The position numbers were made by a program, and so were the translations under genes. The notes beneath the pieces are model-generated. The model did not search any database, was not told the DNA's origin, and was given only the letters and a program-made list of their open reading frames with translations. Source: a bacterium (lineage in GTDB: Bacteria; Patescibacteriota; Minisyncoccia; Phycocordibacterales; GWA1-40-21). Taken from it: 38,573 bases of DNA. Positions within the stretch are counted from its first letter, which is position 1. Every line of letters begins with the position of its first letter. The DNA lies in contig JBAWVR010000002.1 in NCBI GenBank assembly GCA_037147155.1, positions 1 through 38,573 on the forward strand, given 5' to 3'. Below, piece after piece: positions 1 to 38,573 of this stretch.

Positions 1-5
1 GTATT

Positions 6-644
6 ATGATTATTACATATCAAGGTCTCGAGTTTTTCAAGGTGCAATTTGGTGACACAATTTTAGCATTTAATCCAATTTCTAAGGACTCCAAAATCAA
101 GTCCGCGCGTTTTGGTGCCGACATTGCTCTCGTGTCATTGAATGACAAAGACATGAATGGTGCTGATGTTTTGACTTATGCTGAACGCGAACCTTTTGTT
201 GTCGCTGGTCCAGGTGAATATGAAATCAAAGATGTTTTTATTAAAGGTTTTCAGTCAAAATCTAACTACGGTGGCACAGAAAAAATAAATACTATTTATC
301 ACATCGTGCTCGAAGGTATGAACTTGTGTTTTTTGGGCGCCACTTCTGATAAAGCTTTGGAACATGATGCAGCTGAAGGTATCGAATCAGTGGATATTTT
401 ATTCGTCCCAATCGGTGGCGATGGCGTACTTGATCCAGATGAAGCTGCCAAGCTTGCCACCACTCTTGAACCAAAGATAATTATTCCGATGCACTATGAT
501 TTGCCGGGTGCAAAAAATTGTCTTAGCACTTTTCTTAAAGAATATGGAGTAGAAAAAGTTGCTCCAGTCGATAAACTCACTCTCAAGAAAAAAGATTTGG
601 AAGGTAAAGATGGTGAAGTAATCGTACTCAGCCCACAGAATTAA
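6..644 (+). CDS. MBL-fold (COG2220/UPF0173-like) protein with an apparently degenerate metal-binding motif
   Basis: 212-aa ORF. N-terminus MIITYQGLEFFKV..ILAFNP and C-terminal IIPMHYD resemble MBL-fold hydrolases. The usual HxHxDH position reads SLNDKDMNG. Confidence 0.5.
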   Translation: MIITYQGLEFFKVQFGDTILAFNPISKDSKIKSARFGADIALVSLNDKDMNGADVLTYAEREPFVVAGPGEYEIKDVFIKGFQSKSNYGGTEKINTIYHIVLEGMNLCFLGATSDKALEHDAAEGIESVDILFVPIGGDGVLDPDEAAKLATTLEPKIIIPMHYDLPGAKNCLSTFLKEYGVEKVAPVDKLTLKKKDLEGKDGEVIVLSPQN

Positions 645-648
645 TTTT

Positions 649-1020
649 ATGAATCCTCAGGACCTCGAAAAAAAACAAAAAGACGATAAGACTAAGATAA
701 TTGCCTTTTTGGTCTCCGGGGTGTTTGTCTTGATTTTGTTTTTTTTCTGGATTGGAAATTTAGGGGGTCTGATTTCTGATTACTCAAAACGCTCATCTTG
801 GCAGGTTGGTGATTTTTGGGAAAAAACGAGTAAAGATTTTAATAAGGTTGGAACAGATTATAATCAAGCTAAAGATTTTGGGTCCGGTCTATTGAAAAAG
901 TTGGATGAAAATTCAGGAGTGACAGGTATGAATTACAATAGTATTAGTGACGCTCTTAATTCAAACCCAACGTCGACAGTCACAAGTCAAACTTTAGAAG
1001 AACTTCCAAAAAGTGAATAG
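649..1020 (+). CDS. small membrane-anchored hypothetical protein
   Basis: 123-aa ORF starting 5 nt after the upstream stop. One hydrophobic helix (IIAFLVSGVFVLILFFFWIGNL). Confidence 0.5.
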   Translation: MNPQDLEKKQKDDKTKIIAFLVSGVFVLILFFFWIGNLGGLISDYSKRSSWQVGDFWEKTSKDFNKVGTDYNQAKDFGSGLLKKLDENSGVTGMNYNSISDALNSNPTSTVTSQTLEELPKSE

Positions 1021-1053
1021 AGTGATATAATGCAAAAATAATTTTTAATACAT

Positions 1054-3519
1054 ATGTCAGACAAAAAAGATAAAAAAGTTGAGGAGGCGATTGTGCCACA
1101 CGTAAACGTCTCAGGACGTAGTATTACGACTGAAATGAAAGAGTGTTATTTGGACTATGCGATGTCCGTTATTACTCAGCGTGCTTTACCTGATGTTCGT
1201 GATGGTCTAAAACCAGTTCACCGTCGTATTCTTTTTGCTATGAACCAAATGGGTTTAACAGCAGGAGCCAAGACTCGTAAATCCGCCGCTGTGGTGGGTG
1301 AAGTGCTTGGTAACTATCACCCTCATGGTGACGTGGCAGTGTATGAATCTATGGTTAAACTCGCACAAGATTTTGCCTGTCGTTACCCTTTGATTATTGG
1401 TCAAGGTAACTTTGGTTCCATTGATGGAGATAGTGCTGCGGCCATGCGTTATACCGAAGCCAAGATGTCCAAGATGTCCTCTGAACTTTTGCGAGACATT
1501 GAAAAAGAAACTGTTAACTGGCGACCAAACTATGACAACACCAAGAAGGAACCTGAAGTGCTGCCAACCGCTGTTCCGAACTTACTTCTAAACGGTATTA
1601 TGGGTATTGCTGTCGGTATGGCCACCAACATCCCACCACACAACCTAGGTGAAGTGATTGATGCTACTTCATATTTGTTGGAGAATCCAAAAGACACCAC
1701 CACTGAAGATTTGCTCAAATTCATCAAGGGTCCTGACTTTCCAATGGGTGGAATTATTTTTAATGAAGCCGATATCAAGCGTGCATATGCTACCGGTCGC
1801 GGTGGTGTGGTTTGTCGCGGTCAGGCTGAAATCGTCGAAGACAAAAAAGGAGCTTTTCAAATTATCATTACTTCTATTCCGTACCGTGTGAACAAAGCGG
1901 ATTTTATTATGAGTATCGCGGACTTGGTTCGCGACAAAAAGATTGATGGTATTAAGGGTTTGCGTGATGAGTCGGCCAAGGATATTCGAGTGGCGATTGA
2001 CCTCAAGGCTGGAGCTCAACCGCAAAAAGTTTTAAATTTCCTTTACAAACACACTCAATTAGAAGATTCTTTCAACTTTAACGTCGTGGCTCTGGTTGAT
2101 GGTGTACCACAAACTTTGTCTCTCAAAGCAATTTTGGATAATTTTATTTCACACCGCAAGATTGTGATTCGTCGTCGTACAGAATTTGATTTGGACAAAG
2201 CTCTTGCACGTGAGCATATTTTGCTCGGCTTGAAGAAGGCATTGGACCATATTGACGAGATTATTAAACTCATCAAAAAGTCCAAAGATGTTGAAGAAGC
2301 TCGCTTGGCTTTGATGAAGACTTTCAAATTCTCTGAAATTCAAGCCAATGCAATTCTGGAAATGAAATTGCAGAAATTGGCTGGTTTGGAACGCAAAAAA
2401 ATTGAGGATGAATTGAAGGCGGTCCAGGCTCTGATTGAAGATCTGAAAGACATCCTAGCTAATCCAAAAAGAATCATCAAAGTCATCAAGGATGAATTGA
2501 TTGATATCAAAGCACGATATGGTGATGAACGCCGTACCAAAGTGGTCAAAGGTGGCGTCGCCAACCTCTCTGATGAGGATTTGATTCCGGATGAAGAAAC
2601 TGTTTTGGTGTTGACCGCTGGCGGTTATGTCAAACGCACCAATCCTGATGAATATCACAAACAGAAGCGTGGTGGTGTCGGTGTGGTGGATCTGGATACC
2701 AAAGAAGAAGATTTTGTGACTACACTTTTGACTACCACTACCCACAGTGATGTTCTCTTCTTTACCGATAAAGGCAAGGCCTTCCAGATCAAAATGTATG
2801 ATTTGCCAGAAGGTAAGCGTGCTACCAAGGGTAAGTCTATCGTGAACTTCCTCTCAATTGGTGACAATGAAAAGATTACCTCTGTTCTCGCTATGCCAAA
2901 GGGAGTGAAGAATTCTGGTCTCAGCTTATTTATGATTACCAAGCAAGGTACTGCCAAAATGGTAGAAGCCAAAGCTTTTGAAGATGTTCGTCGCAACGGT
3001 TTGATTGCTATTACCTTAAATGATGGTGATGAACTCAAGTCTGTCTCATTCGTGGACAAGGGTGATGATGTTATCGTCGCTACTACCAAAGGTCAGTCTA
3101 TTCGTTTCAAGGGCACTGATATTCGCGTCATGGGTCGCAATGCGGCTGGTGTCCGTGGTATCAAGCTTGGCAAGGGTGACTTCGTGATTGGTGCTGATGT
3201 GGTCAAGAAAGATATGGAGAATCCAAGCATGATGGTGATTTCGGCTAACGGTTACGGTAAGAAGACTCCACTCAAGGAATACAAGACACAGGGTCGCGGT
3301 GGTTCCGGTATCAAGACCATGAAGGTTACTCCAAAGACGGGAGAGATTATCAGTTCCAAAGTGGTATCAAGTGAGGAAGAACTGGTAGTAATTTCTAAAC
3401 AAAGTCAGGTTATTCGTACTAGTTTGGAAGAGATTCCATCACTCGGCCGTCAGACTCAGGGTGTGCGTGTGATGAAGCTTCGCGAGGGTGATGGCATTGC
3501 TTCACTTATTTGTCTCTAG
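1054..3519 (+). CDS. gyrA: DNA gyrase subunit A
   Basis: 821 aa. Contains [25 protein letters not shown], the catalytic region AAAMRYTEA, a GyrA-box-like KQKRGGVG, and repeated C-terminal beta-pinwheel blades. Confidence 0.95.
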
Positions 3520-3540
3520 TTATAATTATTATAATAAAAA

Positions 3541-3578
3541 AGGCCGGTTTTGGCTTCCGTCAAAACCGGCCTTTTTTC
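3541..3578 (+). terminator. intrinsic terminator after gyrA
   Basis: aggccggtttt / aaaaccggcct stem followed by a T-run. Confidence 0.85.
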
Positions 3579-3636
3579 TTTGCTACTATTATTTTTATTT
3601 GGTATAATATTAGAAGTTTACACGACACATTATTTT

Positions 3637-4164
3637 ATGTTTTCCGATCCCCAGAAAATTATTGACCAACTTTCATTAGCACCAGGACAAACGGTGTTGG
3701 ACTTTGGTGCTGGCTCTGGTCACTATACTCTAATTGCTGCACAAAAAGTTGGAGCTGGCGGTCGTATCTATGCGATTGATATTCAGACTGATCTACTCAG
3801 ACGTATTATAGGTATGGTAGCGGAAAAGGGTTTGATGAACACCAGTATTATCACTGCCGATCTCGAAAAAACTCAAAGTACCAACTTAAAACCAGGTCTA
3901 GCCGATTGGGCTTTTGTTGCCAACCTGTTGTTTATGCTTAAAGATAAGAAAAATATTTTGTCCGAAGCTTTTCGTTTACTGAAACCAAACGGTCGTTTAC
4001 TTATTGTAGATTGGAAGGAGTCTTTTAATGGACTCGGACCACAGTCAGAACAGGTGATAAAAGAGGCTGAAGTTAGACAATTGGCCGAACAAATTGGTTT
4101 TATTGTCCAGTCAAATATTGAGGCTGGCGAACATCATTATGGTTTAATATTTAAAAAACAATGA
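3637..4164 (+). CDS. class I SAM-dependent methyltransferase
   Basis: Motif I VLDFGAGSGHYT, then IYAIDI and LLKPNGRLLIVDW. The track start at 3550 lies inside the gyrA terminator hairpin, so the in-frame ATG at 3637 is preferred. An extended -10 (tggtataat) sits at about 3600. Confidence 0.75.
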   Translation: MFSDPQKIIDQLSLAPGQTVLDFGAGSGHYTLIAAQKVGAGGRIYAIDIQTDLLRRIIGMVAEKGLMNTSIITADLEKTQSTNLKPGLADWAFVANLLFMLKDKKNILSEAFRLLKPNGRLLIVDWKESFNGLGPQSEQVIKEAEVRQLAEQIGFIVQSNIEAGEHHYGLIFKKQ

Positions 4165-5459
4165 AAGCATTTCAAATAATTTTATTAGGCTTTTTTGTGG
4201 CTCTAGCCATTGCCGGTTTAGTGGCTTTTGCAATGTTTCGTGGAGGTAGTCAGCAGGCTTCAACTATTACAGTTTGGGGAATGGTGCCTAATGAATCAAT
4301 TGATAAAATTCTCGGCGAATTACGTTCTAGTCGCAATGGAGCCGTGAACATGACTTACATTTACAAAGATCCAGCTGTTTTTGATAGCGATTTGTTAAAC
4401 GCTATCGCTAGTGGTAAAAGTCCGGATGCGGTCATTCTACCGAATGATTTGATTTATCGTTATTCTGATAAAATAATTCCTGTCCCATATTCTAATCTTA
4501 GTGAAAGTGATTTTAGAGATACTTATGTAGACATGGCTTCAGTTTATCTAACAACTAATGGAATTTTGGCTTTACCGATTAGTGTTGATCCGTTGATTAT
4601 GTATTGGAATAGAGATATTTTTAATACCACAGGGAAAACTAATCCACCAGCCTATTGGGATGAATTACAAGCTATGGTACCGGATTTTGTAGTTAAAAAT
4701 GCTAGCAAGGACATTATGCGCTCAGGTGTCGCTTTTGGAGAATTTAGAAATGTTACACATCCCAAGGAACTCTTGACTCTGCTTATGATGCAAGCAGGCA
4801 GTCGTATGGTGGAGAATAATGCAGGTTATTACACTGCTAATCTAGACGAATCAACTACCGGTAGTGGTGTTTACCCAGCTAGTGCCGCTTTTAGATACTA
4901 CAGCGACTTTGCTGATCCAAATAAAATTGTCTATAGTTGGAATCGTTCTTTGAAGAATGATAAACAAACATTTATCGCAGGAGATTTGGCTGTTTATTTT
5001 GGTTTAGCTTCGGAATACAATGAGATAGCAGCCAAGAACCCTAATTTGAATTTTGGTATTTCCTCAGTTCCACAAAAACGTGATGCGCGTATTTTTATAA
5101 CAGATGGTTTGATGAATGGTTTTTCTATTTTGAAAGGAAGTGCCAATCCGTCCAACGCCCTCACTCAGATTACGAAAATTTTGGCACCAGATGTTTTGCA
5201 GTACTGGGTAGATTACGGAAAAATAGTTCCAGCTAGACGAGATATGTTAGCTACGACCAATAGTGATAATATTTTAAAAGTTTTATCATACCGTTCTGCT
5301 CTGTCAGCCAAAACCTGGATGGACCCAGATGGCAAAGAGACTGATAGAATATTTCAGCAGTCCATCGAATCAATATCCACTGGAAAAAATTATGTCTATG
5401 AAGCAATTGCTGATTTAAATGGCGGTATTAACTTATTATTAGCTAAATATAAAAAGTAA
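4161..5459 (+). CDS. membrane-anchored extracellular solute-binding-protein-like protein
   Basis: 432 aa with an N-terminal TM helix. Overall resemblance to family-1 periplasmic sugar-binding proteins. Its start overlaps the upstream stop (ATGA). No ABC permease or ATPase gene lies nearby. Confidence 0.5.
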   Translation: MKAFQIILLGFFVALAIAGLVAFAMFRGGSQQASTITVWGMVPNESIDKILGELRSSRNGAVNMTYIYKDPAVFDSDLLNAIASGKSPDAVILPNDLIYRYSDKIIPVPYSNLSESDFRDTYVDMASVYLTTNGILALPISVDPLIMYWNRDIFNTTGKTNPPAYWDELQAMVPDFVVKNASKDIMRSGVAFGEFRNVTHPKELLTLLMMQAGSRMVENNAGYYTANLDESTTGSGVYPASAAFRYYSDFADPNKIVYSWNRSLKNDKQTFIAGDLAVYFGLASEYNEIAAKNPNLNFGISSVPQKRDARIFITDGLMNGFSILKGSANPSNALTQITKILAPDVLQYWVDYGKIVPARRDMLATTNSDNILKVLSYRSALSAKTWMDPDGKETDRIFQQSIESISTGKNYVYEAIADLNGGINLLLAKYKK

Positions 5460-5908
5460 TGAAGAAATATTTATTAACATCTTTTTTGATTTCAATCTTT
5501 TTTGTTACTTCTGTTGGCCCAGTTTTTGCTCAGAGTGAATTGCCATCCAAACCCGTTACACCCAGCAGTTTTAGTGGCCTAGTAAATTGCGGCAACAAGA
5601 TTGTGAATGGCAAAATCGATCCGTCGGACCAATGTACTTTTGATAAGTTGGTGGAAATGTTTAAATATATAATGAAGTACGCTCTATGGCTGATTATGCT
5701 GGCTATGGTCGGAGTCTTTGTTTTTATGGGCTTTATGTATATCAAATCGCAGGGTAGTTCTGCTGAAGTTAAAAAAGCCTGGGATATGATGAAAAAAATG
5801 GCCATCGGTGTATTTTGGATGCTATGTGCCTGGATTATTGTTTATACAATTTTATCTCAATTGGGTAATGATAAGACAAATATTTTGAGATTTTTTAGCA
5901 AACCATAA
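5459..5908 (+). CDS. T4SS-pilin-like (TrbC/VirB2-type) small membrane protein, paralog 1
   Basis: Signal peptide ending VFAQS, then two TM helices separated by a short basic loop (YIKSQGSSAEVKKAWD). The start overlaps the upstream stop (TAATG). Confidence 0.6.
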   Translation: MKKYLLTSFLISIFFVTSVGPVFAQSELPSKPVTPSSFSGLVNCGNKIVNGKIDPSDQCTFDKLVEMFKYIMKYALWLIMLAMVGVFVFMGFMYIKSQGSSAEVKKAWDMMKKMAIGVFWMLCAWIIVYTILSQLGNDKTNILRFFSKP

Positions 5909-5934
5909 TAATTAAACATAAATTAATAACAAAT

Positions 5935-6270
5935 ATGAAAAAAATATTATTTATTTTACTTGCCTGGAGTCTGCCAATGTTTTTTGTTTTTGCTGCCAGT
6001 TCCGCCACTTTGGATAATCCATTAAAATGGGATACTTTGGAGGGGGCAGTGGCTGGTATTATGAGTGTGATTGTTAAAGTTGGTGCCATTGCTGTCATTC
6101 TAGCCTTTATTTGGGTAGGTTGGATGTATGTTAAGGCTCAGGGAGCACCAAAAGATATCGAGGCTGCACACAAGGCTTTTCAATACACAGTTATTGGCGC
6201 TTTGGTTTTATTAGGAGCTGATGTGATTGCTAATCTGATTGCTGGTACAGTCAAAACTATTCAAAAATAA
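5935..6270 (+). CDS. T4SS-pilin-like protein, paralog 2 (most canonical)
   Basis: Signal peptide; LDNPL motif; TM1; loop YVKAQGAPKDIEAAHKAF; TM2. This is the typical layout of CPR pilin-family proteins. Confidence 0.75.
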   Translation: MKKILFILLAWSLPMFFVFAASSATLDNPLKWDTLEGAVAGIMSVIVKVGAIAVILAFIWVGWMYVKAQGAPKDIEAAHKAFQYTVIGALVLLGADVIANLIAGTVKTIQK

Positions 6271-6272
6271 TT

Positions 6273-7061
6273 ATGAAAAAAACTACCCCAGCTTTATTGC
6301 TTTCTAGTCTGATTGTGGCACTTAGTCCGTTTGTGGCCTCAGCCTATTCTGCTACCAATATTAAAGATTTATTGCAGGGTACAGTGGATAATATTTTGAA
6401 ACCAGTTGTGGTAATTTTAATCGGTTTGGCAGTTTTGGCGACTCTTTGGAATGGTTTTAAGATTGTTAAAGAAAGCGGGGGTAAAGATATTGCCAAATAT
6501 CGCACAGCTTTAATTATGAGTATTATTGCTCTAGCCGTTATGGTTAGCTTCTGGGGAATTATTGGGATAATGCGTGATACTTTTGGTTTGACTCGTTCAG
6601 ATAGCGTACTTAATCGTTTGGGTAGTGGCTCTACAAATATTAACGGCCAGATAGTCTCTGGTTCGAATGCTCAGTTTACAGCCGGATCTGCAGAGTCAAT
6701 ATTTTTAAATAACTCTAGCCAAAATACCACTATTAAAAATAGTTATAGTTCAGGTGCTGGTACTATTGATGGAGCCGGTTTTGATACAAAGTCTATTGAC
6801 GGTGTGGGTGTAGTCCAAACAGCGGGTGCTAGTAGCGGTTCATTTCAAAGTATAGATGCAAATGGCAATATGATTAGTCCTCAGAATGATGCAATAAAAA
6901 CTGTTGGTGGTTCTGGTAATGCTAACTCTAATAATGATTCAGTAGTTAGTGATATGTATGGTAACCAGGGTGCAGGCTGGCAGGGCACTAAACAAGTAGA
7001 TACTTTCAATAATACTGTCGCCAAGCCAACCAATGGTTTTATTAATTGGATATTTAAGTAA
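6273..7061 (+). CDS. T4SS-pilin-like protein, paralog 3, with a long Ser/Gly/Asn-rich C-terminal extension
   Basis: Signal peptide, two TM helices and the loop KIVKESGGKDIAKYR, followed by about 150 aa of low-complexity tail. Confidence 0.6.
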   Translation: MKKTTPALLLSSLIVALSPFVASAYSATNIKDLLQGTVDNILKPVVVILIGLAVLATLWNGFKIVKESGGKDIAKYRTALIMSIIALAVMVSFWGIIGIMRDTFGLTRSDSVLNRLGSGSTNINGQIVSGSNAQFTAGSAESIFLNNSSQNTTIKNSYSSGAGTIDGAGFDTKSIDGVGVVQTAGASSGSFQSIDANGNMISPQNDAIKTVGGSGNANSNNDSVVSDMYGNQGAGWQGTKQVDTFNNTVAKPTNGFINWIFK

Positions 7062-7065
7062 AAGT

Positions 7066-7413
7066 ATGAAAAATATTTTACTAGCTTTTACAGTTTTGGC
7101 ACCAATATTTACTTTTGCAGCCAATCTAAAGACAGATTATTTGAGATCTTTTTTTGGCAGTGCCACAACCATCATTACAAGCTTAGCTGTTTTGGTAATT
7201 TCTATCACCGTTCTGTATTTGATATTAAGTGTGGTTTCTTTTATGAGAAATAATATGATTGATAAAGCCAAGAGGGCTGAGGCGGCTACGGGAATCTTGT
7301 GGAGTGTTATAGCTATTGCTGTTATGGTGTCTATTTGGGGTATAGTTTCAATTCTCCAGGGCATGTTTTTTAGTGATCTTTCTGGTCAGGTATTCAACGG
7401 TTCAATTAAATAA
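7066..7413 (+). CDS. T4SS-pilin-like protein, paralog 4
   Basis: The in-frame ATG at 7066 gives MKNILLAFTVL.. with a signal peptide. Two TM helices with a basic loop. Confidence 0.6.
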   Translation: MKNILLAFTVLAPIFTFAANLKTDYLRSFFGSATTIITSLAVLVISITVLYLILSVVSFMRNNMIDKAKRAEAATGILWSVIAIAVMVSIWGIVSILQGMFFSDLSGQVFNGSIK

Positions 7414-7650
7414 AAGGCATTAAACCTTACAAGTTCTGTACAACTTTCGTTTATTTTTAAGTAAAAGCTCAGGGCCTTACAAAGCTCTGAGTGTTCGTTA
7501 TTGTGATTGGGTTGTGGGTGTAAAGTAATATTTAAAGTTATCTACACCGCATCTTTTTTACTATTTGCTTTTTTGTATTTGATGATATAATTATAAGGTA
7601 AAAAGGTCATAGGTCAAAAATTATTAATAAATATTTTTACAAAATAAAAA

Positions 7651-8004
7651 ATGAAAAAAGTTTTAGCAATCAGTTTGTCATCAGTATTGCCATTTATGGC
7701 TTTAGCTGCCACACCAAGTACTCAGTATATTTCAACTTGGATTGAACAAATCCAAAGTATTATTAACAGTCTCGTTCCAGTATTGGTTGGTTTGTCCGTT
7801 CTATTCTTCATTTGGAGTATTTTCAAGTACATCAAATCTGATGATCCAAAGACCAAGGGCGACGCTGCAAAGGGAATGATGTGGGGTATTGTTTTCTTGG
7901 CTGTTATCGTTTCAGTTTGGGGATTGGTTGCATTATTGCAAAACATCTTCGGTGTTGATACTCGTGGTGTAAGTAATGTTCGAAACCTCGTACCTACAAA
8001 CTAA
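7651..8004 (+). CDS. T4SS-pilin-like protein, paralog 5
   Basis: Signal peptide (MALAATP), TM1, loop YIKSDDPKTKGDAAKG, TM2. Confidence 0.65.
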   Translation: MKKVLAISLSSVLPFMALAATPSTQYISTWIEQIQSIINSLVPVLVGLSVLFFIWSIFKYIKSDDPKTKGDAAKGMMWGIVFLAVIVSVWGLVALLQNIFGVDTRGVSNVRNLVPTN

Positions 8005-8013
8005 TTTAAGTTT

Positions 8014-8256
8014 ATGTCTGCTGACCTTTTAATTAACAAAATTTTAGAAAATATAATCAACCCGATGGTTTATTTTCTGATGGTTGTTGCTATTATTGTC
8101 TTTATTTGGGGATTAGTTCAATATATAAATAAAGAAGCACCGGCTGACAAACATAAAGAAGGTATCGATAAAATGATCTATGGAGCTATCGGTCTGACGA
8201 TTATGTTTTCAGCTCAGGGAATAATTCACATTTTGTTAGATTTTTTAGGTAGGTAG
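8014..8256 (+). CDS. T4SS-pilin-like protein, paralog 6, without an obvious signal peptide
   Basis: 80 aa with two TM helices and the loop YINKEAPADKHKEGIDK. Same core layout as paralogs 1-5. Confidence 0.5.
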   Translation: MSADLLINKILENIINPMVYFLMVVAIIVFIWGLVQYINKEAPADKHKEGIDKMIYGAIGLTIMFSAQGIIHILLDFLGR

Positions 8257-8276
8257 TTGATAAAAAAAAGTTTAGA

Positions 8277-8314
8277 AAAGCAGGCGTCCCAGAATACGGG
8301 GCGCCTGTTTTGTT
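8277..8314. terminator. bidirectional intrinsic terminator
   Basis: caggcgtccc / ggggcgcctg stem flanked by an A-run and a T-run, between convergent genes. Confidence 0.8.
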
Positions 8315-8323
8315 GATTTTGTG

Positions 8324-8797
8324 TCACCGTTCTTCTTCGTAGAAGGTGACTAATGTCTTTCCTTGTTGGGAACTTATCCAGACGGTTTGGTCTTTGGGGA
8401 CTTCGCCGTACTGGGTGAGGGAGAAGGGTCCAATTGTCGACGTCACATAGATTGGACGTTCGGCTGTCCAACGACATGGTCCAATGATTGGATCCCAGTA
8501 ACCCTTCACGACCTCCAGGTTACTCACCGCTACCCGTTTGATAGGTAGGGGCATAGTGTACGCTTGGGGTGGCACAATGGTTTGGCTGGGTTGAGTCGGA
8601 AAGATGACTGTTGGGGCCGGAATCACGGTTGTTGCCGGTTTGATTGGTGTTTCAACTTTGATGGTGGTTTGACAATTGTGTTTGTTACCATGCGTGGTTA
8701 CAAACTTTCTGGTCACAGCCACAGTACAAAGAGTAAAAATCACCAAACAAGTCAGGCAAACAATGATGCCGGTCTTCTCGAACTTGGGGGTGTACAT
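8324..8797 (-). CDS. hypothetical membrane-anchored protein with a Pro/Thr-rich linker
   Basis: 157-aa ORF with a strong SD (aggagg) upstream, an N-terminal TM helix and a PT-rich linker. No family recognised. By eye it looks GC-richer than the neighbouring genes. Confidence 0.6.
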   Translation of the reverse strand: MYTPKFEKTGIIVCLTCLVIFTLCTVAVTRKFVTTHGNKHNCQTTIKVETPIKPATTVIPAPTVIFPTQPSQTIVPPQAYTMPLPIKRVAVSNLEVVKGYWDPIIGPCRWTAERPIYVTSTIGPFSLTQYGEVPKDQTVWISSQQGKTLVTFYEEER

Positions 8798-8960
8798 GCT
8801 TTTTCCTCCTGCTAGATGAAATTATGTCTGGAAAAATATATACCATCCGGTATATTTCTTTGAATCTTTCATTATAATAACATAGTGAAGATATAAAGTC
8901 AAAGACAAACAAAGAGGGGATTTGACTTTTTGGCCCAAATAAACGATAATTTAACCCAAT

Positions 8961-9041
8961 GCGCGAGTGGCGAAATTGGTACACGCACTTGCCTTAGGAG
9001 CAAGCGGGGCAACCCATGGAGGTTCAAATCCTCTCTCGCGC
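8961..9041 (+). tRNA. tRNA-Leu (anticodon TAG)
   Basis: Acceptor gcgcgag/ctcgcgc, anticodon loop cttagga, long variable arm, T-loop ttcaaat. No encoded CCA. Confidence 0.9.
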
Positions 9042-9078
9042 ACAAATTAAAATCCCCGAATGGGGATATTTTAATTTG
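9042..9078 (+). terminator. intrinsic terminator after tRNA-Leu(TAG)
   Basis: caaattaaaatcccc gaat ggggatattttaatttg. The stem can extend into the tRNA acceptor 3' strand and its downstream inverted copy. Confidence 0.8.
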
Positions 9079-9266
9079 TGCGCGAGAAACGAGCAATGGG
9101 AATTGCTCGTGTGAGGATTTGAAAGACGGAAGAATATTTTTAGTAAAAAATATTCTGAGTCGGGGTTGCGACCAGTTTTGGCTGACTGAGACAAAACTGA
9201 GTTGTGACCGAGTCCTCCTTATTCTGTCTCGAAGACGATCAGTAAATTATTCCTGACCGAGTCCTT
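9079..9266 (+). repeat. tRNA-matched trailing module, unit A
   Basis: tgcgcgaga + 25-nt hairpin + gaggatttgaa is the inverted tRNA-Leu 3' end. Then GAAAGACGG (9121), a hairpin with a tagtaa loop (9141), GAGtCGGGGTTGCG (9157), a second hairpin, GTGACC (9204), and tcctc pairing back. Tail: aattattcctgaccgagtcct. Confidence 0.7.
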
Positions 9267-9288
9267 TAAATGTGCTATTATTATCTCT

Positions 9289-10146
9289 ATGGAAAAGGAA
9301 CAATTAAGTAATACTGTTAAACAATTTAGTCCGGAATATCAGTCTACATTAGATGAGATTGATAAAATTTCAAACCTTTCACAGGAAGAGCAGGGAAAAT
9401 ACATTAATGAAAGAATAAAAAAACTTTCTGATACTGCTGAAAAAGGAGAAATGTCGACAAGGGGTAAAAAAGTCTGCAATGGTTTTGTTGGTCCAGACAT
9501 GCTGATTCGAAGGAATATTCTTGTTGATCCAATTGTCTTAGATGACCCTTCTTTGTATCAAACCATGTTCGAAACCTTGAAGATGTTTAGAGGGGTTGAA
9601 CACATGAAAGATAAAACCCTGAGACAATTACATATAGGGCTTATTCAGTGGACGATTTCGAAATATTTCGGTAACGAGATCCCGTATAAGGAAACAGAAA
9701 CTGAAAATCGGAATTTTTATATGGAGCGAAGTGGGGCAGATAGCCCGGAAATATCAATATCTGAGCTTAAGGGCAAGGGGTTTGCGGTTTGTGCAGAAAA
9801 AAGTTCTGTAGCCGAAAACCTTTTGGTTTTTTCTGGTCTCGAAGCAAAACTAGTAGTGTCCACCGAATGCCGCATTCCAGAAGAAGCTGAAGAGAGTGGA
9901 CACTATTATAATATTATTTTGGGACCAACCCAAAAGTTTATTTATGATCCGTCCAATCCTAAGTTGGTCACTAATAGTAATGGAAAATTGATCAATTATA
10001 ATCCAGCGATGTATCGGATTAGCGATGAGGATTATGAGAAGTTGATGAATGGAGGGGCGGTAACTGTAGTCCATGTGGACACGGAGGTGTCGGATGGTAT
10101 AGAAAAAAATATCGAAAGTCGACGAGTGTATGGTGGGGTAAAATAA
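9289..10146 (+). CDS. hypothetical protein, possibly with a transglutaminase-like cysteine peptidase fold
   Basis: 285-aa ORF. An ordered Cys..His..Asp pattern (GKGFAVCAEKSSVAENLL, SGHYYNII, YDPSNP) resembles the transglutaminase-core triad. This is a weak call from motif only. Confidence 0.6.
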   Translation: MEKEQLSNTVKQFSPEYQSTLDEIDKISNLSQEEQGKYINERIKKLSDTAEKGEMSTRGKKVCNGFVGPDMLIRRNILVDPIVLDDPSLYQTMFETLKMFRGVEHMKDKTLRQLHIGLIQWTISKYFGNEIPYKETETENRNFYMERSGADSPEISISELKGKGFAVCAEKSSVAENLLVFSGLEAKLVVSTECRIPEEAEESGHYYNIILGPTQKFIYDPSNPKLVTNSNGKLINYNPAMYRISDEDYEKLMNGGAVTVVHVDTEVSDGIEKNIESRRVYGGVK

Positions 10147-10272
10147 TCAAACTGGTATATAGTAAGTAATCGGTGATTAAATAGCAAAGTAAGCAACAAT
10201 GATTTCCAAAATAGAAGTGGCAATTTTCACCTTGCCTTTTCTCATTTTATTTGTTATTTTAATGTAGCAGAC

Positions 10273-10352
10273 AAAATATGCGCCCATACCCGCTCACTTG
10301 AAGACAGGTGCTTCGGGCAAGGCTCAGTTGGCTGATAGTGTTGGTAAAATAT
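10273..10352 (+). repeat. degenerate duplicate of the tRNA-Lys 5' portion with a 33-nt insertion
   Basis: aaaatatgcgcccata occurs at 10273 and again at 10346, the true tRNA start. The upstream copy continues, after the insert cccgctcacTTGAAGACAGGtgcttcgggcaag, with gctcagttgg (the D-arm sequence). Confidence 0.5.
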
Positions 10353-10425
10353 GCGCCCATAGCTCAGTTGGTAGAGCAGTCGCCTCTTAAGCGATTGGTC
10401 GTAGGTTCGAATCCTACTGGGCGCA
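10353..10425 (+). tRNA. tRNA-Lys (anticodon CTT)
   Basis: Acceptor gcgccca/tgggcgc, anticodon loop tcttaag context (cgcctcttaagcg), T-loop ttcgaat. No encoded CCA. Confidence 0.92.
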
Positions 10426-10479
10426 CATCATAAATATTAAAAACCACCAGCTGTCCCTGGTGGTTTTGTTTATGATGTG
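10426..10479 (+). terminator. long intrinsic terminator hairpin after tRNA-Lys
   Basis: Inner stem aaaccaccag/ctggtggttt plus outer stem cacatcataaa/tttatgatgtg, which starts in the last nucleotides of the tRNA. Confidence 0.8.
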
Positions 10480-10612
10480 CGAGCCGGAGTGCGACGGCAC
10501 GAGGCGGGGTCGCGGGTTTTTCTAGCAAGAAAAAACCTGTGACCACAATAAGTGTGCGCCCACAAAATTATTTTTCGAAGGAGAAAAGCGTACTCGCGGT
10601 CCTACCAGTTTT
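10480..10612 (+). repeat. tRNA-matched trailing module, unit B (divergent arms)
   Basis: GCCGGAG-tgc gacg gca-CGAGGCGGGGTCGCGG (10505), a hairpin with a tagcaa loop (10523), GTGACC (10539), then gtgtgcgccca (antisense of the tRNA-Lys acceptor end) and a tcctaccag T-arm-like copy. Confidence 0.6.
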
Positions 10613-10658
10613 ATTTAATGAGTACTTTTATTTCTGAATATTCTAGAATACGATTATT

Positions 10659-11279
10659 CTACCTTTTGAAATAATTATCAACGGTTGGTTCTAGGTCGGC
10701 AACTTCGTCTAATATTTTATAGTAGTTACCTTTCAAAAGAAAATCTTCTGAATGAAAACCCCAAGTTACAGCTATTGATCCAACACCAGCCTTTTCTGCT
10801 TCAATTAGATCACCGAGAGTGTCGGTAATAAATAAACAGTCTTCCTGCTTTAAATCATTATTGACCATTACCATCTTTATTTTTTCAACTTTACTTTTAT
10901 GTACATCATTACCAAGTATTTCACCAAAAAAGTGCCTTATATTATGCTTGGTCATAAAGTCACGAATAAGATCAGTTTTTGTAGATGAAATCACAACCAT
11001 TTTATATTTTTCAGATAGATTTTTAAGAGCGTCAGTCATCCCTGGAAAAACTTTTACGTCATTCAATAAACCTCTGCCGTATTCTATAAAATAATCAATT
11101 TCATGATTACACTTATCATCATGAACACTATGTTTTTCGAAATCATTAATATTTCCCGTAAAAAAGTTTTGGTAATTATCTATGGTTATATTTGGACAGG
11201 TTACTTTTTGCGCTATATAACCATTGTTCAGAGAGTCAGCGATCACACCGTCAAAATCAAATAAAACATACTTATTCAT
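10659..11279 (-). CDS. HAD-superfamily hydrolase (phosphatase-like)
   Basis: Motif I LFDFDGVIADS, motif II VISST, motif IV ITDTLGD. Confidence 0.8.
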   Translation of the reverse strand: MNKYVLFDFDGVIADSLNNGYIAQKVTCPNITIDNYQNFFTGNINDFEKHSVHDDKCNHEIDYFIEYGRGLLNDVKVFPGMTDALKNLSEKYKMVVISSTKTDLIRDFMTKHNIRHFFGEILGNDVHKSKVEKIKMVMVNNDLKQEDCLFITDTLGDLIEAEKAGVGSIAVTWGFHSEDFLLKGNYYKILDEVADLEPTVDNYFKR

Positions 11280-11323
11280 TCCAAAAGTATATCATAATTA
11301 CCCAGATGGCAGAAAGTTTTCCC

Positions 11324-11342
11324 TCGAGTCCCACCTCGGGCG
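11324..11342 (-). repeat. inverted copy of the tRNA-Leu(TAA) 3' end, with no full module
   Basis: The plus strand tcgagtcccacctcgggc equals the sense sequence of the minus-strand tRNA, giving an 18-nt inverted repeat across the terminator. It is followed only by gggaaaac before the HAD gene. Confidence 0.6.
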
Positions 11343-11344
11343 TC

Positions 11345-11372
11345 AAAAAAACACCTTACGGTGTTTATTTTG
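11345..11372 (-). terminator. intrinsic terminator after tRNA-Leu(TAA)
   Basis: aaacacc gtaa ggtgttt plus a T-run, read on the minus strand. Confidence 0.8.
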
Positions 11373-11455
11373 TGCCCGAGGTGGGACTCGAACCCACACG
11401 GCCTTACGACCCCGAGATTTTAAGTCTCGTACGGCTACCATTACGTCACTCGGGC
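11373..11455 (-). tRNA. tRNA-Leu (anticodon TAA)
   Basis: Minus strand gcccgagtgacgtaatggtag..gagacttaaaatctc..long variable arm..gggttcgagtcccacctcgggca. Confidence 0.9.
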
Positions 11456-11456
11456 A

Positions 11457-11593
11457 TTTTGGGGCCTTGCGGCCTGGGGTATCATCGGTCACAACTCTCC
11501 TTCACACCGTCGTGTTCGGTCGGTCGCGACCCCGCCTCGCGGCCGAACCTTGCTAGGTTCGGACTTCGTTCGCTGCGGCTTTCGATTCTCCCC
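11457..11593 (-). repeat. tRNA-matched trailing module, unit C (after tRNA-Cys)
   Basis: Minus strand reads ggggagaatcgaa (inverted Cys T-arm), AGCCGcAGCGAACGAAGTC, a hairpin with a tagcaa loop, CGAGGCGGGGTCGCGACC, a hairpin, GTGACC, then ccccaggcc (a direct copy of the tRNA 3' end). Confidence 0.65.
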
Positions 11594-11619
11594 AAAAAAT
11601 CGCTAACGCGATTTTTTTG
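11594..11619 (-). terminator. intrinsic terminator after tRNA-Cys
   Basis: aaaaaaatcgc gtta gcgatttttt on the minus strand. Confidence 0.8.
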
Positions 11620-11691
11620 AGGCCTGGGGGAGAATCGAACTCCCGCATATTCCTTTTGCAGAGGAATGCTTTACCACTTAGCAACCAGGCC
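11620..11691 (-). tRNA. tRNA-Cys (anticodon GCA)
   Basis: Minus strand ggcctgg..cctctgcaaaagg..gggagttcgattctcccccaggcct. Confidence 0.9.
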
Positions 11692-11730
11692 TTGTCCGTC
11701 TTTTGACGGTGTATTTACTACCGCTATATT

Positions 11731-12069
11731 CTAAAGTTTATTCATCAAATCGTCAATCTTCTGGCGATGCTTCTCTCCGAGGTCCAATTTAAAATCAAAA
11801 GTTGGAACGCGTCCGATTCGCACTTCGCTCATAAAATATTTACGAAACTCCCCACGCATACGCTTGAGAAAATCCTCAGCTTCTGGTTGCTTGTGTACTG
11901 GCATAACGGTGTAGAGTATATAGGCCAATTTACCAGCGTCCGCGAGCTGAACTCCAGTTACAGTAATGAGAGAGATACGACTGGACTCACGTTGAAGAAA
12001 CAACGCGGCTTTTTCGCGAATCATTTCTGCCAATCTACCGTCTCTACTTGAATTGTTTTTAATTTCCAT
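11731..12069 (-). CDS. rbfA: ribosome-binding factor A
   Basis: 112 aa, located immediately downstream of infB. RbfA-like LITVTGVQLADAGKLAYILY and RVPTFDFKLD. Confidence 0.85.
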   Translation of the reverse strand: MEIKNNSSRDGRLAEMIREKAALFLQRESSRISLITVTGVQLADAGKLAYILYTVMPVHKQPEAEDFLKRMRGEFRKYFMSEVRIGRVPTFDFKLDLGEKHRQKIDDLMNKL

Positions 12070-12070
12070 A

Positions 12071-13570
12071 TTATTTTTCTATCATCTTATAGGCTACTAT
12101 TTTATCTCCCGGGGCTGGTTCAACGCTCATCTGCAGTAAACAACCGAACTCGACACCTTCACGCACTTCTTTAGTTTTTTCTTTTTGCTGTTGGAGTCCA
12201 TTAATTTTGCCTTTACCAATTTCTTCTTCACCACGCATTAACTTCACATCGTCACCAACTTCAATCTTTTCTTTTTCTACTCGGCCACCGATCACATACT
12301 TATCTTTGACCGAACTGAAGACTTTGAGAATCTTGGCCTGGCCAGAATTTTCTTCGGCCATAATCTTTGGTGTGCGGGAAGTCATGATTTCTTCCACGTA
12401 CTCAGAAAGCTTGTAGATAATGTTGAAAAGTTTAATTTCAATACCGTTTCTCTCAGCCATACCACGAGCTTGGGGGTCAACTTTGACTTCAAAGCCGAGT
12501 ACCAAAGAACCAGGAGTGCTATTGGCAGTCTTGATATCTGTTTCGGTAATATCGCCAACTCCAGAATAAATTACACGAACTTTGACTCGCTCGTTTTTAA
12601 TCTTGGCTAATTCATGACCCACACCTTCTAGAGTTCCAATATTATCGGTCTTGATAATCAAATCAACAAAAGTAGTGCACTCAGCTTCACCTTCGGCACA
12701 TGGAGAACAGAAGTTAATTTTGGTAATATCTTCTTTGAAACTACTAGCCAATTCTTCGGCTTCACTCTTGGTGGCAACAGTGGTAAAAGGGTAGCCGGCT
12801 TTAGGCATCTTGTTCCAACCGATCACTTTTACTGGAGAAGAGAATTGGGCCTCAGTAATTTTTTTACCAAGGAAGTTTTCCATCATACGAGTCGGAACAT
12901 AGGCATCACCACAGACTACAAACTCGCTAGGATTGATTGAACCATTTTTAATTACCAAAGTAGCAGACATACCTTTCTTGCTATCCATCATGGTTTCAAT
13001 CACAGTACCGTCAGCAGGTAGAGTTGGGTCACCACGGAGTTCTTCCATTTCCGCCACAAGCAGCATCATGTCGAGCAAATCAGACACACCTTGGCCGGTC
13101 TTGGCTGAGATGGGGACAAAGGGGACTGAGCCACCAAAACCCTCAAGATAGACTTCATTTTCAGCTAGATTGATTTTAATTTTTTCTACATCAGCCCCTG
13201 GTCTGTCGATTTTGTTGATAGCGACAATGTATGGCAAACCACTAGCCTTGATACAGTGCAAAGCTTCCAAGGTTTGTTTTTTGACGCCGTCTTCAGCCGA
13301 GACCACCAGGATAGCAATATCAGCAATTTCTACACCGCGAGCTCGAATACCACCAAAGGCCTCGTGTCCCGGAGTATCGAGAAAAGTAATTTTATGGCCA
13401 TTGTGCTCCACTTCATATGCAGAAACTTTTTGGGTAATACCACCAGCTTCGCCGTCAACAATATTGGTTTTGCGAATATAATCTAGGAGCGTGGATTTTC
13501 CATGGTCAACATGCCCGACGATACAAATCACCGGTGGACGGACAATTAGGTTGTTTTTATTTTCTGACAT
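12071..13570 (-). CDS. infB: translation initiation factor IF-2, short form lacking the long N-terminal region
   Basis: RPPVICIVGHVDHGKSTLLD, DTPGHEAF and NKID GTPase motifs, plus the C-terminal IF-2 domains. Confidence 0.95.
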   Translation of the reverse strand: MSENKNNLIVRPPVICIVGHVDHGKSTLLDYIRKTNIVDGEAGGITQKVSAYEVEHNGHKITFLDTPGHEAFGGIRARGVEIADIAILVVSAEDGVKKQTLEALHCIKASGLPYIVAINKIDRPGADVEKIKINLAENEVYLEGFGGSVPFVPISAKTGQGVSDLLDMMLLVAEMEELRGDPTLPADGTVIETMMDSKKGMSATLVIKNGSINPSEFVVCGDAYVPTRMMENFLGKKITEAQFSSPVKVIGWNKMPKAGYPFTTVATKSEAEELASSFKEDITKINFCSPCAEGEAECTTFVDLIIKTDNIGTLEGVGHELAKIKNERVKVRVIYSGVGDITETDIKTANSTPGSLVLGFEVKVDPQARGMAERNGIEIKLFNIIYKLSEYVEEIMTSRTPKIMAEENSGQAKILKVFSSVKDKYVIGGRVEKEKIEVGDDVKLMRGEEEIGKGKINGLQQQKEKTKEVREGVEFGCLLQMSVEPAPGDKIVAYKMIEK

Positions 13571-13612
13571 AGAAAAATTTAATCCGAGTCTTATGAATTT
13601 GACTCGGACTGA

Positions 13613-14083
13613 TTAGTTCAAACGCTCGCTAGTTTCACTGGCCTTGCCGAGAGCATCGCGCTCCTCAACAGTCATTTCAAAGGATGAATTGCCAGCTTTG
13701 ACCGGCTTGGAAAAGATACTAGTATGCTCTCGTGAATAGAGAGTGGAAATCACTACTCCATCACCGTTTTCGTTTACAAAGGCTGTGGCAAAACTTTGAT
13801 TGCCACCTTCACCGACGCCACGCCACGGATTGAAACGAATGGTCTCAACACCACTAATAGCCTTCTTGGCCTTGGTGTGAAGTACTGCCAAATGTTTTTC
13901 GTTTTCGTTTTGGTCTTTTTCCAAATGTTCTATTTTAGCCTTAAGATTAGCGATAGAATCGTCTATCGTCTCACCTCGGCCAACTAGAAGTTTGCTCAAC
14001 TTTATTTCCAATCTAATTATCCAAAAAATTAAGAGGAAAAAAATCAAAACCGCGGAAATTAATTTGTAAGTTTCGAGATCCAT
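13613..14083 (-). CDS. DUF4446-like membrane protein
   Basis: Start taken at MDLETYK. N-terminal TM helix, coiled segment, then ETIRFNPWRGVGEGGNQSFATAFVNENGDGVVISTLYSRE, which is typical of DUF4446. Confidence 0.55.
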   Translation of the reverse strand: MDLETYKLISAVLIFFLLIFWIIRLEIKLSKLLVGRGETIDDSIANLKAKIEHLEKDQNENEKHLAVLHTKAKKAISGVETIRFNPWRGVGEGGNQSFATAFVNENGDGVVISTLYSREHTSIFSKPVKAGNSSFEMTVEERDALGKASETSERLN

Positions 14084-14212
14084 ACAAAAAAGATTATATA
14101 CCAAAAGGACCTAAAAAACAACTATTCCCGAACTTGGATATATTTTGGTTTTATGTATATAATTATATTCAAAGGTTCCAACTATAAATAAATAACAAAA
14201 TGGAGGTGTCTC

Positions 14213-14683
14213 ATGAAAAGACAATGCAGTCTAATAGAAATTCCGGAATATAGATGTCTTGTTAGCATTCACCACACTGAAGCAGCGGCAGAAGACCCAT
14301 TAGAACTCAAGGCCGATGTTTTGGAGATAATCGACAAGCTGGGTGAGAGGAAGGTAAAGAATGCTATCAAAATCAACCGACGAACCTGTACTGTTGGTCA
14401 GATTGTGTGGCAGGAAATCCCTGTTGATGATACACCCGAGTCTATCGGAGATCAGAAACAATTTTTTAGTTTACTCGAGTATCTCGGAGTGGTAGCAAAG
14501 TCAGATCAGTCTGGATTCGATATTTACTACACTGGTTCCAAAGTGTTGATTCTAAACACTGAGGATGAGAAACTTCATTTTGCCAGGGAAAGCGACGCTG
14601 AAGATTACGCCAAACGTTTGTTTGGAGAAAATCTTCAAGAGAAAGGAGTGTCGATTGTCCCATTTGTGGCTGTAGTGGTTTAG
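14213..14683 (+). CDS. hypothetical protein (orphan)
   Basis: 156-aa ORF with a perfect SD (aaatggaggtg) 5 nt upstream and a GC-rich terminator immediately downstream. No family recognised. Confidence 0.6.
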   Translation: MKRQCSLIEIPEYRCLVSIHHTEAAAEDPLELKADVLEIIDKLGERKVKNAIKINRRTCTVGQIVWQEIPVDDTPESIGDQKQFFSLLEYLGVVAKSDQSGFDIYYTGSKVLILNTEDEKLHFARESDAEDYAKRLFGENLQEKGVSIVPFVAVVV

Positions 14684-14686
14684 GGG

Positions 14687-14716
14687 GGCCGGCGCGAAGT
14701 TACGCGCCGGCCTTTT
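14687..14716 (+). terminator. intrinsic terminator
   Basis: ggccggcgcg aagtta cgcgccggcc tttt. Confidence 0.85.
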
Positions 14717-14739
14717 AATTTGTCCTGTTTTGTGTTTTA

Positions 14740-15951
14740 ATGATTTCAATTATGATGAAGAAAAAGCAAAAGAAAATATATTGTGATGTGGCCGCTAGCT
14801 CACCGATTTTACCGGAAGCTGCCAAAGCAATGCTCACAGTGATGAAAGAGGCCTGGGTTAACCCTGGCTCTATTTATGATTTAGGTGTGCAGTCCAAGAA
14901 TATTTTAGAACAGTCACGTTTGGATATTGCTAATTTTCTTGGGGCTCATGCTCGCGAAATTATTTTTACCTCTGGCGGTACTGAATCCAACAACTTAGCG
15001 ATTTTGGGAGTTTACAATTATTTTATTAAAGCTGGTTGTAAGTCGGATGATTTACATTTTATCACCACCAATATTGAGCACAGTTCAATTTTGGCAGTTT
15101 ATGAGGAGTTAAAATCTCGCGGTTGTGACATTAGTATTTTGCCGGTCGAAAAAGATGGACGTTTAAATCCAAAAATTTTGAGAGCAGAAATTAAACCAAA
15201 TACAGTTTTGATTTCAATTGCTCACGCCAACTCAGAAATCGGAGTGATTCAGAATGTAGAAGAATTGGCAAAAGAAATCCGTCACGCCCGCAAAACTTCT
15301 TTTTGGCGTGAAAGCGAAGACATGTTCGGTGCCCCATATTTTCATTTAGATGCTAGTCAATCAGTAAATTATTTACCTTTGGACACAAAAAGTCTTGGGG
15401 TAGACCTCATTACTATTGATGGCCAAAAAGTTGGTGCCTCACGTGGTGTGGGGGCTTTGTATATCAAAAATGGTACACCAATAAAACCAATTATGTTTGG
15501 CGGTAGGCAAGAAATGGCTTTGCGACCAGGCACAGAAAATGTTTTGTTTGCTGTTGGGTTAGCACACGCTTTAATGCAAGTTAAAAAGATTCAAAACAAA
15601 GAGGTTAAAAAGCTTTCGGTGGTGCGTGATTATTTTATTAAAAAGATTCAGAAGGTATTATCTCAAGCAATAATTAATGGTAGTCAAGAGTACCGTTTGC
15701 CTAATAATGTGAATTTCTCATTACCTAGCACAGATGCAGAATTTATTCTTTTGCAATTGGCCGAAAAAGGTATTTATTGCTCAGCCAAAAGTGCTTGTTT
15801 GCCCAGTGAAGCTGGTTCGTATGTAATAGAAGCTGTATCGGATAATAAGGCCACAGCCAAGTCGTCTTTAAGATTTACTTTTGATAGCAGTTTGTCCAAA
15901 AAGGAAGTGGATTATATTGTAAAAGTTCTTAAAGAGGAAATCATTAAATAG
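14740..15951 (+). CDS. cysteine desulfurase (class V aminotransferase, NifS/IscS-like)
   Basis: GGTESNNLAI, HANSEIGVIQ, a PLP-lysine context IDGQKVGASRGVGALY, and a catalytic-Cys loop CSAKSAC. Confidence 0.85.
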   Translation: MISIMMKKKQKKIYCDVAASSPILPEAAKAMLTVMKEAWVNPGSIYDLGVQSKNILEQSRLDIANFLGAHAREIIFTSGGTESNNLAILGVYNYFIKAGCKSDDLHFITTNIEHSSILAVYEELKSRGCDISILPVEKDGRLNPKILRAEIKPNTVLISIAHANSEIGVIQNVEELAKEIRHARKTSFWRESEDMFGAPYFHLDASQSVNYLPLDTKSLGVDLITIDGQKVGASRGVGALYIKNGTPIKPIMFGGRQEMALRPGTENVLFAVGLAHALMQVKKIQNKEVKKLSVVRDYFIKKIQKVLSQAIINGSQEYRLPNNVNFSLPSTDAEFILLQLAEKGIYCSAKSACLPSEAGSYVIEAVSDNKATAKSSLRFTFDSSLSKKEVDYIVKVLKEEIIK

Positions 15952-15990
15952 GCATTTGTTAAAATACAATTTTTGTATTATTATATAGCC

Positions 15991-16869
15991 ATGGAGAATC
16001 TTAATAAACAGCAAATAATTCTACTCACACTACTTGTGAGTTTTGTTACTTCCATTGCGACTGGTATCGTGACTGTTTCTCTAATGGACCAAGCTCCAGC
16101 TGGTGTGACTCAGACCATTAACCATGTGGTAGAAAGAACAATTGAGAAGGTTGTTCCGTCTGATACTAATCCGAATCAAATCGTAAAAGAGACGGTCGTT
16201 ATCAATGAAGACGACAAAGTTTCTGAGGTGATAGATAAAAACAGAAGTGCTCTAGTCCGTATATATGGAACCAATGAAGGCGGCATTTCTAAATTTTTCG
16301 GAGTTGGTGTTGAAATAAGTAAATCTGGAATCATTGTCGGTCCGAACGTTGTTTGGGAAAATCTTGAAACTAGTAAAATTGAAGCAGTTATTTCTGACGG
16401 TTCACGCATAAGCCTTAAAAAACTTTTAGTTGATTTTGATACTAAGAACGCCTTTTACAAAATATTACCAGATAAAGATGGTAAGATTACTGACAAAATT
16501 AGTCCTTCTAGTATGGCAGTTAATGCACCTAAATTGGGTCAGAGTGCAGTGTTGATTTATGGAGAAAAACGCGATGTTGTTTTAACCGGAATCGTTTCCA
16601 GTCTTGTTCCAAGAACATTTACTACAGTTGTAGCTTCCTCGACATCATTTGGTGCAGCTGACGAAAAGAAAACCACGTATCGTTTTATTGATACCAATAT
16701 GAATACTGCTAATATTGCTGAGGGTTCACCTCTGTTTAATCTCTCAGGTGAGTTGATTGGTTTCAAAATGGTTGACGAAGATCTTTTCGTTTCCCCGGAT
16801 CTAATCAAGGCTGATTACAAGATTCTTGAATCTGATTTGTCTAACAATGCCACCTCCACCACTCGCTAG
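15991..16869 (+). CDS. membrane-anchored hypothetical protein, possibly a degenerate trypsin-like (S1C/HtrA-like) domain
   Basis: The ATG at 15991 gives MENLNKQQ plus a TM helix. AEGSPLFNLSGELIGF resembles the GNSGGPLxNxxGExIGI segment. The His/Asp positions were not confidently located. Confidence 0.5.
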   Translation: MENLNKQQIILLTLLVSFVTSIATGIVTVSLMDQAPAGVTQTINHVVERTIEKVVPSDTNPNQIVKETVVINEDDKVSEVIDKNRSALVRIYGTNEGGISKFFGVGVEISKSGIIVGPNVVWENLETSKIEAVISDGSRISLKKLLVDFDTKNAFYKILPDKDGKITDKISPSSMAVNAPKLGQSAVLIYGEKRDVVLTGIVSSLVPRTFTTVVASSTSFGAADEKKTTYRFIDTNMNTANIAEGSPLFNLSGELIGFKMVDEDLFVSPDLIKADYKILESDLSNNATSTTR

Positions 16870-16932
16870 TTGACCCAAAAGCACAATCTGTTATTCTATT
16901 TAAGAACTTAATTAATTTAACCAATTTTTGCT

Positions 16933-19578
16933 ATGCCTCCAATCAACAATTTCACTACCAAAGCCAAGGAATCGATTCGCCGAGCCCATGAGCTGGCTAT
17001 TGAGCGAGGGCAGAATCATGTTAATCCAATTCATCTATTGGCCTCTTTGGTTTTACAAGAAGACAGCATCGTCAATTCTATTTTAGATAAAATGGAGGTG
17101 GATACTGTGCTTTTGACGGATTCACTTTTGGAGGCGATTGAAGGAGATGGTTCTTCAAATACCGTTGCCCCTTCTATGCAAATGTATCTGACTCCAGATT
17201 TAGCAATGGTTTTGGATAATTCCAGTAAAGTGGCGAAAGAGCTCAAGGATGAGTTTATCTCCACCGAACATTTGTTTTTGTCTTTGTTCGATACTCCATC
17301 TGCGGCCAGGGACTTGATTGGACGTTTTAAACTTGACCGTAATAAGATTATGGCGACCTTAAATGAGGTGCGTAATTCGCCAACTCCAATTCAGTCTCCA
17401 AAACAATTTAAAGTGCTGAGCAAATTTACTCGCAGTCTAACCAAGATGGCCAAGGAAAATAAACTTGACCCAGTCATTGGTCGTGATACCGAGATTTCTC
17501 GTATTATCCAAATATTATCTCGACGTACCAAAAATAATCCAATCTTGATTGGTGAAGCTGGTGTAGGAAAAACCGCTATTGCTGAAGGTTTAGCCAATCG
17601 TATTGCCCAAGGTGATGTTCCAGATTCTTTAAAAGATAAAGATATTGTTTCACTTGATATTGGACTTTTGATTGCTGGCACAAAATATCGCGGCGAGTTC
17701 GAAGAGCGTCTAAAAAATATTATTAAAGAAGTCGAGCGAGCCGAAGGCAAAATAATTTTGTTTATTGATGAACTTCATATGATTGTTGGTGCTGGTTCAT
17801 CTGAGGGTTCACTCGATGCTTCCAACATGTTAAAGCCCGCTTTGGCGCGTGGAGAGCTCCGAGTTATTGGGGCGACAACATTTAAAGAGTATCAAAAGCA
17901 TATCGAAAAGGATCCAGCTTTGACCCGCCGTTTTCAGCCCGTCTATGTGAATGAACCATCGATTGAAGACGCTATCGCAATTTTGCGTGGTCTCAAAGAA
18001 AAATATGAGTTGTATCACGGTGTCCGTATTACCGATGAATCTATTTTGGCAGCTGTCAATTTATCGTCGCGTTACATTTCAGATAGATTCTTGCCGGATA
18101 AAGCCGTGGACTTGATTGATGAAGCGTCATCAGCTTTGAAAATTTCTTTGGAAAACATGCCACCAATTTTGGAAGAAACTCATCGCAAAGTCATGCGCCT
18201 TGAGATTGAACGTGAAGCCTTGAAAAAAGAAGCTGAAGAAGGGAAGACCGATGCCCAAAAACGCACCAAGATTATCGAGAAAGAAATTGCTGACTTGAAA
18301 GAAAAGACGGCCGAGACAGAGCTCAAGTGGAAAAATGAAAAGGAAACTATTGCTACTATAAAAGATGCCAAGAAGAAATTAGAAACCTTGCGCTTAGAAG
18401 CCGAGGAGTCAGAATCCAAAGCCGACCTAACTCGCGCGGCTGAAATTAGATATGGTGAAATACCAGCCGTAGAAAAAACTTTAGACACCGCGGCCAAGAG
18501 ATTAAAAAAATTGCAGTCATTCCGCAGAATATTAAAAGAAGAAATTACAGAAGCAGATATTGCCGATGTCGTTTCTCGTTGGACTGGTGTACCTGTCTCT
18601 CGCATGCTTGAGGCTGAAGCGGAAAAGCTTGGCCGCATGGAACAAGAATTGGAGAAGAGAGTGGTTGGTCAAGATGAAGCTGTCCGAAAAATTTCAGACA
18701 CCATCAAGCGCTCTCGTGCCGGCATTTCTGATCCCAATCGTCCGATTGGTTCATTTATCTTCCTCGGCCCAACCGGTGTCGGTAAAACTGAGCTAACCAA
18801 AGCCTTGGCTGAGTTTATGTTTGATGATGATAAATCTTTGATTCGCTTGGACATGTCTGAGTACATGGAAAAACATTCTGTCTCCAAGCTAGTCGGTGCA
18901 CCTCCTGGCTATGTCGGTCACGAAGAAGGCGGATCATTTACGGAAACAGTTCGTCATCGTCCATACTCTGTAATTTTGTTTGATGAAATTGAGAAAGCTC
19001 ATCCGGAAGTCTTTAATATTTTGCTTCAGATTTTGGATAATGGTCGCTTGACTGACTCTAAGGGTCGCGTAGTGAACTTCCGCAACACAGTGATTATTTT
19101 GACATCGAACATTGGTGCCCAATATATCGACAAGATGGAGAGACTTGGTTTTAATAGTGAAAATTCTGTAGAGAGTGACTATAAGGAAGCCAAGACCAAA
19201 GTAATGAATAGTCTGAAAGAATTCTTCCGACCAGAATTTTTGAACCGTCTTGACGATGTAATTATCTTTGACGTTTTAAGTAAAGAAGTGATTCGTCAGA
19301 TTGTTGATATCCAAATTGATATTGTTCGTAAACGTTTAGAAAACAAAGGTATGAAATTGACTCTATCAAAAGAGGCTGTCGAATATCTGGCTAAGGAAGG
19401 TTACAATCCGCAATACGGTGCTAGACCTTTGAAGAGATTGATTCAAGATAAAATTTTAAATCCTGTAGCTCATTTCATGATTGCTAAAGGTTTAATGAAC
19501 AGTGGAGATATTAATGTGACGATGAAGGGCGGGGAAATATTGGTAGAGTCGAAGAAGGGGAAGAAGATTGGAAAGTAA
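16933..19578 (+). CDS. clpB: ATP-dependent chaperone ClpB
   Basis: 881 aa. Clp N-domain, two AAA+ modules ([10 protein letters not shown] and [10 protein letters not shown]), and a long coiled-coil middle domain. Confidence 0.95.
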
Positions 19579-19585
19579 AAAATAA

Positions 19586-19615
19586 AACCACTCAGTGTAA
19601 ATGGGTGGTTTTGTT
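19586..19615 (+). terminator. intrinsic terminator after clpB
   Basis: aaaccactc / gggtggttt stem plus a T-run. Confidence 0.8.
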
Positions 19616-19998
19616 ATTAAATATTTTAGGATAAAAGTGAAAGCCCGGTACGCCATCAGTTATATGGACAATACCGGGTTGAGACCTAGGTGGTCTCGGG
19701 TTTTCAACATTATGGGGGTATGGTTGAAAAATAACTTGGCACGACACCCCAGTGTCGCGGAAGTCCATGATCAACTTCATAGTGGTTATACGTTAGGCAT
19801 ATTATGATGCCGAACGGGCCACAGAGAAGTGTATGGGTACTCATGGACAAGGAACCCAATCTGATATGAGTATAGCATATTCAATATGTATTGTCAAGTG
19901 AATTGTGTTTTTATTAAACAAAGCACAAAAATCACTAGTATTATGGCCAATTTTAATGGGTGCAGTGAAAAATTGAAAAACTTTGCTTAAAGAAAAAA

Positions 19999-20724
19999 CT
20001 AGAAGTTAATTATCCAGGCAGATTGAGTTATGTAGTCAGAGCCTTCAAGAATCTTTTTCGTTTCCAGGGCTTCCACGTCAGTTAATTTGAATCTTTCTGC
20101 CAATACTCCAGACAGACCTTCAACTTTTCTATCTTGTATCTTTTCAAAGTTTAGATCTAGTTCTTGCATAAAACCCTCAATATGTTTTGGTGTGCTGAAA
20201 AAGAACTCATTTCTCTTAAGCTTTGGAATAATTCCGCTAAAAAGTTTTTCAGAAGCAGTTTGTAATGGAATAGGATTATCAGAATCTGCGCCTTGATGCT
20301 GAATAATCGCGATTTTTTTTGTTATCCTTTTGATTTCAGTTAAGATTTTATTTTGATCCTCGAAAGTATTCCAAGCAATAGAGTAGCGAGCGATAACTAC
20401 ATCAAAAGCTTTGTCGGAAACAGGAATATTCTTCAGGTTGGAGATAATTTTCTTCATGGCTTGATTATCCTTTAAATCATCCCCATTTACATCAATGGCT
20501 GTCGTTATAAAATTGTAATCAGGCAGGAGCGAAATAAAGTCCGTGAGAAATGCTCCTTTGTGGCTTCCCAAGTCGGCCAAAGTATATTCACCTGGATTTA
20601 ATTTTTCTTTTAGTTTGTTTGTCAAAAATTGAGCTGACTCCTTGTAAATTAGTTTAATAGCCTCAGTAGATCCTTCACCGTGAAAGAGAATGTCAGCGTT
20701 AGCACCTTGGTCTTTTTGATTCAT
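19999..20724 (-). CDS. SAM-dependent methyltransferase-like protein
   Basis: Start taken at MNQKDQG. LADLGSHKG (motif I-like), AIDVN and FDVVIARYS are consistent with a Rossmann-fold methyltransferase. Substrate unknown. Confidence 0.55.
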   Translation of the reverse strand: MNQKDQGANADILFHGEGSTEAIKLIYKESAQFLTNKLKEKLNPGEYTLADLGSHKGAFLTDFISLLPDYNFITTAIDVNGDDLKDNQAMKKIISNLKNIPVSDKAFDVVIARYSIAWNTFEDQNKILTEIKRITKKIAIIQHQGADSDNPIPLQTASEKLFSGIIPKLKRNEFFFSTPKHIEGFMQELDLNFEKIQDRKVEGLSGVLAERFKLTDVEALETKKILEGSDYITQSAWIINF

Positions 20725-20828
20725 ATCTAAATAGTATAAGATAGTTACAAAATTTTGCCAAACCACCAACCGCATTTACTTATAGACATTTTCTAAATAT
20801 TGGTTATAATAGCCAGGTAAGTAAATAT

Positions 20829-20912
20829 GCGCAGGTGGCGGAGTGGTCAATCGCAGCAGACTGTAAATCTGTCGCCCATTGGGCTACGGGGGTTCAAATC
20901 CCTCCCTGCGCA
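20829..20912 (+). tRNA. tRNA-Tyr (anticodon GTA)
   Basis: Acceptor gcgcagg/cctgcgc, anticodon loop actgtaaat context, long variable arm, T-loop ttcaaat. Confidence 0.92.
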
Positions 20913-20954
20913 CACGAAAACAATCGACCGGAGACGGTCGATTTTTTCTTTGCG
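20913..20954 (+). terminator. intrinsic terminator after tRNA-Tyr
   Basis: aatcgaccg gaga cggtcgatt plus a T-run. It is embedded in a longer imperfect hairpin that reaches the tRNA 3' end and its inverted copy. Confidence 0.75.
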
Positions 20955-21092
20955 TGCGCAGGGAGGGATTTGAAAGACGGAGCACACGGAGCGGAGCTAA
21001 GTCCAAGTCTACCAAGACTTGGGTGCGAGTCCGGGTCGGAAAAATTCACGAGTGACGATGAGTGAATTATTTCTGACAATTCCCTCCCTGCG
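20955..21092 (+). repeat. tRNA-matched trailing module, unit E1 (long form)
   Basis: 20955-20974 is a perfect 20/20 reverse complement of tRNA-Tyr 20893-20912. Then AGACGGAGCACACGGAGCGGAGCTAAGTC, a hairpin, GGTGCGAGTCCGGGTCGG, a hairpin with a GTGACGAT loop, ATTTCTGACAATT, and the direct copy ccctccctgcg. Confidence 0.75.
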
Positions 21093-21218
21093 TAGGGATT
21101 TGAAAGACGGGAGAATATTTTTAGTAAAAAATTTGCTGAGACGGGGTCGCGAGTACTTAGACTTTTGAAATTTTGTAATTTCAAAAGACTTAGTAACTCG
21201 TGACCAAATCCCTCGCAC
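21093..21218 (+). repeat. tRNA-matched trailing module, unit E2 (short form)
   Basis: tagggattt GAAAGACGGG, a hairpin with a tagtaa loop, GAGaCGGGGTCGCGAG (21142), a long hairpin, CGTGACC (21200), then aaatccctcgca pairing back to the 5' arm. Confidence 0.75.
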
Positions 21219-21265
21219 ACTATGTACGTTTGGCTTTTCTCTCGTTTTACGCTAATATACACCTT

Positions 21266-22396
21266 GTGAACAAGGATAAACGACAAGGCTTAAGAACCTG
21301 GCTGGAAATTGATACCAAAGCGGCAAAACACAACTTTGCTGAGTTTCGACGTACCATTTCTCCCAAGGCGAAAATTATGGCGGTTGTAAAATCCAATGCT
21401 TATGGTAATGGCTTCTTTGACTACGCCAAACTCATTGATGAAATAGGGGCAGACTGGCTAGGTGTGGACTCTGTGATTGAAGCCAAAACTTTGAGAGGTG
21501 AGGGAATAAAAAAACCGATTTTGATCATGGGTTATACTTTGCCAGAAATGCTATCAGTTGCTGCTAAAAATGATGCCTCAATTTCTGTTTCTAACTTTGA
21601 ATATTTTAAGCACCTAGCACAGTTGAAAGAAAAAAATAAAATCAAAATACATATCAAGGTAGACACCGGGATGCGCCGCCATGGTTTTGACGTTAAAGAT
21701 ATGAAGAAACTATTTTCGGAAATAAAAAAACTAGCCAACAAGATTGAGATTGAAGGTTTGTATACTCATCTGGCTAATGCAGCAGATAAAGACCTGTCCG
21801 AAAAGCAAATCGCTGAATATAAAATCTGGAAAAAAGAATTTGAAAACAAGGGCTACAAACCACTACATCATGTTTGTGGTACTGGCGGCACTATGCTCCA
21901 CCCAGAGGCTCATTTTGACCTGGTGCGAGTAGGTATCGGTCTGTATGGTATGTGGCCGAGCCCAGAGGCTAAAATGATTGTTGGTGACAAAATGAATTTG
22001 AAGCCAGTTCTGTCTTGGCGAACCGTGGTGGGCGAAATAAAAAAACTCAAAGCTGGAGAGGGAATTAGTTATGATTTGTCCGAAGTGGTTAGTCGCGATA
22101 CTGTCGTGGCGGTGTGCCCGATAGGTTATTGGCATGGCCTATTCCGCTCTATGTCTAGCAAGGCCAAGTTTTTGGTGAATGGTGTACCTTGCAAGGTCCT
22201 TGGTCGTGTTTGTATGGATATTGTTATGATTGACGTCACCGACGCAGGTAAAGTAAAGATTGGTGATGAAGTGACGATTGTTGGTAAATCAAAAAATTCT
22301 GAAAACACTATGGAGTATTTAGCTGAGACGGCGGGTACCTCAGCTTACGAATTTTCCACCAGAATCAATCCATTGATCAAGAAAATTTTGCTATAG
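21266..22396 (+). CDS. alr: alanine racemase
   Basis: TWLEID.., the PLP-lysine motif AVVKSNAYGNG, and a C-terminal YDLS..VCPIGYWHG. The start is uncertain. The track start GTG 21200 lies inside module E2, so the in-frame GTG at 21266 just before the conserved N-terminus is preferred. Confidence 0.85.
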   Translation: MNKDKRQGLRTWLEIDTKAAKHNFAEFRRTISPKAKIMAVVKSNAYGNGFFDYAKLIDEIGADWLGVDSVIEAKTLRGEGIKKPILIMGYTLPEMLSVAAKNDASISVSNFEYFKHLAQLKEKNKIKIHIKVDTGMRRHGFDVKDMKKLFSEIKKLANKIEIEGLYTHLANAADKDLSEKQIAEYKIWKKEFENKGYKPLHHVCGTGGTMLHPEAHFDLVRVGIGLYGMWPSPEAKMIVGDKMNLKPVLSWRTVVGEIKKLKAGEGISYDLSEVVSRDTVVAVCPIGYWHGLFRSMSSKAKFLVNGVPCKVLGRVCMDIVMIDVTDAGKVKIGDEVTIVGKSKNSENTMEYLAETAGTSAYEFSTRINPLIKKILL

Positions 22397-22469
22397 TTGA
22401 CTCTCGGTCTATTCAGGAGTATTTTTATTATAGGCTTTGTTCTAACTACAACCATCAAGGAGGAAAACT

Positions 22470-22613
22470 ATGAACTGGTTTTTGATCTGTTTGGTGATTA
22501 TTCTATCTGTCGTCTGTATATGGGCAATCGTCTGGGCTTTTAAAGCAAATATTAAAGCTTGTGCCGACTTGGATAAACAACATCCAAGGCCACCAGTTGA
22601 GCCCAGTGATTGA
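22470..22613 (+). CDS. 47-aa hydrophobic small protein (not in the ORF track)
   Basis: aaggagg SD 7 nt before the ATG. MNWFLICLVIILSVVCIWAIVWAF is a TM helix, followed by a charged, proline-rich tail. Confidence 0.5.
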   Translation: MNWFLICLVIILSVVCIWAIVWAFKANIKACADLDKQHPRPPVEPSD

Positions 22614-22828
22614 TTCGTTGGCGCAAACCACCGTTGTTTGTGTGCAAGCACAGGTAAACCAACAGAAAGGAACACCATGAAAAAGTACTACCCATCACAA
22701 GATGGCGTGTACAAGATCCTGCCGGTCTGAAGGGCACGAAGGTTTCGAAGTATTCACACTTCTGATCTTCAGCACTAAAACCGTCCTCTTCTCCCAAGGG
22801 GCCGGTTTTATATTTGGGAAAATATATG

Positions 22829-22856
22829 TTGACAAAAATATATTTTGGTGTATTAT
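22829..22856 (+). promoter_or_regulatory. near-consensus sigma70-type promoter
   Basis: TTGACA (22829-22834), a 16-nt spacer ending in TG, then TATTAT (22851-22856). It lies about 50 nt upstream of the 22905 ORF. Confidence 0.55.
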
Positions 22857-22904
22857 TTATTTTGAAGCACATTGAAACGCCATTTTTCGAAAAGGAGAGG
22901 TATT

Positions 22905-23156
22905 ATGCTAAAACTGATACTGACTTTATATACAGCTCTTACGGAAACGTTTGTGGTTGGTAGTGGAGATTTTCCCGCTTTACCCGTGGAACATATAGAA
23001 ATGTTCTGCATCGAACCAATGGAATCTTTTGGGATTCCGCTATTGGGTCTAGGTAAACCCGAACTTCAAGATACTGCTTATTGCAACGCTTTCCGCGGTC
23101 AGAGCTTTTTCGAAACCGCGTTTATTCTGGGGAGATACCCAAGTGGTTTCAAGTGA
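22905..23156 (+). CDS. hypothetical 83-aa protein
   Basis: aaaggagagg SD before the ATG at 22905. The track start at 22872 is a less likely upstream alternative. A GC-rich terminator follows. Confidence 0.5.
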   Translation: MLKLILTLYTALTETFVVGSGDFPALPVEHIEMFCIEPMESFGIPLLGLGKPELQDTAYCNAFRGQSFFETAFILGRYPSGFK

Positions 23157-23189
23157 CCACCTGGGTATATAGATCGCCCGTTTAAGCCT

Positions 23190-23228
23190 GCCGGCCGCCC
23201 TTTCTCCAGATGGGTGCGCCGGCTTTTT
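23190..23228 (+). terminator. intrinsic terminator
   Basis: gccggccgc ... gcgccggc stem plus ttttt. Confidence 0.7.
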
Positions 23229-23294
23229 CATTTATAGACCCTTGCTTTTTACTAAAACATAATATATACTTGCTTGGTATTAAACATTAAATTT

Positions 23295-23453
23295 ATGTCA
23301 CAAGTCCAATTGATCAAACTCGGCTGTAAAACCTGTAAGCGAATTAATTACTGGAGCCGTAAGAATAAGAAGAAAGTTGAGCGCAAAATTGAGCTCAAGA
23401 AACTCTGCAAATGGTGTAAAAAAGTTACCATTCACAAAGAAGTTAAGAAATAA
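23295..23453 (+). CDS. rpmG: 50S ribosomal protein L33 (not in the ORF track)
   Basis: 52 aa: MSQVQLIKLGCKTCKRINYWSRKNKKKVERKIELKKLCKWCKKVTIHKEVKK. Two CxxC pairs and the L33 signature NY..KNKK..E.KKxC..C. Confidence 0.9.
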   Translation: MSQVQLIKLGCKTCKRINYWSRKNKKKVERKIELKKLCKWCKKVTIHKEVKK

Positions 23454-23462
23454 TTCTAAAAC

Positions 23463-23486
23463 AAAAAACCGCGAGAGCGGTTTTTT
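23463..23486 (+). terminator. intrinsic terminator after rpmG
   Basis: aaaaaaccgc gaga gcggtttttt. Confidence 0.85.
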
Positions 23487-23531
23487 GTTTGGTTGCTGAA
23501 AACAATATTTTAGGTTAAGATAGTTGGGTTA

Positions 23532-23603
23532 GGGTCCATAGTTTCAATGGTAAAACATCGCACTCCAAACGCGAGGTTCCCCGTTCGAGTCGGGGTGGGC
23601 CCG
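23532..23603 (+). tRNA. tRNA-Trp (anticodon CCA)
   Basis: Acceptor gggtcca/tgggccc (one G-U pair), anticodon loop ctccaaa context (cgcactccaaacgcg), T-arm ccccgttcgagtcgggg. Confidence 0.9.
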
Positions 23604-23635
23604 CAAATAAAAACGCCGAAAGGCGTATTTTTATT
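23604..23635 (+). terminator. intrinsic terminator after tRNA-Trp
   Basis: caaataaaaacgcc gaaa ggcgtatttttatt. With the flanking tgggcccg / cgggccca it forms a roughly 49-nt near-perfect palindrome. Confidence 0.8.
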
Positions 23636-23781
23636 TGCGGGCCCACAGCAGACAAACTGCTTTGTCTGCGTCCCGACTCGAAAGACGGAGCCATGTTTTT
23701 CTAGTAAGAAAAACAGGCGAGTCAGGATCGTGAAAATTAATCAATGACGATTGATTAATTATTCCTGATGATTCGGGGTGG
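23636..23781 (+). repeat. tRNA-matched trailing module, unit F1
   Basis: tgcgggccca + 26-nt hairpin + cccgactcgaa is the inverted tRNA-Trp 3' end. Then AGACGGAG, a hairpin with a tagtaa loop (23702), GCGAGTCAGGATCGTG, a hairpin with an ATGACGAT loop, ATTCCTGATGATT, and the direct copy cggggtgg. Confidence 0.7.
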
Positions 23782-23893
23782 CCCCGACTCGAAAGGCGCA
23801 AGTATATTTTGCTTTGCAAAGCAAAATACTGAGCCGGGATCGCGGAATTTTGTGAGCGACGGCGAGCAAAATATTTGTGACGATTCGGGGTGG
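23782..23893 (+). repeat. tRNA-matched trailing module, unit F2
   Basis: ccccgactcGAAAGGCG, a hairpin, CTGAGCCGGGATCGCGG, a hairpin, TGTGACG, then attcggggtgg. Confidence 0.7.
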
Positions 23894-23946
23894 ATTATTT
23901 AACCGCCGACAATTTAGAATATTCCCGATGATTCGGGGTGGGCCCA
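23894..23946 (+). repeat. terminal direct copy of the tRNA-Trp 3' end
   Basis: ..aatattcccgatgattcggggtgggccca matches the tRNA sequence gagtcggggtgggcccg at 15 of 17 positions. Confidence 0.5.
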
Positions 23947-23956
23947 TCTCCTCGGT

Positions 23957-24856
23957 TTATTTTTTTGTCATAAACTTTCTTATCAACTTCGCAATCCTAT
24001 TCTTATCTTTAAGTTCAAACCATTGAATATTTCTATCACGGCGAAACCAACCCTTTTGTCGGCGAGCATATTGCCAGATAGCCGAGTTCAATTGTTCTAT
24101 CATCTGGTCTTTGGTTATCTGTCCTGTGAGATAGCGGGTGAGATAGCGATACTCCAAACCAAAACCCTCCATGCGTTTCCAAGACACCCCATTATCATGA
24201 AGTTTTCTAATCTCTCTTAACATGCCCACCTTTAATCTTTTGATTAAACGTTTATAGATTCTTTCTTTCAAAACTTCATCAGGTGCAATAACTCCGATTT
24301 GTAGTACATTATATGGCTGTGATGTTTGAACCGGCGGGACTGAACCAATAGTTAAAACAATTTCCAACGCTCGAACAATTTTTACTTTGTTATTTTTATC
24401 AATACGGTCAAAAGTCTTTTTGTCCAATCTTTCCAATTGTCTGAGCAGGGAAGTCAGAGTTTTCTTTTCTAATTTAGCTCGTAGAATTTTATTTGGTTTA
24501 ACACTCGGATAAACAACATCATTGATAACAGCTTGAATATAGAAGCCAGTGCCACCACATATAATAGGAGTGTTTTGACGCTCCAGAATGCCCTTGATCG
24601 CCTTGTTGGCGTCTCTTTGGTATTTTGTTACATTGTATTCCGTCATTGGTTCTACGATGTCTAAGAGATGGTGGGGAACACCAAGCATTTCTTTCTTGGT
24701 GATCTTGCCAGTACCAATAGTCATACCGCGATAGATTTGACGGGAGTCAGCACTAACAATCTCGCCATGAATATCTTTGGCGAGTTCTACGGCGAGGTCA
24801 CTTTTACCGACAGCGGTTGGACCGAGGATAACGATTAATTTTGGTTTAGCAGACAT
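23957..24856 (-). CDS. miaA: tRNA dimethylallyltransferase
   Basis: Start taken at MSAKPKLIVILGPTAVGKS (P-loop). DSRQIYRGMTIGTGK and GGTGFY motifs. Confidence 0.9.
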   Translation of the reverse strand: MSAKPKLIVILGPTAVGKSDLAVELAKDIHGEIVSADSRQIYRGMTIGTGKITKKEMLGVPHHLLDIVEPMTEYNVTKYQRDANKAIKGILERQNTPIICGGTGFYIQAVINDVVYPSVKPNKILRAKLEKKTLTSLLRQLERLDKKTFDRIDKNNKVKIVRALEIVLTIGSVPPVQTSQPYNVLQIGVIAPDEVLKERIYKRLIKRLKVGMLREIRKLHDNGVSWKRMEGFGLEYRYLTRYLTGQITKDQMIEQLNSAIWQYARRQKGWFRRDRNIQWFELKDKNRIAKLIRKFMTKK

Positions 24857-24892
24857 TGATTTAAGATTGGCACAAGAATAGGCGTTTGGCAA

Positions 24893-24917
24893 GGTACAAA
24901 GGGTTACCCTTTGTACC
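24893..24917. promoter_or_regulatory. perfect 11-bp inverted repeat upstream of miaA
   Basis: ggtacaaaggg tta ccctttgtacc, 37 nt upstream of the miaA start codon. It could be an operator or a 5'-UTR hairpin. Confidence 0.4.
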
Positions 24918-24920
24918 TTT

Positions 24921-24950
24921 GTAAAAAGAAAACCAGCCGAGGGGCTGGTT
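24921..24950 (-). terminator. intrinsic terminator of the 59-aa ORF
   Basis: On the minus strand: aaccagcc cctc ggctggtt plus ttcttttt. Confidence 0.75.
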
Positions 24951-24970
24951 TGGTGTGATTGAGGGCAGTG

Positions 24971-25150
24971 TTATTTCTTGCCCTTGGCTTTTTGGAGTTG
25001 GAGCTTGGCCTCATCGAGAAGGACTTTGGTCTCAGTTTTTTGAGTGGGTGTTTGATTGCGCTTCTTGAAAAGCCTATTCAAACGTACAACTTTGTCCTCG
25101 GCGATTTGGATAGGGCTTTGACCCCGTCTGTGGAACATGTCTTCTGACAT
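24971..25150 (-). CDS. 59-aa basic hypothetical protein (below the ORF-track cutoff)
   Basis: MSEDMFHRRGQSPIQIAEDKVVRLNRLFKKRNQTPTQKTETKVLLDEAKLQLQKAKGKK. Weak SD (aaaagga) and its own terminator. Confidence 0.5.
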   Translation of the reverse strand: MSEDMFHRRGQSPIQIAEDKVVRLNRLFKKRNQTPTQKTETKVLLDEAKLQLQKAKGKK

Positions 25151-25239
25151 AATTATAATCCTTTTGGGTTAATGGCAAAAACCGTTGCCATATGTTTATC
25201 TGTGAATGATATTAGAACATTTTGAGTGGAATGGCAAGG

Positions 25240-25301
25240 GGGGGAGACGGGAGAGAGACTTGGTCACGAGTTTCTTCCTCGTCGTCGCCGAAAGAATAAT
25301 C
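25240..25301 (-). repeat. tRNA-matched trailing module, G tail (second direct arm copy)
   Basis: Minus strand attattctttcggcgacgacgaggaagaaactcGTGACCaagtctctctcccg. This is a second direct copy of the tRNA-Leu(CAA) T-stem/acceptor strand. Confidence 0.55.
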
Positions 25302-25439
25302 CGGGAGAGAGACTTGGTCAGGCGTTCTTGGTTCGTCGTCACTCACCAAGCCGCACGACCCTGACTCGTGCTGGGATTCTGCTGAATCCCGACTTCGCTA
25401 CGCTCCGTGCACTCCGTCCTTCAAGTCTCTCTCCCGGCA
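25302..25439 (-). repeat. tRNA-matched trailing module, unit G1 (long form)
   Basis: 25420-25439 is a perfect 20/20 inverted copy of the tRNA-Leu(CAA) 3' end. Minus strand: GGACGGAGTGCACGGAGCGTAGCGAAGTC, a hairpin, AGCACGAGTCAGGGTCGTG, a hairpin with a GTGACGAC loop, CCTGACCAAG, and the direct copy tctctctcccgg. Confidence 0.75.
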
Positions 25440-25480
25440 CATATAAAACAAAAAAGCGCTCTGCGCGCTCTTTTAGTTTG
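25440..25480 (-). terminator. intrinsic terminator after tRNA-Leu(CAA)
   Basis: Minus strand aaaagagcgc gcaga gcgctttttt. Confidence 0.8.
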
Positions 25481-25563
25481 TGCCGGGAGAGAGACTTGAA
25501 CTCTCACGAGCTTGCGCCCGATAGATTTTGAGTCTATTGCGTCTACCATTCCGCCATCCCGGC
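25481..25563 (-). tRNA. tRNA-Leu (anticodon CAA)
   Basis: Minus strand gccgggatggcggaatggtag..tagactcaaaatcta..long variable arm..gagagttcaagtctctctcccggca. Confidence 0.9.
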
Positions 25564-25713
25564 ATTTACCTTTGAGATTCAAAGGCAAAATCAGTTTATC
25601 ATAAATGTTTTTAGAGGACAAGATGTTTTGACAATGTGATATAATGTGTGTTATACTAACTTTAGAGTTCTCTAACGTTTCCAGTATTAACCCAGGATGA
25701 AAGGAAGTGCCTC

Positions 25714-26247
25714 ATGAAAATCATGTTATCACCAATCGCTAGTCTGAAATGTGGTGTCGATTCGACACTGCTGGCAGGACTCATTGATGGAGGAGCTATC
25801 GAAGTTTCTGAAATAGCTCAGAGTTCCGTCGAAGCGGCGATGAAGGATGTTGTGAATGAGACTGCCAGCAAAAGTTTTCTTGTCTATTCATTGGCCGATT
25901 GGCTCGAAGCTCACAAGAATGAAAACATCTTGTTTGACAACTTGCCACAACCCAGTGACATCCTTCGAATCGCTTTCGAGGTGCACACCTATATTCCCAA
26001 AAGAAATACGGTGTTCATTATTCCGACTGTGATCGAACCAGAAGTTGAAGACCCCCACAAACAGATCATCACGGTTGATCGTTACCTGGCAGTGTTGGTG
26101 GAAAATATCCACGGCGGGTGGCATCATGTCATTCGAACTGTTCAGGTGGGTCGGTTGCCATCCTTTCTTGAAGACAAGAATTTCGACGTTTACATTGTCG
26201 GGCTCGAACCTCAAACTGTACCTGACATCAAAACCCTGCTTGGGTAA
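25714..26247 (+). CDS. hypothetical protein (orphan)
   Basis: 177-aa ORF with an SD (aaaggaag) and a GC-rich GCCGGC-stem terminator. No family recognised. Confidence 0.6.
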   Translation: MKIMLSPIASLKCGVDSTLLAGLIDGGAIEVSEIAQSSVEAAMKDVVNETASKSFLVYSLADWLEAHKNENILFDNLPQPSDILRIAFEVHTYIPKRNTVFIIPTVIEPEVEDPHKQIITVDRYLAVLVENIHGGWHHVIRTVQVGRLPSFLEDKNFDVYIVGLEPQTVPDIKTLLG

Positions 26248-26262
26248 TCAGTGGAGCAATGT

Positions 26263-26301
26263 GGCCGGCGGAAATCATTTCCGCCGGCCCATTTTCTTTT
26301 T
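26263..26301 (+). terminator. intrinsic terminator
   Basis: ggccggcggaaat c atttccgccggcc followed by cattttctttt. Confidence 0.85.
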
Positions 26302-26399
26302 AAAATTTTGCAAAAAATTTCTCCACATTTTCTCCACTTTTGTCACTTTTTCTTTTCTACTTTTTAATGCTAAAATACTCTCATAATAATAAAAATAAT

Positions 26400-27566
26400 A
26401 TGGTTCAATTTTTCAATGATTCAATCTTTTGGGTAGAAGTCGAGAAGATCAAACCCAATCCATATCAGCCGAGAAAAGAGTTTGATGATGCCAAACTCAA
26501 TGATTTGTCTGACTCTATTCGTCAGTACGGTATCTTGCAACCACTGGTGGTCACCCGTAAAGAAATTACCACCGAGGATGGGGGATTGGCTGTAGAGTAC
26601 GAACTCATCTCCGGTGAACGCCGTTTGCGCGCTTCCAAGCTAGCCGGCTTGTCTCAAGTGCCGGTTTTGATCAAAGCTTCTGAAGACAATGACTTGGTAA
26701 AGTTGGAATTGGCAATTATTGAGAACTTGCAACGTGAAGATTTGAATGTAGTTGACCGTGCTCGCTCTTTCCAAAAGTTGGCTGATGAATTTGGTTTGAA
26801 ACATGCCCAGATTGCCCAAAAGGTAGGTAAGAGTCGTGAGTATGTTTCCAACAGTTTACGTGTGCTCGCTTTGCAACCAAGTATTTTAGATGCTCTTTCT
26901 GCTGGTAAGATTTCTGAAGGCCACACTCGACCGCTTCTTATGTTAGCTGACCGACCGGAAGAACAAGACACTTTGTTTAAAGAAATTATTTACAAGCGTT
27001 TGACTGTGCGTGAAGCCGAGGCTATCTCAAGACGTGTTGCCTATGATAAGGTGCGCAAGAAGGAATACATTGTTGATCCTGAAATCTTGGAGATGGAAGA
27101 AAAAATGGCTGAATCATTTGGTACTAGAGTAAAAATTGAACGCAAAGAAACTGGTGGCAAGGTAACTATCGACTTCTTCTCGAACAAAGATTTGCACGAA
27201 ATCCTAGACGTGGCCATGGGACAAAAGAAAATTACCGATCCACATGCTGTACTCAATCGTCATATCAGTGATGTGGCCGCCAAAGAAAAAGAGTCCGCAC
27301 CAGTCGTTGCTCCAGTTCCACAACCCGTAACAGTTTCTTCAGAAGTTGTTGCTACAATAACTCCTGAGGCGGAAGCTGAAGTCCGACCAGATACTATTGA
27401 GCATGTGGCTCCATTTATTGAAACAGCTATTGTAAATAATATTATGGCGGAGACACCGATCGAGACACCAATCGAGGAATTGGATGATCGATCAAAAGAA
27501 GAAATCGCTCAGGCCAATAATACCGATGACGATGATATCTATTCTGTAAAGAATTTCTCAATCTAA
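26400..27566 (+). CDS. parB: ParB/Spo0J-family partition protein with a long acidic C-terminal extension
   Basis: Start taken at MVQFFND. ParB box ISGERRLRASKLAGL, ENLQREDLN, and an HTH (AQKVGKSREYVSNSLR). No parA gene is adjacent. Confidence 0.85.
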   Translation: MVQFFNDSIFWVEVEKIKPNPYQPRKEFDDAKLNDLSDSIRQYGILQPLVVTRKEITTEDGGLAVEYELISGERRLRASKLAGLSQVPVLIKASEDNDLVKLELAIIENLQREDLNVVDRARSFQKLADEFGLKHAQIAQKVGKSREYVSNSLRVLALQPSILDALSAGKISEGHTRPLLMLADRPEEQDTLFKEIIYKRLTVREAEAISRRVAYDKVRKKEYIVDPEILEMEEKMAESFGTRVKIERKETGGKVTIDFFSNKDLHEILDVAMGQKKITDPHAVLNRHISDVAAKEKESAPVVAPVPQPVTVSSEVVATITPEAEAEVRPDTIEHVAPFIETAIVNNIMAETPIETPIEELDDRSKEEIAQANNTDDDDIYSVKNFSI

Positions 27567-27570
27567 AAGG

Positions 27571-27606
27571 AAAAACACCCTGGCCACGGCTAGGGTGTTT
27601 CGTTTT
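27571..27606. terminator. bidirectional hairpin between convergent genes
   Basis: acaccct ggccacggct agggtgt flanked by an A-run and a T-run. Confidence 0.7.
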
Positions 27607-27886
27607 GTGATAGGTTGGACAGAAATGCGTAGAATTCCTGTGGGATTTCCTCTTCGTCAGAAAATCTCACAAAGTATTCTGCTGTTTCGGAACCAAATGA
27701 AGTTTTTTGAAGGTGTGGACGAAATATTGTGTGATTGATACCAATTTCATCCAACATATGGCAGGCGAGTGGTAGAGTCGTCTCACCTTCATTGATTTCC
27801 CTCGCTTCCGAACTGTAGAGAATGGTGTCTTTGCCACCGCTTATGGCCAAGAAAATCACCACTGTGACATTTTTGTATCCGAACAT
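27590..27886 (-). CDS. hypothetical 98-aa protein (orphan)
   Basis: The in-frame ATG at 27886 is preceded by aaaggggg. No family recognised. Confidence 0.45.
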   Translation of the reverse strand: MFGYKNVTVVIFLAISGGKDTILYSSEAREINEGETTLPLACHMLDEIGINHTIFRPHLQKTSFGSETAEYFVRFSDEEEIPQEFYAFLSNLSQNETP

Positions 27887-27997
27887 GATTTCCCCCTTTG
27901 TTGAAAGTGCTAGTTTGTTTTCTATAATAAGCTTACTCTCGATTTTTTGACTGGTCAAGAATTAGAAAACCAAGCAGTTAGGCTCGGTTTTCTAATT

Positions 27998-30184
27998 TTA
28001 CTTTTCTAGTTTGTCTGGTCGATTGTTTGCACAGAGTTTGTTTGAACATCTGTCAGGAATAGTCTTGGTTCCGACCATCATCAAATCGCCGCACAATTTA
28101 CATATTTCACCAGTTGGTTTGGACTTAATGATGTATTTACAGTCTGGATAATTGGTACAGCTATAGAAGAAACCAAAACGTCCACGTTTTTGGGTCATCA
28201 AACCGTCTTTACATTTTGGACATTTAACGCCGGTAGAATTTAGTTTCTCAGCCTCCAAATCTTTTTTGATGAATTTACATTTTGGGTAGTTGGCACAAGC
28301 TACAAAGCGACCAAACTTTCCATCACGTTCTACGAGATTGGCTTTGCCACATTGAGGACAGAGTTCGCCAGTATCTTTTGGACCAGTCATCTCTTCACCA
28401 GTGATAGTTCTAGCTCCATCACAATCAGGATATTTAGCACAGCTCAAAAACTTGCCGGAGCGACCGAGTTTGATGATCATTGGGCCCTGACACTTTGGAC
28501 ATTTCCATTTAGCATCGGCGTCACCTAGACTGGTGATCTTATCACTCTTTTCTTTGGCTTTGACGTCCTTTAAGAATGGACCATAAAAATCTTTCAAAGT
28601 TTTCAAATATTCAGCTTTACCTTCGGCGATGAAGTCTAGCTTGTCTTCCATTTCTGCAGTAAAAGTATCACTGATATATTCAGCAAAATTTTTCTCAAGA
28701 AAATCACTAACCACTTCACCAGTATCAGTTGGGTGCAAGGCTTTTTCTTGTTTTTCTACATAACCACGGTCTTGAATCGTTTTAATGATAGACGCATAGG
28801 TAGATGGACGGCCAATACCACGCTTTTCCAATTCTTTGATTAGCCCTGCTTCACTATAGTGAGCTGGTGGCTCAGTACTTTTCTGTGTATCAGTCAAATC
28901 CAGCAATTTCAATTTTTCGCCGACAGTCATAGCCGGCAATTCAACTTCTTCACCACGAGCATCAGTCTCAGCCGCGAGCCAGCCAGGGAAAATAATTCTA
29001 TTGCCATTGGCAGAGAAAATTATTTCTTCTTTATCACCAATATTTACAGACACCTTGGTACGACTGATTTTGGCATCAGCCATCTGGCAGGCGAGCACAC
29101 GATTACGAATCAAACGATATAATTTTTCTTGCTCGGTATTAAGATTGCCGATATGGTCTTTGGAGATATCGGTGGGGCGAATAGCTTCGTGCGCTTCTTG
29201 AGCGTTCTTGCTCTTCTTGGTGAAGACGCGAGGTGAGACATATTCATTACCAAAATCTTTGGCAATCAAAGCGTGAATTTTGGGCAATGCCTCTTTGGAC
29301 AAGTTGGTGCTGTCGGTACGCATATAGGTGATGAGACCAGATTCGTAAAGTTTCTGAGCAATACCCATAGTACGTGATGGGGCAAAACCGAGACGTGATG
29401 AGGCCGACTGTTGCAGTGTGGAAGTGGTAAAAGGGGCCTTAGGAGAGCGTTTAGCTTCGGCTTCAGTCAAATCAGCGACAATCCAGTCCTTGGACTTACC
29501 TAGAGCCAGAATCTTTTCAACTCGTTCTTTGGTTTCTGGTTTTTCTTCACACTCCAAAGTCAGAGCCACTTTTTTCTGAGTTTCAGTTTGGGCAGTTAGG
29601 ACCCAATATATTTGCGGAATAAAAGCGCGGATTTCGCGTTCACGTTCCATAATGATGCGGAGGGCCGGGGATTGAACACGACCGGCGGATAGGCCATAAC
29701 GAACTTTCTTCCAAATGAGACCTGACAAATCATAACCAACGAGACGGTCTAATACGCGACGAGCTTCTTGGGCTTGTCTTAGATTGTCATCAATTTGGCG
29801 CGGATGTTCCAAAGCTTCTTTCACAGCATTTTCAGTAATTTCATGAAAGGCAATACGCTTTGGTTTTTTGAGACCAATGGTTTCCTTCAAGTGCCAAGCA
29901 ATAGCTTCACCTTCACGGTCGGGGTCAGTCGCTAAAATCACTTCGTCAGCGTCTTTAGCTAGGGCGCGGAGTTCGGCTACAACTTTTTCTTTGCCCGGGG
30001 AGATTTCGTAGTGCGGGATAAAACCACCTTCGATATCGATGGCTTTTTTATTACTTTTTGGGAGATCACGAATATGACCAACGCTCGCTTTAACGACGTA
30101 ATCCTTGCCGGCATATTTGGAAATAGTATGAGCCTTGGCGGGGGACTCAACAATCAATAATTTAAAATTATTTTTGGTACGCAT
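27998..30184 (-). CDS. topA: DNA topoisomerase I
   Basis: Start taken at MRTKNNFKLLIVESPAKA (Toprim). Type IA core, plus four C-terminal CxxC..CxxC zinc ribbons. Confidence 0.95.
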   Translation of the reverse strand: MRTKNNFKLLIVESPAKAHTISKYAGKDYVVKASVGHIRDLPKSNKKAIDIEGGFIPHYEISPGKEKVVAELRALAKDADEVILATDPDREGEAIAWHLKETIGLKKPKRIAFHEITENAVKEALEHPRQIDDNLRQAQEARRVLDRLVGYDLSGLIWKKVRYGLSAGRVQSPALRIIMEREREIRAFIPQIYWVLTAQTETQKKVALTLECEEKPETKERVEKILALGKSKDWIVADLTEAEAKRSPKAPFTTSTLQQSASSRLGFAPSRTMGIAQKLYESGLITYMRTDSTNLSKEALPKIHALIAKDFGNEYVSPRVFTKKSKNAQEAHEAIRPTDISKDHIGNLNTEQEKLYRLIRNRVLACQMADAKISRTKVSVNIGDKEEIIFSANGNRIIFPGWLAAETDARGEEVELPAMTVGEKLKLLDLTDTQKSTEPPAHYSEAGLIKELEKRGIGRPSTYASIIKTIQDRGYVEKQEKALHPTDTGEVVSDFLEKNFAEYISDTFTAEMEDKLDFIAEGKAEYLKTLKDFYGPFLKDVKAKEKSDKITSLGDADAKWKCPKCQGPMIIKLGRSGKFLSCAKYPDCDGARTITGEEMTGPKDTGELCPQCGKANLVERDGKFGRFVACANYPKCKFIKKDLEAEKLNSTGVKCPKCKDGLMTQKRGRFGFFYSCTNYPDCKYIIKSKPTGEICKLCGDLMMVGTKTIPDRCSNKLCANNRPDKLEK

Positions 30185-30249
30185 GGGTTTGTTCTTTCCA
30201 GTATTACACGAAAACACACATTCTGGCAAATTAATGAAATCTTTTTATG

Positions 30250-31149
30250 CTATTTTTTATAAATTTCACCAGCATTTTCTTTAATCATTCCTTTGAGCTC
30301 CATGAGGGTTAGAACTTGATTGAGATCCCGAGCTGATAGTCCAGACCGACGAGATAGTTCATCTCGGTCAACAGGAGTGTCCAAACATTGTAGAATTCGA
30401 ATTTCATTTGGCGAACAATCGGTTAAATCAAGTTTCTTTTGTATATTGTCACCAACAGATGCTAACCCAAAAGCTTCTAAAATATCTTGTGAAGAAGTTA
30501 TCGGTATAGCGCCAAGTTTGAGTAGTAGATTTGGTCCTTCAGAAGTGTCGGAGAAAATTGAACCCGGTACGGTCATCACATCACGATTGTAGTCAGTGGC
30601 CAGTCTAGCTGTGATTAATGTACCTGATTTAATTTCAGCTTCAATCACGAGTACCGCATCAGCTAGTCCAGCCATTAAACGATTGCGTCTAGGGAAGCTC
30701 CAGGCAGTGGCATGAAAGTCTGGTTCGTACTCTGATAGGAGTAATCCACCACAATCTAAAATCTTTTCCGCTAGTCTCTTATTAGATGAAGGATAAATCA
30801 CTTTCTCATCCAGTCCTGAGCCAGGAATCGCCATAGTCAAAATATTATTATCAATTGCTGTCTCGTGAGCAATGGTATCGATACCGAGTGCTAGTCCAGA
30901 TAATATAACAATCGGGTAACCAGCGAGACCTCTAATCAATTTCTCACACACCTCACGTCCATAGGTAGTAAATTTTCTCGAACCCACCACAGCCAAAACT
31001 CTCATCCCTTTGTTTGGCCAAGTGCCACGATAAAAGAGCTTTTTAGGTGGCTCGGGAATTTCCTTTAATTTATTCGGAATTTCGTTGCTGTCCAATTGCT
31101 CAATTTTAAAATCTACGAAAGTGCTCATATATTGAAAATATTTTAACAT
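30250..31149 (-). CDS. dprA: DNA-processing protein DprA (Smf)
   Basis: VVGSRKFTTYG.., SGLALGIDTIAHE, GSGLD..YP and a C-terminal winged-helix-like region. The conserved dprA-topA pairing is present. Confidence 0.85.
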   Translation of the reverse strand: MLKYFQYMSTFVDFKIEQLDSNEIPNKLKEIPEPPKKLFYRGTWPNKGMRVLAVVGSRKFTTYGREVCEKLIRGLAGYPIVILSGLALGIDTIAHETAIDNNILTMAIPGSGLDEKVIYPSSNKRLAEKILDCGGLLLSEYEPDFHATAWSFPRRNRLMAGLADAVLVIEAEIKSGTLITARLATDYNRDVMTVPGSIFSDTSEGPNLLLKLGAIPITSSQDILEAFGLASVGDNIQKKLDLTDCSPNEIRILQCLDTPVDRDELSRRSGLSARDLNQVLTLMELKGMIKENAGEIYKK

Positions 31150-31160
31150 TTATTTTAAAA

Positions 31161-31196
31161 AATTAAAAAACAGGGTCCCAGTCATCTGGAACCCTG
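31161..31196 (-). terminator. intrinsic terminator of the 379-aa ORF
   Basis: Minus strand cagggttccag atgac tgggaccctg plus tttttt. Confidence 0.75.
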
Positions 31197-31236
31197 CGTG
31201 ATCAAAAGTGATCAGTAAAGTACTATTTCTTTTTCT

Positions 31237-32376
31237 TCAATGCGTCAAGGTTGGCTTGAGCTTCTGCCGCGGCCTTCTTGGCAGCACGAAGTGTATTTCT
31301 GCGATCCTTTCTTGCTTGTTCGACAGATTTATTTCGGTGTCTATGAGTTCAGCTAACCTGATCTTTCGAAGGATTTCCCAACGAATAATCAGTCTGGCAG
31401 AGGGAGAGCCGTGAGCAAAGGATTCTTCAGTGATAGACATCCCATTATTAATGGGAACGTCATCATCGTCTTCAGTTCTTTGTCTCGCAGCCTCTTCAAC
31501 GACTTGTCTCAGCACCTTGATGTGGTTGCGGCTGAGTTTCGCCAGAAGCTTTTCGTTGTCATCAAACACGTCAAGCATTCGAATGTCCGCCAAAAGTTCG
31601 AGCATCCAAATTCGAGTCTCACGGATTCTTTGCTGAAATGCCGACTTTCTTTCAGCAATCTCATATCTCTCTTGGAGTGAACGCCATCTGTCATCGTTCG
31701 CGCTCCACTTCCACAAGAAAACCGTGAATTTTCTGAGAAAGTCGCACATAATCTCTTCATTGTGCGACAATTTTTCGGAATTCTTTCCCGACCAGCGTAA
31801 ATTTTTTGCAACACCCTTTTCGGTTCTAAGAAAACTTTTCAGGTGTGGATAAAAATTTTCCTCAAGAAGGGAAAACCAGAATTCAGCAAAACGATTTCTG
31901 TCGACATAAAGTTCTCGATCTTTGAAGAAGTTCTGGCAGAGCTGATTGAAGGCTTTTTCGGCAAGTGAGGCCTTGATCTTGCTTATGCTTTTACTTACCT
32001 GCTTGTCGTCCTCCATCCAATAGACTTTATAGTCGTTCTGGTCGATGATATTCTTACCATCTGGAAAGTCGTAGTTGACCAGTCGTCCTTCAGTCAGTCT
32101 CAAATAAAAGATTATTCTGTCCATGTAGGTGAATTCCGGTTCGCGCCAGTCCAATCTGCTGATTGGGACGGTGAAGCCATCGAAGATGCGAGAGCTGATG
32201 TCGTTGATACAACCATCCTGTCTCGCGCGTTCAAAACGCTTCAACCAATCATACCAATTTGCAATTGGGAGGATTGGCTTTTCCCACATCAGAGGATGTA
32301 CATCCGCTGGTGGAATCAGACTTTTAGGTTCAGGTTCTTGTCTGGATGCCTTGTCGAGCCCGATTCGTTCTTTCAT
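31237..32376 (-). CDS. hypothetical 379-aa protein (orphan)
   Basis: Long ORF with an aaggag SD and its own terminator. Trp- and Arg-rich helical sequence with an acidic DDDD patch. No family recognised. Confidence 0.65.
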   Translation of the reverse strand: MKERIGLDKASRQEPEPKSLIPPADVHPLMWEKPILPIANWYDWLKRFERARQDGCINDISSRIFDGFTVPISRLDWREPEFTYMDRIIFYLRLTEGRLVNYDFPDGKNIIDQNDYKVYWMEDDKQVSKSISKIKASLAEKAFNQLCQNFFKDRELYVDRNRFAEFWFSLLEENFYPHLKSFLRTEKGVAKNLRWSGKNSEKLSHNEEIMCDFLRKFTVFLWKWSANDDRWRSLQERYEIAERKSAFQQRIRETRIWMLELLADIRMLDVFDDNEKLLAKLSRNHIKVLRQVVEEAARQRTEDDDDVPINNGMSITEESFAHGSPSARLIIRWEILRKIRLAELIDTEINLSNKQERIAEIHFVLPRRPRQKLKPTLTH

Positions 32377-32689
32377 GGTCGTTCTCCTTCGATACTTTGG
32401 GTTATGCCCCGCGCTATTGGCGGGACGGTTTTAGCTTCGTCTCATTTGAGACGAGCTTCTTGTTGCTAAAAAATTGGCAATAAAAAGCTCGCCTCAAAAA
32501 CATGATGTTAATGAGCTGTTTGTTCTGAATACACACTTCCACTCTAGTTGTGTTTAGTCAAAGGATTGTTGGCTGTAATTTGCGGAGCAAATTCCAGCCT
32601 GAATTTCACCATTTCCCGTGACTTTTTCCTAGTTTTCTTATATTATAGAGAAGTATTATTAATTAGGCCGATAGGCCACACCACATTTT

Positions 32690-33970
32690 ATGTTAGATAT
32701 AAAATTCATTCGCGAGAATAAAGACTTGGTAGCCGCAGGTGCTATCAAAAAGCACGTCAAAATCGATATTGACGAGCTTATTAGAATTGATGATAAACGT
32801 CGCGAGATGATGACATCTTTTGAATCTAAGCGCGCCGAGCAGAATGCCGCTTCTCAGAAATTGCCACAAATGCAGAATCCAGAAGAAAAAGCTCAACTTC
32901 TCGCCGAGATGAAAGTTTTGAAGGAGGAAATGGCCAAAGAAGAAGAAGGTCTGAAGGAAGTAATGAAAACTTGGCAAGCTATGATGCTCCAGGTGCCTAA
33001 CATTCCCGACATGTCTGTGCCAGAAGGCAAAGATGATTCTGAAAACAAAGAATACAGTACTTGGGGTGAAGTACCAAAGTTTGATTTTCCAGTCAAAGAC
33101 CACATCAAGCTTTTGGAAGACTTGGATTTGGCTGATTTTGAAGCCGGAACAAAAGTTGCTGGTTTTCGCGGTTACTTCTTAAAGAACGAAGGTGCTCTTT
33201 TGGAATTAGCATTGTTCCAATTTGTGACCGAAGAGTTTATCAAGAAAGGAGATTATGTACCAATGGTTGTGCCATCTCTCGTTCGACGCGAAACTCTTGT
33301 TGGTACTGGTATGTTGCCGCAAAGTGAGGAAGACCTTTACAAGACTCAGGACGCTGATTATCTAGCTGGTACAGCTGAAGTAGCAACTATGAGCTACTAT
33401 GCCGACAAGACATTAGACAAAAAAGATTTACCAAAAAAGATTATCGCTTTCTCTCCATGTTTCCGTCGCGAAGCCGGTTCATATAGTAAAGATGTAAAAG
33501 GTTTGTACCGTGTTCATGAATTTTTCAAATTCGAACAAGTGATTGTTTGCGAAGCTGATCATCAGACTTCAGTGAACTTCCATGAGGAGCTCCGTGAGAA
33601 CTCTGAAAAACTTCTCCAGCTTTTGAATTTGCCATATCGCGTTGTGGTCAACTGTGGTGGTGACTTGGGACTCGGTCAGGTAAAGAAATATGATATCGAG
33701 ACTTGGTCTCCAGCAGCGGATAAATATCGCGAAACTCACTCTTGTTCATACTTCCATGATTTTCAGTGTCGTCGTTTAAATATTCGTTACAAAGATGAAG
33801 ATGGTAAGACTCGTATTGCTCACTCACTCAACAACACTGCTCTCGCTATGCCACGTGTCTTGATTCAGCTTTTGGAAAATTATCAGCAAGCCGATGGTAC
33901 TGTAAAAGTGCCAGAAGTTTTGAAAAAATACATGGGAGGTATTGAAGTTATCGCTCCAAAGAAAAAATAA
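32690..33970 (+). CDS. serS: seryl-tRNA synthetase
   Basis: N-terminal coiled-coil arm starting MLDIKFIRENKD. Class II motifs FRRE..G and GLGQ; RIAHSLNNTALA. Confidence 0.95.
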   Translation: MLDIKFIRENKDLVAAGAIKKHVKIDIDELIRIDDKRREMMTSFESKRAEQNAASQKLPQMQNPEEKAQLLAEMKVLKEEMAKEEEGLKEVMKTWQAMMLQVPNIPDMSVPEGKDDSENKEYSTWGEVPKFDFPVKDHIKLLEDLDLADFEAGTKVAGFRGYFLKNEGALLELALFQFVTEEFIKKGDYVPMVVPSLVRRETLVGTGMLPQSEEDLYKTQDADYLAGTAEVATMSYYADKTLDKKDLPKKIIAFSPCFRREAGSYSKDVKGLYRVHEFFKFEQVIVCEADHQTSVNFHEELRENSEKLLQLLNLPYRVVVNCGGDLGLGQVKKYDIETWSPAADKYRETHSCSYFHDFQCRRLNIRYKDEDGKTRIAHSLNNTALAMPRVLIQLLENYQQADGTVKVPEVLKKYMGGIEVIAPKKK

Positions 33971-34009
33971 TTCTCCAATCTGTTAGTCTGACTTTGATCT
34001 TTAAAATAT

Positions 34010-34837
34010 ATGGTGCGACGTGTGCAAACAAAAAAAACAAGTCGGGTGAGGGAAGAGCGCCGTCGGGCACTGATTTTAAAGGTGGTTTTGTCTGTAATTG
34101 GTTTGATTATTTTGGTGGTAGTCTCAGCTGTAATTTCCAATCTTAGTACTTTTAGAATAGCTGAGTATGAAATCAATGGCTTGGAGGGGGTAAATGCTCA
34201 GGCTGTTCAAATCGATGCTAAGACACCACTCATTGGTACATATTTCTGGTTTTGGCCTCGAGATTGCTATTTTTATCTTTCAACCACTGCTGTTGAGGAT
34301 AATTTGTTGGCGCTAATTCCTCGTATACAAAAGGTAAATGTTTCTAGATCCGGTTTTAAAACTTTGCAAATTAATATTGTGGAAAGAAAGCCGTCAGGTC
34401 TGTGGTGCGCAAACAAAGACACTGATAAATGTTATTTTCTTGATAATGAAGGTTTGGTCTTCGATCGCGCTCCGGCTCTATCTGGTCAGTTATTTGTAAA
34501 ATATTTAGGCTTGCTGGATTCATCTATTGAACCATTAGGTCAAAGATATTTAACAAAAGAGTCTTTCTCTACACTGACTGATTTTATGAGTTGGGTTTTG
34601 GCAAGTGGAGTATCTGTAGGTAATGTAACAATTGATGCTGACGGTTTTTATCGTTTGCATTTACCGGGCGGAGGGGAGATATTTGTGAGTGATAGACAGG
34701 ATGTTGATAGAACGTTTCGCAATCTCCAAACTCTTTTGAAAGAGAAAGGTTTATTATCAAAAACAGTTAGCTTTGATACCAACTTGGATTATATCGATTT
34801 GCGTTTTGGTGAAAAAGTCTATATAAAGAAGAAGTGA
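34010..34837 (+). CDS. FtsQ-type POTRA-domain cell-division protein (putative)
   Basis: Basic N-terminus, single TM helix, then a POTRA-like IAEYEINGLEGVNAQAV.. segment. Confidence 0.5.
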   Translation: MVRRVQTKKTSRVREERRRALILKVVLSVIGLIILVVVSAVISNLSTFRIAEYEINGLEGVNAQAVQIDAKTPLIGTYFWFWPRDCYFYLSTTAVEDNLLALIPRIQKVNVSRSGFKTLQINIVERKPSGLWCANKDTDKCYFLDNEGLVFDRAPALSGQLFVKYLGLLDSSIEPLGQRYLTKESFSTLTDFMSWVLASGVSVGNVTIDADGFYRLHLPGGGEIFVSDRQDVDRTFRNLQTLLKEKGLLSKTVSFDTNLDYIDLRFGEKVYIKKK

Positions 34838-35859
34838 AAAAAGTAGCCACAGAGATTAGATTCAAGGATTCTAAAGGTTTCTGGCAGACATTGCCGACGC
34901 CTTTTTTCTGTTTGGCGCCCATGCTCGATGTGACTGATCAGGCTTTTCGACAGGTAATTGCTAAATATAGTCGTCATGGTGAAGTTGGTGGTGGCCCCGA
35001 TGTTTTTTGGACTGAATTTGTTTCAGCTGACGGACTAGATTCTCGTGGTTATGAAAATCTATTGCTGATGTTGGCTTTTAAGAAAAACGAGAAACCAATA
35101 GTGGCTCAGATTTTTACTGCATCACCAGCTCACATGTTGAAAGCTGCCCAGATTATTGAGAAACTTGGCTTCGATGGATTAGATATTAATATGGGTTGTC
35201 CAGACAAAGGTGTACAAAAGCAGGGTTCTGGCGCAGCACTGATTAAGAGCCCTAAACTTGCACGCGAGATTATTCGAGCTGCTTTAGAAGGCGCTCCAAA
35301 TATCCCAGTCTCAGTAAAAACTCGTTTGGGTTACAACAAGGAAGAGATTGAAACTTGGATTCCGGAATTACTAAAGGAAAATATTGCTGCTCTCACTATT
35401 CATGGTCGCACCAAGAAAGATATGTCCGAAGTGCCAGCTCGTTGGGAGTCTATCAGGAAAGTGGTGGAAGAAGTTAGAAAGTCTGGCCGCGATATTCCCG
35501 TGATTGGTAACGGTGACGTTAGTGATTTGAAGGATGGAGAACAGAAGGCTAAGGAGTCTGGTTGTGACGGTATTATGATTGGTCGCGGTATTTTTGGTAA
35601 GCCGTGGTTATTTGACCGAGCTCGAAAGACTGAACCAACCTTGCCTGAACGTTTAGATATGCTGATACACCACACCGAGCAATTTTTAAAGATTATTGGT
35701 AAACGAAAAGCTTTTGATGTCATGAAAAAACATTACAAAGCTTATTGTAGCGGCTTTGACGGAGCCAGGGATTTGCGCATTGCGCTCATGGCTGCTCCAG
35801 ACCTTGCAACGGTTAAAAAATTAGTGAAAGATTTTCTTAAGACATACAAAAGTCAATAG
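34834..35859 (+). CDS. dus: tRNA-dihydrouridine synthase
   Basis: LAPMLDVTDQAFR, DINMGCP, VSVKTRLG and LTIHGRT motifs. The GTG start overlaps the upstream stop. Confidence 0.85.
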   Translation: MKKVATEIRFKDSKGFWQTLPTPFFCLAPMLDVTDQAFRQVIAKYSRHGEVGGGPDVFWTEFVSADGLDSRGYENLLLMLAFKKNEKPIVAQIFTASPAHMLKAAQIIEKLGFDGLDINMGCPDKGVQKQGSGAALIKSPKLAREIIRAALEGAPNIPVSVKTRLGYNKEEIETWIPELLKENIAALTIHGRTKKDMSEVPARWESIRKVVEEVRKSGRDIPVIGNGDVSDLKDGEQKAKESGCDGIMIGRGIFGKPWLFDRARKTEPTLPERLDMLIHHTEQFLKIIGKRKAFDVMKKHYKAYCSGFDGARDLRIALMAAPDLATVKKLVKDFLKTYKSQ

Positions 35860-35892
35860 GGCCAAAATTACGTAACCTTTTGCTTTTTAATA

Positions 35893-35933
35893 CAAGTCTT
35901 GCCGACTAGTGTTGTTGGGTGTTTAATTATATT
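35893..35933 (+). promoter_or_regulatory. promoter-like element, copy a
   Basis: CAAGTCTTGC-N14-GGGTGTTTAATTA, which fits a -35-like TTGCCG and a TG-extended -10-like region. It is duplicated at 36406. Confidence 0.5.
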
Positions 35934-35974
35934 TGGTAAATCTGTTCCTTAACCTTTTTACGGGGAGGTGTATT

Positions 35975-36172
35975 ATGAATAAACCTGTTTGTGAGCGTCC
36001 AAGACCACTGTGCCAAGAAACCAAGTGCTGTACGGAGAGTTGTCTTAGAAGTGAGATGAAAGGTGGTCACACAGCAACTTGTCCACAGTGCCAAAAGGAG
36101 GTGCCCATGTCATCAATGGAATCTAAGCCCGGAGGTGGTTCGTTTGTTTGTCTGACTTGCCGTGGAAAATGA
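35975..36172 (+). CDS. 65-aa Cys-rich small protein (zinc-ribbon-like)
   Basis: ggggaggtg SD before the ATG at 35975. Contains 10 Cys, including the CPQC and CLTC pairs. Confidence 0.5.
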   Translation: MNKPVCERPRPLCQETKCCTESCLRSEMKGGHTATCPQCQKEVPMSSMESKPGGGSFVCLTCRGK

Positions 36173-36348
36173 AGTGTTCCCAAACTCTAAACCAAGGAGG
36201 TGTAACACTGACCCACTTTACTCAACTTTTCGGGGTGAGAAAAAGACGGTATTTTCTACACTTGAATTTCGTAATGACTAACCATTATCAGAAATAAGAG
36301 GTGAAACAATAAGGATGAACCCTTTCGATTTTGAGTCTATATGCAATT

Positions 36349-36376
36349 CACCCCGCGACCGTACGGGGTGTTTTTT
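36349..36376 (+). terminator. intrinsic terminator
   Basis: caccccg cgaccgta cggggtg tttttt. Confidence 0.85.
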
Positions 36377-36405
36377 AATATTACAAAATTATTTATATGT
36401 TCTTT

Positions 36406-36446
36406 CAAGACTTGCTAGTATTCTCTTGAGGGTGTTTAATTAATTT
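36406..36446 (+). promoter_or_regulatory. promoter-like element, copy b
   Basis: CAAGACTTGC-N14-GGGTGTTTAATTA. Same spacing and an identical 13-mer to copy a. Confidence 0.5.
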
Positions 36447-36803
36447 AGCAAATTTAGTACATTGTAAAGGTGGAAAGGAGGTGACTCACTAACATACTTG
36501 GAGGAATAGAAAACAATACGGAATGTTTTCTGTTGGCCGTGGGCGAAACCATCATCCTTATCCCAGAAAGGGACAGATTATCTCAGCTCATTTGGGTTTG
36601 CAATTCAGCATTACCCAGCAACTTGAGAGGAGGTGGTCCTAATTCCTTGTGGGCCAATCATCGTATTGTAGGCGGAAGCTGAACCGTGTTCGAGCGCCTC
36701 GGTGTGCTCCATGATTCATAAGCCTGTCCTAGACTTCTAGCCTCGTCGTTAGATTGGGATGCAAATTAAACCATCGCTTTGTCCGTACACTGCGGTGGTT
36801 TTC
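36447..36803 (+). ncRNA. candidate ~350-nt non-coding RNA of unknown family
   Basis: Bounded by promoter copy b and a terminator-like hairpin (aaaccatcgc..gcggtggttt+T). No ORF of 60 aa or more on either strand. Several local helices, for example agaaaaca/tgttttct and ttggcc/ggccaa. Confidence 0.4.
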
Positions 36804-36927
36804 TATTCAATATCACCTTCAGTGGTTTAAAATTTTGTAAGATTGTTCCTTGTCGGCGGCGCTGGTGGTACGGCCCACATCAGTGACTGTGAAGTAAACA
36901 TTATTAACCCCTATTTACGTTTAGACT

Positions 36928-36959
36928 ACCCACCTCGGACCGTAAGGTGGGTTTTTTTA
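36928..36959 (+). terminator. intrinsic terminator upstream of dnaX
   Basis: acccacct cggaccgta aggtgggt ttttttt. Confidence 0.85.
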
Positions 36960-37008
36960 TTTTTCCCATTTGTCTGCTATAATTCAGATAAGTTAATCAA
37001 TCAAAATT

Positions 37009-38064
37009 ATGAGTAAAACCCAAGAAACAAATACCGAACAAGCCATCTATCGTCGCTATCGTCCACAAGAGTTTAATGATGTGATAGGACAGGATCATAT
37101 TGTAAATACTTTGAAATCTTCTTTAGAAAAAGGACAGATTGGCCATGCTTATCTTTTCTGCGGTTCTCGCGGTACTGGCAAGACTTCAGTGGCGAGAATT
37201 TTGGCCAAGGCAGTCAATTGTGCCCCGAGTGATTTGTCAGAGATTGATGCAGCATCACACAATAGCGTGGATGATATTCGTGAACTCAATGAAGCGGTGA
37301 ATACTTTGCCTTTTGAATCACCATACAAAGTTTATATTTTTGATGAAGTGCACATGCTCTCCAAAGGTGCTTTCAATGCTCTACTTAAAACCTTGGAAGA
37401 ACCACCAAAACACGTGATATTTATTTTGGCTACGACTGAAATGGAAAAAGTACCAGAGACAATTATTTCCCGTTGCCAAGCTTTTGTTTTTCGCAAGCCA
37501 GGTCAAAAGATTTTGAAAGAAATGGTGATGAATATTGCCAAGAAGGAAAAAATTACTTTAGAACCGGCATCAGCTGATTTGATTGCGCTACTCGGAGATG
37601 GTTCTTTCCGTGATACTCAAAGTATTTTGCAAAAAGTTATTTCATCTTCACCGGACAAAAAGATTTCTGCCGAAGAGGTGATGGCTGTGACAGGCGCGCC
37701 ACGAGCTGAGACTATTAATAATTATTTATTGTCTATTAAGAACAAAGATTTGAAAATTGGTCTAAAGTCCATTGAGGATTTGTCAGAGCACAATATTGAT
37801 CCAATCATCTTTATTAAAATGGTGATTTTGAAATTACGTGCGGCTCTTTTGGTCAAGCTTGTTCCGAGCAAAGAGAATGATTTGGCCGAAGATTTTTCTG
37901 AGGCGGATATGGTGTTTGTTAAAGAGATGTCAGCTGATGCCACTGGCGCTATTTCGGCCAAAACTCTCGCCGACCTCACTCTGGTGGCTGATGGACTCAA
38001 AGGGGCAGTCATGCCAACACTGCCACTCGAGATTGCTCTTATGAGGATTATCGGACAAAACTAA
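37009..38064 (+). CDS. dnaX: DNA polymerase III gamma/tau subunit (short, 351 aa)
   Basis: GHAYLFCGSRGTGKTS (Walker A), DEVHMLS, LKTLEEPP and SRCQ sensor motifs. Confidence 0.9.
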   Translation: MSKTQETNTEQAIYRRYRPQEFNDVIGQDHIVNTLKSSLEKGQIGHAYLFCGSRGTGKTSVARILAKAVNCAPSDLSEIDAASHNSVDDIRELNEAVNTLPFESPYKVYIFDEVHMLSKGAFNALLKTLEEPPKHVIFILATTEMEKVPETIISRCQAFVFRKPGQKILKEMVMNIAKKEKITLEPASADLIALLGDGSFRDTQSILQKVISSSPDKKISAEEVMAVTGAPRAETINNYLLSIKNKDLKIGLKSIEDLSEHNIDPIIFIKMVILKLRAALLVKLVPSKENDLAEDFSEADMVFVKEMSADATGAISAKTLADLTLVADGLKGAVMPTLPLEIALMRIIGQN

Positions 38065-38071
38065 ATATATT

Positions 38072-38100
38072 ATAAAACCAAGGCGAGACCTTGGTTTTAT
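38072..38100. terminator. bidirectional intrinsic terminator
   Basis: ataaaaccaagg cgaga ccttggttttat, between convergent genes. Confidence 0.85.
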
Positions 38101-38104
38101 AATT

Positions 38105-38407
38105 TTACTTATTACCCTTGAGAATTAATCTTTCATCGAAACCACCTCTTTCGTCTTTCTTTTTTAAACGAATTTCTTCAACATTTTGATATTCCGGCAA
38201 TTGTCGTAATGCGACGATGACTTCGAGCAAGTCGGCCAATTCTTCTGGACTACCAGCCTCCTTGAACTCATCAAGTTCTTCTTGTAGCTTTTTAATTAAC
38301 TCACTCTTGTATTCTTCTGGTGTGGCAATTCTTTTTTCATAAGCGACACCCTTTTTGTCCAAGATTTCAGGAATTTTGTCGCGAACAAGTTTGTTGTAGG
38401 TTTCCAT
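38105..38407 (-). CDS. MazG-like nucleoside triphosphate pyrophosphohydrolase (small, PRA-PH-like)
   Basis: YNKLVRDKIPEI.., EELDEF.., EELADLLEV... These are the typical all-alpha NTP-PPase EExxE motifs. Confidence 0.8.
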   Translation of the reverse strand: METYNKLVRDKIPEILDKKGVAYEKRIATPEEYKSELIKKLQEELDEFKEAGSPEELADLLEVIVALRQLPEYQNVEEIRLKKKDERGGFDERLILKGNK

Positions 38408-38513
38408 AGTTGATATTATTGTATTACGTACAGCTGTCTTTTGCTAGTATTTTGCTCTTGTTTTTTCGTGTTTTTCACGGTAAAGTATTATTCAGCTATA
38501 CAAAATAGCATAT

Positions 38514-38573
38514 TGTCGGATCGTCTAAAGGTAGGACAGTGGCCTTTGAAGCCATCAATCTTGGTTCGATTCC
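38514..38573 (+). tRNA. tRNA-Gln (anticodon TTG), truncated by the window end
   Basis: Starts with U1 (tgtcgga). D-arm gtct..ggac, anticodon loop ctttgaa, T-arm begins cttggttcgattcc. Confidence 0.8.

Follow-up and report, generated by a model that had tools for sequence, protein, structure and literature searches.

An apparently undescribed structured-RNA family with arms copied from adjacent tRNA genes in Patescibacteria

The window, the whole 38,573-nucleotide stretch of DNA analysed here, holds eight tRNA genes. ARAGORN and Rfam both call the seven that an earlier note on this DNA had named, at the positions given there: tRNA-Leu(TAG), the host gene of the first unit (8961–9043, plus strand), Lys(CTT) (10353–10426, plus), Leu(TAA) (11372–11455, minus), Cys(GCA) (11619–11691, minus), Tyr(GTA) (20829–20913, plus), Trp(CCA) (23532–23604, plus) and Leu(CAA) (25480–25563, minus). 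The same programs find an eighth, a truncated tRNA-Gln (38514–38573), which lacks the element described below. One element recurs behind six of the eight genes, always in the orientation of the tRNA; eight of its copies are full and three partial, where the earlier note had counted about nine units. A covariance model built only with sequences from other genomes recovers the eight full units at 38–91 bits (E 1e-10 to 7e-28), the next match in the window scoring 11 bits. The reported layout behind the tRNAs is thus real, with full units at six loci and an inverted arm only at Leu-TAA, and the shared 10-mer CGGGGTCGCG recurs exactly at 10505, at 21142 and on the minus strand at 11525–11534. Four independent assemblies carry the same sequence, identical save for single mismatches, which excludes an assembly artefact.

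Each unit consists of a core between two arms that copy the neighbouring tRNA gene from T-loop to discriminator. The inverted arm, I, complements the gene exactly over the stretch between T54 and roughly the discriminator; in many units a small hairpin, looped with CUGC or GGGA, interrupts it where acceptor and T stem meet. The direct arm, D, copies the tRNA from C56 to the discriminator and runs on for 0–15 flanking bases; this variable overrun indicates that its source was DNA rather than mature tRNA. I and D pair as a helix, P1, which therefore reproduces the acceptor and T stems found in the neighbouring tRNA. Palindromic sequence also lies between tRNA and I, and as a result one long hairpin takes in the 3' segment of the tRNA, the trailer hairpin and I. 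The intrinsic terminators proposed earlier are present as terminator-like hairpins, directly 3' of the Leu-TAG, Lys, Tyr, Trp, Leu-CAA and Leu-TAA tRNAs, but each is the tip of a longer palindrome that reaches into the tRNA.

The Leu-TAG locus (plus strand) illustrates this anatomy. Its palindrome (9029–9092) joins the acceptor 3' strand, a terminator-like hairpin (9052–9067) and an outer inverted arm, with repeats 9029–9053 and 9068–9092 being 92% complementary. RNAfold and inspection of the sequence then place an optional hairpin, P0 (ACGAGCAAT-GGGA-ATTGCTCGT), and the inner inverted arm GAGGATTTGAA at 9089–9123 (inverted repeat 9023–9042/9104–9123). The first family-1 unit, Leu-TAG-1, contains the three-way junction and inner P1 (9109–9220; cmsearch 67.8 bits, E 3e-20). 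It is followed by a partial unit recognised by sequence (9222–9270), a remnant GAAGACGA..AGTAA and then ATTATTCCTGACCGAGTCCT, which shares the direct repeat TGACCGAGTCCT with it (9205–9216 and 9254–9265). Trp (plus strand) is organised alike: its palindrome (23595–23682) includes a terminator-like hairpin (23613–23626), an outer inverted arm, P0 (GCAGACAAA-CTGC-TTTGTCTGC) and an inner inverted arm, and both inverted repeats are perfect (23595–23613/23628–23646 and 23584–23594/23672–23682). The splitting of the Leu-TAG and Trp arms by a 25-nucleotide hairpin is as first described. Three copies follow in tandem: Trp-1 (23668–23780; cmsearch 91 bits, E 7e-28), Trp-2 (23781–23892; nhmmer, and cmsearch with filters off, 67.2 bits, E 4e-20) and the partial Trp-3 (23892–23946), a 3' hairpin remnant with CCCGATGA and a direct arm, identified from direct-repeat families D1 and D2 and from sequence.

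At Tyr (plus strand), the palindrome (20893–20974) extends from T-loop to tRNA 3' end, through a terminator-like hairpin (20922–20943), to a full inverted arm; 20893–20923 pairs with 20944–20974 in 31-nucleotide arms that are 87% complementary and contain a perfect 20–21-mer. Tyr-1, a long-P3 variant of the CTGAC subtype (20960–21088; cmsearch 69.1 bits, E 1e-20), has its direct arm at 21077–21092 (94% direct repeat), and Tyr-2, of the GTGACC subtype (21090–21216; 57.1 bits, E 8e-17), has a short inverted arm at 21094–21104 and a direct arm at 21205–21220. On the minus strand, the Leu-CAA palindrome (25420–25500) links the tRNA 3' segment, a terminator-like hairpin (25449–25475) and a full inverted arm, 25420–25448 pairing with 25472–25500 (29-nucleotide arms, 90% complementary). 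Leu-CAA-1 (25305–25434; 83.9 bits, E 2e-25) has a 16-nucleotide direct arm identical to the tRNA (25301–25316), and the partial Leu-CAA-2 (25245–25300), seen in the sequence as a 3' hairpin, GTGACC and direct arm, takes part in a 39-nucleotide direct repeat (25248–25286/25302–25340, 82%). Cys, also on the minus strand, bears one GTGACC-subtype unit (11476–11595; 46.1 bits, E 3e-13), whose 13-nucleotide inverted arm at 11581–11593 is perfect against 11627–11639 and whose direct arm at 11467–11487 is 81% identical to 11617–11637.

Two loci are reduced. The Lys palindrome (10422–10481, plus strand) comprises the tRNA end, a terminator-like hairpin (10440–10467) and a short inverted arm, GTGCG (inverted repeat 10422–10434/10469–10481, perfect). 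Its unit (10467–10555; cmsearch 38 bits, E 1e-10) is a short form with minimal P3 and reduced arms, closest to the short forms L074:1727-1815 and L140:5726-5814. Leu-TAA (11324–11391, minus strand) retains only the inverted tRNA 3' segment, with neither core nor direct arm (32-nucleotide arms, 88% complementary, including an 18-nucleotide exact stretch), and the covariance model finds nothing there above 8 bits. Inverted repeats thus bear out the arms reported for Tyr, Leu-CAA, Leu-TAA and Cys, as well as the reduction at Lys to the last acceptor-strand bases. Direct copies are likewise present, preceded by GTGACC or CTGAC; the exception is the 3' arm at Lys, which resembles the tRNA 5' leader and acceptor rather than the 3' strand as had been supposed.

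Beyond the window, the arms follow the adjacent tRNA and not the lineage of the core, as had been proposed. Over positions 59–73, D shares 64% identity with its own tRNA versus 38% with other tRNAs; identity reaches at least 80% in 45 of 96 units versus 0.8% of cross-comparisons, and 28 are perfect. Inverted 12-nucleotide copies of a tRNA's own T-loop/T-stem occur within 170 nucleotides of 63 of the 173 tRNAs in the fetched loci, with none in a reversed-sequence control. I complements the tRNA 3' strand and does not copy the 5' strand, as is visible at Tyr, where I reads GAGGG and the tRNA 5' strand GGGGG. Where D has diverged from the tRNA, I is complementary to the tRNA at 73 positions and compensates towards D at 28. 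Since I keeps to the tRNA more than to D, the I–tRNA hairpin may matter as much as P1.

Every full copy folds as a three-way junction. On the tRNA-sense strand, the order from 5' to 3' is I, a GAAA junction, P2, an internal loop, P3, an A/G-G junction, P4 and D. P2 pairs G-N-C with G-N'-C, and leads through an internal loop with a bulged G and tandem G·A pairs into the variable hairpin P3; P4 pairs GGUCG with UGACC, including an invariant G·U. Compensatory changes occur at 21 of 30 pairs predicted in an RNAalifold consensus fold. When 58 units are aligned with MAFFT, pairing covers 90.9% of cells versus 33–49% in slid controls, and the covariation score is 0.593 versus 0.08–0.15. Among 125 distinct model-aligned relatives, 92.1% of cells are paired, 37 of 39 pairs change on both sides and the score is 0.634 versus at most 0.10 in controls, strong support for the helices. 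The sense fold is the more stable in 161 of 166 units, by a mean of 7.5 kcal/mol. G·U pairs exceed A·C by 25 to 10 in P3 and 44 to 9 in P4, and the invariant G·U is found in 120 of 122 units, while P1 is near parity at 71 to 56. An excess of G·U over A·C in the core helices, read on the tRNA-sense strand, points to RNA. Compensatory pairs and G·U excess together support the earlier suggestion of a noncoding RNA closed by a tRNA-derived helix.

Roughly ten nucleotides are nearly invariant, and they sit at the junction and at non-Watson-Crick positions of this compact fold. Such a pattern would suit ribozymes that cleave and perhaps re-ligate themselves, or the units of a small replicon, a circle of RNA or DNA, that has inserted at tRNA genes. 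Several ribozyme classes were originally found through shared genomic context, and arms of this tRNA-derived kind also enclose at least one further core family, unrelated to the first; on a ribozyme reading, each core family would be a ribozyme class of its own, all serving one function at the junctions with the arms. The repeat period from C56 to C56 is also what one would expect if a circle with a single copy of the tRNA segment had inserted by the Campbell route. However, a search of the Rfam ribozyme models gives no match up to an E-value of 10, the units do not have the core positions of the hammerhead ribozyme, and no sign of cleavage, circles or multimers has emerged. The direct repeats carry flanking DNA and no CCA, which further speaks against arms made from RNA. 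We consider the ribozyme or circle explanation improbable.

The family extends well past this genome. An exact-pattern scan returned at least 119 genome stretches, nearly all labelled Patescibacteria, and the covariance model finds 161 copies among the stretches listed from that scan; because genomes were sampled with an exact sequence pattern, family statistics are biased to one subtype. Within 169 units, 110 lie no more than 150 nucleotides downstream of a same-strand tRNA, eight more follow another unit in an array and eight lie 150–400 nucleotides from a tRNA. Units stand behind 18 of the 19 isotypes sampled, the lone tRNA-His being without one, and some follow tmRNA. The core has no match in Rfam 15, phage and plasmid collections or the literature, nor any IS/MITE or att match, in keeping with the note's failure to place it in a known family. 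It represents a widespread and apparently undescribed family in ultra-small bacteria. Terminator-like hairpins occupy 61 of the 110 tRNA-to-unit spacers, so transcription of many units would need read-through; the 49 spacers that have none make co-transcription with the tRNA plausible.

Could the RNA serve the host? A cis-encoded RNA in a trailer released by RNase Z might act on the adjacent tRNA, in 3'-end processing, quality control or 3'-strand sequestration, or as a decoy that draws off toxins or enzymes specific for the acceptor/T minihelix; its spread would then be secondary. Conservation of RNA type in sequence and structure across distant classes, strict orientation and position relative to the tRNA, the persisting complementarity between I and the real tRNA despite drift in D, the roughly 45% of units not preceded by a terminator-like hairpin and the presence of units at six of this genome's eight tRNAs all speak for such a role. 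An essential or general tRNA function should, however, be more evenly distributed. In syntenic relatives, the element is missing behind most orthologues of the Tyr, Trp and Leu-CAA tRNAs, and within this genome it is missing behind tRNA-Gln; many copies are truncated or decayed, and different cores occupy the same arms. A host-beneficial role is accordingly possible but doubtful, and this patchiness makes the tRNA-maturation or antisense device raised earlier less likely as an essential function.

The distribution suggests movement. The 80 syntenic loci taken from relatives contain 65 tRNAs, yet the model detects no more than seven units there: five stand behind tRNA-Tyr, Leu-CAA or Trp in L156 and L221, and two lie in L154 and L188 (one also in L186). 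Across genomes, cores show no grouping by isoacceptor (identity 0.598 versus 0.593), and for 17 units the nearest neighbour is in the same genome, versus 1.4 expected. One genome's Ser-GGA (L087) and Ser-TGA (L097) cores differ at two positions while their arms differ. Arrays, decayed or truncated copies and one arm-only locus complete the picture. Patchiness, occupancy of most isotypes and tmRNA, and arrays thus favour the earlier proposal of a small non-autonomous element that targets the segment from T-loop to 3' end. Genes for a recombinase, reverse transcriptase or transposase are absent from the roughly 56 kb examined of the 78-kb contig, in line with the earlier report, and none recurs near units. 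Against mobility, the patchiness might also reflect repeated loss of an old, dispensable feature, and no transposition intermediate, empty/filled allele pair or mobilising enzyme was found.

Integrases provide a precedent for the target segment: one sublocation in tRNA and tmRNA genes has a direct repeat from the start of the T-loop to the tRNA 3' end. The units' direct repeat fits it, tmRNA is also a target and tandem units resemble element accretion, so they could be remnants of integrative elements, in which case the core would be what is left of arm-type binding DNA, or else a recombination site that folds as a single strand. Yet no integrase lies nearby, the arms match each local tRNA instead of being element-borne, and an inverted arm has no role in such sites. 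Compensatory changes, strand-specific G·U excess and conserved G·A and G·U pairs in the core are at odds with a recombination scar alone, which we judge very improbable.

Noncoding RNA and mobile element, offered as alternatives, both appear true of the same thing. Our best explanation, held at about even confidence, is a structured-RNA cassette, non-autonomous and probably mobile, whose arms come from the tRNA or tmRNA gene that it targets. From the anatomy we infer a copy-choice mechanism, in which the cassette would move between these genes by copying, not by cut-and-paste. The core alone would be transferred and both arms re-synthesised from the new target, with switch points at the near-universal T-loop TTCGA and at the hairpin just 3' of the gene. 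The outcome would be the tRNA 3' segment, an inverted copy, the core and a direct copy, leaving the tRNA gene intact. The element has no linked protein gene of its own; enzymes that take part, if any, must work in trans or belong to the host. The cassette would be transcribed within the tRNA 3' trailer and its RNA fold would be under selection, possibly as a transposition intermediate or guide; alternatively, the tRNA-like closing helix may expose the RNA to RNase P, RNase Z or the CCA-adding enzyme, which would excise and stabilise it.

The family 1 units, which lie 3' of tRNA and tmRNA genes, follow a fixed order of parts: the 3' segment of the tRNA gene, an inverted copy of it, a conserved core and a direct copy of the same segment. 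This layout, proposed in an earlier note, emerged again both from reading the sequence and from a repeat finder. ARAGORN and Rfam recovered all seven complete tRNA genes that the note had named, and both found an eighth, truncated tRNA-Gln at the window end; no unit lies behind it, just beyond that end. Starting in the T-loop, the last 20–30 nt of the tRNA gene reappear inverted a few dozen bases downstream, and tRNA-Leu-TAA does have the inverted arm only, as described before. The inverted arm (I) is a true complement of the tRNA 3' strand. A copy of the tRNA 5' strand is ruled out by tRNA-Tyr, whose T stem contains a G.U pair: its own 5' strand reads GGGGG, and the inverted arm reads GAGGG. 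A terminator hairpin had also been reported behind the tRNAs. Terminator-like hairpins, G+C-rich and followed by a T tract, are indeed present at six window loci, but the hairpin is the tip of a longer palindrome that takes in the tRNA 3' strand (20893-20923 with 20944-20974; 23595-23613 with 23628-23646).

The window sequence recurs in assemblies from four data sets, differing by single mismatches, and is not an assembly artefact. The same-strain assemblies (L001-L003 and L028-L032), identical but for single mismatches, yielded no polymorphism. At 10273-10361, the tRNA-Lys leader together with the first nine bases of the gene (AAAATATGCGCCCATA) occurs in two copies spaced 73 nt apart. Between them lie 57 nt that include CTTGAAGACAGG, similar to a unit start, and GCTCAGTTGG, which is tRNA D-loop sequence; a third copy of AAAATATGCGCCCATA, at 75%, lies at 10549-10564, after the Lys unit, where the normal direct arm would be expected. 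The repeated leader has the look of an insertion on the 5' side, either rearranged or a second one. Elsewhere, a promoter-like site at 9253-9281 (CTGACC, a 17-nt spacer, and TG-extended TATTAT) takes its -35 box, CTGACC, from a partial unit, and an ORF starts directly after it at 9289. Small genes, with T4SS-pilin (PF18895) matches among them, cluster at 4161-8256, upstream of the first tRNA.

The arms follow the tRNA gene beside which they sit, as the note had claimed. Among units adjoining a tRNA, the direct arm (D) is 64% identical to its own tRNA over positions 59-73 and 38% identical to other tRNAs (ungapped means). Identity to the own tRNA reaches at least 80% in 45 of 96 units, a level attained in 0.8% of cross-comparisons, and is perfect over these positions in 28 of the 96. 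One genome, JAIPIY01, separates arm from core: its Ser-GGA and Ser-TGA units differ in the core at two positions, and their arm differences are exactly those of the two tRNAs. The direct repeat runs from C56 to the discriminator plus a variable flank of 0–15 nt, longer in tandem arrays, giving a duplicated segment of variable length (18–40 nt) that is present also inverted. D carries no added CCA. The flanking bases in D and the missing CCA together indicate that D was copied from DNA and not from mature tRNA. A copy of mature tRNA resembling a primer-binding site is rejected on the same grounds, as there is no CCA complement and the repeats run into flanking DNA.

Closing helix P1 is formed by I and D, and I can also pair with the tRNA itself. 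Where D departs from the tRNA at positions 57-65, I pairs with the tRNA only at 73 positions, is compensated towards D at 28 and pairs with both at 25. The hairpin between I and the tRNA is thus at least as well kept as P1.

The three-way junction suggested by the note holds up as a fold. RNAfold gives the same structure for all eight full window units on the tRNA-sense strand. For 58 units of other genomes, RNAalifold predicted the core helices P2, P3 and P4, with compensatory change in 21 of 30 pairs. With P1 included, 90.9% of the alignment cells of these 58 units are paired, versus 33–49% when partners are slid by 1–3 columns; the covariation score is 0.593, versus 0.08–0.15 for the slid controls, and was reached by none of 500 shuffles. 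The model-based alignment of 125 distinct units has 92.1% of its cells paired, and two-sided change occurs in 37 of 39 pairs; this alignment was fitted to the structure and so leans towards it.

The unit consensus reads ganunGaAagnCGGAg, P3, cGAGncnGGGuCGng, the P4 tip and cnUGaCcnanuc, with lower case marking less conserved bases. The middle pair of P2 may be A-U, C-G or G-C and changes freely among these; a bulged G and tandem G.A pairs occupy the loop that joins P2 to P3, and at its base P4 has an invariant G.U adjoining a U-C or C-G position. A K-turn in the P2/P3 loop was rejected, since there is one bulged base where three are needed. In some units, tandem G.A pairs (GA-GAAAG with CGA) replace the inner P1 pairs U-A and C-G, a substitution that keeps the helix only at the RNA level.

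Strand asymmetry points to the tRNA-sense strand. Its fold is the more stable of the two in 161 of 166 units, the mean difference being 7.5 kcal/mol. In the model-fitted alignment, G.U outnumbers A.C by 25 to 10 in P3 and by 44 to 9 in P4, where the invariant G.U is additionally present in 120 of 122 units; in P1 the two are near parity (71 G.U, 56 A.C). A sequence-only alignment gave no G.U excess, an artefact of that alignment which the model-fitted one corrected. Judged by these substitution patterns, the core helices behave as RNA of the tRNA-sense strand and the arms behave more as decaying copied DNA. The RNA-type conservation of the core says, on this comparative evidence, that the transcript matters.

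The family extends widely beyond the window. Scanning one genome per species for the exact pattern GAAAGNCGGAG, gap, CGAGNCNGGRTCG, gap, YTGAY gave at least 119 matching genome stretches. All but one of those listed are clearly the same element, the exception being a coding match in a Gemmatimonadales bin. Organism names here and throughout are the labels of the records. Among the matches listed, at least 49 are labelled Saccharibacteria and at least about 54 Paceibacteria, Parcubacteria, Kaiser-, Adler-, Nomura-, Moran-, Taylorbacteria or 'Patescibacteria group'; seven carry other labels, taken as given (Bdellovibrionales, Elusimicrobia, Deltaproteobacteria). Because this sample was drawn by an exact pattern, one subtype is over-represented in it. 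A covariance model, which the note had proposed as a check, was built from the 58 units of other genomes and without any window sequence. It detected 161 units in the genome loci and, in the window, all eight full units at 38–91 bits, the next match scoring 11 bits.

The note's author could match the core to no known family, and the databases agree. Rfam 15 matched with tRNA and tmRNA models only; none covers the units at the gathering score or, in the window, even at E values up to 10. Viral contigs, scanned with a looser pattern, yielded only chance matches within coding sequence, blastn against phage and plasmid collections found no match to the unit, and a full-text literature search that included raw sequence strings returned nothing relevant on the units.

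Units are tied to tRNA-like genes rather than to any one isotype. For 110 of the 169 units, a same-strand tRNA lies no more than 150 nt upstream. Eight others come after another unit in an array, a further 8 are separated from a tRNA by 150–400 nt, 14 stand at the edge of a locus, and for 29 ARAGORN finds no tRNA upstream. Several of these 29 follow tmRNA and have arms taken from its 3' end; Rfam confirms two, and the others were recognised by eye (L064:3114-3540 and L088:7673-8000; also L072, L077, L080, L124 and L126). Eighteen of the 19 isotypes sampled carry units, and in some ultra-small genomes most sampled tRNA loci are occupied. For another of the 29, a group I intron detected by Rfam at 56.9 bits (L150:1701-1928, minus strand) stands directly upstream of the unit; the intron probably splits a tRNA, which ARAGORN missed for this reason.

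Scored against a simple consensus, 61 of 110 tRNA-to-unit spacers contain a terminator-like hairpin and the other 49 lack one. Downstream of the unit, a terminator-like site is present in only 26 of 106 cases, so the idea that the direct arm normally runs into the native terminator was dropped. Given this layout, co-transcription of the unit with its tRNA is plausible.

Some loci depart from the usual arrangement. At L079:6940-7777, two identical copies of a tRNA-Gln plus unit stand head to head in opposite orientations, either an inverted duplication or an assembly effect. Loci L111 and L140, one from a genome labelled Adlerbacteria and the other from one labelled Saccharibacteria, share a 161-nt block, 89% identical and without an Rfam match, which precedes the unit by about 400–560 nt. 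The block may belong to a large conserved RNA or to an intron. Immediately upstream of these two units there is only a degenerate tRNA-like 3' end. At L146:1731-2678, a 315-aa ORF separates tRNA-Cys from a unit with tRNA-Glu-type arms that adjoins a decayed tRNA-Glu-like fragment. The ORF has only a weak, sub-threshold Pfam match, to DIT1_PvcA.

Several tRNAs carry inverted and direct arms around a different interior that the model does not match. One such core, family 2, reads GCCCRAUUG, CAAUUGGG, RUACUG and a hairpin with a UGUAA loop, and occurs at L154:4560-4838 (minus), L162:6400-6664 (minus), L230:1323-1600 (plus) and L060 (tRNA-Arg GCG). A third core type occurs at L223/L224:3685-3950 (plus). 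None of these other cores has an Rfam match at E values up to 1, and the termini of the three families differ. Different, unrelated cores inside the same arms make the tRNA-derived arms a common platform, of which family 1 is one occupant.

Occupancy of this platform is patchy. A metagenome scan supplied 80 syntenic loci around the alanine racemase gene that adjoins tRNA-Tyr, with Alr proteins 42–53% identical to that of the window. They contain 65 tRNAs, including 21 Tyr, 18 Trp and 7 Leu-CAA that are orthologues of those at three occupied window loci. The model found only 7 units in this set, five of them behind the Tyr, Leu-CAA or Trp tRNAs of L156 and L221. A core-blind search for an inverted copy of T-loop and T stem scored 8 of 57 syntenic tRNAs and 63 of 173 in the genome set, and none in the reversed-sequence control. 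In a search of the syntenic loci for empty and filled sites, the sole length difference was a small protein gene and not a unit; in the pair L153/L154, synteny is lost directly after the tRNA.

Between genomes, core likeness does not rise with a shared isoacceptor: it is 0.598 for the same isoacceptor and 0.593 for different ones. The nearest neighbour of a unit lies in its own genome 17 times, versus 1.4 expected; the window holds several subtypes, each with its nearest relative in another genome. Patchiness, the many isotypes and tmRNA, arrays and shortened copies, arm-only remnants, the lack of an orthology signal, and the cores of one genome that differ at two positions and have different arms jointly fit repeated spread and not a vertically inherited tRNA accessory.

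The genes around the units offer no candidate for driving it. The integrase, transposase and reverse transcriptase that the note had found lacking are absent from the part of the 78-kb contig that was covered, about 56 kb. Within 1.5 kb of the units at the 119 loci listed, genes for a transposase, a reverse transcriptase or any recombinase do not recur, and no related autonomous element with a transposase was found in either of these regions. ORFs between a tRNA and a distant unit, at L146 and L139, have no recombinase-like Pfam match. The ORF clusters near units are housekeeping only (SmpB, ParB, MiaA, HU, CCA-adding enzyme). A CCA-adding-enzyme-like gene, identified by eye from N-terminal sequence, is found no more than 1.5 kb from units at 6 of the 119 loci listed, including L135:1050-2519, and probably reflects synteny with the tRNA.

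By analogy of function, the nearest known systems are integrative elements that duplicate the segment from T-loop to 3' end, with small palindromic elements also close. Integrative elements (phage, ICE/IME and decayed CIME remnants of these) have the targets of the units, tRNA genes of many isotypes and tmRNA, and like the units they show a direct repeat from the T-loop, an intact gene and tandem accretion. As at an integrase att site, a direct repeat of the gene's 3' segment bounds the insert. Unlike integrative elements, however, a unit is only about 100–200 nt long and has neither an integrase nor an element body; its arms are copied from the local tRNA instead of being carried by the element, with an extra inverted copy; and its interior is non-coding and RNA-like, a covarying three-way junction. 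MITEs, Rickettsia palindromic elements and IS200/IS605-derived PATEs resemble the units in being small, non-coding, multi-copy, structured and patchy, in leaving shortened copies, and in that they may sit in or beside RNA genes. Units differ in lacking conserved terminal inverted repeats, in the RNA type of their covariation, in a target duplicate of variable length found in both orientations, and in insertion strictly bound to one structural feature of tRNA-like genes. A MITE or IS-derived element should have conserved terminal inverted repeats and a short target duplication of fixed length; in the units, the termini differ among families 1, 2 and 3 and the duplicated segment varies in length.

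Structured RNAs offer further parallels. In retron msr-msd, flanking inverted repeats (a1/a2) form a closing stem around two structured arms; in the units, by contrast, this stem takes its sequence from the adjacent tRNA. No reverse transcriptase stands near any unit, there is no similarity in sequence or model, and a retron assignment does not fit. In hammerhead ribozymes, three stems surround unpaired CUGANGA and GAAA, A15.1 pairs with U16.1, and position 17 is not G. Type II hammerheads share with the units a three-way junction and GAAA on one junction strand, and Trp-1 (the first unit behind the window tRNA-Trp) and some other copies show a hammerhead-like box, CUGAUGA, beside an open helix. 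Hammerhead identity was rejected: CUGAC is paired with GGUCG inside P4 in at least 120 of 125 units, many units have GUGACC instead, and positions 15.1/16.1 and 17 misfit, the base after P2 being A, G or C, followed by G. Rfam hammerhead models did not match the window at E values up to 10. Integron attC sites are imperfect palindromes whose ends carry the R''/R' consensus (RYYYAAC ... GTTRRRY); units end in NUCGAA and CGAN and were not assigned to them.

tRNA-like domains (tmRNA, YrlA, mascRNA, plant-virus 3' ends) have, like the units, a helix that imitates the acceptor and T stems, and by analogy tRNA-processing enzymes could potentially handle the unit RNA. In young copies, P1 is formed by the complement of positions 57-72 together with their copy, as in a 12-bp acceptor/T minihelix. 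In contrast to these domains, the T-loop of the unit is replaced by the three-way junction, D often ends before the discriminator, and the mimicry is specific to each tRNA. R2 elements also place host sequence within an RNA fold, their ribozyme fold borrowing from host 28S. To our knowledge, no described system has either an inverted target copy or a covarying RNA junction closed by target-derived strands.

Most likely, the units are non-autonomous, mobile structured-RNA cassettes that occupy the 3' end of tRNA-like genes. The order of 3' segment, inverted copy, core and direct copy, with one boundary fixed in the T-loop and the other variable in the trailer, is what copying with switches of template would give. 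Switch points might be the near-universal T-loop sequence (TTCGAA, itself a palindrome) and the trailer hairpin. Such copying would account for the tRNA never being damaged, though we offer the mechanism by inference only. The unit RNA could be an intermediate or guide for spread, a ribozyme, or a stable trailer whose tRNA-like closing helix, by analogy, invites RNase P, RNase Z or the CCA-adding enzyme.

A more far-reaching reading, which we consider doubtful when all its parts are taken jointly, is a new kind of mobile element without terminal repeats of its own, in which the core moves and the arms are rewritten for each target. The two RNA arms would then complement one strand each of the tRNA gene's 3' end, and the RNA would in effect be a self-reprogramming, tRNA-templated guide. 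This RNA could pair with the tRNA, with both strands of its gene, or with itself; the unrelated cores of families 1, 2 and 3 would share an entry route, and some could be new ribozyme classes.

For annotation of these genomes, the units give false ORF calls and hide real intergenic structure. If our reading is true, a whole bacterial phylum has a common, unannotated class of structured RNA beside its tRNA and tmRNA genes. It would include at least one new covarying RNA motif, a candidate for catalysis or protein binding, and the way in which a target templates the arms could be tested directly. The element would show a selfish or accessory RNA landing on the most conserved structural feature of the tRNA gene without harming the gene, and closing its own fold with sequence borrowed from it.

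Follow-up and report, generated by a model that had tools for sequence, protein, structure and literature searches.

What occupies the interval between tRNA-Leu(UAG) and the gene that starts at 9289, and to which of these two neighbours does it belong? In the window (the whole stretch of DNA that was analysed, 38,573 nucleotides from an ultra-small bacterium of the Patescibacteria, or CPR; coordinates are those of the window unless a locus number is given), a preliminary description made from the letters alone had treated 8961-9266 as a tRNA locus with a split inverted arm, followed by a short-form unit that could act as leader of an orphan gene. We read the interval as tRNA-Leu(UAG), a terminator, one complete module and one decayed half-copy of a module, with the module belonging to the tRNA.

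Layout of the tRNA-Leu(UAG) locus

The motifs that had been listed for this locus were all found in their places (Table 1), and the short-form unit proved a genuine member of a tRNA-linked module family, the family covariance model (R1) matching 9113-9217 with 81.6 bits (E about 1e-23). The antisense copy, the core, P3 with its sense arm and the position on the tRNA strand are all present. The + strand of 9079-9266 folds as RNA with z = -5.2.

Table 1 Features of the tRNA-Leu(UAG) locus and of its downstream neighbour. P1, P2 and P3, paired regions of the module; R1, covariance model of the module family.
Feature	Position	Strand	Basis or remark
tRNA-Leu promoter-like site, TTGACT-17-GATAAT	8922-8950	+	Ends 10 nt ahead of the tRNA 5' end
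tRNA-Leu(UAG), CCA not encoded	8961-9043	+	ARAGORN; Rfam tRNA 58.2 bits
Intrinsic terminator, ATCCCC-GAAT-GGGGAT and T run	9052-9077	+	Stem-loop 9052-9067
Antisense arm, distal part	9079-9087	+	Complement of discriminator, acceptor 3' strand and first T-stem base
Arm hairpin, 25 nt (A, 9 bp, GGGA loop, GU), optional family domain	9088-9112	+	
Antisense arm, proximal part, 5' strand of P1	9113-9123	+	Complement of T-stem 3' strand and T-loop
Core module, three-way junction P1/P2/P3	9113-9217	+	R1 81.6 bits; covariation
Core 1, GAAAGACGG (junction AAA and GAC of P2 base)	9121-9129	+	
P2 hairpin, UAGUAA loop	9130-9156	+	Paired strands 9131-9141/9146-9156
Core 2, GAGTCGGGGTTGCG (GUC of P2 base, junction GGG, P3 5' strand)	9157-9170	+	
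P3 hairpin, closed by GUUGCGAC/GUUGUGAC, including the near-invariant G-U pair of the family (G9168-U9205)	9165-9208	+	
Sense arm S1: CGAGTCCTC, 9-nt insert, TCTCG	9209-9231	+	
"Tail", decayed half-module: P3-like remnant, AATTATTCCTGACC, second sense arm	9219-9265	+	
Promoter-like site CTGACC-17-TATTAT with TG extension	9253-9281	+	Consensus match only; predicted start about 9288 (leaderless)
285-aa gene, uncharacterised family with a probable transglutaminase-like fold (Cys-His-Asp)	9289-10146	+	Neighbour of the module, outside it

The module starts 36 nt 3' of tRNA-Leu(UAG), on the same strand. The terminator of the tRNA is the apex of a long palindrome in which 9023-9053 pairs with 9068-9092. 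The two parts of the antisense arm, tgcgcgaga (9079-9087) and gaggatttgaa (9113-9123), together form the exact reverse complement of 9023-9042 (20 of 20 nt); this copy is broken once, by an A, the nine base pairs acgagcaat/attgctcgt with loop ggga, and GT. On the sense side GTGACC begins at 9204, its GTGAC running directly into CGAGTCCTC, which pairs with 9113-9121 through two G-U pairs, while TCTCG pairs with 9083-9087. Compared with the family core, 9121-9129/9157-9170 carries one C-to-T change, by which a C-G pair becomes U-G; P2 is identical to the P2 of the second Tyr module at 24 of 27 nt. Upstream of the tRNA-Leu locus, at 5459-8256, several small genes whose products have T4SS-pilin-like domains (PF18895) stand in a row; dprA and topA are also in the window.

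The string TGACCGAGTCCT is present twice, at 9205-9216 and 9254-9265. The likeness of the tail to the junction motif of the Trp and Tyr loci, pointed out beforehand, holds: AATTATTYCTGAY is the 3' strand of one P3 type with a sense arm, and one of the common kinds of P3 has AATTAT(T/C)C(C/T)TGAC as its 3' strand. Since the tail thus joins a P3-like remnant, a P3 3' strand and a second sense arm, it is a half-module. Half-modules also stand behind the Leu(CAA) and second Trp modules in the window, and one is found in L066; they are rare otherwise (6 of 117).

The copies at this locus differ in age. tRNA-Leu(UAG) and the antisense arm carry A57/A59, both sense copies carry G57/G59, and G59 is found in the tRNA-Leu(UAG) of six of six relatives; this pattern suggests that the antisense partner followed the tRNA and that the sense copies retain an older state, with pairing kept as G-U. 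Across the family the two arms agree with their tRNA at 8.4 and 8.5 of 10 positions, about equal tracking. When one of the arms deviates from the tRNA, a mismatch results in 145 cases and a G-U pair in 41, so that the arms look templated from the tRNA and not kept by compensatory change. A 635-nt contig from another freshwater lake sample (X4) matches 9069-9216 apart from two differences, after which its sequence (GTATCCATCC...) is unrelated to the window; this points to a region past the first sense arm that is variable between close strains. This divergence looks like a strain-level breakpoint at the module end.

A family of modules behind tRNA genes

Loci were collected by scanning species-representative genomes for two core motifs (119 loci, 121 matches); among the titles listed, about two thirds were Patescibacteria or unclassified MAGs, the rest being chance matches in other phyla. 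Sixty-six of the 121 matches lie at most 400 nt downstream of a same-strand tRNA. Because the core motifs were part of the collecting pattern, conservation of the core is partly built in; helices and arms lie outside the pattern. From 24 curated modules a skeleton structure was derived (P1, P2 base, inner P2 stem, P3), with 93% of cells paired and 13 pairs changed on both sides. None of 500 shuffles equalled the skeleton fold, and slid registers were also far worse. In this fold the closing helix P1 consists of the antisense tRNA 3' end, which spans T54 through the discriminator, and a sense copy that begins at C56; the P2 base carries a G-A motif; the core motifs GAAAGNCGG and GAGNCNGGRTYG form the GNC/GN'C base and the P3 5' strand; P3 is closed by GUCG/YGAC, after which the sense tRNA copy follows directly from C56.

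R1 matched 127 modules in 92 sources. Eighty of these start at most 120 nt from a same-strand tRNA or tmRNA, a further 16 start within 400 nt as tandem copies (96 of 127 in total), and 12 lie at locus edges; the leftover orphan modules often have a tRNA-like sense arm or stand behind a tRNA remnant. The covariance-model search that had been proposed for this locus returned the unit as one of eight modules in the window, all on the tRNA strand and behind six tRNAs (six of the eight outside the training set). Every complete tRNA of the window except Leu(UAA) has the same arrangement downstream on its own strand: terminator, antisense tail, GAAAGNCGG, hairpin, GAGNCNGGRTCG, second hairpin, YTGAC, sense tail. 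When a strict criterion is applied, 33 of 80 first modules follow their tRNA with no terminator intervening. In distant relatives the Leu(UAG) site is empty, decayed or filled, and sense arms of relatives repeat the tRNA as far as one base beyond the discriminator.

The fold is strand-specific. Over the 127 modules G-T pairs outnumber A-C pairs by 212:44, and one P3 pair is G-U in 120 of 126 modules; the fold is thus that of a single strand, the tRNA-sense one, rather than of a symmetric DNA cruciform. Judged by these pair counts, the folded form may equally be RNA or single-stranded DNA.

The split of the antisense arm had been said to correspond in position to that of the Trp locus, which was borne out to the nucleotide: in both, a 25-nt hairpin of the same design interrupts the arm directly behind base 1 of the T-stem complement. 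Well-preserved split arms have an insert of 24-25 nt that leaves 11 nt (four cases) or 12 nt (two cases) on the core side, so that it follows base 1 or 2 of the T-stem complement, one or two positions in from the acceptor/T-stem boundary. About 25 distinct hairpins from many lineages consist of A, 9 bp, a 4-nt loop (mostly CUGC) and G(U); all nine pairs covary and pairing is 100%, in examples that were selected for at least eight of nine pairs. Hairpins of the type CAAAC-NN-YUUUG in the collected loci lie nearly all within module arms. The Leu(UAG) hairpin is of a minor subtype, AU-GGGW-AU, also present in L015 and L047, and its sense strand, with the 9-nt insert, is atypical; hairpin-bearing relatives have a continuous sense strand, by which P1 and hairpin would reproduce the coaxial acceptor/T-stem stack with a side arm near the tRNA branch point. 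By its sequence and placement, the insert is a fixed-position domain of the family, optional and family-wide, and not a random interruption.

Rfam 15 at gathering threshold returned only tRNAs and noise for the whole window, and Rfam with E up to 10 returned no match besides tRNA and noise for 8900-9300. Rfam 15 and full-text literature searches returned nothing resembling a tRNA-tail module. A metagenome scan for GAGGATTTGAAAGACGG gave three real modules among 120, none of them a close relative of Leu(UAG), the rest being mostly chance 17-mers. The modules form an undescribed, protein-less, Patescibacteria-wide family.

Several deviating arrangements were recorded. Modules lacking an upstream tRNA are found at L017 328-425, L025 3903-4003, L013 702-1000, L107 and L015, and in several of these the sense arm is still a perfect copy of a tRNA-like 3' end. 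Simplified modules form arrays in a non-tRNA context in L107 (apparently 3' of a coding region) and L015, and one variant module among examples of this type is a four-way junction. L013, a Saccharibacteria locus, also contains a LOOT RNA (RF03000, 64.5 bits) at 3852-3985. The Lys module of the window (10471-10550) has GAGCCGGAG as first core instead of GAAAGACGGAG and no P2 hairpin, as is similarly seen in L072 and L095. Upstream of it, 10273-10352 contains AAAATATGCGCCCATA (promoter-proximal bases and first 9 nt of tRNA-Lys(CUU)) twice, about 73 nt apart, with a decayed D-arm-like GGCTCAGTTGG between the copies. This is a pseudo 5' fragment that closely precedes the real tRNA-Lys gene. Behind tRNA-Leu(UAA) lie a terminator and 18 nt antisense to the 3' end of this tRNA (11320-11372, - strand), with no R1 match, which indicates that an antisense arm is able to exist without a core.

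The gene at 9289 and the leader proposal

The gene at 9289 had been called an orphan, and a word-based protein search indeed found the query alone; full HMMER overturned this, with at least 315 homologous clusters (315 with E of 1e-3 or below, of which 63 reach 1e-30 or below), usually 280-300 aa in length. H205 is invariant in the family and C168 and D220 are at least 90% conserved. Some members have weak Pfam matches to DUF553 and Transglut_core. The AF2 model reached pLDDT 94.4 with 30 homologues (38.6 for the single-sequence model), and the PDB structures nearest in fold, none of them a strong match (E 0.04 or worse), were a transglutaminase, arylamine N-acetyltransferases and a putative cysteine protease. 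On this modelling the protein probably has a transglutaminase-like fold.

Whether the homologues are always linked to a tRNA or a module, as the preliminary description had asked, was checked for six of them, and they are not: none of the six has a module, two start 4 and 20 nt past a tRNA 3' end, and four are not tRNA-linked. Contigs with an identical 9289 protein are 100% identical to the window and give no comparative signal. In relatives, the tRNAs Cys, Leu(UAA), Lys(CUU) and Leu(UAG) lie in a tight cluster (L008 4470-5324, L036, L079, L091); in the window (8961-11691) the same four are separated by the 9289 gene and a HAD hydrolase gene, and the cluster is partly inverted. A copy of the tRNA-Leu tail downstream of 9289, as a cassette boundary mark, was looked for and not found. 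With about even confidence, we take the 9289 gene for a separate and variable gene that was inserted into a long-standing cluster of tRNAs.

It had further been proposed that the unit serves as 5' leader or riboregulator of this gene through read-through from the tRNA. The gene is co-oriented, its ATG following the tail at 9245-9265 by 23 nt; no terminator lies between module and ATG, and two homologues start just behind a tRNA. Against this arrangement, the terminator lies between tRNA and module, a close variant contig (X4) departs after 9216, and the homologues examined have no module. By crude ORF calls, a module is followed next by a co-oriented ORF 53 times, by a convergent ORF 31 times, by a tRNA 8 times and by another module 12 times. 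Of the 84 scored modules with a flanking gene, 31 (about 37%) thus face a convergent ORF. In the window, the Lys and Trp modules face convergent genes.

The tail moreover provides a promoter-like site of its own. This site, CTGACC-17-TGcTATTAT with an extended -10 element, ends 7 nt before the ATG, and the start predicted from it, about 9288, lies past 9266; a start downstream of 9266 was what the preliminary description had named as speaking against a leader, here present as a prediction. In the few loci inspected for TGAC as a -35 element the sense arm follows it, and the tail copy alone has a well-spaced -10 box. Most genes of the window have AT-rich upstream regions lacking a Shine-Dalgarno sequence, several with a -10-like box 20-30 nt before the start; as Shine-Dalgarno sequences are rare in the window, their absence at 9289 is uninformative. 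The gene is probably transcribed from a promoter in which the CTGACC of the half-module would be the -35 box. None of the RNA runs searched contained the window, same-sample metatranscriptomes gave zero coverage of it, and groundwater metatranscriptomes mapped on L016 gave zero coverage as well. From predicted sites and comparison, the leader proposal is unsupported, and we regard it as very improbable.

Origin and possible role of the modules

We favour, with a probability of about 0.5, an insertion- or duplication-derived cassette that sits on the T-loop-to-3'-end segment of the tRNA gene and of which the folded sense strand is the active form. This reading is favoured by the templated arms, the sense copies through the discriminator, stacking with relics, filled and empty sites and the shuffled P2 and P3 types. 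New units would be laid down beside the tRNA, and older units would be pushed outward and decay, the tail at Leu(UAG) being such a relic. The active form would be the single strand in its folded state, for which the simplest candidate is a trailer RNA made by read-through from the tRNA. In this RNA the antisense arm could clamp the 3' strand of the tRNA, so that the terminator hairpin grows to about 45 bp, or else pair with the sense arm and thereby close the junction. In the most stable fold predicted for a read-through transcript (8961-9270; -133.6 kcal/mol, z = -10) the antisense arm is paired, via the terminator, with the 3' strand of the tRNA, and the arm hairpin branches off to the side; the T-stem 5' strand, left without its partner, pairs with the sense arm. 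With the module alone folding as three-way junction and the read-through as tRNA clamp, the antisense arm has two partners, in any copy of the family.

Among about 28 larger ORFs of the 38.6-kb window, Pfam detected no recombinase, transposase or reverse transcriptase; the ORFs with Pfam matches are housekeeping genes. A clean filled/empty pair among close relatives that would fix the insertion boundaries was not found in the examined loci. The cassette reading leaves without account how arms matching each different tRNA are acquired, and a core kept so alike in distant lineages fits a cellular function no less well than a selfish element.

A functional cellular RNA programmed for its own tRNA, acting in cis or trans as guide, decoy or clamp on the 3' half, is the main rival, which we consider somewhat unlikely; it might mark or rescue read-through precursors, present an RNase III or RNase P/Z site by means of a helix resembling the acceptor/T-arm stack, or recruit a protein via the G-A core. 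Distant CPR lineages share the junction, its conserved unpaired purines and the near-invariant G-U pair, the module invariably lies on the strand of the tRNA, and the first modules that lack an intervening terminator would be co-transcribed with the tRNA; P1 with the arm hairpin mimics the acceptor/T-stem stack, its side arm one base inside the tRNA branch position, and the antisense arm at Leu(UAG) has followed the T-loop change of its tRNA. Set against this are arms whose complementarity is not kept by compensatory change and which are decayed in many modules, the existence of half-modules, tandem stacks and tRNA-less orphans, relatives with no module at the same tRNA, and the zero RNA coverage in the datasets searched. 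The modules could also be a functionless by-product of repair or replication, in which a template switch at the terminator hairpin extends the palindrome and slippage duplicates the tail. The perfect antisense copy, starting exactly where the terminator palindrome would run on, the coreless antisense copy at tRNA-Leu(UAA) and arms that track the tRNA and not each other suit such an origin, which could still hold for the antisense arm alone; as an account of the whole it is improbable, since it leaves unexplained a conserved core with covarying helices that recurs at over 100 loci from many lineages, and also the fixed geometry of the 25-nt arm hairpin.

A further-reaching reading, which we consider somewhat unlikely, is a base-pair-programmed system that has no protein gene: a conserved three-way-junction nucleic acid, RNA or folded single-stranded DNA, that recognises the 3' end of one tRNA, or of its gene, through its antisense and sense arms, either as self-targeting cassette or as tRNA-specific guide. 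The former would insert units at tRNA ends and stack them there, now and then together with a gene such as 9289; the latter would control maturation or integrity of its tRNA. The optional arm hairpin might be a docking site for an unknown partner.

Of the known systems, integrative elements that target tRNA genes (tyrosine-integrase islands, prophages and their integrase-less remnants stacked at attL/attR) share with the modules the direct T-loop-to-discriminator repeat downstream of an intact tRNA, tandem stacking with outer relics, occupied tmRNA genes and a variable gene past the repeat. When the locus was compared with an attL/attR pair, the direct repeat was present, with S1 and S2 partly decayed and relatives exact through the discriminator. 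Unlike such elements, module units measure about 100-190 bp with no integrase nearby, add an inverted copy and a strand-specific three-way-junction core, occur with matching arms at dozens of tRNAs and have no T-stem dyad beside the sense arm. Integron attC sites and the CTX-phage attP hairpin likewise have a strand-specific fold with a stem that recreates the target duplex, structure conserved over sequence, and cassette-like stacking with occasional genes; the modules differ in lacking R/L boxes and an integron integrase, in having the end of a tRNA gene as anchor and in the RNA-like G-A and G-U motifs of their core. Correia, BOX and REP/BIME elements are similarly small, protein-less, hairpin-rich and numerous per genome, and may donate promoter boxes (as CTGACC here); unlike the modules, they have fixed termini, no arms copied from a neighbour and no tie to tRNA 3' ends. 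The t-elements of plant mitochondria, mascRNA and T-box RNAs resemble the modules in an acceptor/T-arm-like helix and a specific tRNA link, but the module has no T-loop, specifier codon, T-box sequence or Rfam match and lies downstream of the tRNA, not ahead of an aminoacyl-tRNA synthetase gene.

Further candidates were tried and set aside: a T-box leader (no Rfam T-box match with E up to 10, a position downstream of the tRNA, and a gene for a probable transglutaminase-fold protein next to it); hammerhead and other Rfam ribozymes (no match; on manual mapping the junction strands AAA, GGG and none misfit the hammerhead); a retroviral primer-binding site (no TGG to pair with CCA); a retron or bridge RNA (no reverse transcriptase or IS110-type recombinase gene nearby); and K-turn or box C/D layouts (no fit on manual mapping). 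The design of an antisense and a sense tail of the neighbouring tRNA around a conserved junction is absent from the catalogued systems searched.

For annotation, if the family is what it seems, the modules would mean false ORFs called over them, "orphan" calls that can be wrong and promoters possibly donated to neighbours. The Leu(UAG) locus adds the fixed-position 25-nt arm hairpin, a sense arm with an older T-loop state and a relic that possibly supplies a promoter. If the reading given here is true, most tRNA genes of a large and poorly understood bacterial radiation would be shadowed by a folded element that carries their tail in both orientations, which would bear on how bacteria with tiny genomes process or police their tRNAs, and on base-pair targeting by non-coding cassettes that have no enzyme gene of their own.

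Follow-up and report, generated by a model that had tools for sequence, protein, structure and literature searches.

Background

The tRNA-linked repeats (TLRs) of E. coli, whose earlier literature is reportedly that of Egan and Landy in 1978 and Rudd in 1999, are the nearest printed parallel to the elements described here. A partial tRNA copy lying beside an intact tRNA gene is, for its part, the classic mark of an island or prophage attachment site (e.g. Williams 2002). The function of TLRs is mostly unknown, a role as processing signals has been proposed, and each unit closes, over 18-19 bp, with the same sequence as the 3' end of the preceding gene (Stenum et al. 2021, PMC8144298).

Here we describe the tRNA-Lys(CUU) locus (positions 10273-10612) of an ultra-small member of the Patescibacteria. 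It lies in a stretch of 38,573 nt (assembly GCA_037147155.1, contig JBAWVR010000002.1, forward strand), and this whole stretch is referred to as the window. In the window, most tRNA genes have a trailing series of four elements: first a terminator-like hairpin, next the gene's own 3' part in inverted copy, then a conserved core, and last the 3' part again in direct copy. The core consists of TTGAAAGACGG, a hairpin, GAGNCGGGGTCGCGA, another hairpin and GTGACC, and often two such units (hereafter modules) stand in tandem. Rfam 15 holds no counterpart of this family.

TLRs and modules both sit directly 3' of tRNA genes (TLRs also of rRNA genes), occur singly or in short tandem runs, lie partly past the first terminator and reuse the end sequence of the preceding gene. 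The extent of this reuse differs: the direct copy is 18-19 bp long in TLRs and only about 4-5 nt (CACAA) in the unit behind tRNA-Lys, which carries instead an inverted copy of the tRNA end and trailer. No sense copy of the tRNA-Lys 3' part of 9 nt or more was found within 700 nt, so the hallmark of TLRs is absent here, and a blastn search of 10427-10612 against 5,426 E. coli genomes gave no match and thus no sequence similarity to TLRs. Unlike TLRs, the module described here is built on a three-helix core that is conserved and shows covariation. The other element of the locus, a partial copy of the tRNA 5' part that lies upstream of the gene (the 5' pseudo-copy), has no TLR counterpart. Attachment sites likewise place a tRNA fragment beside an intact tRNA; unlike attachment sites, the locus copies the 5' part of the gene at a spacing of 73 nt, has no integrase or island between the repeats, and shows a layout that is conserved across species.

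We found no account of such elements in Patescibacteria in the literature, and both the 5' pseudo-copy and the tRNA-trailing modules are apparently undescribed in Rfam 15 or the searchable literature. What is added here is a Lys-specific module subtype with an arm derived from the tRNA trailer, and the near-exclusive tie of the 5' pseudo-copy to tRNA-Lys(CUU).

Results and discussion

Assembly and genomic context of the locus

The 601 bases from 10100 to 10700 are 100% identical across three separate assemblies made from different samples and with different pipelines: contigs of 78 kb (ENA, megahit), 13 kb (JGI) and 3 kb (ENA, SPAdes). Logan contigs from separate lake samples cross the junctions of the locus with 0 differences (9900-10389, 10101-10372 and 10397-10900). 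Given this identity across three independent assemblies and the further contigs that span the junctions, an assembly artefact is ruled out; the comparison is one of contigs rather than of raw reads, and minor variants would escape it. The features of the locus are as follows.

10219-10236, + strand: terminator-like hairpin followed by a T run (consensus scan)
10232-10260, + strand: candidate promoter of the tRNA-Lys unit, TTGCCT, 17 nt, TATTTT (read by eye; 8/12 positions match, under the cut-off of the scan tool)
10273-10288, + strand: copy of the tRNA 5' flank (AAAATAT) and of tRNA nt 1-9 (GCGCCCATA), a 16/16 match to 10346-10361
10289-10321, + strand: 33-nt insert that splits the pseudo-copy between tRNA positions 9 and 10, predicted to fold into a small hairpin (CCCG..CACTTG-aaga-CAGGTG..CGGG); includes TTGAAGACAGG
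10322-10331, + strand: copy of the D arm, tRNA nt 10-19 (GCTCAGTTGG; repeat count in the window), followed by a 14-nt spacer (10332-10345)
10353-10425, + strand: intact tRNA-Lys, anticodon CTT, no encoded CCA (ARAGORN; Rfam tRNA, 77.1 bits)
10422-10481, + strand: long hairpin (sequence and fold) in which the tRNA's last 4 nt (CGCA) and the 9-nt trailer (together 10422-10434) pair with the inverted copy TTTATGATGTGCG (10469-10481)
10476-10548, + strand: Lys-type three-helix module (R1 match, covariation, fold z -5.3)
10549-10610, + strand: decayed start of a second unit, with GTGTGCGCCCA (10552-10562), TTCGAAGGAG (10574-10583) and GGTCCTACCAG (10598-10608); no significant fold, z 0.58

The gene neighbourhood comprises gyrA, rbfA and infB, together with genes for a methyltransferase, a solute-binding protein and several small T4SS-pilin-like proteins. 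The best relatives of the downstream HAD hydrolase, in Parcubacteria and other Patescibacteria, reach at most 52% identity. Upstream lies an ORF of 285 aa (9289-10146) for which a homologue search returned only the ORF itself; it is an orphan, and the hairpin at 10219-10236 probably serves as its terminator. The ORFs checked on either side of the tRNA-Lys locus include no integrase or transposase. Gene order differs from that in relatives: tRNA Leu-TAG is found 1.3 kb upstream of tRNA-Lys here, with the orphan ORF between them, whereas in relatives it is usually 3' of tRNA-Lys, 80-250 nt away. The candidate promoter, if it is one, would place the pseudo-copy within a 5' leader.

The earlier note on this DNA had proposed that the tRNA fold is confined to 10353-10425, and this is borne out: 10353-10425/6 is the sole tRNA call at the locus by both ARAGORN and Rfam. 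With Rfam 15, the tRNA alone reaches a gathering score, and scans of 10150-10680 and 20900-21230 at E≤10 gave only chance-level matches otherwise. Searches of phage and plasmid collections matched the tRNA body only. The same is true of RNA sequencing runs searched with the locus, where the matches are to the conserved tRNA body and come from other organisms. Among the seven complete tRNAs of the window, tRNA-Lys is the only one with a sense copy of its own 5' part nearby, and the only one that lacks an inverted T-arm copy.

The module downstream of tRNA-Lys

The module has the same orientation as the tRNA and stands directly 3' of it, past a terminator-like hairpin (tRNA end 10425, hairpin 10440-10467, module 10476-10548). 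This stem-loop, which resembles an intrinsic terminator and is followed by TTTTGTTT, is enclosed by the long hairpin at 10422-10481. It counts against a transcribed module that this terminator is a good one and precedes the module core, so that read-through may be slight.

The module junction is CGAG. In helix P2, GCC (10483-10485) pairs with GGC (10503-10505), with a GGA/GA internal loop and an inner stem GTGC/GCAC, and GG follows. Helix P3 (10508-10544, GGTCGCGG..CCTGTGACC) is followed by ACAA. The unit contains GGAGTGCGACGGCACGAGGCGGGGTCGCGG, a hairpin with a TAGCAA loop and GTGACC (10539-10544), and has no inverted T-arm. The earlier note had listed these parts, including GTGTGCGCCCA at the end, and all are present.

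A covariance model (R1) was built from 8 relatives, excluding the window. Its best match in the window is 10476-10548 (57.4 bits, E 6e-12), and the next seven (E<0.03) are the modules 3' of tRNA-Trp (two), Leu-TAG, Tyr (two), Leu-CAA and Cys. Run over 100 of the tRNA-Lys loci listed, R1 gave 27 matches at E<1e-3, all of them in Patescibacteria-type records and none in other phyla. The layout TGCG-AG-GNC-GG-A-[P2]-GA-GNC-GG-GGTCG-[P3]-YGACC-ACAA recurs behind tRNA-Lys(CUU) in no fewer than nine other species (loci L009, L011, L015, L023, L039, L040, L076, L083 and L120), including Kaiser-, Adler-, Nomura- and Paceibacteria-type records.

When the ten Lys-type units were folded individually, the same two helices formed in 10/10. 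In all ten, the arm before CGAG is reverse-complementary to CGCA and the adjoining trailer over 8-13 nt (13 nt in the window), although the trailers themselves differ. Because all ten follow this rule, the missing T-arm copy is a rule for tRNA-Lys(CUU) and not a deletion. The 3' end of the Lys-type units is also short: only CACA(A) follows GACC, with 2-6 possible P1 pairs (n=10), compared with 10-16 nt in other window modules. By its R1 match, the Lys-type unit belongs in full to the tRNA-trailing module family, of which it constitutes a Lys-specific subtype.

Pairing is retained while the sequence varies. Among the eight aligned relatives, the middle pair of GNC/GNC is G-C in four, C-G in three and A-U in one, and 95.3% of cells form pairs, as against 83% in shuffles. 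Double-sided changes occur at 8 pairs, a number that 0/500 shuffles attain and that slid controls approach with at most 3; the sample behind these figures is eight to ten sequences, few and related. In 10/10 Lys-type units the sense strand folds more stably than its complement (by 6.9 kcal/mol on average), and G.U pairs number 20 in the sense and 6 in the antisense orientation. The covariation and the bias in stability and G.U pairs towards the sense strand suggest that the module is most likely an RNA structure, or at least a strand-specific one. The RNA that adopts it would most likely be one produced by read-through of the terminator.

The tail of the unit and the module family

Past GACCACAA, the order of elements is GTGTGCGCCCA, TTCGAAGGAG and GGTCCTACCAG (10552-10608). 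R1 finds no match on the + strand of 10549-10610 at E≤10, and the core is missing. In L009, a second unit opens with GTGTGCGAG immediately after GACCAC. From these sequences, we read 10549-10610 as a decayed second unit. A 422-nt contig of a relative, found in two lake runs, has GTGACC fused directly to the tRNA-Lys flank and start, and a further contig, from a different run, matches 10482-10562 except for 1 difference but is flanked by unlike sequence. These two contigs indicate that the arrangement at the module 3' end varies between strains or species.

Strings of the type CUGAUGA..GAAA at the Trp locus were also considered as hammerhead-like. This reading was rejected: spacing and stems do not fit, and Rfam gave no ribozyme match.

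The 5' pseudo-copy in the window

The piece upstream of tRNA-Lys (10273-10345) is a 5' fragment of the tRNA gene, consisting of flank and nt 1-9 followed by nt 10-19, that is interrupted by a hairpin. The 16-mer AAAATATGCGCCCATA has exactly two copies in the window (10273-10288 and 10346-10361, spaced 73 nt apart), with no third copy in the 38.5 kb when up to 3 mismatches are allowed. The pseudo-start and the real start therefore share an identical context from -7 to +9. The D-arm 10-mer GCTCAGTTGG also has exactly two copies (10322-10331 and 10362-10371), where 0.06 are expected and 0/100 shuffles reach two. Both the exact repeat at 73 nt and the return of the D-arm sequence past the insert had been pointed out in the earlier note, and both hold. 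Neither ARAGORN nor the Rfam tRNA model, even at E≤10, finds a cloverleaf in 10273-10345, either as a tRNA or as a pseudogene. The 16-mer was also considered as a tandem promoter and rejected, since the two copies differ exactly where the -10 box would fall.

The insert (10289-10321) has no target-site duplication, and its terminal inverted repeat is just 4 bp long. It had been described as core-like. The insert and its TTGAAGACAGG (10298-10308), which resembles the module junction, are indeed present, but R1 gives no match to the insert at E≤10 with filters off; because of this, the likeness to the core comes down to one 11-mer and two relatives, and the sequences hint only weakly at kinship between insert and modules. 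The upstream pseudo-copy as a whole folds no better than shuffles (z 0.06; insert hairpin, z about 0). A metagenome scan for GCGCCCATACCCGC returned, among the 120 matches listed, chance similarities in GC-rich contigs and none beside tRNA-Lys.

Pseudo-copies at tRNA-Lys(CUU) in other genomes

At least 120 tRNA-Lys(CUU) loci were collected from species-representative genomes with a pattern over the first 38 nt of the tRNA, the first 25 nt being fixed. A pseudo-copy was defined as an exact copy of a tRNA's own first 9 nt, at most 300 nt upstream and outside any tRNA. Among the loci listed, and with frequencies that are rough, pseudo-copies accompany 13/75 tRNA-Lys(CUU) of Patescibacteria and 1/190 other tRNAs of the same loci (Fisher, 3.6e-7). 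None accompanies the 33 listed tRNA-Lys(CUU) of other phyla, the two groups being separated by record title. In many of the listed Patescibacteria, a non-tRNA stretch that begins with GCGCCCATA lies 62-260 nt 5' of the real gene. ARAGORN called no tRNA in the relatives' pseudo-copies, and R1 gave no significant match to the pseudo-units of 12 relatives. The 5' pseudo-copy thus recurs across Patescibacteria, is near-exclusive to tRNA-Lys(CUU), and is present in about a fifth of the sampled loci.

Pseudo-copies were found in 16/53 listed loci without a co-oriented tRNA within 300 nt upstream, as against 1/30 with one. Since they concentrate where no tRNA sits just upstream, they occupy the expected leader or promoter region.

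Three builds were observed. In build A (the window, L032, L053, L118, L106 and L034), nt 1-9 or 1-13 are followed by a GC-rich hairpin and the remaining D arm. Build B (L025, L059, L101 and L014) has near-continuous nt 1-22 plus about 50 nt, with the flank repeated over 11-26 nt and tandem units numbering up to three or more. In build C (L042, L044, L057, L110 and L041), GCGCCCATAT is paired with ATATGGGCG, and behind them stand TTCGCTCGA, a hairpin that varies, and CCTCACTC. The structure of build C is strong (z -3.9 to -5.3, compared with 0.06 for the window copy). The window's own pseudo-copy is structurally degenerate, lacks the self-pairing arm kept by relatives and is probably decaying.

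L032, from a Vogelbacteria genome, reads GCGCCCATA, a 44-nt hairpin and GCTCAGTTGGTAGAG, with the same 9/10 junction as the window copy. Its 44-nt insert aligns with the 33-nt insert of the window (8/2000 shuffles score equally) and carries TTCGAC..GAGTCGGG, reminiscent of the module core. The insert of L034 carries TTTGAAGGACGG. L053 has the same hairpin ends (CCCGCCCG..CGGGCGGG), but at position 13/14.

The earlier note had called for comparison with the tRNA-Lys loci of relatives and had seen in the locus rearranged or recombined versions of the same parts. The duplication and the hairpin insert are seen in the relatives too, whereas the downstream unit proves conserved there and not rearranged. 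Within the window, the description as rearranged suits the upstream piece and the decayed tail; it does not suit the downstream unit, which is intact, belongs to a conserved subtype and is the best R1 match.

Origin and possible function of the locus

On balance, we think it probable that what surrounds tRNA-Lys(CUU) here is inherited and normal for this Patescibacteria group, rather than a recent scramble. Since the pseudo-copy recurs in deep lineages, it is no local accident; it has either been inherited or been regenerated repeatedly. It would have arisen when the promoter-proximal stretch of the gene was partly duplicated in tandem, which in some relatives gave arrays of 74-81 nt units. 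A GC-rich, module-related hairpin would have been inserted later, in a lineage leading to the window genome and a Vogelbacteria genome. The turnover by duplication and insertion that the earlier note had suggested is still the simplest origin of the upstream piece, but it is not a one-off, as the piece recurs at tRNA-Lys(CUU) across the lineage.

The perfect tRNA-derived blocks require gene conversion or selection, and would be maintained either by conversion with the adjacent gene or by selection on a leader function. As a counterpoint, the exact 16-mer, including 7 nt of flank, would be easier to understand if the duplication or conversion were relatively young, but AAAT(AT) also stands immediately 5' of other tRNAs of the window (tRNA-Tyr, Leu-CAA and Leu-TAA). 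Our working guess is that the copied tRNA ends may act as processing signals, with RNase P acting at the copied 5' start and 3' processing enzymes at the copied 3' end. By analogy with the proposal made for TLRs in E. coli, such processing would release leader and trailer pieces as discrete small RNAs.

It is possible, although we think it unlikely, that the elements are selfish DNA only. Protein-less hairpin elements would then insert at tRNA ends and copy their target, and module, stub and pseudo-copy would be footprints with no RNA role. Copy number and layout do vary by species (1-3 tandem modules; 0-3 or more pseudo-units, 62-260 nt away), several genomes have exact flank repeats, and hairpins with the same ends interrupt the pseudo-copy at 9/10 in some cases (window and L032) and at 13/14 in another (L053). 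The contig that carries 10482-10562 between unlike flanks with 1 difference, and the relative's contig in which GTGACC is fused to the tRNA-Lys flank and start, are also what mobile elements would leave. However, ten species that belong to different candidate classes have the Lys-type module at the same site and with the same special arm, and it varies by compensatory changes instead of being near-identical. Stability and G.U pairs favour the transcribed strand. No transposase, integrase or small GIY-YIG-like ORF was found near the locus or within 2.5 kb of 83 Patescibacteria tRNA-Lys loci (a motif search only in the case of GIY-YIG), and the insert, as noted above, has neither a target-site duplication nor a terminal inverted repeat of more than 4 bp.

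A distinctly doubtful extension of the RNA reading is that the pseudo-copy and the Lys-type module are two halves of one tRNA-Lys(CUU) RNA device, which would work either through strand-swapped folds as against the cloverleaf or through excised small RNAs. A switch in the strict sense is very unlikely. In such a switch, the spare acceptor strands (GCGCCCA upstream and GTGCGCCCA downstream) and the antisense arm of the trailer would allow alternative folds of the precursor that mask or bare the real acceptor stem, thereby tuning RNase P and 3' processing of tRNA-Lys(CUU). The minimum-energy fold of 10273-10552 pairs the pseudo-strand, and not the real 5' strand, with the tRNA 3' acceptor strand, and the same fold draws the last 4 nt of the tRNA into the long hairpin. 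The shared -7 to +9 context of pseudo-start and real start agrees with this. These folds are energy predictions, however, and the relatives do not follow suit: their pseudo-strand often pairs with itself within the unit (types GCGCCCATAT..ATATGGGCG; GCTCCCA with TAGGGAG in L053), other pseudo-strands carry weakening changes such as GCACCCA and GTGCCCA, and about four fifths of the related loci have no pseudo-unit.

An integrase-mediated integration scar of an island or prophage, with attL/attR as partial tRNA copies, is extremely improbable and largely refuted: a partial copy does adjoin an intact tRNA and gene order around tRNA-Lys differs from that of relatives (the Leu-TAG position), but the repeat is the 5' part with flank and not the 3' part, just 57 nt lie between the repeats, the 38.5-kb window has no third copy of the 16-mer with 3 mismatches allowed, no integrase is among the ORFs checked on both sides, and the same layout is found in many species.

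Conclusions

Patescibacteria genomes are among the smallest and tightest of bacterial genomes, yet they retain folded modules of 80-100 nt behind most tRNA genes. With a module subtype of its own and a near-specific pseudo-copy, tRNA-Lys(CUU) is one well-defined and testable locus type, for which an inherited setting is the reading that we favour. For annotators, pieces of this kind are neither assembly errors nor integration scars. If the two-part device were real, it would couple the supply of tRNA-Lys(CUU) to something further.

Gene order at the tRNA-Lys locus

The tRNA-Lys(CUU) gene of the window (10353-10425, forward strand) sits in a region, 8961-11691, arranged as Leu(TAG) (+), an orphan ORF, Lys (+), HAD (-), Leu(TAA) (-) and Cys (-). 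This gene order is unlike that of many relatives: in their tRNA-Lys loci, Cys, Leu(TAA), Lys(CTT) and Leu(TAG) are all co-directional, with Leu(TAG) following Lys at a spacing of 80-250 nt. The arrangement of a forward Lys with reverse Leu(TAA) and Cys is common to the window and two other tRNA-Lys loci, L110 and L057. Protein-coding features in this part of the window include:

5459-8256: run of small ORFs matching the T4SS pilin family PF18895 (matches at 5459-5908, 5935-6270 and 6273-7061)
9289-10146: orphan ORF of 285 amino acids

The equivalent stretch of the comparison sequence L001 has two more ORFs with a PF18895 match. The orphan ORF is without a Pfam match, and no homologue other than itself was found among 5.8 billion proteins.

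Elements related to tRNA-Lys in other genomes

Upstream of the real tRNA-Lys of one Patescibacteria MAG (L014, JBBUCW010000009.1) is a tandem array (6761-7000), part of which is masked as N. It comprises at least three units of approximately 80 nt. Each opens with a 25-nt stretch that agrees with tRNA-Lys at 22-23 positions, and GGTCGAAGACCAC is present in each. In five other loci (L042, L044, L057, L110 and L041), a well-folded two-hairpin leader element is located 75-86 nt upstream of tRNA-Lys, in which an acceptor-stem look-alike is followed by TTCGCTCGA, then by a variable hairpin and finally by CCTCACTC, which adjoins tRNA-Lys directly. Compensatory changes are observed in the variable hairpin between L042 and L044.

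Parts of the Lys-type three-helix module, which in the window lies downstream of tRNA-Lys (10476-10548), also occur in other contexts. One 422-nt contig, which comes from lake sequencing runs X1 and X2 and belongs to a related organism, has the module end (GTGACC) fused directly to a tRNA-Lys flank and start; it aligns to window 10485-10544 and then to 10347-10379 (33 nt). A 309-nt contig from run X38 carries the module core and GTGTGCGCCCA with one difference from window 10482-10562, and its flanks differ from those of the window.

Approximately 272-278 nt downstream of tRNA-Lys, L029 and L113 have a tRNA-like start (GCGCCCTTAGCTCAGTGGATAGAG.. and GCGCCCATAGCTCAATTGGATAGAG.., respectively) that leads, past the anticodon-stem region, into a long GC-rich insert. 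ARAGORN makes no call here; this may be an intron-bearing tRNA gene.

Sequence preceding tRNA starts

In the window, tRNA-Tyr, Leu-CAA, Leu-TAA and Lys each have AAAT or AAATAT immediately before position +1:

20822-20828, 25564-25570, 11456-11462 and 10346-10352: AAAT/AAATAT sites

The motif also abuts the Lys pseudo-start, the beginning of the non-tRNA copy of the gene's own 5' part (10273-10345). The presence of this motif before several tRNA starts may reflect a common leader or processing context.

Follow-up and report, generated by a model that had tools for sequence, protein, structure and literature searches.

Two tandem copies of a structured, tRNA-linked element family between tRNA-Tyr and alr in a patescibacterial genome

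Positions 20829-21219 of the window (the whole 38,573-nt stretch of DNA analysed here) begin with a tRNA-Tyr gene. A terminator-like hairpin comes next, and 20 nt that repeat the tRNA 3' end exactly in inverted orientation lead into the tandem modules E1 and E2; the alanine racemase gene alr lies downstream (Table 1). The hairpin matches the consensus of an intrinsic terminator, the match alone being the basis for the name, with a 9-bp stem holding five GC pairs and then TTTTTCTTT. Read as its reverse complement, segment 20955-20974 (tgcgcagggagggatttgaa) matches 20893-20912 at every position, as a preliminary description of the locus had claimed; this 20-nt inverted copy has two matches in the window, against none expected in 100 shuffles. 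The complementarity extends into the trailer (20893-20923 with 20944-20974), the left arm running from tRNA position 54 through the 3' end and the right arm being its inverted copy. In the minimum free energy (MFE) fold of 20829-21219, the native 3' half of the tRNA paired with the inverted copy and its 5' acceptor strand with the direct copy in E1 (-179.8 kcal/mol, compared with -167.8 kcal/mol for a forced cloverleaf).

Table 1. Coordinates of the tRNA-Tyr locus, its two modules and related features elsewhere in the window (CM, covariance model).
Feature	Position	Strand	Evidence
Sigma-70-like promoter (predicted), TAGACA-16-TATAAT, upstream of tRNA-Tyr	20783-20810	+	Consensus scan, 11/12
tRNA-Tyr (GTA), no encoded CCA	20829-20913	+	ARAGORN; Rfam tRNA (RF00005) 60.9 bits, gathering score 29
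Long palindrome	20893-20974	+	I3, 31 nt, 87%; exact 20-nt core
Terminator-like hairpin, 9 bp, then T-run; tip of the long palindrome	20922-20943	+	Scan; folding
Module E1	20961-21088	+	CM R1 66.4 bits, E = 9e-19; MFE -69 kcal/mol, z = -8.0
E1, P1 5' arm	20956-20972		
E1, J12 (AAA)	20973-20975		
E1, P2 (large arm)	20976-21031		
E1, J23	21032-21033		
E1, P3	21034-21077		
E1, direct copy of the tRNA 3' part (aattccctccctgcg)	21078-21092		
Module E2	21091-21216	+	CM R1 65.5 bits; MFE -47.1 kcal/mol, z = -6.8
E2, P1 5' arm	21094-21102		
E2, J12	21103-21105		
E2, P2, middle base pair broken (A.A)	21106-21142		
E2, J23	21143-21144		
E2, P3	21145-21205		
E2, direct copy	21206-21213		
E2, cgcaca, the tRNA 3' end with a 5-nt deletion	21214-21219		
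alr (alanine racemase), start revised to GTG 21266	21266-22396	+	15-protein alignment; Pfam PF01168 + PF00842
Module behind tRNA-Leu(TAG)	9110-9220	+	CM 87.1 bits; sequence
5'-truncated unit after the Leu-TAG module	~9221-9270	+	Sequence
Module behind tRNA-Lys, T-arm arms lost	10470-10553	+	CM 49.3 bits; sequence
Second inverted copy after the tRNA-Lys module, gtgtgcgcccac	10552-10563	+	Sequence
tRNA-Leu(TAA) 3' end: hairpin and inverted copy, module core absent	11324-11391	-	I2, 32 nt, 88%; sequence
Module behind tRNA-Cys, between it and tRNA-Leu(TAA)	11476-11594	-	CM 65.6 bits; sequence
First tandem module behind tRNA-Trp	23669-23779	+	CM 57.8 bits; sequence
Second tandem module behind tRNA-Trp	23780-23892	+	CM 79.6 bits; sequence
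5'-truncated third unit behind tRNA-Trp	~23893-23945	+	Sequence
5'-truncated unit behind tRNA-Leu(CAA)	~25250-25304	-	Sequence; D13
Module behind tRNA-Leu(CAA)	25305-25433	-	CM 67.7 bits; sequence; D13

Each module is a three-way junction on the tRNA-sense strand, about 100-145 nt long. Its conserved purine-rich elements are GAAA in J12, the internal loop GGA/GA of P2 (by eye, a tandem G.A plus one additional G) and GG in J23, and P3 has an invariant G.U pair and a bulged A. Using covariance model R1, which was built from modules of other genomes, we found that E1 and E2 each match model positions 1-113 of 113; both tandem units claimed in the preliminary description are therefore full-length copies of a repeated structured module common to other tRNA loci. 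Its division into a long form (E1) and a short form (E2) stood in part: the P2 arm is larger in E1, but the covariance model gives the two an identical architecture. The closing stems are as described there (gcgcagggaggg with ccctccctgcg in E1, agggatttg with caaatccct in E2). Both modules fold far better than their shuffles, and in both the tRNA-sense strand folds better than its complement (E1, -69 versus -56 kcal/mol; E2, -47 versus -38.5 kcal/mol). Their cores share only 0.57 identity, and the first 57 nt of E2 are 91% identical to the module behind tRNA-Leu(TAG) (D4).

P2 and P3 covary strongly. Pairing held in 94% of cells compared with 71.4% in shuffles, and the covariation score was 0.567, compared with 0.170 when shuffled and at most 0.126 when partners were slid. 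The middle pair of P2 was CG in 21 modules, GC in 18, AU in 17 and UA in 3, while the G.U pair of P3 was present in 62 of 62. The P3 helix GGTCGCGAG / CTCGTGACC proved real, and the compensatory change proposed at its last pair was confirmed at columns 77/114, with AU in 24, CG in 18 and GC in 18 of the 62 modules. The junction bases are still conserved in 38 matches outside the discovery pattern. Strong covariation across phyla in streamlined genomes is also compatible with a host function. Inspection by eye led us to reject a K-turn in the P2 internal loop, which has no 3-nt bulge, and a kissing loop between P0 (the hairpin upstream of the module; ACUGCU) and the P2 tip (CAGCAG) was rejected because the two loop types do not co-occur.

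P1, by contrast, is borrowed tRNA sequence and not the element's own. On the 5' side the strand repeats the adjacent tRNA from C56 in inverted orientation (T-loop and 3' strand of the T-stem), sometimes reaching through the acceptor strand; on the 3' side the same tRNA stretch from C56 is repeated directly. Mismatches in P1 showed no wobble bias (about 15 A.C and 17 G.U), which fits copied arms that drift. The module boundary always lies at tRNA position 55/56, within the palindromic TTCGAA loop, so that the net layout equals an insertion between positions 55 and 56 with the 3' end re-created, and the tRNA therefore remains intact. Complete tRNAs stand upstream of the modules, and no split tRNA requiring splicing was found. 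A split tRNA that needs the direct copy was rejected because the direct copy is the degenerate one wherever the copies differ, and also because orphan modules have no tRNA body upstream.

Of 104 direct copies, 48 matched tRNA positions 56-67 without a difference, and the right boundary of the copy peaks at the last encoded tRNA base: exact matches clustered at 18-21 nt at genes without CCA, and the long ones at CCA-encoding genes mostly reached at least 21 nt. Of 35 direct copies at genes lacking CCA, only 4 carry one, and a cDNA copy of the mature tRNA was rejected for this reason. The trinucleotide that follows the direct copy is similar to the one found behind genuine tRNAs, CAA being commonest in both. 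A direct copy ending at the last encoded base, together with the CCA count, fits selection for a tRNA-like 3' end as well as it fits any mechanism of insertion. An acceptor inverted copy with 7/7 pairing occurred in only about 17% of modules compared with 6% in the control, and an acceptor/T-arm minihelix mimic was rejected as a general feature on this ground. An anticodon-arm mimic was also rejected, since the CCUGUAAGG hairpin of tRNA-Tyr loci is found behind tRNA-Leu and others as well; a tRNA's own anticodon loop was not enriched downstream of tRNAs (10 observed, 10.3 in the control). The tRNA and its module are separated by a terminator-like hairpin in 57 of 101 loci, so transcription of the module is not assured.

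The start of alr is affected directly. Precomputed entries in the search table assign PF01168 and PF00842 to the window protein and its homologues, and the reading frame as called opens at GTG 21200, inside E2 as the preliminary description had observed, and within P3 of that module; the description had proposed a start downstream, for example at GTG 21266. Alignment of the N-terminus with 14 homologues (51-56% identity) agreed with that proposal: all begin M-x-K-x-x-R-x-G-L-R-T-W, which aligns with V(21266)NKDKRQGLRTW, and the 22 residues encoded by 21200-21265 are matched in none of the 14. Judged by this alignment, alr was called 22 codons too long because of the folded element, and its predicted start is GTG 21266, not 21200.

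A genome scan matched at least 119 loci, two of them chance matches, leaving at least 117 loci with the same three-way junction in species-representative genomes of Patescibacteria and Elusimicrobia. Among the matches listed, 121 of 148 modules followed a same-strand tRNA or tmRNA on its 3' side at no more than 400 nt (median 58 nt), a module was carried by 122 of 213 tRNAs while 43% of the tRNAs in module-bearing loci did not, and the carriers covered 18 amino-acid types and 7 of 7 tmRNAs; Rfam added further tmRNA cases. The tRNA-Tyr locus conforms to this family, its modules lying 3' of the tRNA on the same strand with P1 formed by inverted and direct copies from C56. The downstream neighbour varies: at Cys it is a further tRNA, at Trp a convergent gene.

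Within single genomes, pairs of modules at different tRNAs had core identities of 0.93, 0.90, 0.89, 0.86 and 0.81, compared with a between-genome median of 0.65 and a 95th percentile of 0.76. In these pairs the arms differ and track each tRNA, and the core has therefore spread from one tRNA gene to another by copying. Signs of turnover include 5'-truncated units, orphan modules and one IS-disrupted locus. About 29 of 41 loci with an identical tRNA-Tyr 3' 29-mer have no module; with such empty sites, the module is dispensable. Only one match was found in 2.9 million viral contigs, and a phage-borne element was rejected for that reason.

The R1 search of the window returned exactly eight modules (49-87 bits; best non-module match, 10 bits), each just 3' of a tRNA and in the same orientation as that tRNA. 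These copies are old: the eight cores are only 51-75% identical to one another, giving no sign of recent activity here, and a recent burst in this genome was rejected. The genes found in the window are housekeeping genes only, with no integrase, transposase or reverse transcriptase (RT) among them, and no mobilising enzyme for the module was found. E1 and E2 are best explained as two old, partly decayed copies of the tRNA-linked element family.

As to what the family is, we favour, with a probability of roughly 0.45, a structured, non-autonomous element with the tRNA T-loop as its insertion point, copied from tRNA gene to tRNA gene. These small elements (about 100-145 nt), which in Patescibacteria (CPR) and Elusimicrobia sit 3' of tRNA and tmRNA genes, would share as their anchor the near-universal T-loop sequence TTCGAA/CGAATCC, and their arms would be re-matched to each new host tRNA. 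Selection would act on the conserved fold, either for propagation and retention or for some RNA role. We infer that the copying reflects an active mobility process. Arms might be templated by template switching during replication or reverse transcription, aided by the trailer hairpin and T-loop microhomology, or by recombination of a folded single strand, and the active form would be RNA rather than folded single-stranded DNA.

A possible, if less likely, reading is that the module is a host-beneficial cis-acting RNA on tRNA and tmRNA transcripts, reached by read-through. The inverted copy would then capture the tRNA 3' half or, alternatively, the direct copy would offer a second tRNA-like 3' end to RNase Z and the CCA-adding enzyme; the junction might recruit a factor that acts in forming 3' ends, in backing up termination or in quality control, or one for a separate tRNA-end-tagged RNA. 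Invariant junction bases and covariation, both holding across phyla, and the better folding of the sense strand are consistent with this, as are a direct copy that matches the tRNA through the final encoded base even when the acceptor portion is unpaired within the module, the scarcity of perfect acceptor inverted copies and the tRNA-like bases that follow the direct copy. At the tRNA-Tyr locus the MFE fold, in which the 3' half is captured, is lower than the forced cloverleaf, and Xanthomonas sX4, a sub-threshold relative of the tRNA plus inverted copy, was detected as an RNA of 280-300 nt (PMC3300014). However, the module is dispensable, since many genomes that share this tRNA-Tyr 3' end lack it, as do many tRNAs in module-bearing loci, and a terminator-like hairpin often precedes it. 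The tandem arrays, the 5'-truncated and orphan units and the decayed direct copies have the look of turnover rather than maintenance, and near-identical cores at different tRNAs of one genome require copying.

More doubtful is a new class of T-loop insertion RNAs, in which the direct copy would be a working alternative tRNA 3' half, or the 3' end, processed by RNase Z and the CCA-adding enzyme, of a separate tRNA-end-tagged RNA, and the junction an active centre or protein handle. The three-way junction would bring U55|C56 and GUGAC|C56 together, as in a bacterial intron- or ribozyme-like element that copies itself into any RNA gene bearing a T-loop.

By analogy with integron attC x attI or with folded CTX phage attP and XerCD, the module might instead act as a DNA-level recombination site, which we consider improbable. 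Folded single-stranded tRNA-sense DNA, with P1 mimicking a duplex T-arm, would exchange strands with the tRNA T-loop through a host tyrosine recombinase and so build cassette-like arrays. Such arrays exist (at Tyr, Trp and locus L002, units start with the tRNA 3' portion and end at core-GUGAC) and hold unrelated cores, as the low identity of E1 and E2 illustrates; folding is strand-specific, and the boundary is always 55/56 in the palindromic loop. Yet no recombinase was linked to the modules, there is no conserved core site such as GTTRRRY, the arms vary with the tRNA, and the conserved G.U, tandem G.A pairs and tetraloops are more typical of RNA.

The preliminary description had further suggested that the module may sit in the alr leader. 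As to position this holds, the modules lying 47 nt upstream of the revised start (counted from the end of E2), and our scan gave no strong promoter between them and alr. But the family follows tRNAs and tmRNA whatever gene lies downstream, elsewhere in the window modules are followed by a tRNA or a convergent gene, the single alr homologue locus examined (L120) has neither tRNA nor module upstream, and some of the tRNA-Tyr loci without a module have an alr-like gene nearby. No T-box leader or known riboswitch was found by Rfam. The modules belong to the tRNAs and are no dedicated alr leader, and a 5' leader or riboswitch-like regulator of alr is very improbable. Least credible are chance palindromes, decayed tRNA pseudogenes or att-site scars of integrase-bearing islands: although direct repeats from T-loop to 3' end are expected after T-loop-crossover integrases, this reading is refuted by the covariance-model and covariation results, the three-way-junction core being conserved in more than 100 species; also against it, the 20-nt inverted copy has no match expected by chance, and the units are just about 100-145 nt long, with no integrase and almost no trace in viral contigs.

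If the reading as a mobile T-loop element is right, a widespread conserved RNA fold in CPR/Patescibacteria and Elusimicrobia has escaped cataloguing, with eight copies in a 38.5-kb window, attached to the T-loop, biology's most conserved short sequence, and representing a new way to colonise essential genes harmlessly. Were it instead to serve the host, it would add a layer to tRNA and tmRNA biology, in the form of alternative 3' ends, tRNA-end-tagged RNAs or read-through control. In either case modules generate spurious open reading frames and wrong start codons, alr being the example here, and confuse the annotation of tRNA loci; the covariance model from this analysis makes the family directly searchable. 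The family is uncatalogued: Rfam 15 has no entry for the module, and our full-text literature searches found no description of such elements.

Several known systems resemble the module in part. Islands and prophages of T-loop-crossover integrases preserve the tRNA, leave a direct repeat from the T-loop to the 3' end and also target tmRNA, and the module shares all three traits. In contrast to them it measures only about 100-145 nt, has neither cargo nor, in the window, an integrase beside its direct repeats, adds an inverted target copy and a conserved core at nearly every kind of tRNA, and is almost absent from viral contigs. Integron attC sites and their arrays, and CTX attP, combine strand-specific folding and structural recognition with tandem unrelated units split at a fixed point. 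The module is like attC in its strand-specific folding and tandem arrays of unrelated units, but lacks R and L boxes (GTTRRRY, by eye) and intI, takes its arms from the target and conserves RNA-like motifs. Archaeal non-canonical tRNA introns, which have been proposed to transpose among tRNA genes, likewise form related insertions in many tRNAs, including the T-loop, and pair with exon sequence; the module differs in its bacterial host and the complete tRNA upstream, and no bulge-helix-bulge motif was identified in it.

Like MITEs, REP/BIME, Correia, RUP and BOX repeats, the module is small, non-coding, multi-copy, intergenic, hairpin-forming and non-autonomous. Whereas terminal repeats of such elements are constant per family, module arms change with each host tRNA around a common core; the target is a single site in tRNA and tmRNA genes, with a 'target duplication' of 18-21 nt that tracks the tRNA and ends at the gene end. 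The hammerhead ribozyme is also a three-way junction, with CUGANGA and GAAA strands, and the module likewise has a GAAA strand beside one helix, across which stands a [C/G]UGAY(S)GA-like strand. However, a hammerhead needs an A15.1-U16.1 pair and H17 (not G) at the cleavage site, whereas in the module G, A or C follows the 3' strand of P2; position G8 is mostly C, and P3 pairs through 'UGAC'. With no match to the Rfam hammerhead models up to E = 10, a hammerhead or other known ribozyme was rejected.

One catalogued family with partial similarity is Rfam RF02223, sX4, a Xanthomonas sRNA of 280-300 nt by Northern blot and 156 nt by sequencing (PMC3300014). Matches to it remain below its gathering score of 70 (14.3 bits in the window, 21 bits at locus L137, 33.4 bits at L033) and span only tRNA, trailer and inverted copy. 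Its model consists of tRNA-Ser-like sequence, a trailer and then GGGGGGUGAGA, an inverted T-stem copy with the start of J12, which the consensus structure pairs with tRNA CCCCCC, and it stops where the module core begins. The modules probably account for one or more orphan 'sRNA' families, sX4 among them.

The inverted copy and the repeat units behind tRNA-Tyr are real, and their interest extends well past this one locus, as they belong to a widespread family of structured elements anchored at tRNAs and tmRNAs with target-derived arms. In this low-GC piece of chromosome, the 20-mer 20955-20974 matches 20893-20912 perfectly as its reverse complement, where chance would give 0 matches. Because complementarity runs on into the trailer (31 nt, 87%), the terminator-like hairpin between the two is the tip of a ~40-bp palindrome. 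The tandem modules E1 and E2 were found as given in the preliminary description, with fold z-scores of -8.0 and -6.8 and better folding of the tRNA-sense strand than of its opposite. E1 had been called a long form; it does have a larger P2, but under a covariance model built from other genomes its architecture is no different from that of other modules. Folded as one RNA, 20829-21219 has a predicted MFE of -179.8 kcal/mol versus -167.8 for a cloverleaf-preserving fold, and in the predicted MFE fold the native tRNA 3′ half pairs with the inverted copy and the 5′ acceptor strand with the E1 direct copy.

The suspicion that alr had been started too early was borne out. The ORF called from GTG 21200 begins within P3 of E2, and its first 22 residues are covered by none of 14 alr homologues (373-382 aa; those named carry the CPR labels Paceibacterota or Minisyncoccia), whose M-x-K-x-x-R-x-G-L-R-T-W aligned to V(21266)NKDKRQGLRTW. 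alr starts at GTG 21266. No Shine-Dalgarno sequence was found before it (21230-21265), unlike other genes in the window, which have GGAGGTG sites (repeat D12). A weak TTGGCT-17-TAATAT seen by eye at 21230-21258 ends 7 nt ahead of this GTG and would make alr nearly leaderless. ORFs of 69-130 aa crossing tRNAs and modules are almost certainly artefacts of structured, GC-richer repeats. Separately, five small clustered paralogous ORFs match a type IV secretion pilin family (PF18895) and share a repeated segment, GCTGTTAT...TTTGGGG (D3).

Coordinates of the tRNA-Tyr locus, repeat units and related features (window positions unless a fetched locus, L, is named)
Feature	Positions	Strand	Remark
Promoter-like site TAGACA-16-TATAAT	20783-20810		ahead of tRNA-Tyr
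tRNA-Tyr(GTA)	20829-20913	+	ARAGORN, Rfam
GC-rich 9-bp hairpin with T-run	20922-20943		terminator-like, 3′ of tRNA-Tyr
Modules E1; E2	20961-21088; 21091-21216		
tRNA + hairpin + inverted copy	8961-9092, 10353-10563, 11324-11455, 11476-11691, 20829-20974, 23532-23680, 25420-25563		
tRNA cut by window end	38514-38573		
5′-truncated units	about 9221-9270, 23893-23945, 25250-25304		
ORFs crossing tRNAs and modules	20835-21065, 8930-9256, 25226-25531	+	
ORFs crossing tRNAs and modules	20894-21286, 21009-21218	-	
PF18895 ORF cluster	5459-8004		
Other core types	L133 7669-8083; L137 1118-1532; L132 2376-2790; L127 (two sites); L007		
Orphan modules	L022 3500-3830; L111 1854-2114		one at each locus
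Tandem modules, IMG/VR contig	L121 2846-3189		34.7 kb contig
sX4 sub-threshold matches	L033 7376-7529; window 20820-20970; L137 1376-1532; L132 2646-2790		

Behind each of the seven complete tRNAs of the window come first a hairpin and next its own 3′ end in inverted copy, with arms of 25-32 nt (87-92%) at Leu-TAG, Leu-TAA, Tyr and Leu-CAA; at tRNA-Leu(TAA) the inverted copy is present and the module core absent. The core motif GAG.C.GG[GA]T[CT]G occurs eight times, each time just 3′ of a tRNA and on its strand, and the covariance model finds exactly eight modules (49-87 bits; next match, 10 bits). Beyond the window, scanning one genome per species with a sequence pattern gave at least 119 loci. 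Among those listed, two are chance matches inside ORFs (L064, L079), and the others come from Patescibacteria (Kaiser-, Yonath-, Nomura-, Zambryski-, Taylor-, Adler-, Lloyd-, Yanofsky-, Falkow- and Moranii-bacteria, and MAGs labelled Saccharibacteria), at least 16 Elusimicrobia MAGs and a few MAGs labelled Gamma- or Deltaproteobacteria or Bdellovibrionales. In the viral collection, modules occur on a single contig, L121, which may be CPR DNA wrongly classed as viral or else a prophage. At the fetched loci, 121 of 148 modules have a tRNA or tmRNA on their own strand no more than 400 nt to the 5′ side (median distance, 58 nt); most of the others are at the edge of a contig or follow tmRNAs not called by ARAGORN. 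Modules follow 7/7 tmRNAs and tRNAs for 18 amino-acid types; tRNA-Asp, -Ile and -SeC, few of each in this sample, had none. The overall share of tRNAs with a module (122/213) is biased upward, since the presence of a module was the criterion by which loci were picked.

An alignment of 62 modules gave a three-way junction as consensus fold. Helix P1 is closed by tRNA-derived sequence; J12 reads (Y/G)(C/A)GAAA; P2 has the base GNC/GN′C, then an internal loop GGA/GA and a variable hairpin; J23 is NG; and P3 reads GGUCGCG.../...YGUGACC, with an invariant G.U, a bulged A and often the tip GAGCGACGGCGAG. We judged the covariation strong: 94% of cells were paired (shuffled, 71.4%; partners slid, 35-44.5%), and the covariation score was 0.567 (0.170 and at most 0.126, respectively). 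The middle pair of the P2 base alone was CG in 21, GC in 18, AU in 17 and UA in 3. Since the discovery pattern itself imposed some invariant bases, we checked 38 covariance-model matches not fitting it, and junction and loop purines were still conserved in 30-37 of them. Other core types lie between like inverted and direct tRNA copies and keep the three-way topology, with no Rfam match; one, 'type 2', ends ...UACCG-[NNCCUGUAAGGNN] ahead of the direct copy.

The arms follow the host tRNA. Ahead of GAAAG lies an inverted copy of tRNA 56-65, and in a minority of modules inversion extends to the acceptor strand and even to the trailer, the acceptor copy lying either contiguously (Tyr and Leu-CAA in the window) or after a small hairpin, P0. 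Simple copying does not account for every 5′ arm, because some read GAUGAG rather than GAUUCG, giving tandem G.A pairs against CGAAUC. A direct copy starting at C56 stands 3′ of GUGAC, identical to tRNA 56-67 at 12/12 positions in 48 of 104 cases, with a right boundary that peaks at the last encoded tRNA base: exact matches cluster at 18-21 nt for CCA-less genes, and most long matches reach at least 21 nt for CCA-encoding ones, both cases occurring within one genome (L088). In net order, tRNA(1-76) is followed by a spacer or hairpin, the inverted copy, the core, the direct copy(56-76) and downstream DNA, an arrangement equal to an insertion at tRNA 55/56 re-creating the tRNA 3′ end. The direct copy stays complete as far as the last tRNA base, also where it has no partner inside the module. 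Of 35 loci combining a CCA-less tRNA gene with a perfect copy (L004, L006, L085 and L119 are among these 35), 4 have CCA after the direct copy; together these two points hint at possible use as a tRNA-like 3′ end. Native trailers mostly begin with CA (CAA, CAT, CAG, CAC), as if genes encode N73-C-A.

Cores are 81-93% identical in 5 of 10 other genomes having two modules at different tRNAs, and the arms of such near-identical cores match the local tRNA; between genomes, core identity has a median of 65% and a 95th percentile of 76%. When metagenomes were scanned with the 29-mer from the tRNA-Tyr 3′ end, 41 loci came back: ~29 were empty sites, with nothing behind the same tRNA end, and ~12 carried an inverted copy, a core and a direct copy, with two or more additional core types of equal topology among them. 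Arrays hold unrelated cores (E1 versus E2, identity 0.57), and those at Leu-TAG, Trp and Leu-CAA are closed, always farthest from the tRNA, by 5′-truncated units made up of the P3 3′ half, xUGAC and a direct copy of the tRNA 3′ part. The eight window modules are old: diverged (identity 0.51-0.75), with truncated or mutated direct copies. Orphan modules and one IS-interrupted locus were also found: one orphan (L022) directly follows an IS-type transposase ORF, which seemingly displaced the tRNA, and another (L111) is separated by ~190 nt from a small HNH-endonuclease-like ORF ahead of it.

We rank first, at roughly 45%, a selfish or commensal element. A cis-acting RNA with a host role ranks second, as somewhat less likely. 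The remaining genes in the window have housekeeping roles (GyrA, IF-2, RbfA, ClpB, MiaA, ParB, TopA, DprA), and none encodes a recombinase or reverse transcriptase. RNA read on the tRNA strand is the favoured acting form because of the conserved G.U pairs, tandem G.A motifs, tetraloops and the lower folding energies of the sense strand; with lower probability, single-stranded DNA could act in folded form instead. Terminator-like hairpins separate tRNA and module at 57 of 101 loci, so that module transcription would often need read-through, and follow the direct copy at 28 of 101.

The modules could not be assigned to a catalogued family: Rfam 15 at gathering thresholds returned only tRNA and tmRNA, and a search over the modules at E up to 10 gave nothing relevant. 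Hammerhead, K-turn, T-box, MITE and integrase att sites were examined and did not fit; attC seems unlikely too, no GTTRRRY being visible by eye in the consensus. The sole recurring sub-threshold match was sX4 (14-33 bits versus a gathering score of 70), spanning tRNA, trailer and inverted T-stem copy. The sX4 RNA was found in Xanthomonas by dRNA-seq as a 156-nt species, with Northern blots giving 280-300 nt (PMC3300014). Its model joins tRNA-Ser-like sequence and a trailer to GGGGGGUGAGA, which equals an inverted T-stem copy plus the first J12 bases and is paired there to tRNA CCCCCC; sX4 may continue into a module.

Follow-up and report, generated by a model that had tools for sequence, protein, structure and literature searches.

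The DNA that follows the tRNA-Trp gene in this 38,573-nucleotide stretch (the whole of which we call the window) very probably belongs to a structured-RNA family that is attached to tRNA genes across a lineage of the candidate phyla radiation, the Paceibacteria/Minisyncoccia. Read along the tRNA strand, the order of parts in its modules can be given with high confidence: the tRNA and its intrinsic terminator are followed by antisense copies, first of the acceptor 3' strand and then of the T-stem 3' strand with the T-loop, between which a 9-bp hairpin may stand; next comes a conserved three-way-junction core, and lastly a sense copy. The sense copy in all likelihood consists of the 3' part of the T-loop and the T-stem 3' strand, often followed by the acceptor 3' strand with N73 and CA, and sometimes by a terminator of its own. 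There is little doubt that the arms are always those of the neighbouring tRNA and that the core is homologous between different tRNAs. These modules point to a new way of controlling or mimicking tRNAs. The Trp locus itself is best read, again with high probability, as 2.5 tandem copies of the module, with the following parts:

23532 to 23603, plus strand: tRNA-Trp(CCA), called by ARAGORN and matching the Rfam tRNA model with 50.8 bits; the CCA is not encoded in the gene
23584 to 23604, plus strand: X, the last ~21 nt of tRNA-Trp (T-loop, T-stem 3' strand, acceptor 3' strand, G73 and C74)
23604 to 23637, plus strand: intrinsic terminator for both directions, composed of an A-tract, a GC stem (23613-23626) capped by GAAA and a U-tract; the centre of palindrome 23595-23646
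23637 to 23646, plus strand: X'acc, GCGGGCCCAC, perfect antisense of the acceptor 3' strand with G73 and C74, which lengthens the terminator hairpin
23648 to 23669, plus strand: hairpin d, 22 nt with a 9-bp stem and a CUGC loop, inserted in the antisense arm precisely where its acceptor and T-stem parts meet
23672 to 23782, plus strand: unit 1, a predicted three-way-junction fold (covariance-model match 92.4 bits), made up of X'T CCCGACTCGAA at 23672-23682 (antisense of the T-stem 3' strand and whole T-loop), J12 (GAAA), P2 at 23684-23723 with a GGA/GA internal loop, J23 (AGG), P3 at 23727-23769, which contains CTGAT, and the sense copy GATTCGGGGTGG at 23770-23781
23783 to 23893, plus strand: unit 2, of the same architecture (95.4 bits), with X'T from 23782 (overlapping the end of unit 1), GGATCG at 23837-23842, GTGACGA at 23877-23883 and the sense copy at 23882-23893
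23894 to 23946, plus strand: partial unit 3, a remnant of the P3 3' half, with CCGATGA and the fullest sense copy, GATTCGGGGTGGGCCCA, at 23930-23946

The palindrome that a preliminary description of this DNA had placed across the end of tRNA-Trp is present at 23595-23646 (52 nt in full); it takes in the acceptor 3' strand, and its arms (23595-23613 and 23628-23646) are 19 nt long with 100% complementarity. A GC-rich hairpin followed by a U-tract, as in intrinsic terminators, is found on both strands at 23613-23626, in the centre of the palindrome only and not in the units. The two units noticed earlier are indeed two full units of 111 nt each (62% identical to one another), which share one three-way-junction fold with z values of -4.4 and -4.5, and the P3 of unit 2 is of the same type as that of the single unit at locus L011. 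The inverted T-arm copy CCCGACTCGAA is complementary to tRNA positions 23584-23594 at 11 of 11 positions, and a second inverted copy lies at 23782-23796. A hairpin does separate the inverted acceptor and T-arm copies as had been reported, with a true length of 22 nt rather than 26. X'acc is the same in L007 (the closest relative, below) and is present in L011 and in all nine of nine metagenome loci, which were chosen by a pattern that itself demands X'acc.

Direct copies of GATTCGGGGTGG at 23770, 23882 and 23930, preceded by the heptamers CTGATGA, GTGACGA and CCGATGA, respectively, were correctly described, as was the last copy, which is identical to tRNA-Trp at 15 of 17 positions and ends at 23946, 10 nt short of the miaA stop codon (23957-23959). 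(The identical MiaA protein occurs in three samples, on the same contig with identical DNA.) No exact or one-mismatch copy of these motifs was found elsewhere in the 38.6 kb, and shuffled sequences gave 0.5-0.7 matches even at two to three mismatches. The CUGAUGA-type heptamer does not represent a conserved catalytic or C-box motif: the family consensus is YUGAY plus a variable base (for example CUGACC and GUGACC), and the heptamer region forms the 3' strand of P3 and P1 and is base-paired across the family. The "direct copies" are the 3' strands of each unit's closing helix, not att-type scars.

Nor is the element peculiar to tRNA-Trp. All seven complete tRNA genes of the window have a common layout in which an intrinsic terminator is followed by an antisense copy of the last 11-24 nt of the tRNA; in six of the seven there follows a three-way-junction core of ~110 nt, after which the T-arm/acceptor 3' strand is repeated in sense orientation, and tRNA-Leu(UAA) has the antisense copy only. 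The members found at the other six genes are these:

9112 to 9266, plus strand, after tRNA-Leu(UAG) (8961-9043): a full unit at 9112-9218 and a 3' partial unit; 81.2 bits
10470 to 10605, plus strand, after tRNA-Lys (10353-10426): rearranged family members; 38.7 bits
11478 to 11592, minus strand, after tRNA-Cys (11619-11691, minus strand): one unit; 95.6 bits
11324 to 11341, minus strand, after tRNA-Leu(UAA): a relic, 18 nt antisense to the tRNA 3' end straight after the terminator, without a core
20963 to 21214, plus strand, after tRNA-Tyr (20829-20913): units at 20963-21087 and 21093-21214; 107.6 and 58.7 bits
25244 to 25431, minus strand, after tRNA-Leu(CAA) (25480-25563, minus strand): a unit at 25307-25431 and a 3' partial unit; 107.7 bits

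The paralogous units within the window are 43-72% identical, and P1 of the tRNA-Leu(CAA) unit has 16 perfect base pairs. If the family is as it appears, ~3% of the window (about 1.3 kb of 38.6 kb) consists of structured RNAs tailored to each tRNA, in ultra-small bacteria.

The covariance model finds 26 units at E<1e-6 in 10 sources. Twenty-five of these lie downstream of, and co-oriented with, a tRNA (the first unit begins 27-73 nt past it), and the remaining one is in L043, a locus without a called tRNA; the layout is also found at tRNAs of 11 further loci, and the same homologous core serves at least seven different tRNAs. On 854 kb of unrelated viral DNA the model matched two units in L043 only. 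The viral contigs had been searched with a loose core pattern, whose matches (at least 120) were mostly due to chance, and among the 100 loci checked the covariance model kept L043 alone. One unit-bearing locus is on a contig classed as viral by IMG/VR, and a BLAST search of 23596-23950 against 50,697 phage records gave no match. A strict three-block DNA pattern run on one genome per species gave just three chance matches in unrelated phyla, without the closing helix; this pattern was too narrow because it demanded the Trp-specific arm sequence.

The distribution is patchy: units are found at 0 of 2 tRNAs in L141 and L143, and some tRNAs lack them in L016, L017, L019 and L020, so the module is dispensable for tRNA function. 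Such unit-less tRNAs have plain terminators without the antisense extension. Several distinct core types occupy the same frame, P2 and P3 segments are shared mosaically among units of different tRNAs and genomes, and in L011 the tRNA and module are inverted as one block. The sense copy is complete through N73-C-A in six loci (L013, L017, L018, L019, L020 and L142) and is then followed by its own terminator in L013 (Tyr), L017, L018 and L142 (Tyr). Its acceptor part is cut short in L007, in L016 and in units 1 and 2 of the window; an acceptor-type stem with an N73 3' end is complete in the six loci and in the last copy at the window's Trp locus.

The cores fold and covary as RNA. In the core pairing 94.9% of cells are paired, compared to 61% when the sequences are shuffled and about 40% for slid controls, percentages that are somewhat inflated because the alignment was fitted to the covariance model, and all 29 of the 29 core pairs show double (compensatory) changes. 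Hairpin d, aligned over 19 loci, has 95.7% of cells paired and double changes in nine of its nine pairs. G-U combinations outnumber A-C by 38 to 9 and one G-U pair is conserved, and the fold therefore lies on the tRNA-sense strand. In the core consensus J12 is GAA(A), P2 has a G-N-A/G-A internal loop and an AGCA-type loop, J23 is N-G-G, and P3 starts with GUCG/UGAC and contains the conserved G-U pair and a GACG loop. A kissing contact of the hairpin d loop (CUGC) with the P2 loop (AGCA) was considered and discarded, as the latter is unchanged where hairpin d is absent or has a different loop.

The closest relative, L007, has a MiaA protein that is 90% identical to that of the window, with synonymous third positions 66% identical. 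Between the two, tRNA-Trp is identical at 72 of 72 positions, the antisense arm and hairpin (23638-23671) at 34 of 34, and unit 1 at 103 of 110, with three compensatory pairs and none broken; the terminator is identical at just 24 of 34 positions, with its hairpin retained. By this sequence comparison the tRNA-proximal part of the Trp element is under purifying selection, and for that part the functional element implied earlier, as opposed to a decaying scar, is supported. The 310-nt block is not conserved in its entirety: unit 2 and partial unit 3 are absent in L007, which has a new tRNA-proximal unit at both Leu(CAA) and Tyr.

The antisense arm follows the adjacent tRNA closely, with 16 mismatches in 288 positions; it even tracks the deviant T-loop in L016, where UCCGAUU is paired with AAUCGGA. 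The sense copy is less faithful (41 mismatches in 216), and the antisense arm fits the tRNA better than it fits its own P1 partner; P1 of the Trp units keeps a conserved C.U mismatch. In the window's clade, only the tRNA itself offers a partner for the acceptor part of the antisense arm. The arms, perfect over 19-24 nt, match the gene including its non-CCA trailer (N73-C-A-A), not the mature CCA-ended tRNA. When read-through transcripts are folded, the predicted MFE structure in nine of 11 constructs pairs the 5' acceptor strand of the tRNA with the distal sense copy, and in these same nine the tRNA's own 3' half sits in a long hairpin; at the Trp locus the predicted partner of the 5' acceptor strand is the sense copy of partial unit 3. 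Imposing the normal acceptor stem on the read-through constructs costs 10-25 kcal/mol, in an energy model that takes no account of modifications, of the tertiary structure of tRNA or of folding kinetics during transcription. No cognate-specific pairing was found when unit cores were compared with tRNA positions 1-53 (8.24 nt for cognate and 8.26 nt for non-cognate pairs).

The module may be a two-state strand-exchange device that acts in cis on its own tRNA. Most transcripts would end at the terminator and give a normal pre-tRNA; the terminator looks efficient, and read-through RNA may therefore be rare. Read-through would make the antisense arm, and branch migration would then extend the terminator hairpin so that the tRNA loses its own 3' half. 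Once the three-way-junction core had folded, the sense copy could either close the junction (P1) or pair with the orphaned tRNA 5' strands. The output would likely be a gating or quality control of read-through tRNA precursors, and a putative protein or ligand would select the state by acting at the conserved junction. The step in which a replacement 3' half is supplied is weakened because sense copies often lack some of their acceptor part. We regard this mechanism as a whole as credible but somewhat doubtful; a tRNA-attached RNA family that acts by strand exchange is our best explanation overall, and we hold it with a little less than even confidence.

A more specific version of the strand-exchange model, which we think unlikely, gives every tRNA gene its own cis RNA switch, in which the three-way junction would be a sensor for a putative metabolite or protein ligand. 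The ligand would decide whether the antisense arm is locked in P1, so that the tRNA matures, or invades the tRNA, whose 5' body would be passed to the spare 3' half. If this were true, riboswitch-like control or 3'-half replacement would act on tRNA biogenesis genome-wide. The presence of multiple core types in one frame is not obviously expected from a single sensor and counts against the strand-exchange model.

The same core variety would suit cargo in a scaffold, as it would be if the functional form were the closed unit, with the antisense arm paired to the sense copy as a stand-alone mimic of a tRNA minihelix. Its 12-16-bp helix would carry the cognate tRNA's 3' strand, discriminator and CA, a three-way junction would replace the T-loop, and a side hairpin would stand where the D and anticodon arms leave. 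RNase P and RNase Z would excise it from read-through RNA, and the product would serve as a stable small RNA, or as a decoy that draws off enzymes or toxins recognising the acceptor/T helix. Single units do fold as closed three-way junctions, the P1 of the tRNA-Leu(CAA) unit reaches 16 perfect base pairs, and the six loci with sense copies complete through N73-C-A, along with the four that add a terminator, speak for it. Yet the units have no T-arm with a T-loop (UUCRANY), the feature by which RNase P, RNase Z and the CCA-adding enzyme chiefly recognise their substrates, and ARAGORN and the Rfam tRNA and tmRNA models call none of them. Many units have a sense copy with a degenerate acceptor part, the antisense arm prefers the tRNA to its P1 partner, and a generic minihelix has no need to copy the adjacent tRNA, so that we give this explanation only a low probability.

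We also think it rather improbable that the modules are selfish, non-autonomous RNA or DNA elements, whose antisense arm would serve as a guide or homology arm for insertion into the T-loop of a tRNA gene or immediately behind the gene. A carried or duplicated 3' end would keep the tRNA intact, and arrays would lengthen through further insertions or when sense copies cross over unequally. The patchy occurrence among related genomes, the different array content of the window and L007 (gains at Leu(CAA) and Tyr, Trp units 2-3 missing), the mosaic sharing of P2 and P3 segments and the locus on an IMG/VR viral contig all accord with this, and the flanks resemble a direct duplication of the tRNA 3' end, as after integration. 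Against it, no integrase, transposase or reverse-transcriptase domain is recorded for the called genes round miaA or was found in 10 further open reading frames scanned, and orthologous units stay at their positions with compensatory changes and with a conservation well beyond the neutral level. The paralogues are 43-72% identical and there has therefore been no recent burst, unlike the situation with MITEs. Moreover, each locus has "terminal repeats" of its own that equal the neighbouring tRNA, a pattern not produced by the logic of any known transposase or integrase.

The perfect 19-24-nt arms that track the gene with its non-CCA trailer, and the inversion of the tRNA-plus-module block in L011, could also be accounted for at the level of DNA, if the palindrome served as a cruciform or single-strand hairpin in recombination or replication, or guarded the tRNA gene from integrating elements. 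This is very unlikely: the orientation always follows the tRNA, on both DNA strands of one 38-kb window, the conserved core helices are outside the palindrome, and the excess G-U pairs and the one conserved G-U pair would be C.A mismatches on the opposite strand. Hardly more can be said for rearrangement debris, in which the direct copies would be att-type scars and the antisense copy would stem from a tandem inversion duplication seeded at the T-arm and terminator palindromes. Direct repeats starting in the T-loop are the classical footprint of tRNA-gene integration, a direct-inverted-direct order round a palindrome is a product of snap-back template switching, and partial units and relics do occur; this highly improbable reading is nevertheless largely refuted by the strong covariation, by the strand-specific conserved G-U pair and by the 94-100% conservation in L007 where synonymous sites are 66% identical, and a homologous core behind many tRNAs in many genomes is also at odds with it. 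Finally, tRNA processing or modification by a self-cleaving hammerhead-like ribozyme or by a C/D-box K-turn RNA is scarcely tenable, even though CUGAUGA and CGAAA flank the three-way junction of unit 1 and ribozymes beside tRNAs are known (e.g., the theta ribozymes of phages), for no Rfam ribozyme or snoRNA model matches 23200-24100 at E<=10, position 8 (G) of the heptamer is not conserved (CUGACC, GUGACC) and the heptamer is paired in P3 and P1, and the modules lack both the A15.1-U16.1 pair and an H17 following P2.

If the family is what it seems, the modules would be a new class of tRNA-linked RNA; the fate of read-through tRNA precursors would become testable, and tRNAs might prove to be regulated or repaired by strand exchange. 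Even if they should prove selfish, they would represent a new use of tRNA genes as safe harbours, with locus-specific arms. The covariance model is a ready tool for annotating thousands of "empty" intergenic regions of Patescibacteria.

Rfam 15 has no family for the modules, and we found no description of them in the literature searched. The cmscan searches (E<=10 on 23200-24100, the gathering threshold on the whole window, and E<=0.01 on three related loci) returned only tRNAs, one LSU rRNA match (L013) and chance matches. The modules share with the hammerhead a three-way junction, GAAA in one joining strand and, in two Trp units, a CUGAUGA-like heptamer. The unpaired hammerhead core CUGANGA (C3-A9) is lacking in the family, which has CUGACC, GUGACC and CUGACAA; after GAA(A), P2 opens with a covarying G-C pair, and A/C/G and then an invariant GG follow P2. 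A box C/D K-turn was rejected on the heptamer, which is not conserved, on the lack of guide complementarity beyond the tRNA 3' half and on the absence of a snoRNA model match. MITEs and other non-autonomous transposons were set aside on the terminal arms, which differ per locus and equal the adjacent tRNA, and on the divergence of the paralogues (43-72% identity). A retron ncRNA would have the closing helix seen here, but no reverse-transcriptase domain is recorded or was found for the window and locus genes checked.

Retroviral and LTR primer-binding sites likewise have ~18-24 nt exactly complementary to a tRNA 3' end up to the T-loop; the module differs in that it matches the gene trailer (N73-C-A-A) and adjoins its own tRNA gene, and no reverse-transcriptase domain was found. 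Duplicated att sites and arrays of cis-mobilisable remnants also have direct repeats that run from the T-loop to the tRNA 3' end (present here at 23770, 23882 and 23930 and at other tRNAs) and grow in tandem beside an intact tRNA. An att scar was rejected, as no recombinase domain is recorded for the called genes round miaA or was found in the 10 further open reading frames, and there is no neutral decay (94-100% conservation, with compensatory changes); unlike att duplications, the module repeats enclose only ~110-190 nt, include an antisense copy, and bound a covarying RNA under purifying selection.

Like a riboswitch or T-box, the module has a junction domain closed by a P1 helix whose 5' strand has a competing upstream partner, and it is tied to one tRNA. 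It lies 3' of a tRNA gene and its terminator rather than in an mRNA leader, however, and its competitor is the tRNA's own 3' half in cis. Identity with the T-box was rejected, there being no specifier- or anticodon-type pairing (8.24 vs 8.26 nt) and no UGGN bulge. Other parallels are with the tRNA mimics, namely the t-elements of plant mitochondria, mascRNA, the tRNA-like domain of tmRNA and the YrlA Y RNAs. In these, as in the modules, a helix imitates the stacked acceptor and T stems; complete modules also have a tRNA-like 3' end (N73, CA and terminator), with a side hairpin where the rest of the tRNA would be. The modules differ from all of these mimics in having a conserved three-way junction in place of the T-loop, and in that their 3' strand copies the adjacent tRNA and their 5' strand is its exact antisense, with at least one module per tRNA gene.

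The DNA between the tRNA-Trp gene and the end of miaA very probably holds a 2.5-unit array belonging to a conserved RNA-module family linked to tRNA genes. Its parts are as follows:

23532–23603, tRNA-Trp(CCA)
23595–23646, hairpin of 52 nt that takes in the tRNA acceptor 3' strand; its 19-nt outer arms are perfectly complementary
23613–23626 with flanking A and U tracts, intrinsic terminator, scored on both strands, at the centre of the 52-nt hairpin
23648–23669, hairpin of 22 nt directly after the 52-nt hairpin
23672–23682, CCCGACTCGAA, perfect antisense match to the T-loop and T-stem 3' strand of the tRNA
23672–23782, unit 1 (111 nt)
23783–23893, unit 2 (111 nt)
ending at 23946, partial unit 3

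The final stretch of each unit, GATTCGGGGTGG, repeats the T-loop and T-stem 3' strand of the tRNA in the sense direction; the last of these copies runs on to GGGCCCA, is identical to the tRNA at 15 of 17 positions, and finishes at 23946, leaving 10 nt to the miaA stop codon. The preliminary description of the sequence was correct throughout, except that the hairpin separating the acceptor and T parts of the antisense arm is 22 nt long rather than 26. The element is not peculiar to tRNA-Trp; it follows all seven complete tRNA genes of the window, and their downstream regions have a common layout of terminator, antisense of the gene's own 3' end, homologous core, and sense copy of its own T-stem and acceptor 3' strand. 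At tRNA-Leu(UAA) only an antisense relic of this layout is left, at tRNA-Lys the layout is rearranged, and in other loci it is present after Leu, Tyr, Lys and Ala tRNAs.

Folding predicts the identical three-way junction for both full tRNA-Trp units. P1 is the antisense piece paired with the sense copy, P2 a hairpin with a GGA/GA internal loop, and P3 a hairpin whose 3' strand includes the "CUGAUGA" and "GUGACGA" pointed out previously; the joints J12 and J23 are GAAA and NGG, respectively. A covariance model made from 12 units identifies 26 units in 10 sources (E<1e-6), 25 of which follow a tRNA gene in the same orientation, on either DNA strand (the other is in locus L043, where no tRNA was called). 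In the alignment of these units 94.9% of cells are paired, versus 61% after column shuffling and about 40% with slid partners, and two-sided changes are present in 29 of 29 pairs, figures that are somewhat inflated because the alignment was fitted to the model; compensatory changes were already present in 26 of 28 pairs of an independent MAFFT alignment. In the 22-nt hairpin, pairing reaches 95.7% across 19 loci and all nine pairs covary. The excess of G-U over A-C combinations in the family alignment (38 versus 9), a conserved G-U pair at the base of P3 and the constant orientation to the tRNA assign the unit structure to RNA of the tRNA-sense strand.

Other core types occur in the same frame at L142 (Trp), L012, L019 and L011 (Tyr). 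tRNAs with no unit are followed by ordinary terminators that lack the antisense extension, and in some related genomes units accompany none of two (L141), none of two (L143) or two of three (L142) tRNAs. The two L043 units (2849–3187, minus strand, of IMG/VR contig IMGVR_UViG_3300033463_005745, classed as viral) have a terminator of their own and repeat a tRNA 3' end in the sense direction; an intact tRNA was not found within the 3.3 kb examined of this 34.7-kb contig, and the covariance model has no other matches in 854 kb of unrelated viral DNA.

By its MiaA the host is placed in the Minisyncoccia/Paceibacterota of the candidate phyla radiation, and its closest relative is L007 (MiaA identity 90%). 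The syntenic comparison proposed in the preliminary description has a divided outcome: L007 shares the tRNA-Trp, palindrome, hairpin and unit 1, and units 2 and 3 are absent. Identity is 72/72 in the tRNA, 34/34 in the antisense arm and hairpin, 103/110 in unit 1 (seven differences, all but one of which belong to three compensatory P2 pairs) and 24/34 in the terminator between tRNA and arm. For miaA, identity at synonymous third positions is only 66%, and conservation of the proximal module despite this rules out its neutral decay. In L011 (MiaA identity 64%) the tRNA T-stem is CUCAG/CUGAG, and P1 of the unit is altered to match. A metagenome scan for the palindrome gave nine more tRNA-Trp loci, all alike in the order of parts, and the antisense piece tracks the T-loop of its own genome (UUCGAGU, UUCGAUU, or UCCGAUU in L016).

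Of 288 positions compared, the antisense arm agrees with the tRNA at 272; the sense copy is less faithful (41 mismatches in 216 positions, some due to imperfect location of the copy). A C.U mismatch in P1 is conserved in every Trp unit of the window and L007, and the acceptor part of the arm, which in the window's clade has no partner inside the unit, is nonetheless perfect and identical in L007. It therefore appears that pairing of the arm with the tRNA's own 3' half is under selection, beyond closure of P1 alone. Purely thermodynamic folding of complete read-through transcripts predicts a common arrangement for 9 of 11 loci, in which the tRNA 3' half and the arm together form a long hairpin, the 22-nt hairpin branches at the acceptor/T junction, and the distal sense copy pairs with the tRNA 5' acceptor strand; forcing the normal acceptor stem costs 10–25 kcal/mol.

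The most economical model, which we advance tentatively, is a two-state, cis-acting strand-exchange device in terminator read-through transcripts, which would gate or quality-control the tRNA precursor. A closed tRNA-minihelix mimic, freed by tRNA-processing enzymes, seems unlikely, and a selfish, possibly domesticated hitch-hiker on tRNA genes more unlikely still. The patchy distribution of units and the turnover of arrays between the window and L007 suit an element that is dispensable or selfish. Conservation of units in place, with compensatory changes, and paralogues that are old and diverged suit an RNA maintained by the host. A function of the palindrome in DNA is very improbable, debris even more so, and a ribozyme the least probable of all.

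Several other features were observed in the window and its relatives. No window tRNA gene of the seven (3' ends 9043, 10426, 11372, 11619, 20913, 23604 and 25480) encodes CCA; all read N73-C-A, followed directly or within a few nt by a hairpin with a U-tract and, in most cases, an A-tract in front (bidirectional terminator type). An eighth tRNA gene (38514–38573, plus strand, 38.3 bits with Rfam tRNA) has its 3' end cut off by the window end. Next to a solute-binding protein gene are two ORFs that encode type IV secretion system pilin domains (PF18895; 5459–5908 and 6273–7061, plus strand). Hairpins upstream of rpmG (window 23115–23230, L007 3740–3850) are conserved with compensatory changes (cccaagtgg..ccacctggg versus ccctagtgg..ccaccaggg) and have no Rfam match at gathering threshold. 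Another short repeat in L007, GACCTAATTTTCTTCACGG...GTAGAAAATGGAA.TGCCCGTAGATTGGT (about 70 nt), lies upstream of rpmG (3610–3700) and within the second unit after tRNA-Tyr (about 6140–6200), and may be a MITE-like insertion. In L011 (5348–5590) tRNA-Trp, terminator and unit form a block whose orientation towards its neighbours rpmG and miaA is the reverse of that in the window and L007. In L013, 100 nt outside any rRNA gene (2452–2552, plus strand), situated between tRNA-Trp and the terminator of rpmG, match bacterial 23S rRNA 2121–2220, the L1-stalk region (51.9 bits), and may be an L1-stalk mimic or r-protein leader.

The tRNA-Trp units match no Rfam 15 family at E≤10, and Rfam has none for the units at gathering threshold across the whole window and none matching in three related loci; the literature searched held no description of such elements. 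No integrase, transposase or reverse-transcriptase domain is recorded for the genes called around miaA, and 10 further ORFs scanned yielded none. The repeats are not att scars, as they enclose selected RNA structure, and MITEs are rejected because the terminal arms differ at each locus and paralogues are only 43–72% identical. Neither a hammerhead nor a C/D box fits, since the heptamer is paired and not conserved, the rest of the core positions are missing, and no model matches. A T-box would require cognate-specific pairing beyond the tRNA 3' half, which the units lack, and in comparison with a tRNA-like structure the complete forms have an acceptor-like stem, but the T-loop is replaced.

Follow-up and report, generated by a model that had tools for sequence, protein, structure and literature searches.

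The unit downstream of tRNA-Leu(CAA)

The tRNA-Leu(CAA) gene in the analysed DNA (a stretch of 38,573 nt, referred to here as the window) is followed by a unit that closely matches one behind tRNA-Tyr, apart from a pair of exchanged tetramers. Two questions arise from this: whether the exchange preserves a base-paired helix that is under selection, and what kind of element carries it. Read in the tRNA-sense direction, the locus is composed as follows.

25480-25563, minus strand: tRNA-Leu(CAA), the host gene (ARAGORN; Rfam tRNA model, 60 bits)
25449-25475, minus strand: intrinsic-terminator-like hairpin with a U-tract, separating the tRNA from the unit (terminator scan)
25420-25439, minus strand: A5, the 5' arm of the unit, TGCCGGGAGAGAGACTTGAA (sequence and inverted repeat I4)
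25363-25418, minus strand: hairpin P2 (covariance-model alignment, fold, covariation of the clamp and of helix P2b)
25316-25360, minus strand: hairpin P3, GGUCG...CUGACC (covariance model, fold, covariation)
25300-25315, minus strand: S', the 3' arm, AAGTCTCTCTCCCGGA (sequence and covariance model)
25245-25299, minus strand: second, 5'-truncated copy, called the short form in an earlier, sequence-only reading of this DNA (sequence; direct repeat D13)

Both arms originate from one segment of the tRNA, denoted X, which extends from T-loop position ~54 to the discriminator base. A5 is the exact reverse complement of the last 20 nt of the tRNA (T-loop, 3' strand of the T-stem, 3' strand of the acceptor stem, and A73); S' repeats tRNA positions 57-72 in direct orientation and forms helix P1 with A5. 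The terminator-like hairpin is the loop region, L, of a long palindrome X-L-A5 (inverted repeat I4, with 29-nt arms that are 90% complementary). P2 comprises a GAC/GUC clamp, a GGA//GA internal loop, helix P2b (GUGC/GCAC), a mini-hairpin (GAGCGUAGCGAA), and a distal hairpin with an AGCA loop. The mini-hairpin, of the type GAGC-NNN-GCGA, is the extra part of P2 that distinguishes what the sequence-only reading called the long form, and its match here lies at 25405. In P3, the third pair is an invariant G•U, accompanied by tandem G•A pairs and a GACG loop. The truncated copy retains only the distal part of P3, GUGACC, and a further copy of the tRNA 3' segment.

The strings and coordinates quoted in the sequence-only reading are present in the window. 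The Leu(CAA) unit (G1) reads GACGGAGTGCACGGAGCGTAGCGAAGTC at 25418-25391 of the minus strand, followed by AGCACGAGTCAGGGTCG, and the tRNA-Tyr unit (E1) reads GACGGAGCACACGGAGCGGAGCTAAGTC, followed by GGTGCGAGTCCGGGTCG. The identity of 24/28 between them was counted correctly, with mismatches at positions 8, 9, 19, and 23. In G1, GTGC (25412-25409) pairs with GCAC (25371-25368), while E1 carries GCAC at 20982-20985 and GTGC at 21023-21026, as claimed. The compensatory UG/CA-to-CA/UG swap is real, and it is located in helix P2b of a conserved three-way junction. The Lys unit keeps the same helix (GUGC-GACG-GCAC), and the GACG-type loops and CTGAYNA strings described as common to several units were also found.

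The resemblance had been judged hard to explain as chance, and all three counts agree. The string GAGNCNGGRTYG has 8 exact matches in the window, all within tRNA-downstream units; the two-block pattern matches 5 times, while 100 shuffles yield no match at all; and the covariance model gives 8 window matches with E values between 3e-11 and 6e-22, the next-best match being at E = 0.06.

Other units in the window

Altogether, the covariance model and the sequence reveal eight full and three truncated copies of the three-way junction in 38.6 kb. Outside the Leu(CAA) locus they are arranged as listed.

20962-21087, plus strand: tRNA-Tyr unit 1 (E1, long form; covariance model, 69 bits, E = 8e-17)
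21092-21215, plus strand: tRNA-Tyr unit 2, in tandem with unit 1 (covariance model, 69 bits)
23670-23779, plus strand: tRNA-Trp unit 1 (covariance model, 74 bits)
23781-23891, plus strand: tRNA-Trp unit 2 (covariance model, 88 bits)
23894-23945, plus strand: tRNA-Trp third copy, truncated (sequence; repeats D8/D16)
9111-9219, plus strand: tRNA-Leu(TAG) unit (covariance model, 86 bits)
9219-9267, plus strand: tRNA-Leu(TAG) second copy, truncated (sequence; repeat D6)
10469-10554, plus strand: tRNA-Lys unit with a short P2 (covariance model, 49 bits; compared with loci L191, L148, and L141)
11477-11593, minus strand: tRNA-Cys unit, between tRNA-Cys and tRNA-Leu(TAA) (covariance model, 64 bits)
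11324-11355, minus strand: antisense copy of the tRNA-Leu(TAA) 3' end without a core, a palindrome-only locus (inverted repeat I2, with 32-nt arms that are 88% complementary)

Six of the seven window tRNAs with a visible downstream region carry a unit. The guessed linkage to tRNA genes holds, as the window units always lie on the tRNA-sense strand just 3' of a tRNA, and the terminator scan places an intrinsic terminator with a U-tract upstream of every one of them. The arms of the tRNA-Lys unit copy the acceptor end and the trailer, not the T-loop. The genes downstream of the units are mutually unrelated (alr, a hypothetical gene, the next tRNA, and a convergent miaA). The best relatives of the neighbouring alanine racemase are 55% identical, and no database record exists of the open reading frame as read.

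Fold and covariation

The element is 90-140 nt long and consists, in the tRNA-sense direction, of an optional hairpin Px with a CUGC loop, A5, the core, and S'. Across the family, A5 (9-20 nt) carries the reverse complement of the 3' segment of the host gene itself, from T-loop position 54, S' repeats that segment directly from C56/G57 on, and their pairing closes the three-way junction. The core contains the two hairpins P2 and P3, with the conserved stretches GNCGGAG...GAGN'C, GG, and UCG...YUGACC.

In the alignment of the eight window units 91% are paired (65% when shuffled), with double changes in 30 of 39 pairs. For 140 units from ~100 genome fragments, the share of paired cells is 88.4%, compared with 60.7% after shuffling and 35-44% in slid controls, and double changes are seen in 37 of the 39 pairs. 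The clamp N/N' is Watson-Crick in 117 of 122 units, and all four pair types are used. Independent variation at the swapped positions would have refuted the helix; instead, the 140-unit alignment has CG 71, GC 38, and UA 20 in one swapped column pair and CG 53, GC 52, UA 7, and AU 5 in the other. Selection on a base-paired helix, as had been proposed, is thus supported by covariation at both scales. All 9 pairs of P1 covary, its sequence being variable and its pairing kept, as in a riboswitch-like aptamer, and the junction nucleotides g.CGGA, GAG.cgGGgtcg, and gtGAcc are retained in 37 units that lie outside the pattern-based selection. A discrete UC/GA dimorphism is observed at the inner end of A5.

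The ratio of G•U to A•C is 67:6 in P3 and 22:13 in P2, from which we infer that the folded strand is the tRNA-sense strand. RNA and single-stranded DNA cannot be told apart by covariation alone.

Two tertiary motifs were considered and rejected. Kissing of the CUGC loop of Px with GCAG in P2 finds no support in co-occurrence (7/52 units with Px vs 24/102 without it). A box C/D motif or K-turn does not fit on inspection, since the GGA//GA internal loop has a one-nucleotide offset, not a 3-nt bulge followed by G•A/A•G.

Comparison with known RNAs

No Rfam 15 family matches any unit (E ≤ 5 on the window, E ≤ 1 on 7 loci), and a literature search found no paper describing the element; the family appears to be undescribed and is apparently unannotated.

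The three-way junction, GAAA, and the CUGAUGA of Trp unit 1 give the unit a superficial hammerhead likeness, which invites the reading as a ribozyme that cleaves or splices itself, a phantom intron of the T-loop. The 5' part of the tRNA (1-56) would then pair with S', and X-L-A5-core would be excised, possibly as circular RNA. Introns are known from the T-loop of archaeal tRNAs and of one tmRNA, the minimum free energy folds pair the tRNA 5' acceptor strand with S' next to a long X:A5 hairpin, and the period of the tandem arrays equals the putative intron. We nevertheless regard this reading as improbable. No unit overlaps a covariance-model match to self-cleaving ribozymes (hammerhead, twister, pistol, hatchet) or group I/II introns (Rfam 15, window and 7 loci). 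The hammerhead core CUGANGA/GAAA/NUH is not met: the consensus GUGACC has G where C3 is needed and one extra nucleotide, the P2-P3 linker is GG(GG) and not a single cleavable NUH nucleotide, the GAA of GAAAG is merely the antisense of the T-loop UUC and is missing from Lys-type units, and CUGAUGA occurs in Trp unit 1 only. Moreover, the upstream tRNA is always intact, and no virtual spliced tRNA could be constructed for the 44 units without an upstream tRNA; an obligatory T-loop intron was rejected on this count. The mobile tRNA introns of archaea, together with split or permuted tRNA genes (Fujishima et al. 2010, cited in PMC10714607), are similar in being small, in moving among tRNA genes, in being able to occupy the T-loop, and in base-pairing with exon sequence; they interrupt the gene and need a BHB motif and splicing endonuclease, whereas the element described here stands after an intact tRNA and allows no spliced tRNA to be reconstructed.

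The unit could alternatively be a tRNA-like minihelix RNA, a mimic of the acceptor stem and T-stem that is cut by RNase P/RNase Z and given CCA, in the manner of mascRNA or the tRNA-like domain of tmRNA. In some units, among them Leu-CAA, Tyr-1, and Trp-1 of the window, the antisense of the acceptor 3' strand is indeed included in A5, giving a 12-17-bp acceptor/T-stem-like helix, and the discriminator base is kept in S'. As a general feature, however, the mimic was rejected, as an acceptor-antisense segment is found ≤70 nt upstream in only 28/148 units, compared with 15 in the shuffled-query control. The junction also replaces the T-loop, older copies retain only the 9-nt P1 part of S', and the covariance models for tRNA and tmRNA find no match in the unit, all of which leaves this reading with very little credibility. 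A retroviral-type primer-binding site, or a copy of the mature tRNA, was likewise discarded: both arms agree with the genomic trailer, and next to genes that lack CCA the arms do not systematically have it either.

Distribution and host genes

The covariance model finds at least ~150 further copies across at least 110-119 genome fragments (127 + 32 matches are listed for the fetched loci, window units included). Among the matches listed, nearly all come from Patescibacteria/CPR and a few from Elusimicrobia, in agreement with the CPR origin guessed from the window alone; the host genes among them are tRNAs of any kind and also tmRNA genes. Of 154 units, 97 begin ≤120 nt 3' of a tRNA on the same strand and 13 more ≤500 nt, and at least 7 orphan units sit downstream of tmRNA genes. 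In the fetched loci, 85 of 156 tRNAs (~55%) carry a unit. If the family is real, it is among the most abundant non-coding features of CPR genomes and a potential diagnostic marker for CPR DNA.

The genome scan relied on a three-block pattern, as a loose first pattern had given chance matches. On viral contigs the loose pattern produced ~119 chance matches in high-GC phages and 1 real one. A viral collection of 2.9 million contigs holds 1 match to the family; a phage att-linked element was rejected on this count.

Duplication and proposed insertion

The start of S' falls at one and the same T-loop position in 64 of the 66 well-matched cases (≥10/14). A T-loop-initiated direct repeat of the gene 3' segment (9 to >45 nt across loci) flanks the insert and the gene is intact, as expected for an integrated element, tmRNA hosts included. 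At loci L123, L206, and L184 the identity with the tRNA locus extends 19 to ≥25 nt beyond the tRNA end, into the trailer and terminator, and L126 behaves similarly apart from a 1-nt indel. This continuation of S' in young copies indicates duplication at the DNA level. Tandem arrays with the period X-L-A5-core are present at L123, L126, L212, and L138 and at the Tyr, Trp, and Leu loci of the window. When nearest-neighbour cores (≥75% identity) from different genomes are compared, the same-amino-acid tRNA is found in 14/94 cases, with 9% expected by chance; core subtypes are not tied to tRNA identity.

Tyrosine-integrase elements classically leave T-loop-initiated repeats, in direct orientation, of the 3' segment of a tRNA or tmRNA gene, so the units might be inert scars, that is, leftover att repeats of large islands or phages, or else chance similarity. 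This is effectively refuted: the insert is ≤190 nt without cargo and has a fold with massive compensatory covariation across phyla, the family is almost absent from viral contigs, and chance is excluded by the shuffles. 

The best explanation, in which our confidence is somewhat below even, is an insertion element that is non-autonomous, duplicates its target, and has a conserved fold as RNA (or single-stranded DNA); it is inferred, with no expression data. The layout X - spacer - inverted copy - body - direct copy would be the expected product of a Campbell-type insertion, in which a small circle, X-L-A5-core, inserts at T-loop position 56/57, much as in the folded-hairpin integration of IMEX/CTX-phi. 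Such an insertion would regenerate the tRNA 3' end and is therefore proposed to be harmless. Copies would multiply as tandem repeats via the duplicated tRNA segment, decay from the outside inward, and turn up beside different tRNAs over evolutionary time. The conserved fold may be the recognition target of an unknown trans-acting host factor, and the folded molecule could be either RNA from read-through of the tRNA terminator or single-stranded DNA.

Known mobile elements share parts of this design. Tyrosine-recombinase islands and phages target the T-loop-to-3'-end part of tRNA/tmRNA genes, and the CPR element resembles them in accepting any tRNA and tmRNA, in the flanking direct repeat of the gene 3' segment from the T-loop, in the regenerated gene, and in tandem accretion. 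It differs from them in that the insert is 90-190 nt without integrase or cargo, in the added inverted target copy and covarying three-way junction, and in its near absence from viral contigs. A second comparison is with integron attC sites and with IMEX elements, CTX-phi among them, whose integrating form is a folded single-stranded hairpin. Their layout (target copy, short spacer, inverted target-like arm, body, target copy), strand-specific fold with G•T and G•A pairs, and tandem arrays are matched here, where the inverted target copy lies near one junction, the arms of the X-L-A5 palindromes measure 29-32 nt, and folding is specific to one strand. However, IMEX and attC use dif/XerCD or attI/IntI with fixed core sequences, whereas the CPR element has arms that change from locus to locus and match the local tRNA; it contains no dif or attI-like core, its target is the T-loop, and no recombinase is known. 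Similarity also extends to REP/BIME, Correia, RPE, and MITE-like repeats, which are short, non-coding, multi-copy, post-genic, and often terminator-overlapping, with conserved secondary structure and with mobilisation, if any, in trans. The element is itself short, non-coding, and multi-copy, but it lacks the family-constant terminal inverted repeats and short fixed target duplications of those families: its termini are templated by the neighbouring tRNA and the length of its duplication is variable.

Several observations count against the insertion-element reading. It offers no explanation for how an inverted copy matched to each new tRNA is made. No recombinase, transposase, or reverse transcriptase is found in or beside any unit, the Pfam scan of window ORFs, which takes in every ORF adjoining the tRNA loci, yields no recombinase, and the insert contains no integrase. 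No presence/absence polymorphism is seen among five strain-level contigs overlapping the window unit loci, which are identical there and 99.6-100% identical overall. Core motifs and loop sequences are kept over phylum-level distances, and the units occur at a high density for genomes that are streamlined. The UC/GA dimorphism points to selection on junction geometry, beyond upkeep of the palindrome. Finally, the tRNA-Lys units of four distant genomes have a common core subtype and an unusual anchor point, which looks like old vertical inheritance and hence function.

Contigs L240-L245 show no difference from the window; what looks like a break at 25219 is a Nextera adaptor. A supposed integrase at L162, between tRNA-Ser and a distant unit, was rejected, the ORFs there looking by eye like IS3-family transposases, i.e. 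secondary insertions.

A possible role on tRNA precursors

The apparent orthology of the Lys subtype across distant genomes also speaks for a serious rival, which we consider possible though not probable: a functional, cis-acting 3'-trailer RNA of tRNA/tmRNA precursors. A5 would pair either with the tRNA's own T-arm/trailer (X) or with S' as a decoy, and a junction-bound protein or small ligand would stabilise A5:S', freeing the 3' part of the tRNA for folding and 3' processing. This would amount to riboswitch-like or attenuator-like control, or to a processing/stability module, of stable RNAs. The unit is always on the tRNA-sense strand and directly downstream. Between the Cys unit and tRNA-Leu(TAA) only ~20 nt remain (S' included, ~33 nt after GUGACC) and no promoter-like site is seen, which leads to the inference that the Cys unit lies on a read-through precursor. 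For copies whose S' has drifted away from the tRNA, 55 cells show A5 still pairing with the tRNA segment alone and 25 with S' alone, and the A5 of tRNA-Lys units matches the unconstrained trailer in 13/14 positions. The minimum free energy folds of tRNA plus unit prefer the A5:X alternative, and the variable P1 next to a preserved junction, internal loop, and loops (also in the 37 pattern-independent units) is aptamer-like. On the other hand, ~45% of the tRNAs in the same loci do without a unit, the copy number varies from 1 to 3 with additional truncated and orphan copies, every window unit is preceded by an intrinsic terminator, and the core subtype is unrelated to tRNA identity; the identity of S' into the trailer and terminator is a signature of duplication, not a selected feature. 

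The likeness to three-way-junction riboswitch aptamers and T-box leaders includes, besides the variable P1 and the conserved junction and loops, a locus-specific segment that matches a particular tRNA and the possibility of alternative pairings. Those RNAs are 5' mRNA leaders with a defined regulon, whereas the CPR element lies 3' of stable-RNA genes in variable copy number, with no ligand or regulated gene known.

A bolder form, which we rate as rather unlikely, makes the junction an active RNA device acting on tRNA/tmRNA precursors from the 3' side, either a switch or a new catalytic/mobile RNA. Neither version is excluded: in the first, a ligand- or protein-controlled choice between invasion of the T-arm/trailer by A5 and the S' decoy would gate stable-RNA maturation; in the second, an RNA would copy itself onto any RNA gene with a terminal T-arm. 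Each, if true, would be a class of system without a described counterpart, and the switch would provide gating of stable-RNA maturation where regulatory repertoires are minimal.

The family, if real, is a natural case of a conserved nucleic-acid fold joined to arms templated by a neighbouring gene, and as such is relevant to the question of how tRNA genes can serve as targets and yet stay functional. It is also a candidate for a new layer of tRNA/tmRNA biology in minimal-genome organisms, directly testable in the few cultured Saccharibacteria. Other core types follow the same arm logic, for example A5-GAA-GCCCGAUUGAGC...CCAAUCGGGR-UAYUG...

Architecture of the units

Six of the seven tRNAs with a visible 3' side in the window, which carries 8 tRNA genes, are followed by an intrinsic-terminator-like hairpin and then by one to three units. 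Each unit opens with an arm (A5) that is the reverse complement of the 3' part of the host tRNA, and closes with a direct copy of that part (S'); the inverted repeats I2, I3, I4 and I10 have arms of 25-32 nt, 87-92% complementary. The core between the arms consists of two hairpins: P2 starts with a 3-bp clamp, G-N-C/G-N'-C, and a GGA//GA internal loop, while P3 starts as UCG.../...YUGA with a fixed G.U and often contains an AU bulge, tandem G.A and a GACG loop. As A5 pairs with S' around the two hairpins (P1, ~9 bp, directly next to the core), the unit is a three-way junction.

The tRNA-Leu(CAA) locus contains:
25480-25563, minus strand: the tRNA-Leu(CAA) gene
25245-25299, minus strand: a 5'-truncated unit copy, the "short form" of the sequence-only reading

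Stubs like this copy also close the Trp and Leu(TAG) arrays. The "long form" of that reading is a unit with an additional GAGC-NNN-GCGA mini-hairpin in P2, and the helix that it singled out is P2b of the three-way junction. The quoted strings are present, in tRNA orientation, in the long-form unit G1 3' of tRNA-Leu(CAA) (GACGGAGTGCACGGAGCGTAGCGAAGTC ... AGCACGAGTCAGGGTCG) and in the first tRNA-Tyr unit, E1 (GACGGAGCACACGGAGCGGAGCTAAGTC ... GGTGCGAGTCCGGGTCG), with 24/28 identical positions and the E1 tetramers GCAC (20982-20985) and GTGC (21023-21026). A dinucleotide difference between them is mirrored by a swap on the opposite side of the helix, which confirms the compensatory change, and the Lys unit has the same helix (GUGC-GACG-GCAC). 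The contention that chance is a poor explanation holds as well: GAGNCNGGRTYG has 8 exact matches, all in tRNA-downstream units and in tRNA orientation, and a two-block pattern gave 5 matches versus 0 in 100 shuffles.

The mini-hairpin is ~10-fold enriched in the related genome fragments L121-L239 (59 occurrences versus ~6 in shuffles), and 36/54 are no more than 250 nt 3' of a tRNA. The motif GARCRNAGYGAR, e.g. at window position 25405 (minus strand), contains GCGAAGC-type triloop hairpins and is found in tRNA-unit spacers too. At 11324-11391 (minus strand), a terminator precedes an 18-nt antisense of the tRNA-Leu(TAA) 3' end, with no core or direct copy; this palindrome-only locus is either a remnant or a precursor state.

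Evidence for the fold

Pairing exceeds its controls in all three alignments. In the 45-unit alignment (A1) pairing reaches 84% of cells, compared with 64% when shuffled and 33-47% with slid partners; for the 8 window units the values are 91% versus 65% (30/39 pairs with changes on both sides), and for 140 units 88.4% versus 60.7% (37/39 pairs with double changes). The 8-unit and 140-unit alignments were fitted to the model, a bias in its favour; A1, aligned with MAFFT alone, leads to the same conclusion. The clamp N/N' is Watson-Crick in 117/122 units, with all four pair types used. The enlarged alignment, in which independent variation would have spoken against a helix, shows compensated changes instead (1519 double-change cells versus 492 expected), and this covariation makes it unlikely that the units are inert scars. 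The 37 units outside the search pattern also retain g.CGGA, GAG.cgGGgtcg and gtGAcc.

For P3 the count of G.U pairs against A.C mismatches is 67:6, for P2 it is 22:13, and tandem G.A is found repeatedly; the tRNA-sense strand is therefore the folded strand. Judged from sequence, such a fold would fit RNA, and single-stranded DNA would be expected to look alike. Structural selection on the helix, as first proposed, is thus supported by A1 and by the 8-unit and 140-unit covariation, whereas its attribution to RNA rather than single-stranded DNA remains undistinguished. The units represent a widespread, undescribed and strand-specific three-way-junction fold. Ribozyme and intron readings of it are unlikely on the tests that could be made.

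Distribution

No Rfam family matches the units at gathering thresholds, and none does at E <= 5. A three-block pattern, taken with one genome per species, occurs in at least 119 fragments, and the loci of relatives come from the matches listed. These are nearly all from Patescibacteria (Saccharibacteria, Paceibacterota, Kaiser-, Yonath-, Moranii-, Zambryskibacteria and others), plus four Elusimicrobia, and mostly lie 3' of tRNAs, as the suggested search of CPR contigs near tRNA genes had anticipated; a few high-GC non-CPR pattern matches were unconfirmed by the covariance model. This model (R1), built from A1 with a structure written by hand, finds 8 units in the window (E = 3e-11 to 6e-22; next-best E = 0.06) and, among the matches listed, at least 127 + 32 units in related loci, the 8 included.

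On viral contigs a loose pattern returned almost exclusively chance matches and the three-block pattern a single match in 2.9 million, so the element belongs to cellular CPR genomes, not phages. The sole viral-collection contig with the element (IMGVR_UViG_3300033463_005745; L011, 2840-3319, minus strand) has an array of at least 3 units and no tRNA within the 3.3 kb examined, and may be a CPR fragment wrongly classed as viral.

Host genes

From 154 units, 97 start no more than 120 nt 3' of a same-strand tRNA of any anticodon, typically at 45-60 nt; 13 more, as second array copies, lie within 500 nt, 14 are at contig edges and 30 are apparent orphans. At least 7 of these orphans directly follow tmRNA genes (L145, L140, L163, L149, L152, L223, L221) and ~4 more follow tmRNA-like ...CATCTCCAC ends. 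The hosts are thus genes with a T-arm and acceptor strand at the end of their RNA, and linkage to the 3' side of tRNA/tmRNA genes is obligatory for the unit. It is not universal for the tRNAs: in the examined loci 85/156 are followed by an R1-type unit, and ~10 more have different cores whose arms follow the same logic.

The tmRNA (ssrA)-linked units lie 60-120 nt 3' of the gene and copy its T-loop-to-3'-end segment; tmRNA genes serve as hosts more often than a single gene per genome would lead one to expect. Other core types between tRNA-derived arms occur in L142 (~6400-6575, minus), L219 (~1900-2000, plus) and L164 (~5640-5760, plus), and also in L208, L204, L150 and L126, e.g. A5-GAA-GCCCGAUUGAGC[hairpin]CCAAUCGGGR-UAYUG[hairpin, loop UGUAA]-CGA..; they have no Rfam match. 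In L162 (1190-3900) tRNA-Ser(TGA) and its unit are 2.7 kb apart, separated by two ORFs that, judged by eye alone, look like inserted IS3-family transposases. In L188 (~1215-1290, minus) ARAGORN calls a "tRNA-Stop(tta)" 33 nt 5' of a unit, possibly a suppressor-type or miscalled tRNA.

Origin of the arms and inferred mobility of the core

In 64/66 cases with a good tRNA match S' starts at one T-loop position, C56/G57, and the GAA of the "GAAAG" motif is the antisense of the T-loop UUC. In fragments L123, L206 and L184 the identity between S' and the tRNA locus runs past the discriminator into trailer and terminator, for 19 to at least 25 nt more (L126 is similar except for a 1-nt indel), and these loci are tandem repeats with the period X-L-A5-core, X being the tRNA 3' segment and L the spacer; elsewhere just the first ~9 nt of S', the P1 part, survive. 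CCA is not systematic in S' where the gene lacks it, so S' comes from DNA or a precursor, not from mature tRNA. The arms are templated by the neighbouring gene. Its 3' segment has been duplicated at the DNA level, and both tandem arrays and truncated copies are present.

Cells in which S' and the tRNA disagree show A5 paired with the tRNA version alone 55 times and with S' alone 25 times. At its inner end A5 takes two forms: UC/UU, which is Watson-Crick with R57 A58, in 102 units and GA, forming tandem sheared pairs, in 31. An acceptor-antisense segment occurs in 28/148 units versus 15 in the shuffled control; the units therefore do not in general mimic a full tRNA minihelix, and the tRNA-like minihelix is unlikely as a reading of the element.

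The tRNA-Lys-type units lack the GAAAG motif, are not anchored at the T-loop and take their arms from acceptor end and trailer:
Window, 10440-10575, plus strand: tRNA-Lys-type unit
L191, 6600-6760: tRNA-Lys-type unit
L148, 2440-2580: tRNA-Lys-type unit
L141, 5790-6000: tRNA-Lys-type unit

The window unit and that of L191, at least, also have a short-P2 core in common.

Among the matches listed, for every window unit the closer relatives lie in other genomes, not inside the window. Nearest-neighbour cores across genomes (at least 75% identity) sit beside a same-amino-acid tRNA in 14/94 cases versus 9% by chance, so core lineages are unbound to particular tRNAs; 89%-identical cores lie beside tRNA-Ser(CGA) in L181 and tRNA-Gly(CCC) in L133. 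Core subtype is thus untied to tRNA identity, whereas the arms match the local gene in every case. The exception is the Lys subtype, which looks orthologous.

The best reading, an inference held at slightly less than even confidence, is a non-autonomous, target-duplicating insertion element. A small circle of X-L-A5-core would insert at T-loop 56/57, giving target copy, spacer, inverted copy, body and target copy; the tRNA would be regenerated and the insertion therefore harmless. Re-templating of A5 at a new tRNA might proceed by quasi-palindrome templated correction or by gene conversion from the tRNA, both inferred. Some integrative elements target the T-loop, and CTX-phi-type IMEX elements integrate as folded hairpins; the unit layout echoes both.

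The main rival, somewhat less likely, is that the unit is a functional cis-acting trailer RNA in which competition between A5:X and A5:S' would control or assist maturation of the tRNA or tmRNA. Several observations speak for it: A5 follows the tRNA, including its trailer, conservation is aptamer-like, the Lys subtype has its orthologous appearance, the order tRNA-Cys - unit - tRNA-Leu(TAA) implies co-transcription, and MFE folds prefer the A5:X alternative.

Full-text literature searches found no description of the element; the nearest reports concern archaeal tRNA introns that act like transposable elements, as well as CPR rRNA introns. We file it as kin of tRNA-targeting insertion elements or structured intergenic repeats, and a categorically new RNA device seems less likely than not. 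Its significance lies in its abundance, unusual target-templated architecture and direct testability.

Genomic context

The window is a housekeeping chromosomal stretch (gyrA, short IF-2, clpB, topA, serS, miaA, alr, parB, dprA, dus, dnaX), and the scanned ORFs include no recombinase, transposase or reverse transcriptase. The best relatives of its alanine racemase are just 50-55% identical, the few with a source name being Paceibacterota/Minisyncoccia, which marks the organism as a CPR bacterium. Strain-level contigs of the organism show no difference from the window. What looks like a breakpoint at 25219 is an assembly artefact: the public same-strain contigs L242 (1-47) and L244 (1-18) open with a Nextera adaptor (…AGATGTGTATAAGAGACAG) fused at this position.

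The 1.15 kb 5' of the dnaX-like gene (35860-37008) have no ORF of at least 80 aa and no Rfam match even at E <= 10, and contain a 34-nt direct repeat (35917-35950 / 36430-36463). At 5459-8256 (plus strand), five to six tandem small paralogous ORFs with T4SS-pilin/TrbC-like domains have a common GxxVSxWGxV-encoding repeat.

Follow-up and report, generated by a model that had tools for sequence, protein, structure and literature searches.

An expressed and structured small RNA gene, probably of an uncatalogued family, between dus and dnaX in a Minisyncoccia genome

The question raised by this locus is whether a block that lacks long open reading frames, at 36173-37008 directly upstream of dnaX (37009-38064), holds genes for non-coding RNAs. 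The window, that is the whole stretch of 38,573 nucleotides analysed here, is contig C2 of a genome of 876 kb in 90 contigs, with 39.5% GC and 98.85% completeness; by the source names of its closest protein matches, the genome falls in Minisyncoccia (Patescibacteria/CPR). On its other side the block is bordered by a Cys-rich 65-aa ORF, upstream of which dus, the gene of tRNA-dihydrouridine synthase, ends at 35859. An earlier sequence-only reading had taken the block as a set of candidate ncRNA genes, holding that no ORF of 60 aa or more exists in it, that three hairpin-plus-T-run terminators partition it and that a promoter copy lies at 36406-36446. All three of these observations are confirmed. 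With ATG, GTG and TTG starts, the longest ORFs in the block have 57 aa (36843-37016, plus strand) and 49 aa, and stop-to-stop frames reach 65 and 61 codons. The terminators fold at the places predicted, each followed by a U-run: T1 (36349-36374, -12.9 kcal/mol, then UUUUUU), T2 (36768-36801, -15.8 kcal/mol with z of -5.2, then UUUUCU) and T3 (36928-36952, -12.3 kcal/mol, then U7). The promoter, copy b, aligns with a copy a at 35893-35935, and the two have in common CAAG.CTTGC and GGGTGTTTAATTA.ATTT.G.AAAT, in which GGGTGTTTAATTA is a 13-mer. As for the candidate genes themselves, the proposal holds for 36447-36803; 36804-36959 and 36173-36376 stay candidates only. The units of the region are as follows.

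35975 to 36172, plus strand: Cys-rich 65-aa ORF with two CxxC pairs; a GGAGGTG and promoter copy a lie upstream; an orphan
36173 to 36376, plus strand: unit 0, the last part of the Cys-ORF transcript as far as T1, with one GGAGGUG box (36196)
36406 to 36446, plus strand: promoter copy b, with TTGCTA at 36412-36417, a 17-nt spacer and a TG-extended TTTAAT at 36435-36440; predicted start at about 36447
36447 to 36803, plus strand: predicted primary transcript of the small RNA, from promoter b to T2; the plus strand is favoured by the consensus fold
36470 to 36763, plus strand: RNA species seen, in contigs 36470-36762, 36479-36763, 36474-36762, and 36481-36631 plus 36612-36762
36768 to 36803, plus strand: terminator T2, outside the RNA contigs; the nearest other species (L049) keeps the hairpin with other sequence and a U7 run
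36804 to 36959, plus strand: unit 3, with T3 preceded by a weak -10-like site of the TG-extended type (GTGGTTTAAAAT); candidate only; absent in L049
36975 to 36983, plus strand: promoter -10 element of dnaX (TGCTATAAT), with a short leader to the ATG at 37009 and no SD

Transcript data come from freshwater metatranscriptomes. Eight runs from two studies contain part of the window, and the contigs of four of them were compared with 35500-37400. On the whole, contigs of 285-293 nt made wholly of 36470-36763 are found in four RNA-seq runs from the two studies, with 0-3 differences from the window, those of the second study being 36611 T>A and 36723 C>T. The contigs of the four runs cover, within 35500-37400, neither dus, nor the Cys-rich ORF, nor 36173-36469, nor T2, nor 36804-36959, nor dnaX. 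That two studies yield this piece by itself, and none of its neighbours, is as expected of a stable and abundant small RNA; the contigs give no strand, ends or level, so abundance is judged by selective assembly. The transcript of about 350 nt (36447-36803) that had been forecast thus gains support from RNA data. The contigs begin some 23 nt downstream of the predicted start and end before T2, a difference that needs either processing or incomplete assembly; their shared stop at 36762/36763 lies five bases 5' of the T2 hairpin and is a weak hint of 3' trimming. In our reading, the form in which the small RNA accumulates is about 293 nt long (36470-36763).

The neighbouring units fare less well. 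A second transcript had been expected at 36804-36959; this unit has no contig cover in the runs and is absent in the nearest species. Unit 0 shows no sign of an RNA of its own, with no cover in the metatranscriptome contigs and no conservation signal, although the lack of cover on these two units tells nothing firm about absence of RNA there. The Cys-rich ORF has no homologue but itself among 5.8 billion proteins and no RNA-contig cover in the four runs; it may be a gene.

The location on the same strand upstream of dnaX, with terminators that could serve as attenuators, would also fit a cis-acting leader that controls dnaX. Two to three full terminators and the separate TGCTATAAT promoter stand between the small RNA and dnaX, however, and the RNA contigs end at 36763 with dnaX left bare. 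Before dnaX in the relatives the same TGCTATAAT or TGTTATAAT is found. In most relatives in the family, dus is followed by a unit of 240-860 nt that is poor in ORFs and whose strong terminator lies 33-62 nt upstream of dnaX; a TGCTATAAT-type -10 element of dnaX, close to the ATG, stands between the end of the unit and dnaX. We regard control of dnaX in cis as extremely unlikely.

The second line of evidence is conservation. Contigs of the same species from four other samples are 100% identical over the block, and for this reason were dropped as an uninformative test. The nearest other species, L049, is represented by a Logan contig of 2.4 kb with a dnaX 84% identical to that of the window, and 265 bases upstream of this dnaX align with 36555-36805. 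Blocks identical in the two include ACUUGA, GGAGGUGGUCCUA, CCUUGUGGGC, UGUAGG, AGCUGA, UCAUAAGC, CUAGACU and UGCAAA, and are separated by indels of 1, 2, 5 and 12 nt, which shift every reading frame. Since the nucleotide blocks stay identical through these shifts, the small RNA is judged to be non-coding. In L049 the third unit is missing, and the terminator is located about 75 nt from dnaX. The main parts recognized in the small RNA are the following.

36477 to 36483, plus strand: 5'-proximal GGAGGUG box, inside GGAAAGGAGGUGA; complements the canonical 16S tail
36495 to 36517, plus strand: 23S-like 23-mer, 22 of 23 positions identical to 23S rRNA of family relatives; its AGAAAACA (36508-36515) pairs with UGUUUUCU (36524-36531)
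36614 to 36653, plus strand: conserved core, with a CCCA/UGGG closing helix and an AGGA/UCCU stem with a GGUGG loop (box 36629-36635), followed by AAUUCCUUG
36654 to 36757, plus strand: long hairpin, irregular, with 22 pairs, of which six show compensatory change relative to L049; contains the conserved AGCUGA, UCAUAAGC and CUAGACU

Folded on its own, the small RNA is no more stable than its shuffles (z of -0.85 and -1.56). The consensus fold of the window and L049 has 37 pairs, all of them standard in both sequences, and 9 of the 37 are changed on both sides, against 0-1 in controls slid by 1-3 columns; this covariation is between two sequences only, and the structure so examined was derived from those same two. 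As to the strand, the consensus fold reaches -35.7 kcal/mol on the plus strand against -24.3 on the minus strand, and 26 G.U cells of the plus strand would be A.C on the minus strand. A minus-strand reading, which would give the RNA a 3' end resembling a 16S tail (..CACCUCCUUUCCAC), was rejected on two grounds: folding is better on the plus strand, where G.U pairs are numerous, and in the relatives the promoters and terminators are on the plus strand. From the expression together with the compensatory changes, we conclude that 36447-36803 is very probably a real, expressed and structured ncRNA gene, with a promoter and a terminator of its own and belonging to an uncatalogued family. Like stand-alone sRNA genes in general, it has its own promoter, an intrinsic terminator, a discrete transcript and a conserved structure, with no conserved ORF. 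Running on the plus strand from promoter b to T2, such a gene would give a structured, stable and abundant small ncRNA.

Beyond L049, relatives were reached through Dus homologues of 75-78% identity, which led to three loci, L057, L060 and L061 (the last being genome G002). In the dus-dnaX interval of each of the three, an RNA of about 130-230 nt is flanked by a promoter of the TG-extended type (GGTGATAATAT) and by a strong terminator. The core at 36614-36653 is common to L049, L057, L060 and L061, and a stretch of about 35 nt, GARRGGWGRUGRUCCUA(0-3 nt)CCUUR(0-1 nt)GGGC, is common to the window and the latter three. In the hairpin adjoining the core, CGCC/GGCG is changed to CACC/GGUG in L057, and one-base indels in the three loci against the window rule out a common reading frame. 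We model the core box as folding into a small stem-loop beside a conserved CCUAA..CCUU strand. Outside this circle, blastn and nhmmer against the relatives and the genome itself give no homologue of the small RNA beyond L049; a pattern search in 401 genomes of the order matches the window alone; and covariance models R1 (from 2 sequences) and R2 (from the 5-sequence core) find nothing significant outside the genus. Of two metagenome pattern scans, one gives 0 matches and the other 2 chance matches in unrelated GC-rich DNA, a scan of a genome collection returns G002 only, and a phage collection has no match. We read the family as a genus-level and uncatalogued one that is not SRP RNA. Family-wide homology is positional and k-mer based: among 17 dus-dnaX spacers, the strongest enrichment after that of U-runs is shown by GGAGGTG, in 7 spacers where 0.4 would be expected, and by AGGAGG, with 9 where 1.4 would be. 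We infer that the small RNA may belong to a set of fast-evolving RNA genes that in Minisyncoccia hold their place between dus and dnaX, with one to three GGAGGUG(R)UC boxes as the conserved feature.

The position is of interest in itself, since ffs, the gene of SRP RNA, lies upstream of dnaX in many bacteria; the RNA genes between dus and dnaX would take the place that ffs has there. The sequence-only reading had therefore raised ffs as a lead, while noting that the domain IV signature with a GGAA tetraloop and AGCA could not be found; an SRP RNA here would have to be one too divergent for the Rfam models. Large bacterial SRP RNAs are near 290 nt in size. The small RNA is like bacterial SRP RNA genes in standing directly upstream of dnaX, a frequent synteny of these genes, in having its own promoter and terminator, in its size of about 290 nt, and in its apparent abundance; also, no other SRP RNA is found in the genome. 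Against these stand searches at several levels. With Rfam 15 at the gathering score the window gives only tRNAs, and the block at E up to 10 gives terminator look-alikes only, in agreement with the sequence-only reading, which had assigned no family; on 11 loci of relatives together with the window, the same search yields nothing but tRNAs and spurious matches, for example to rdlD and rimP, that resemble terminators. The two SRP RNA models, RF00169 and RF01854, match nothing in the region, even with E allowed up to 10, and nothing in the whole genome, and are negative in relatives of the order (40 and 39 genomes). A pattern scan of the whole genome for the domain IV motif (..AGG..GGAA..AGCA..) gives 0 matches. 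One candidate for a domain IV hairpin, CCCAGAAAGGGACAG (CCC-AGAAA-GGG), does not keep its AGCA side in L049. RNase P RNA and tmRNA are located elsewhere in the genome, on C64 and C5 respectively. The 5S rRNA, suggested by CAGAAG and GAGAG.AGGG look-alikes, was rejected as a candidate, the true 5S being on another contig, C58.

The protein side agrees with the RNA side. For Ffh and FtsY, the models PF02978, PF00448, TIGR00959 and TIGR00064 give no real match in this genome of 98.85% completeness, and in long frames the DTAGR and GxxGxGKTT motifs are present only in three secretion-type ATPases. PF02978 is likewise negative in 30 relatives of the order and in a phylum-wide sample of 40 further genomes (41 counting the window genome), and PF00448 in 30 further sampled genomes of the phylum (31 with the window genome), both phylum samples including single-contig genomes. 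This lack of Ffh and FtsY matches in the samples of Patescibacteria is unexpected. In literature on SRP or the anti-Shine-Dalgarno in CPR/Patescibacteria we found nothing relevant. Because the lineage appears to have no SRP proteins, the small RNA is unlikely to be an SRP RNA; it differs from SRP RNA in having neither a covariance-model match nor a domain IV, in belonging to a genome and lineage with no detectable Ffh or FtsY, and in a conserved core with no counterpart identified in SRP RNA. An SRP identity is largely refuted, and a divergent ffs or scr is hardly credible to us.

A further reading is that of a 6S-like RNA, which would bind RNA polymerase. The apparent abundance and processing of the small RNA, its fast sequence evolution and its long irregular hairpin would suit a 6S-like RNA. 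However, a search at E up to 10 matches no 6S family (RF00013 and related); several domains make up the conserved fold, not a single rod with a central bubble and paired 5' and 3' ends; and the relatives of about 130 nt within the genus do not have the long hairpin. On balance a 6S-like function is highly unlikely.

A further sequence feature of the region is the G-rich box. GGAGGTG is present 99 times on both strands of the whole genome, about one per 17.7 kb per strand, and six copies on the plus strand fall within 35965-36635 against about 0.04 expected. Within the small RNA the boxes are in GGAAAGGAGGUGA (36472-36484) and GAGAGGAGGUGGUCC (36625-36639), both almost perfectly complementary to the canonical 16S 3' tail. 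In the genome holding the window, the 16S ends in ..CUCGUGGAUUAAUUCAAAUUGAA, which has no CCUCC, and the CCUCC is missing as well in all 16 relatives of the order with a readable 16S 3' end (loci L063-L079). In the genome holding the window (G000) and in these 16 relatives alike, the 16S 3' end follows the pattern ..GGAWUWWUUCAAAU.. instead of GGAUCACCUCCUUA, so that the anti-Shine-Dalgarno CCUCC is missing; in G000 it is located on contig C21 (minus strand, about 14294-14240), and non-rRNA DNA follows, not 23S. Of 640 long ORFs, 3.9% have GGAGG and 13% have TATAAT within 20 nt of the first ATG. Most mRNAs, that of dnaX included, look leaderless or nearly so. Since the 16S has no CCUCC and most mRNAs look leaderless, a role of the boxes as ordinary ribosome-binding sites is unlikely. 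Elsewhere in G000, a repeated motif that bears GGAGGTG, CTGATAAACAAAGGAGGTG.TACCGCG, has two copies 1.25 kb apart, at C13:5747 and C13:6998 (plus strand).

The boxes bear directly on whether the transcript could be an mRNA for one or more tiny proteins, with ORFs of 39-49 codons or shorter being real. As perfect SD-like sequences they would serve such an mRNA well, ORFs are available at 36523-36642 and 36533-36682, and GGAGG within 20 nt of the start does occur in about 4% of genes. The details do not agree with this, however: no canonical start lies 4-12 nt past the boxes at 36196, 36477 and 36629; L049 does not preserve the frames, nor are they preserved among L057, L060 and L061, the indels not being multiples of three; the helices have compensatory changes; and the 16S of the order has no CCUCC for the boxes to pair with. 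A coding function is very unlikely.

What the non-coding RNA does is a matter of more tentative reading. With more than one G-rich box, an apparently high abundance and no ribosomal partner for the boxes, the small RNA may be an abundant RNA acting in trans, its boxes binding some factor (protein or CU-rich RNA) and perhaps keeping it sequestered. Such a mode, by analogy with multi-site sponge RNAs, is the likeliest of those considered, and we hold it with considerable doubt. The textbook partner of sponge RNAs is CsrA. With the CsrB/RsmZ sRNAs, the small RNA shares a size of about 300 nt, an intrinsic terminator and several G-rich boxes (GGA within GGAGG), part of them in or beside hairpin loops. 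Many GGA exposed in hairpin loops are a mark of these sRNAs; nine GGA in the 357 nt of the small RNA against about 4 expected by composition, with the core box in a stem-loop, would be at most a hint of this trait. The small RNA differs in that each RNA has 2-3 boxes, that the box is a full GGAGGUG and not ANGGA, and that the genome has no CsrA, PF02599 giving only a sub-threshold match of 20.6 bits inside a frame of 381 aa.

A further feature is the likeness to 23S rRNA. The 23-mer has a local score of 41 against 20.7 ± 2.2 for shuffles and matches about nt 237-260 of the relatives' 23S, with the likeness hardly extending past that stretch; in the genome holding the window, the 23S is not assembled and the 16S is in part only. 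Within 36495-36531, the 8-mer of the 23-mer and an antisense copy further downstream pair along all 8 bp into a perfect hairpin. A bolder proposal can be built on this, in which the small RNA is a descendant of, or a substitute for, the gene once present at the ancestral ffs locus in a phylum that would have lost the SRP proteins, with the boxes and the 23S-identical 23-mer acting on ribosomes. These might be the organism's own ribosomes, which have no anti-Shine-Dalgarno and would be reached through a protein, or the canonical ribosomes of a host cell, an option that arises because Patescibacteria are thought to live attached to other cells. We consider the proposal quite improbable; if true, it would mean a ribosome-directed small RNA of a kind not described before.

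Patescibacteria are a large share of bacterial diversity, and to our knowledge almost nothing is known of their regulatory RNAs. The small RNA reported here has transcript data from two independent environmental studies as well as compensatory changes, which most predicted CPR RNAs do not have. If the 16S with no CCUCC and the missing Ffh and FtsY hold up, the G-rich boxes would offer a handle on translation or RNA control in such reduced cells. The small RNA also gives context to a recurring pattern, that of a fast-evolving RNA gene at the ffs position before dnaX.

Two minor observations concern the relatives. A short repeat, TGTCATTGCGAGG..CGAAGCAATCC, partly in inverted pairs, is present at L049:290-330, L061:3840-4010, L060:2410-2510 and in the dus-dnaX spacer of L032, and looks like a small dispersed element of the relatives' genomes. 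The loci L023 and L026, both of genus g6, have in common other hairpins, long and conserved, between about 650 and 50 nt upstream of dnaX, namely CCUAAUCUGG.CCGC..GCGGG.CAGAUUAGG and GACGAGCUUGGA..UCCAAGCUCGUC, which are probably another RNA gene family at the dus-dnaX position.
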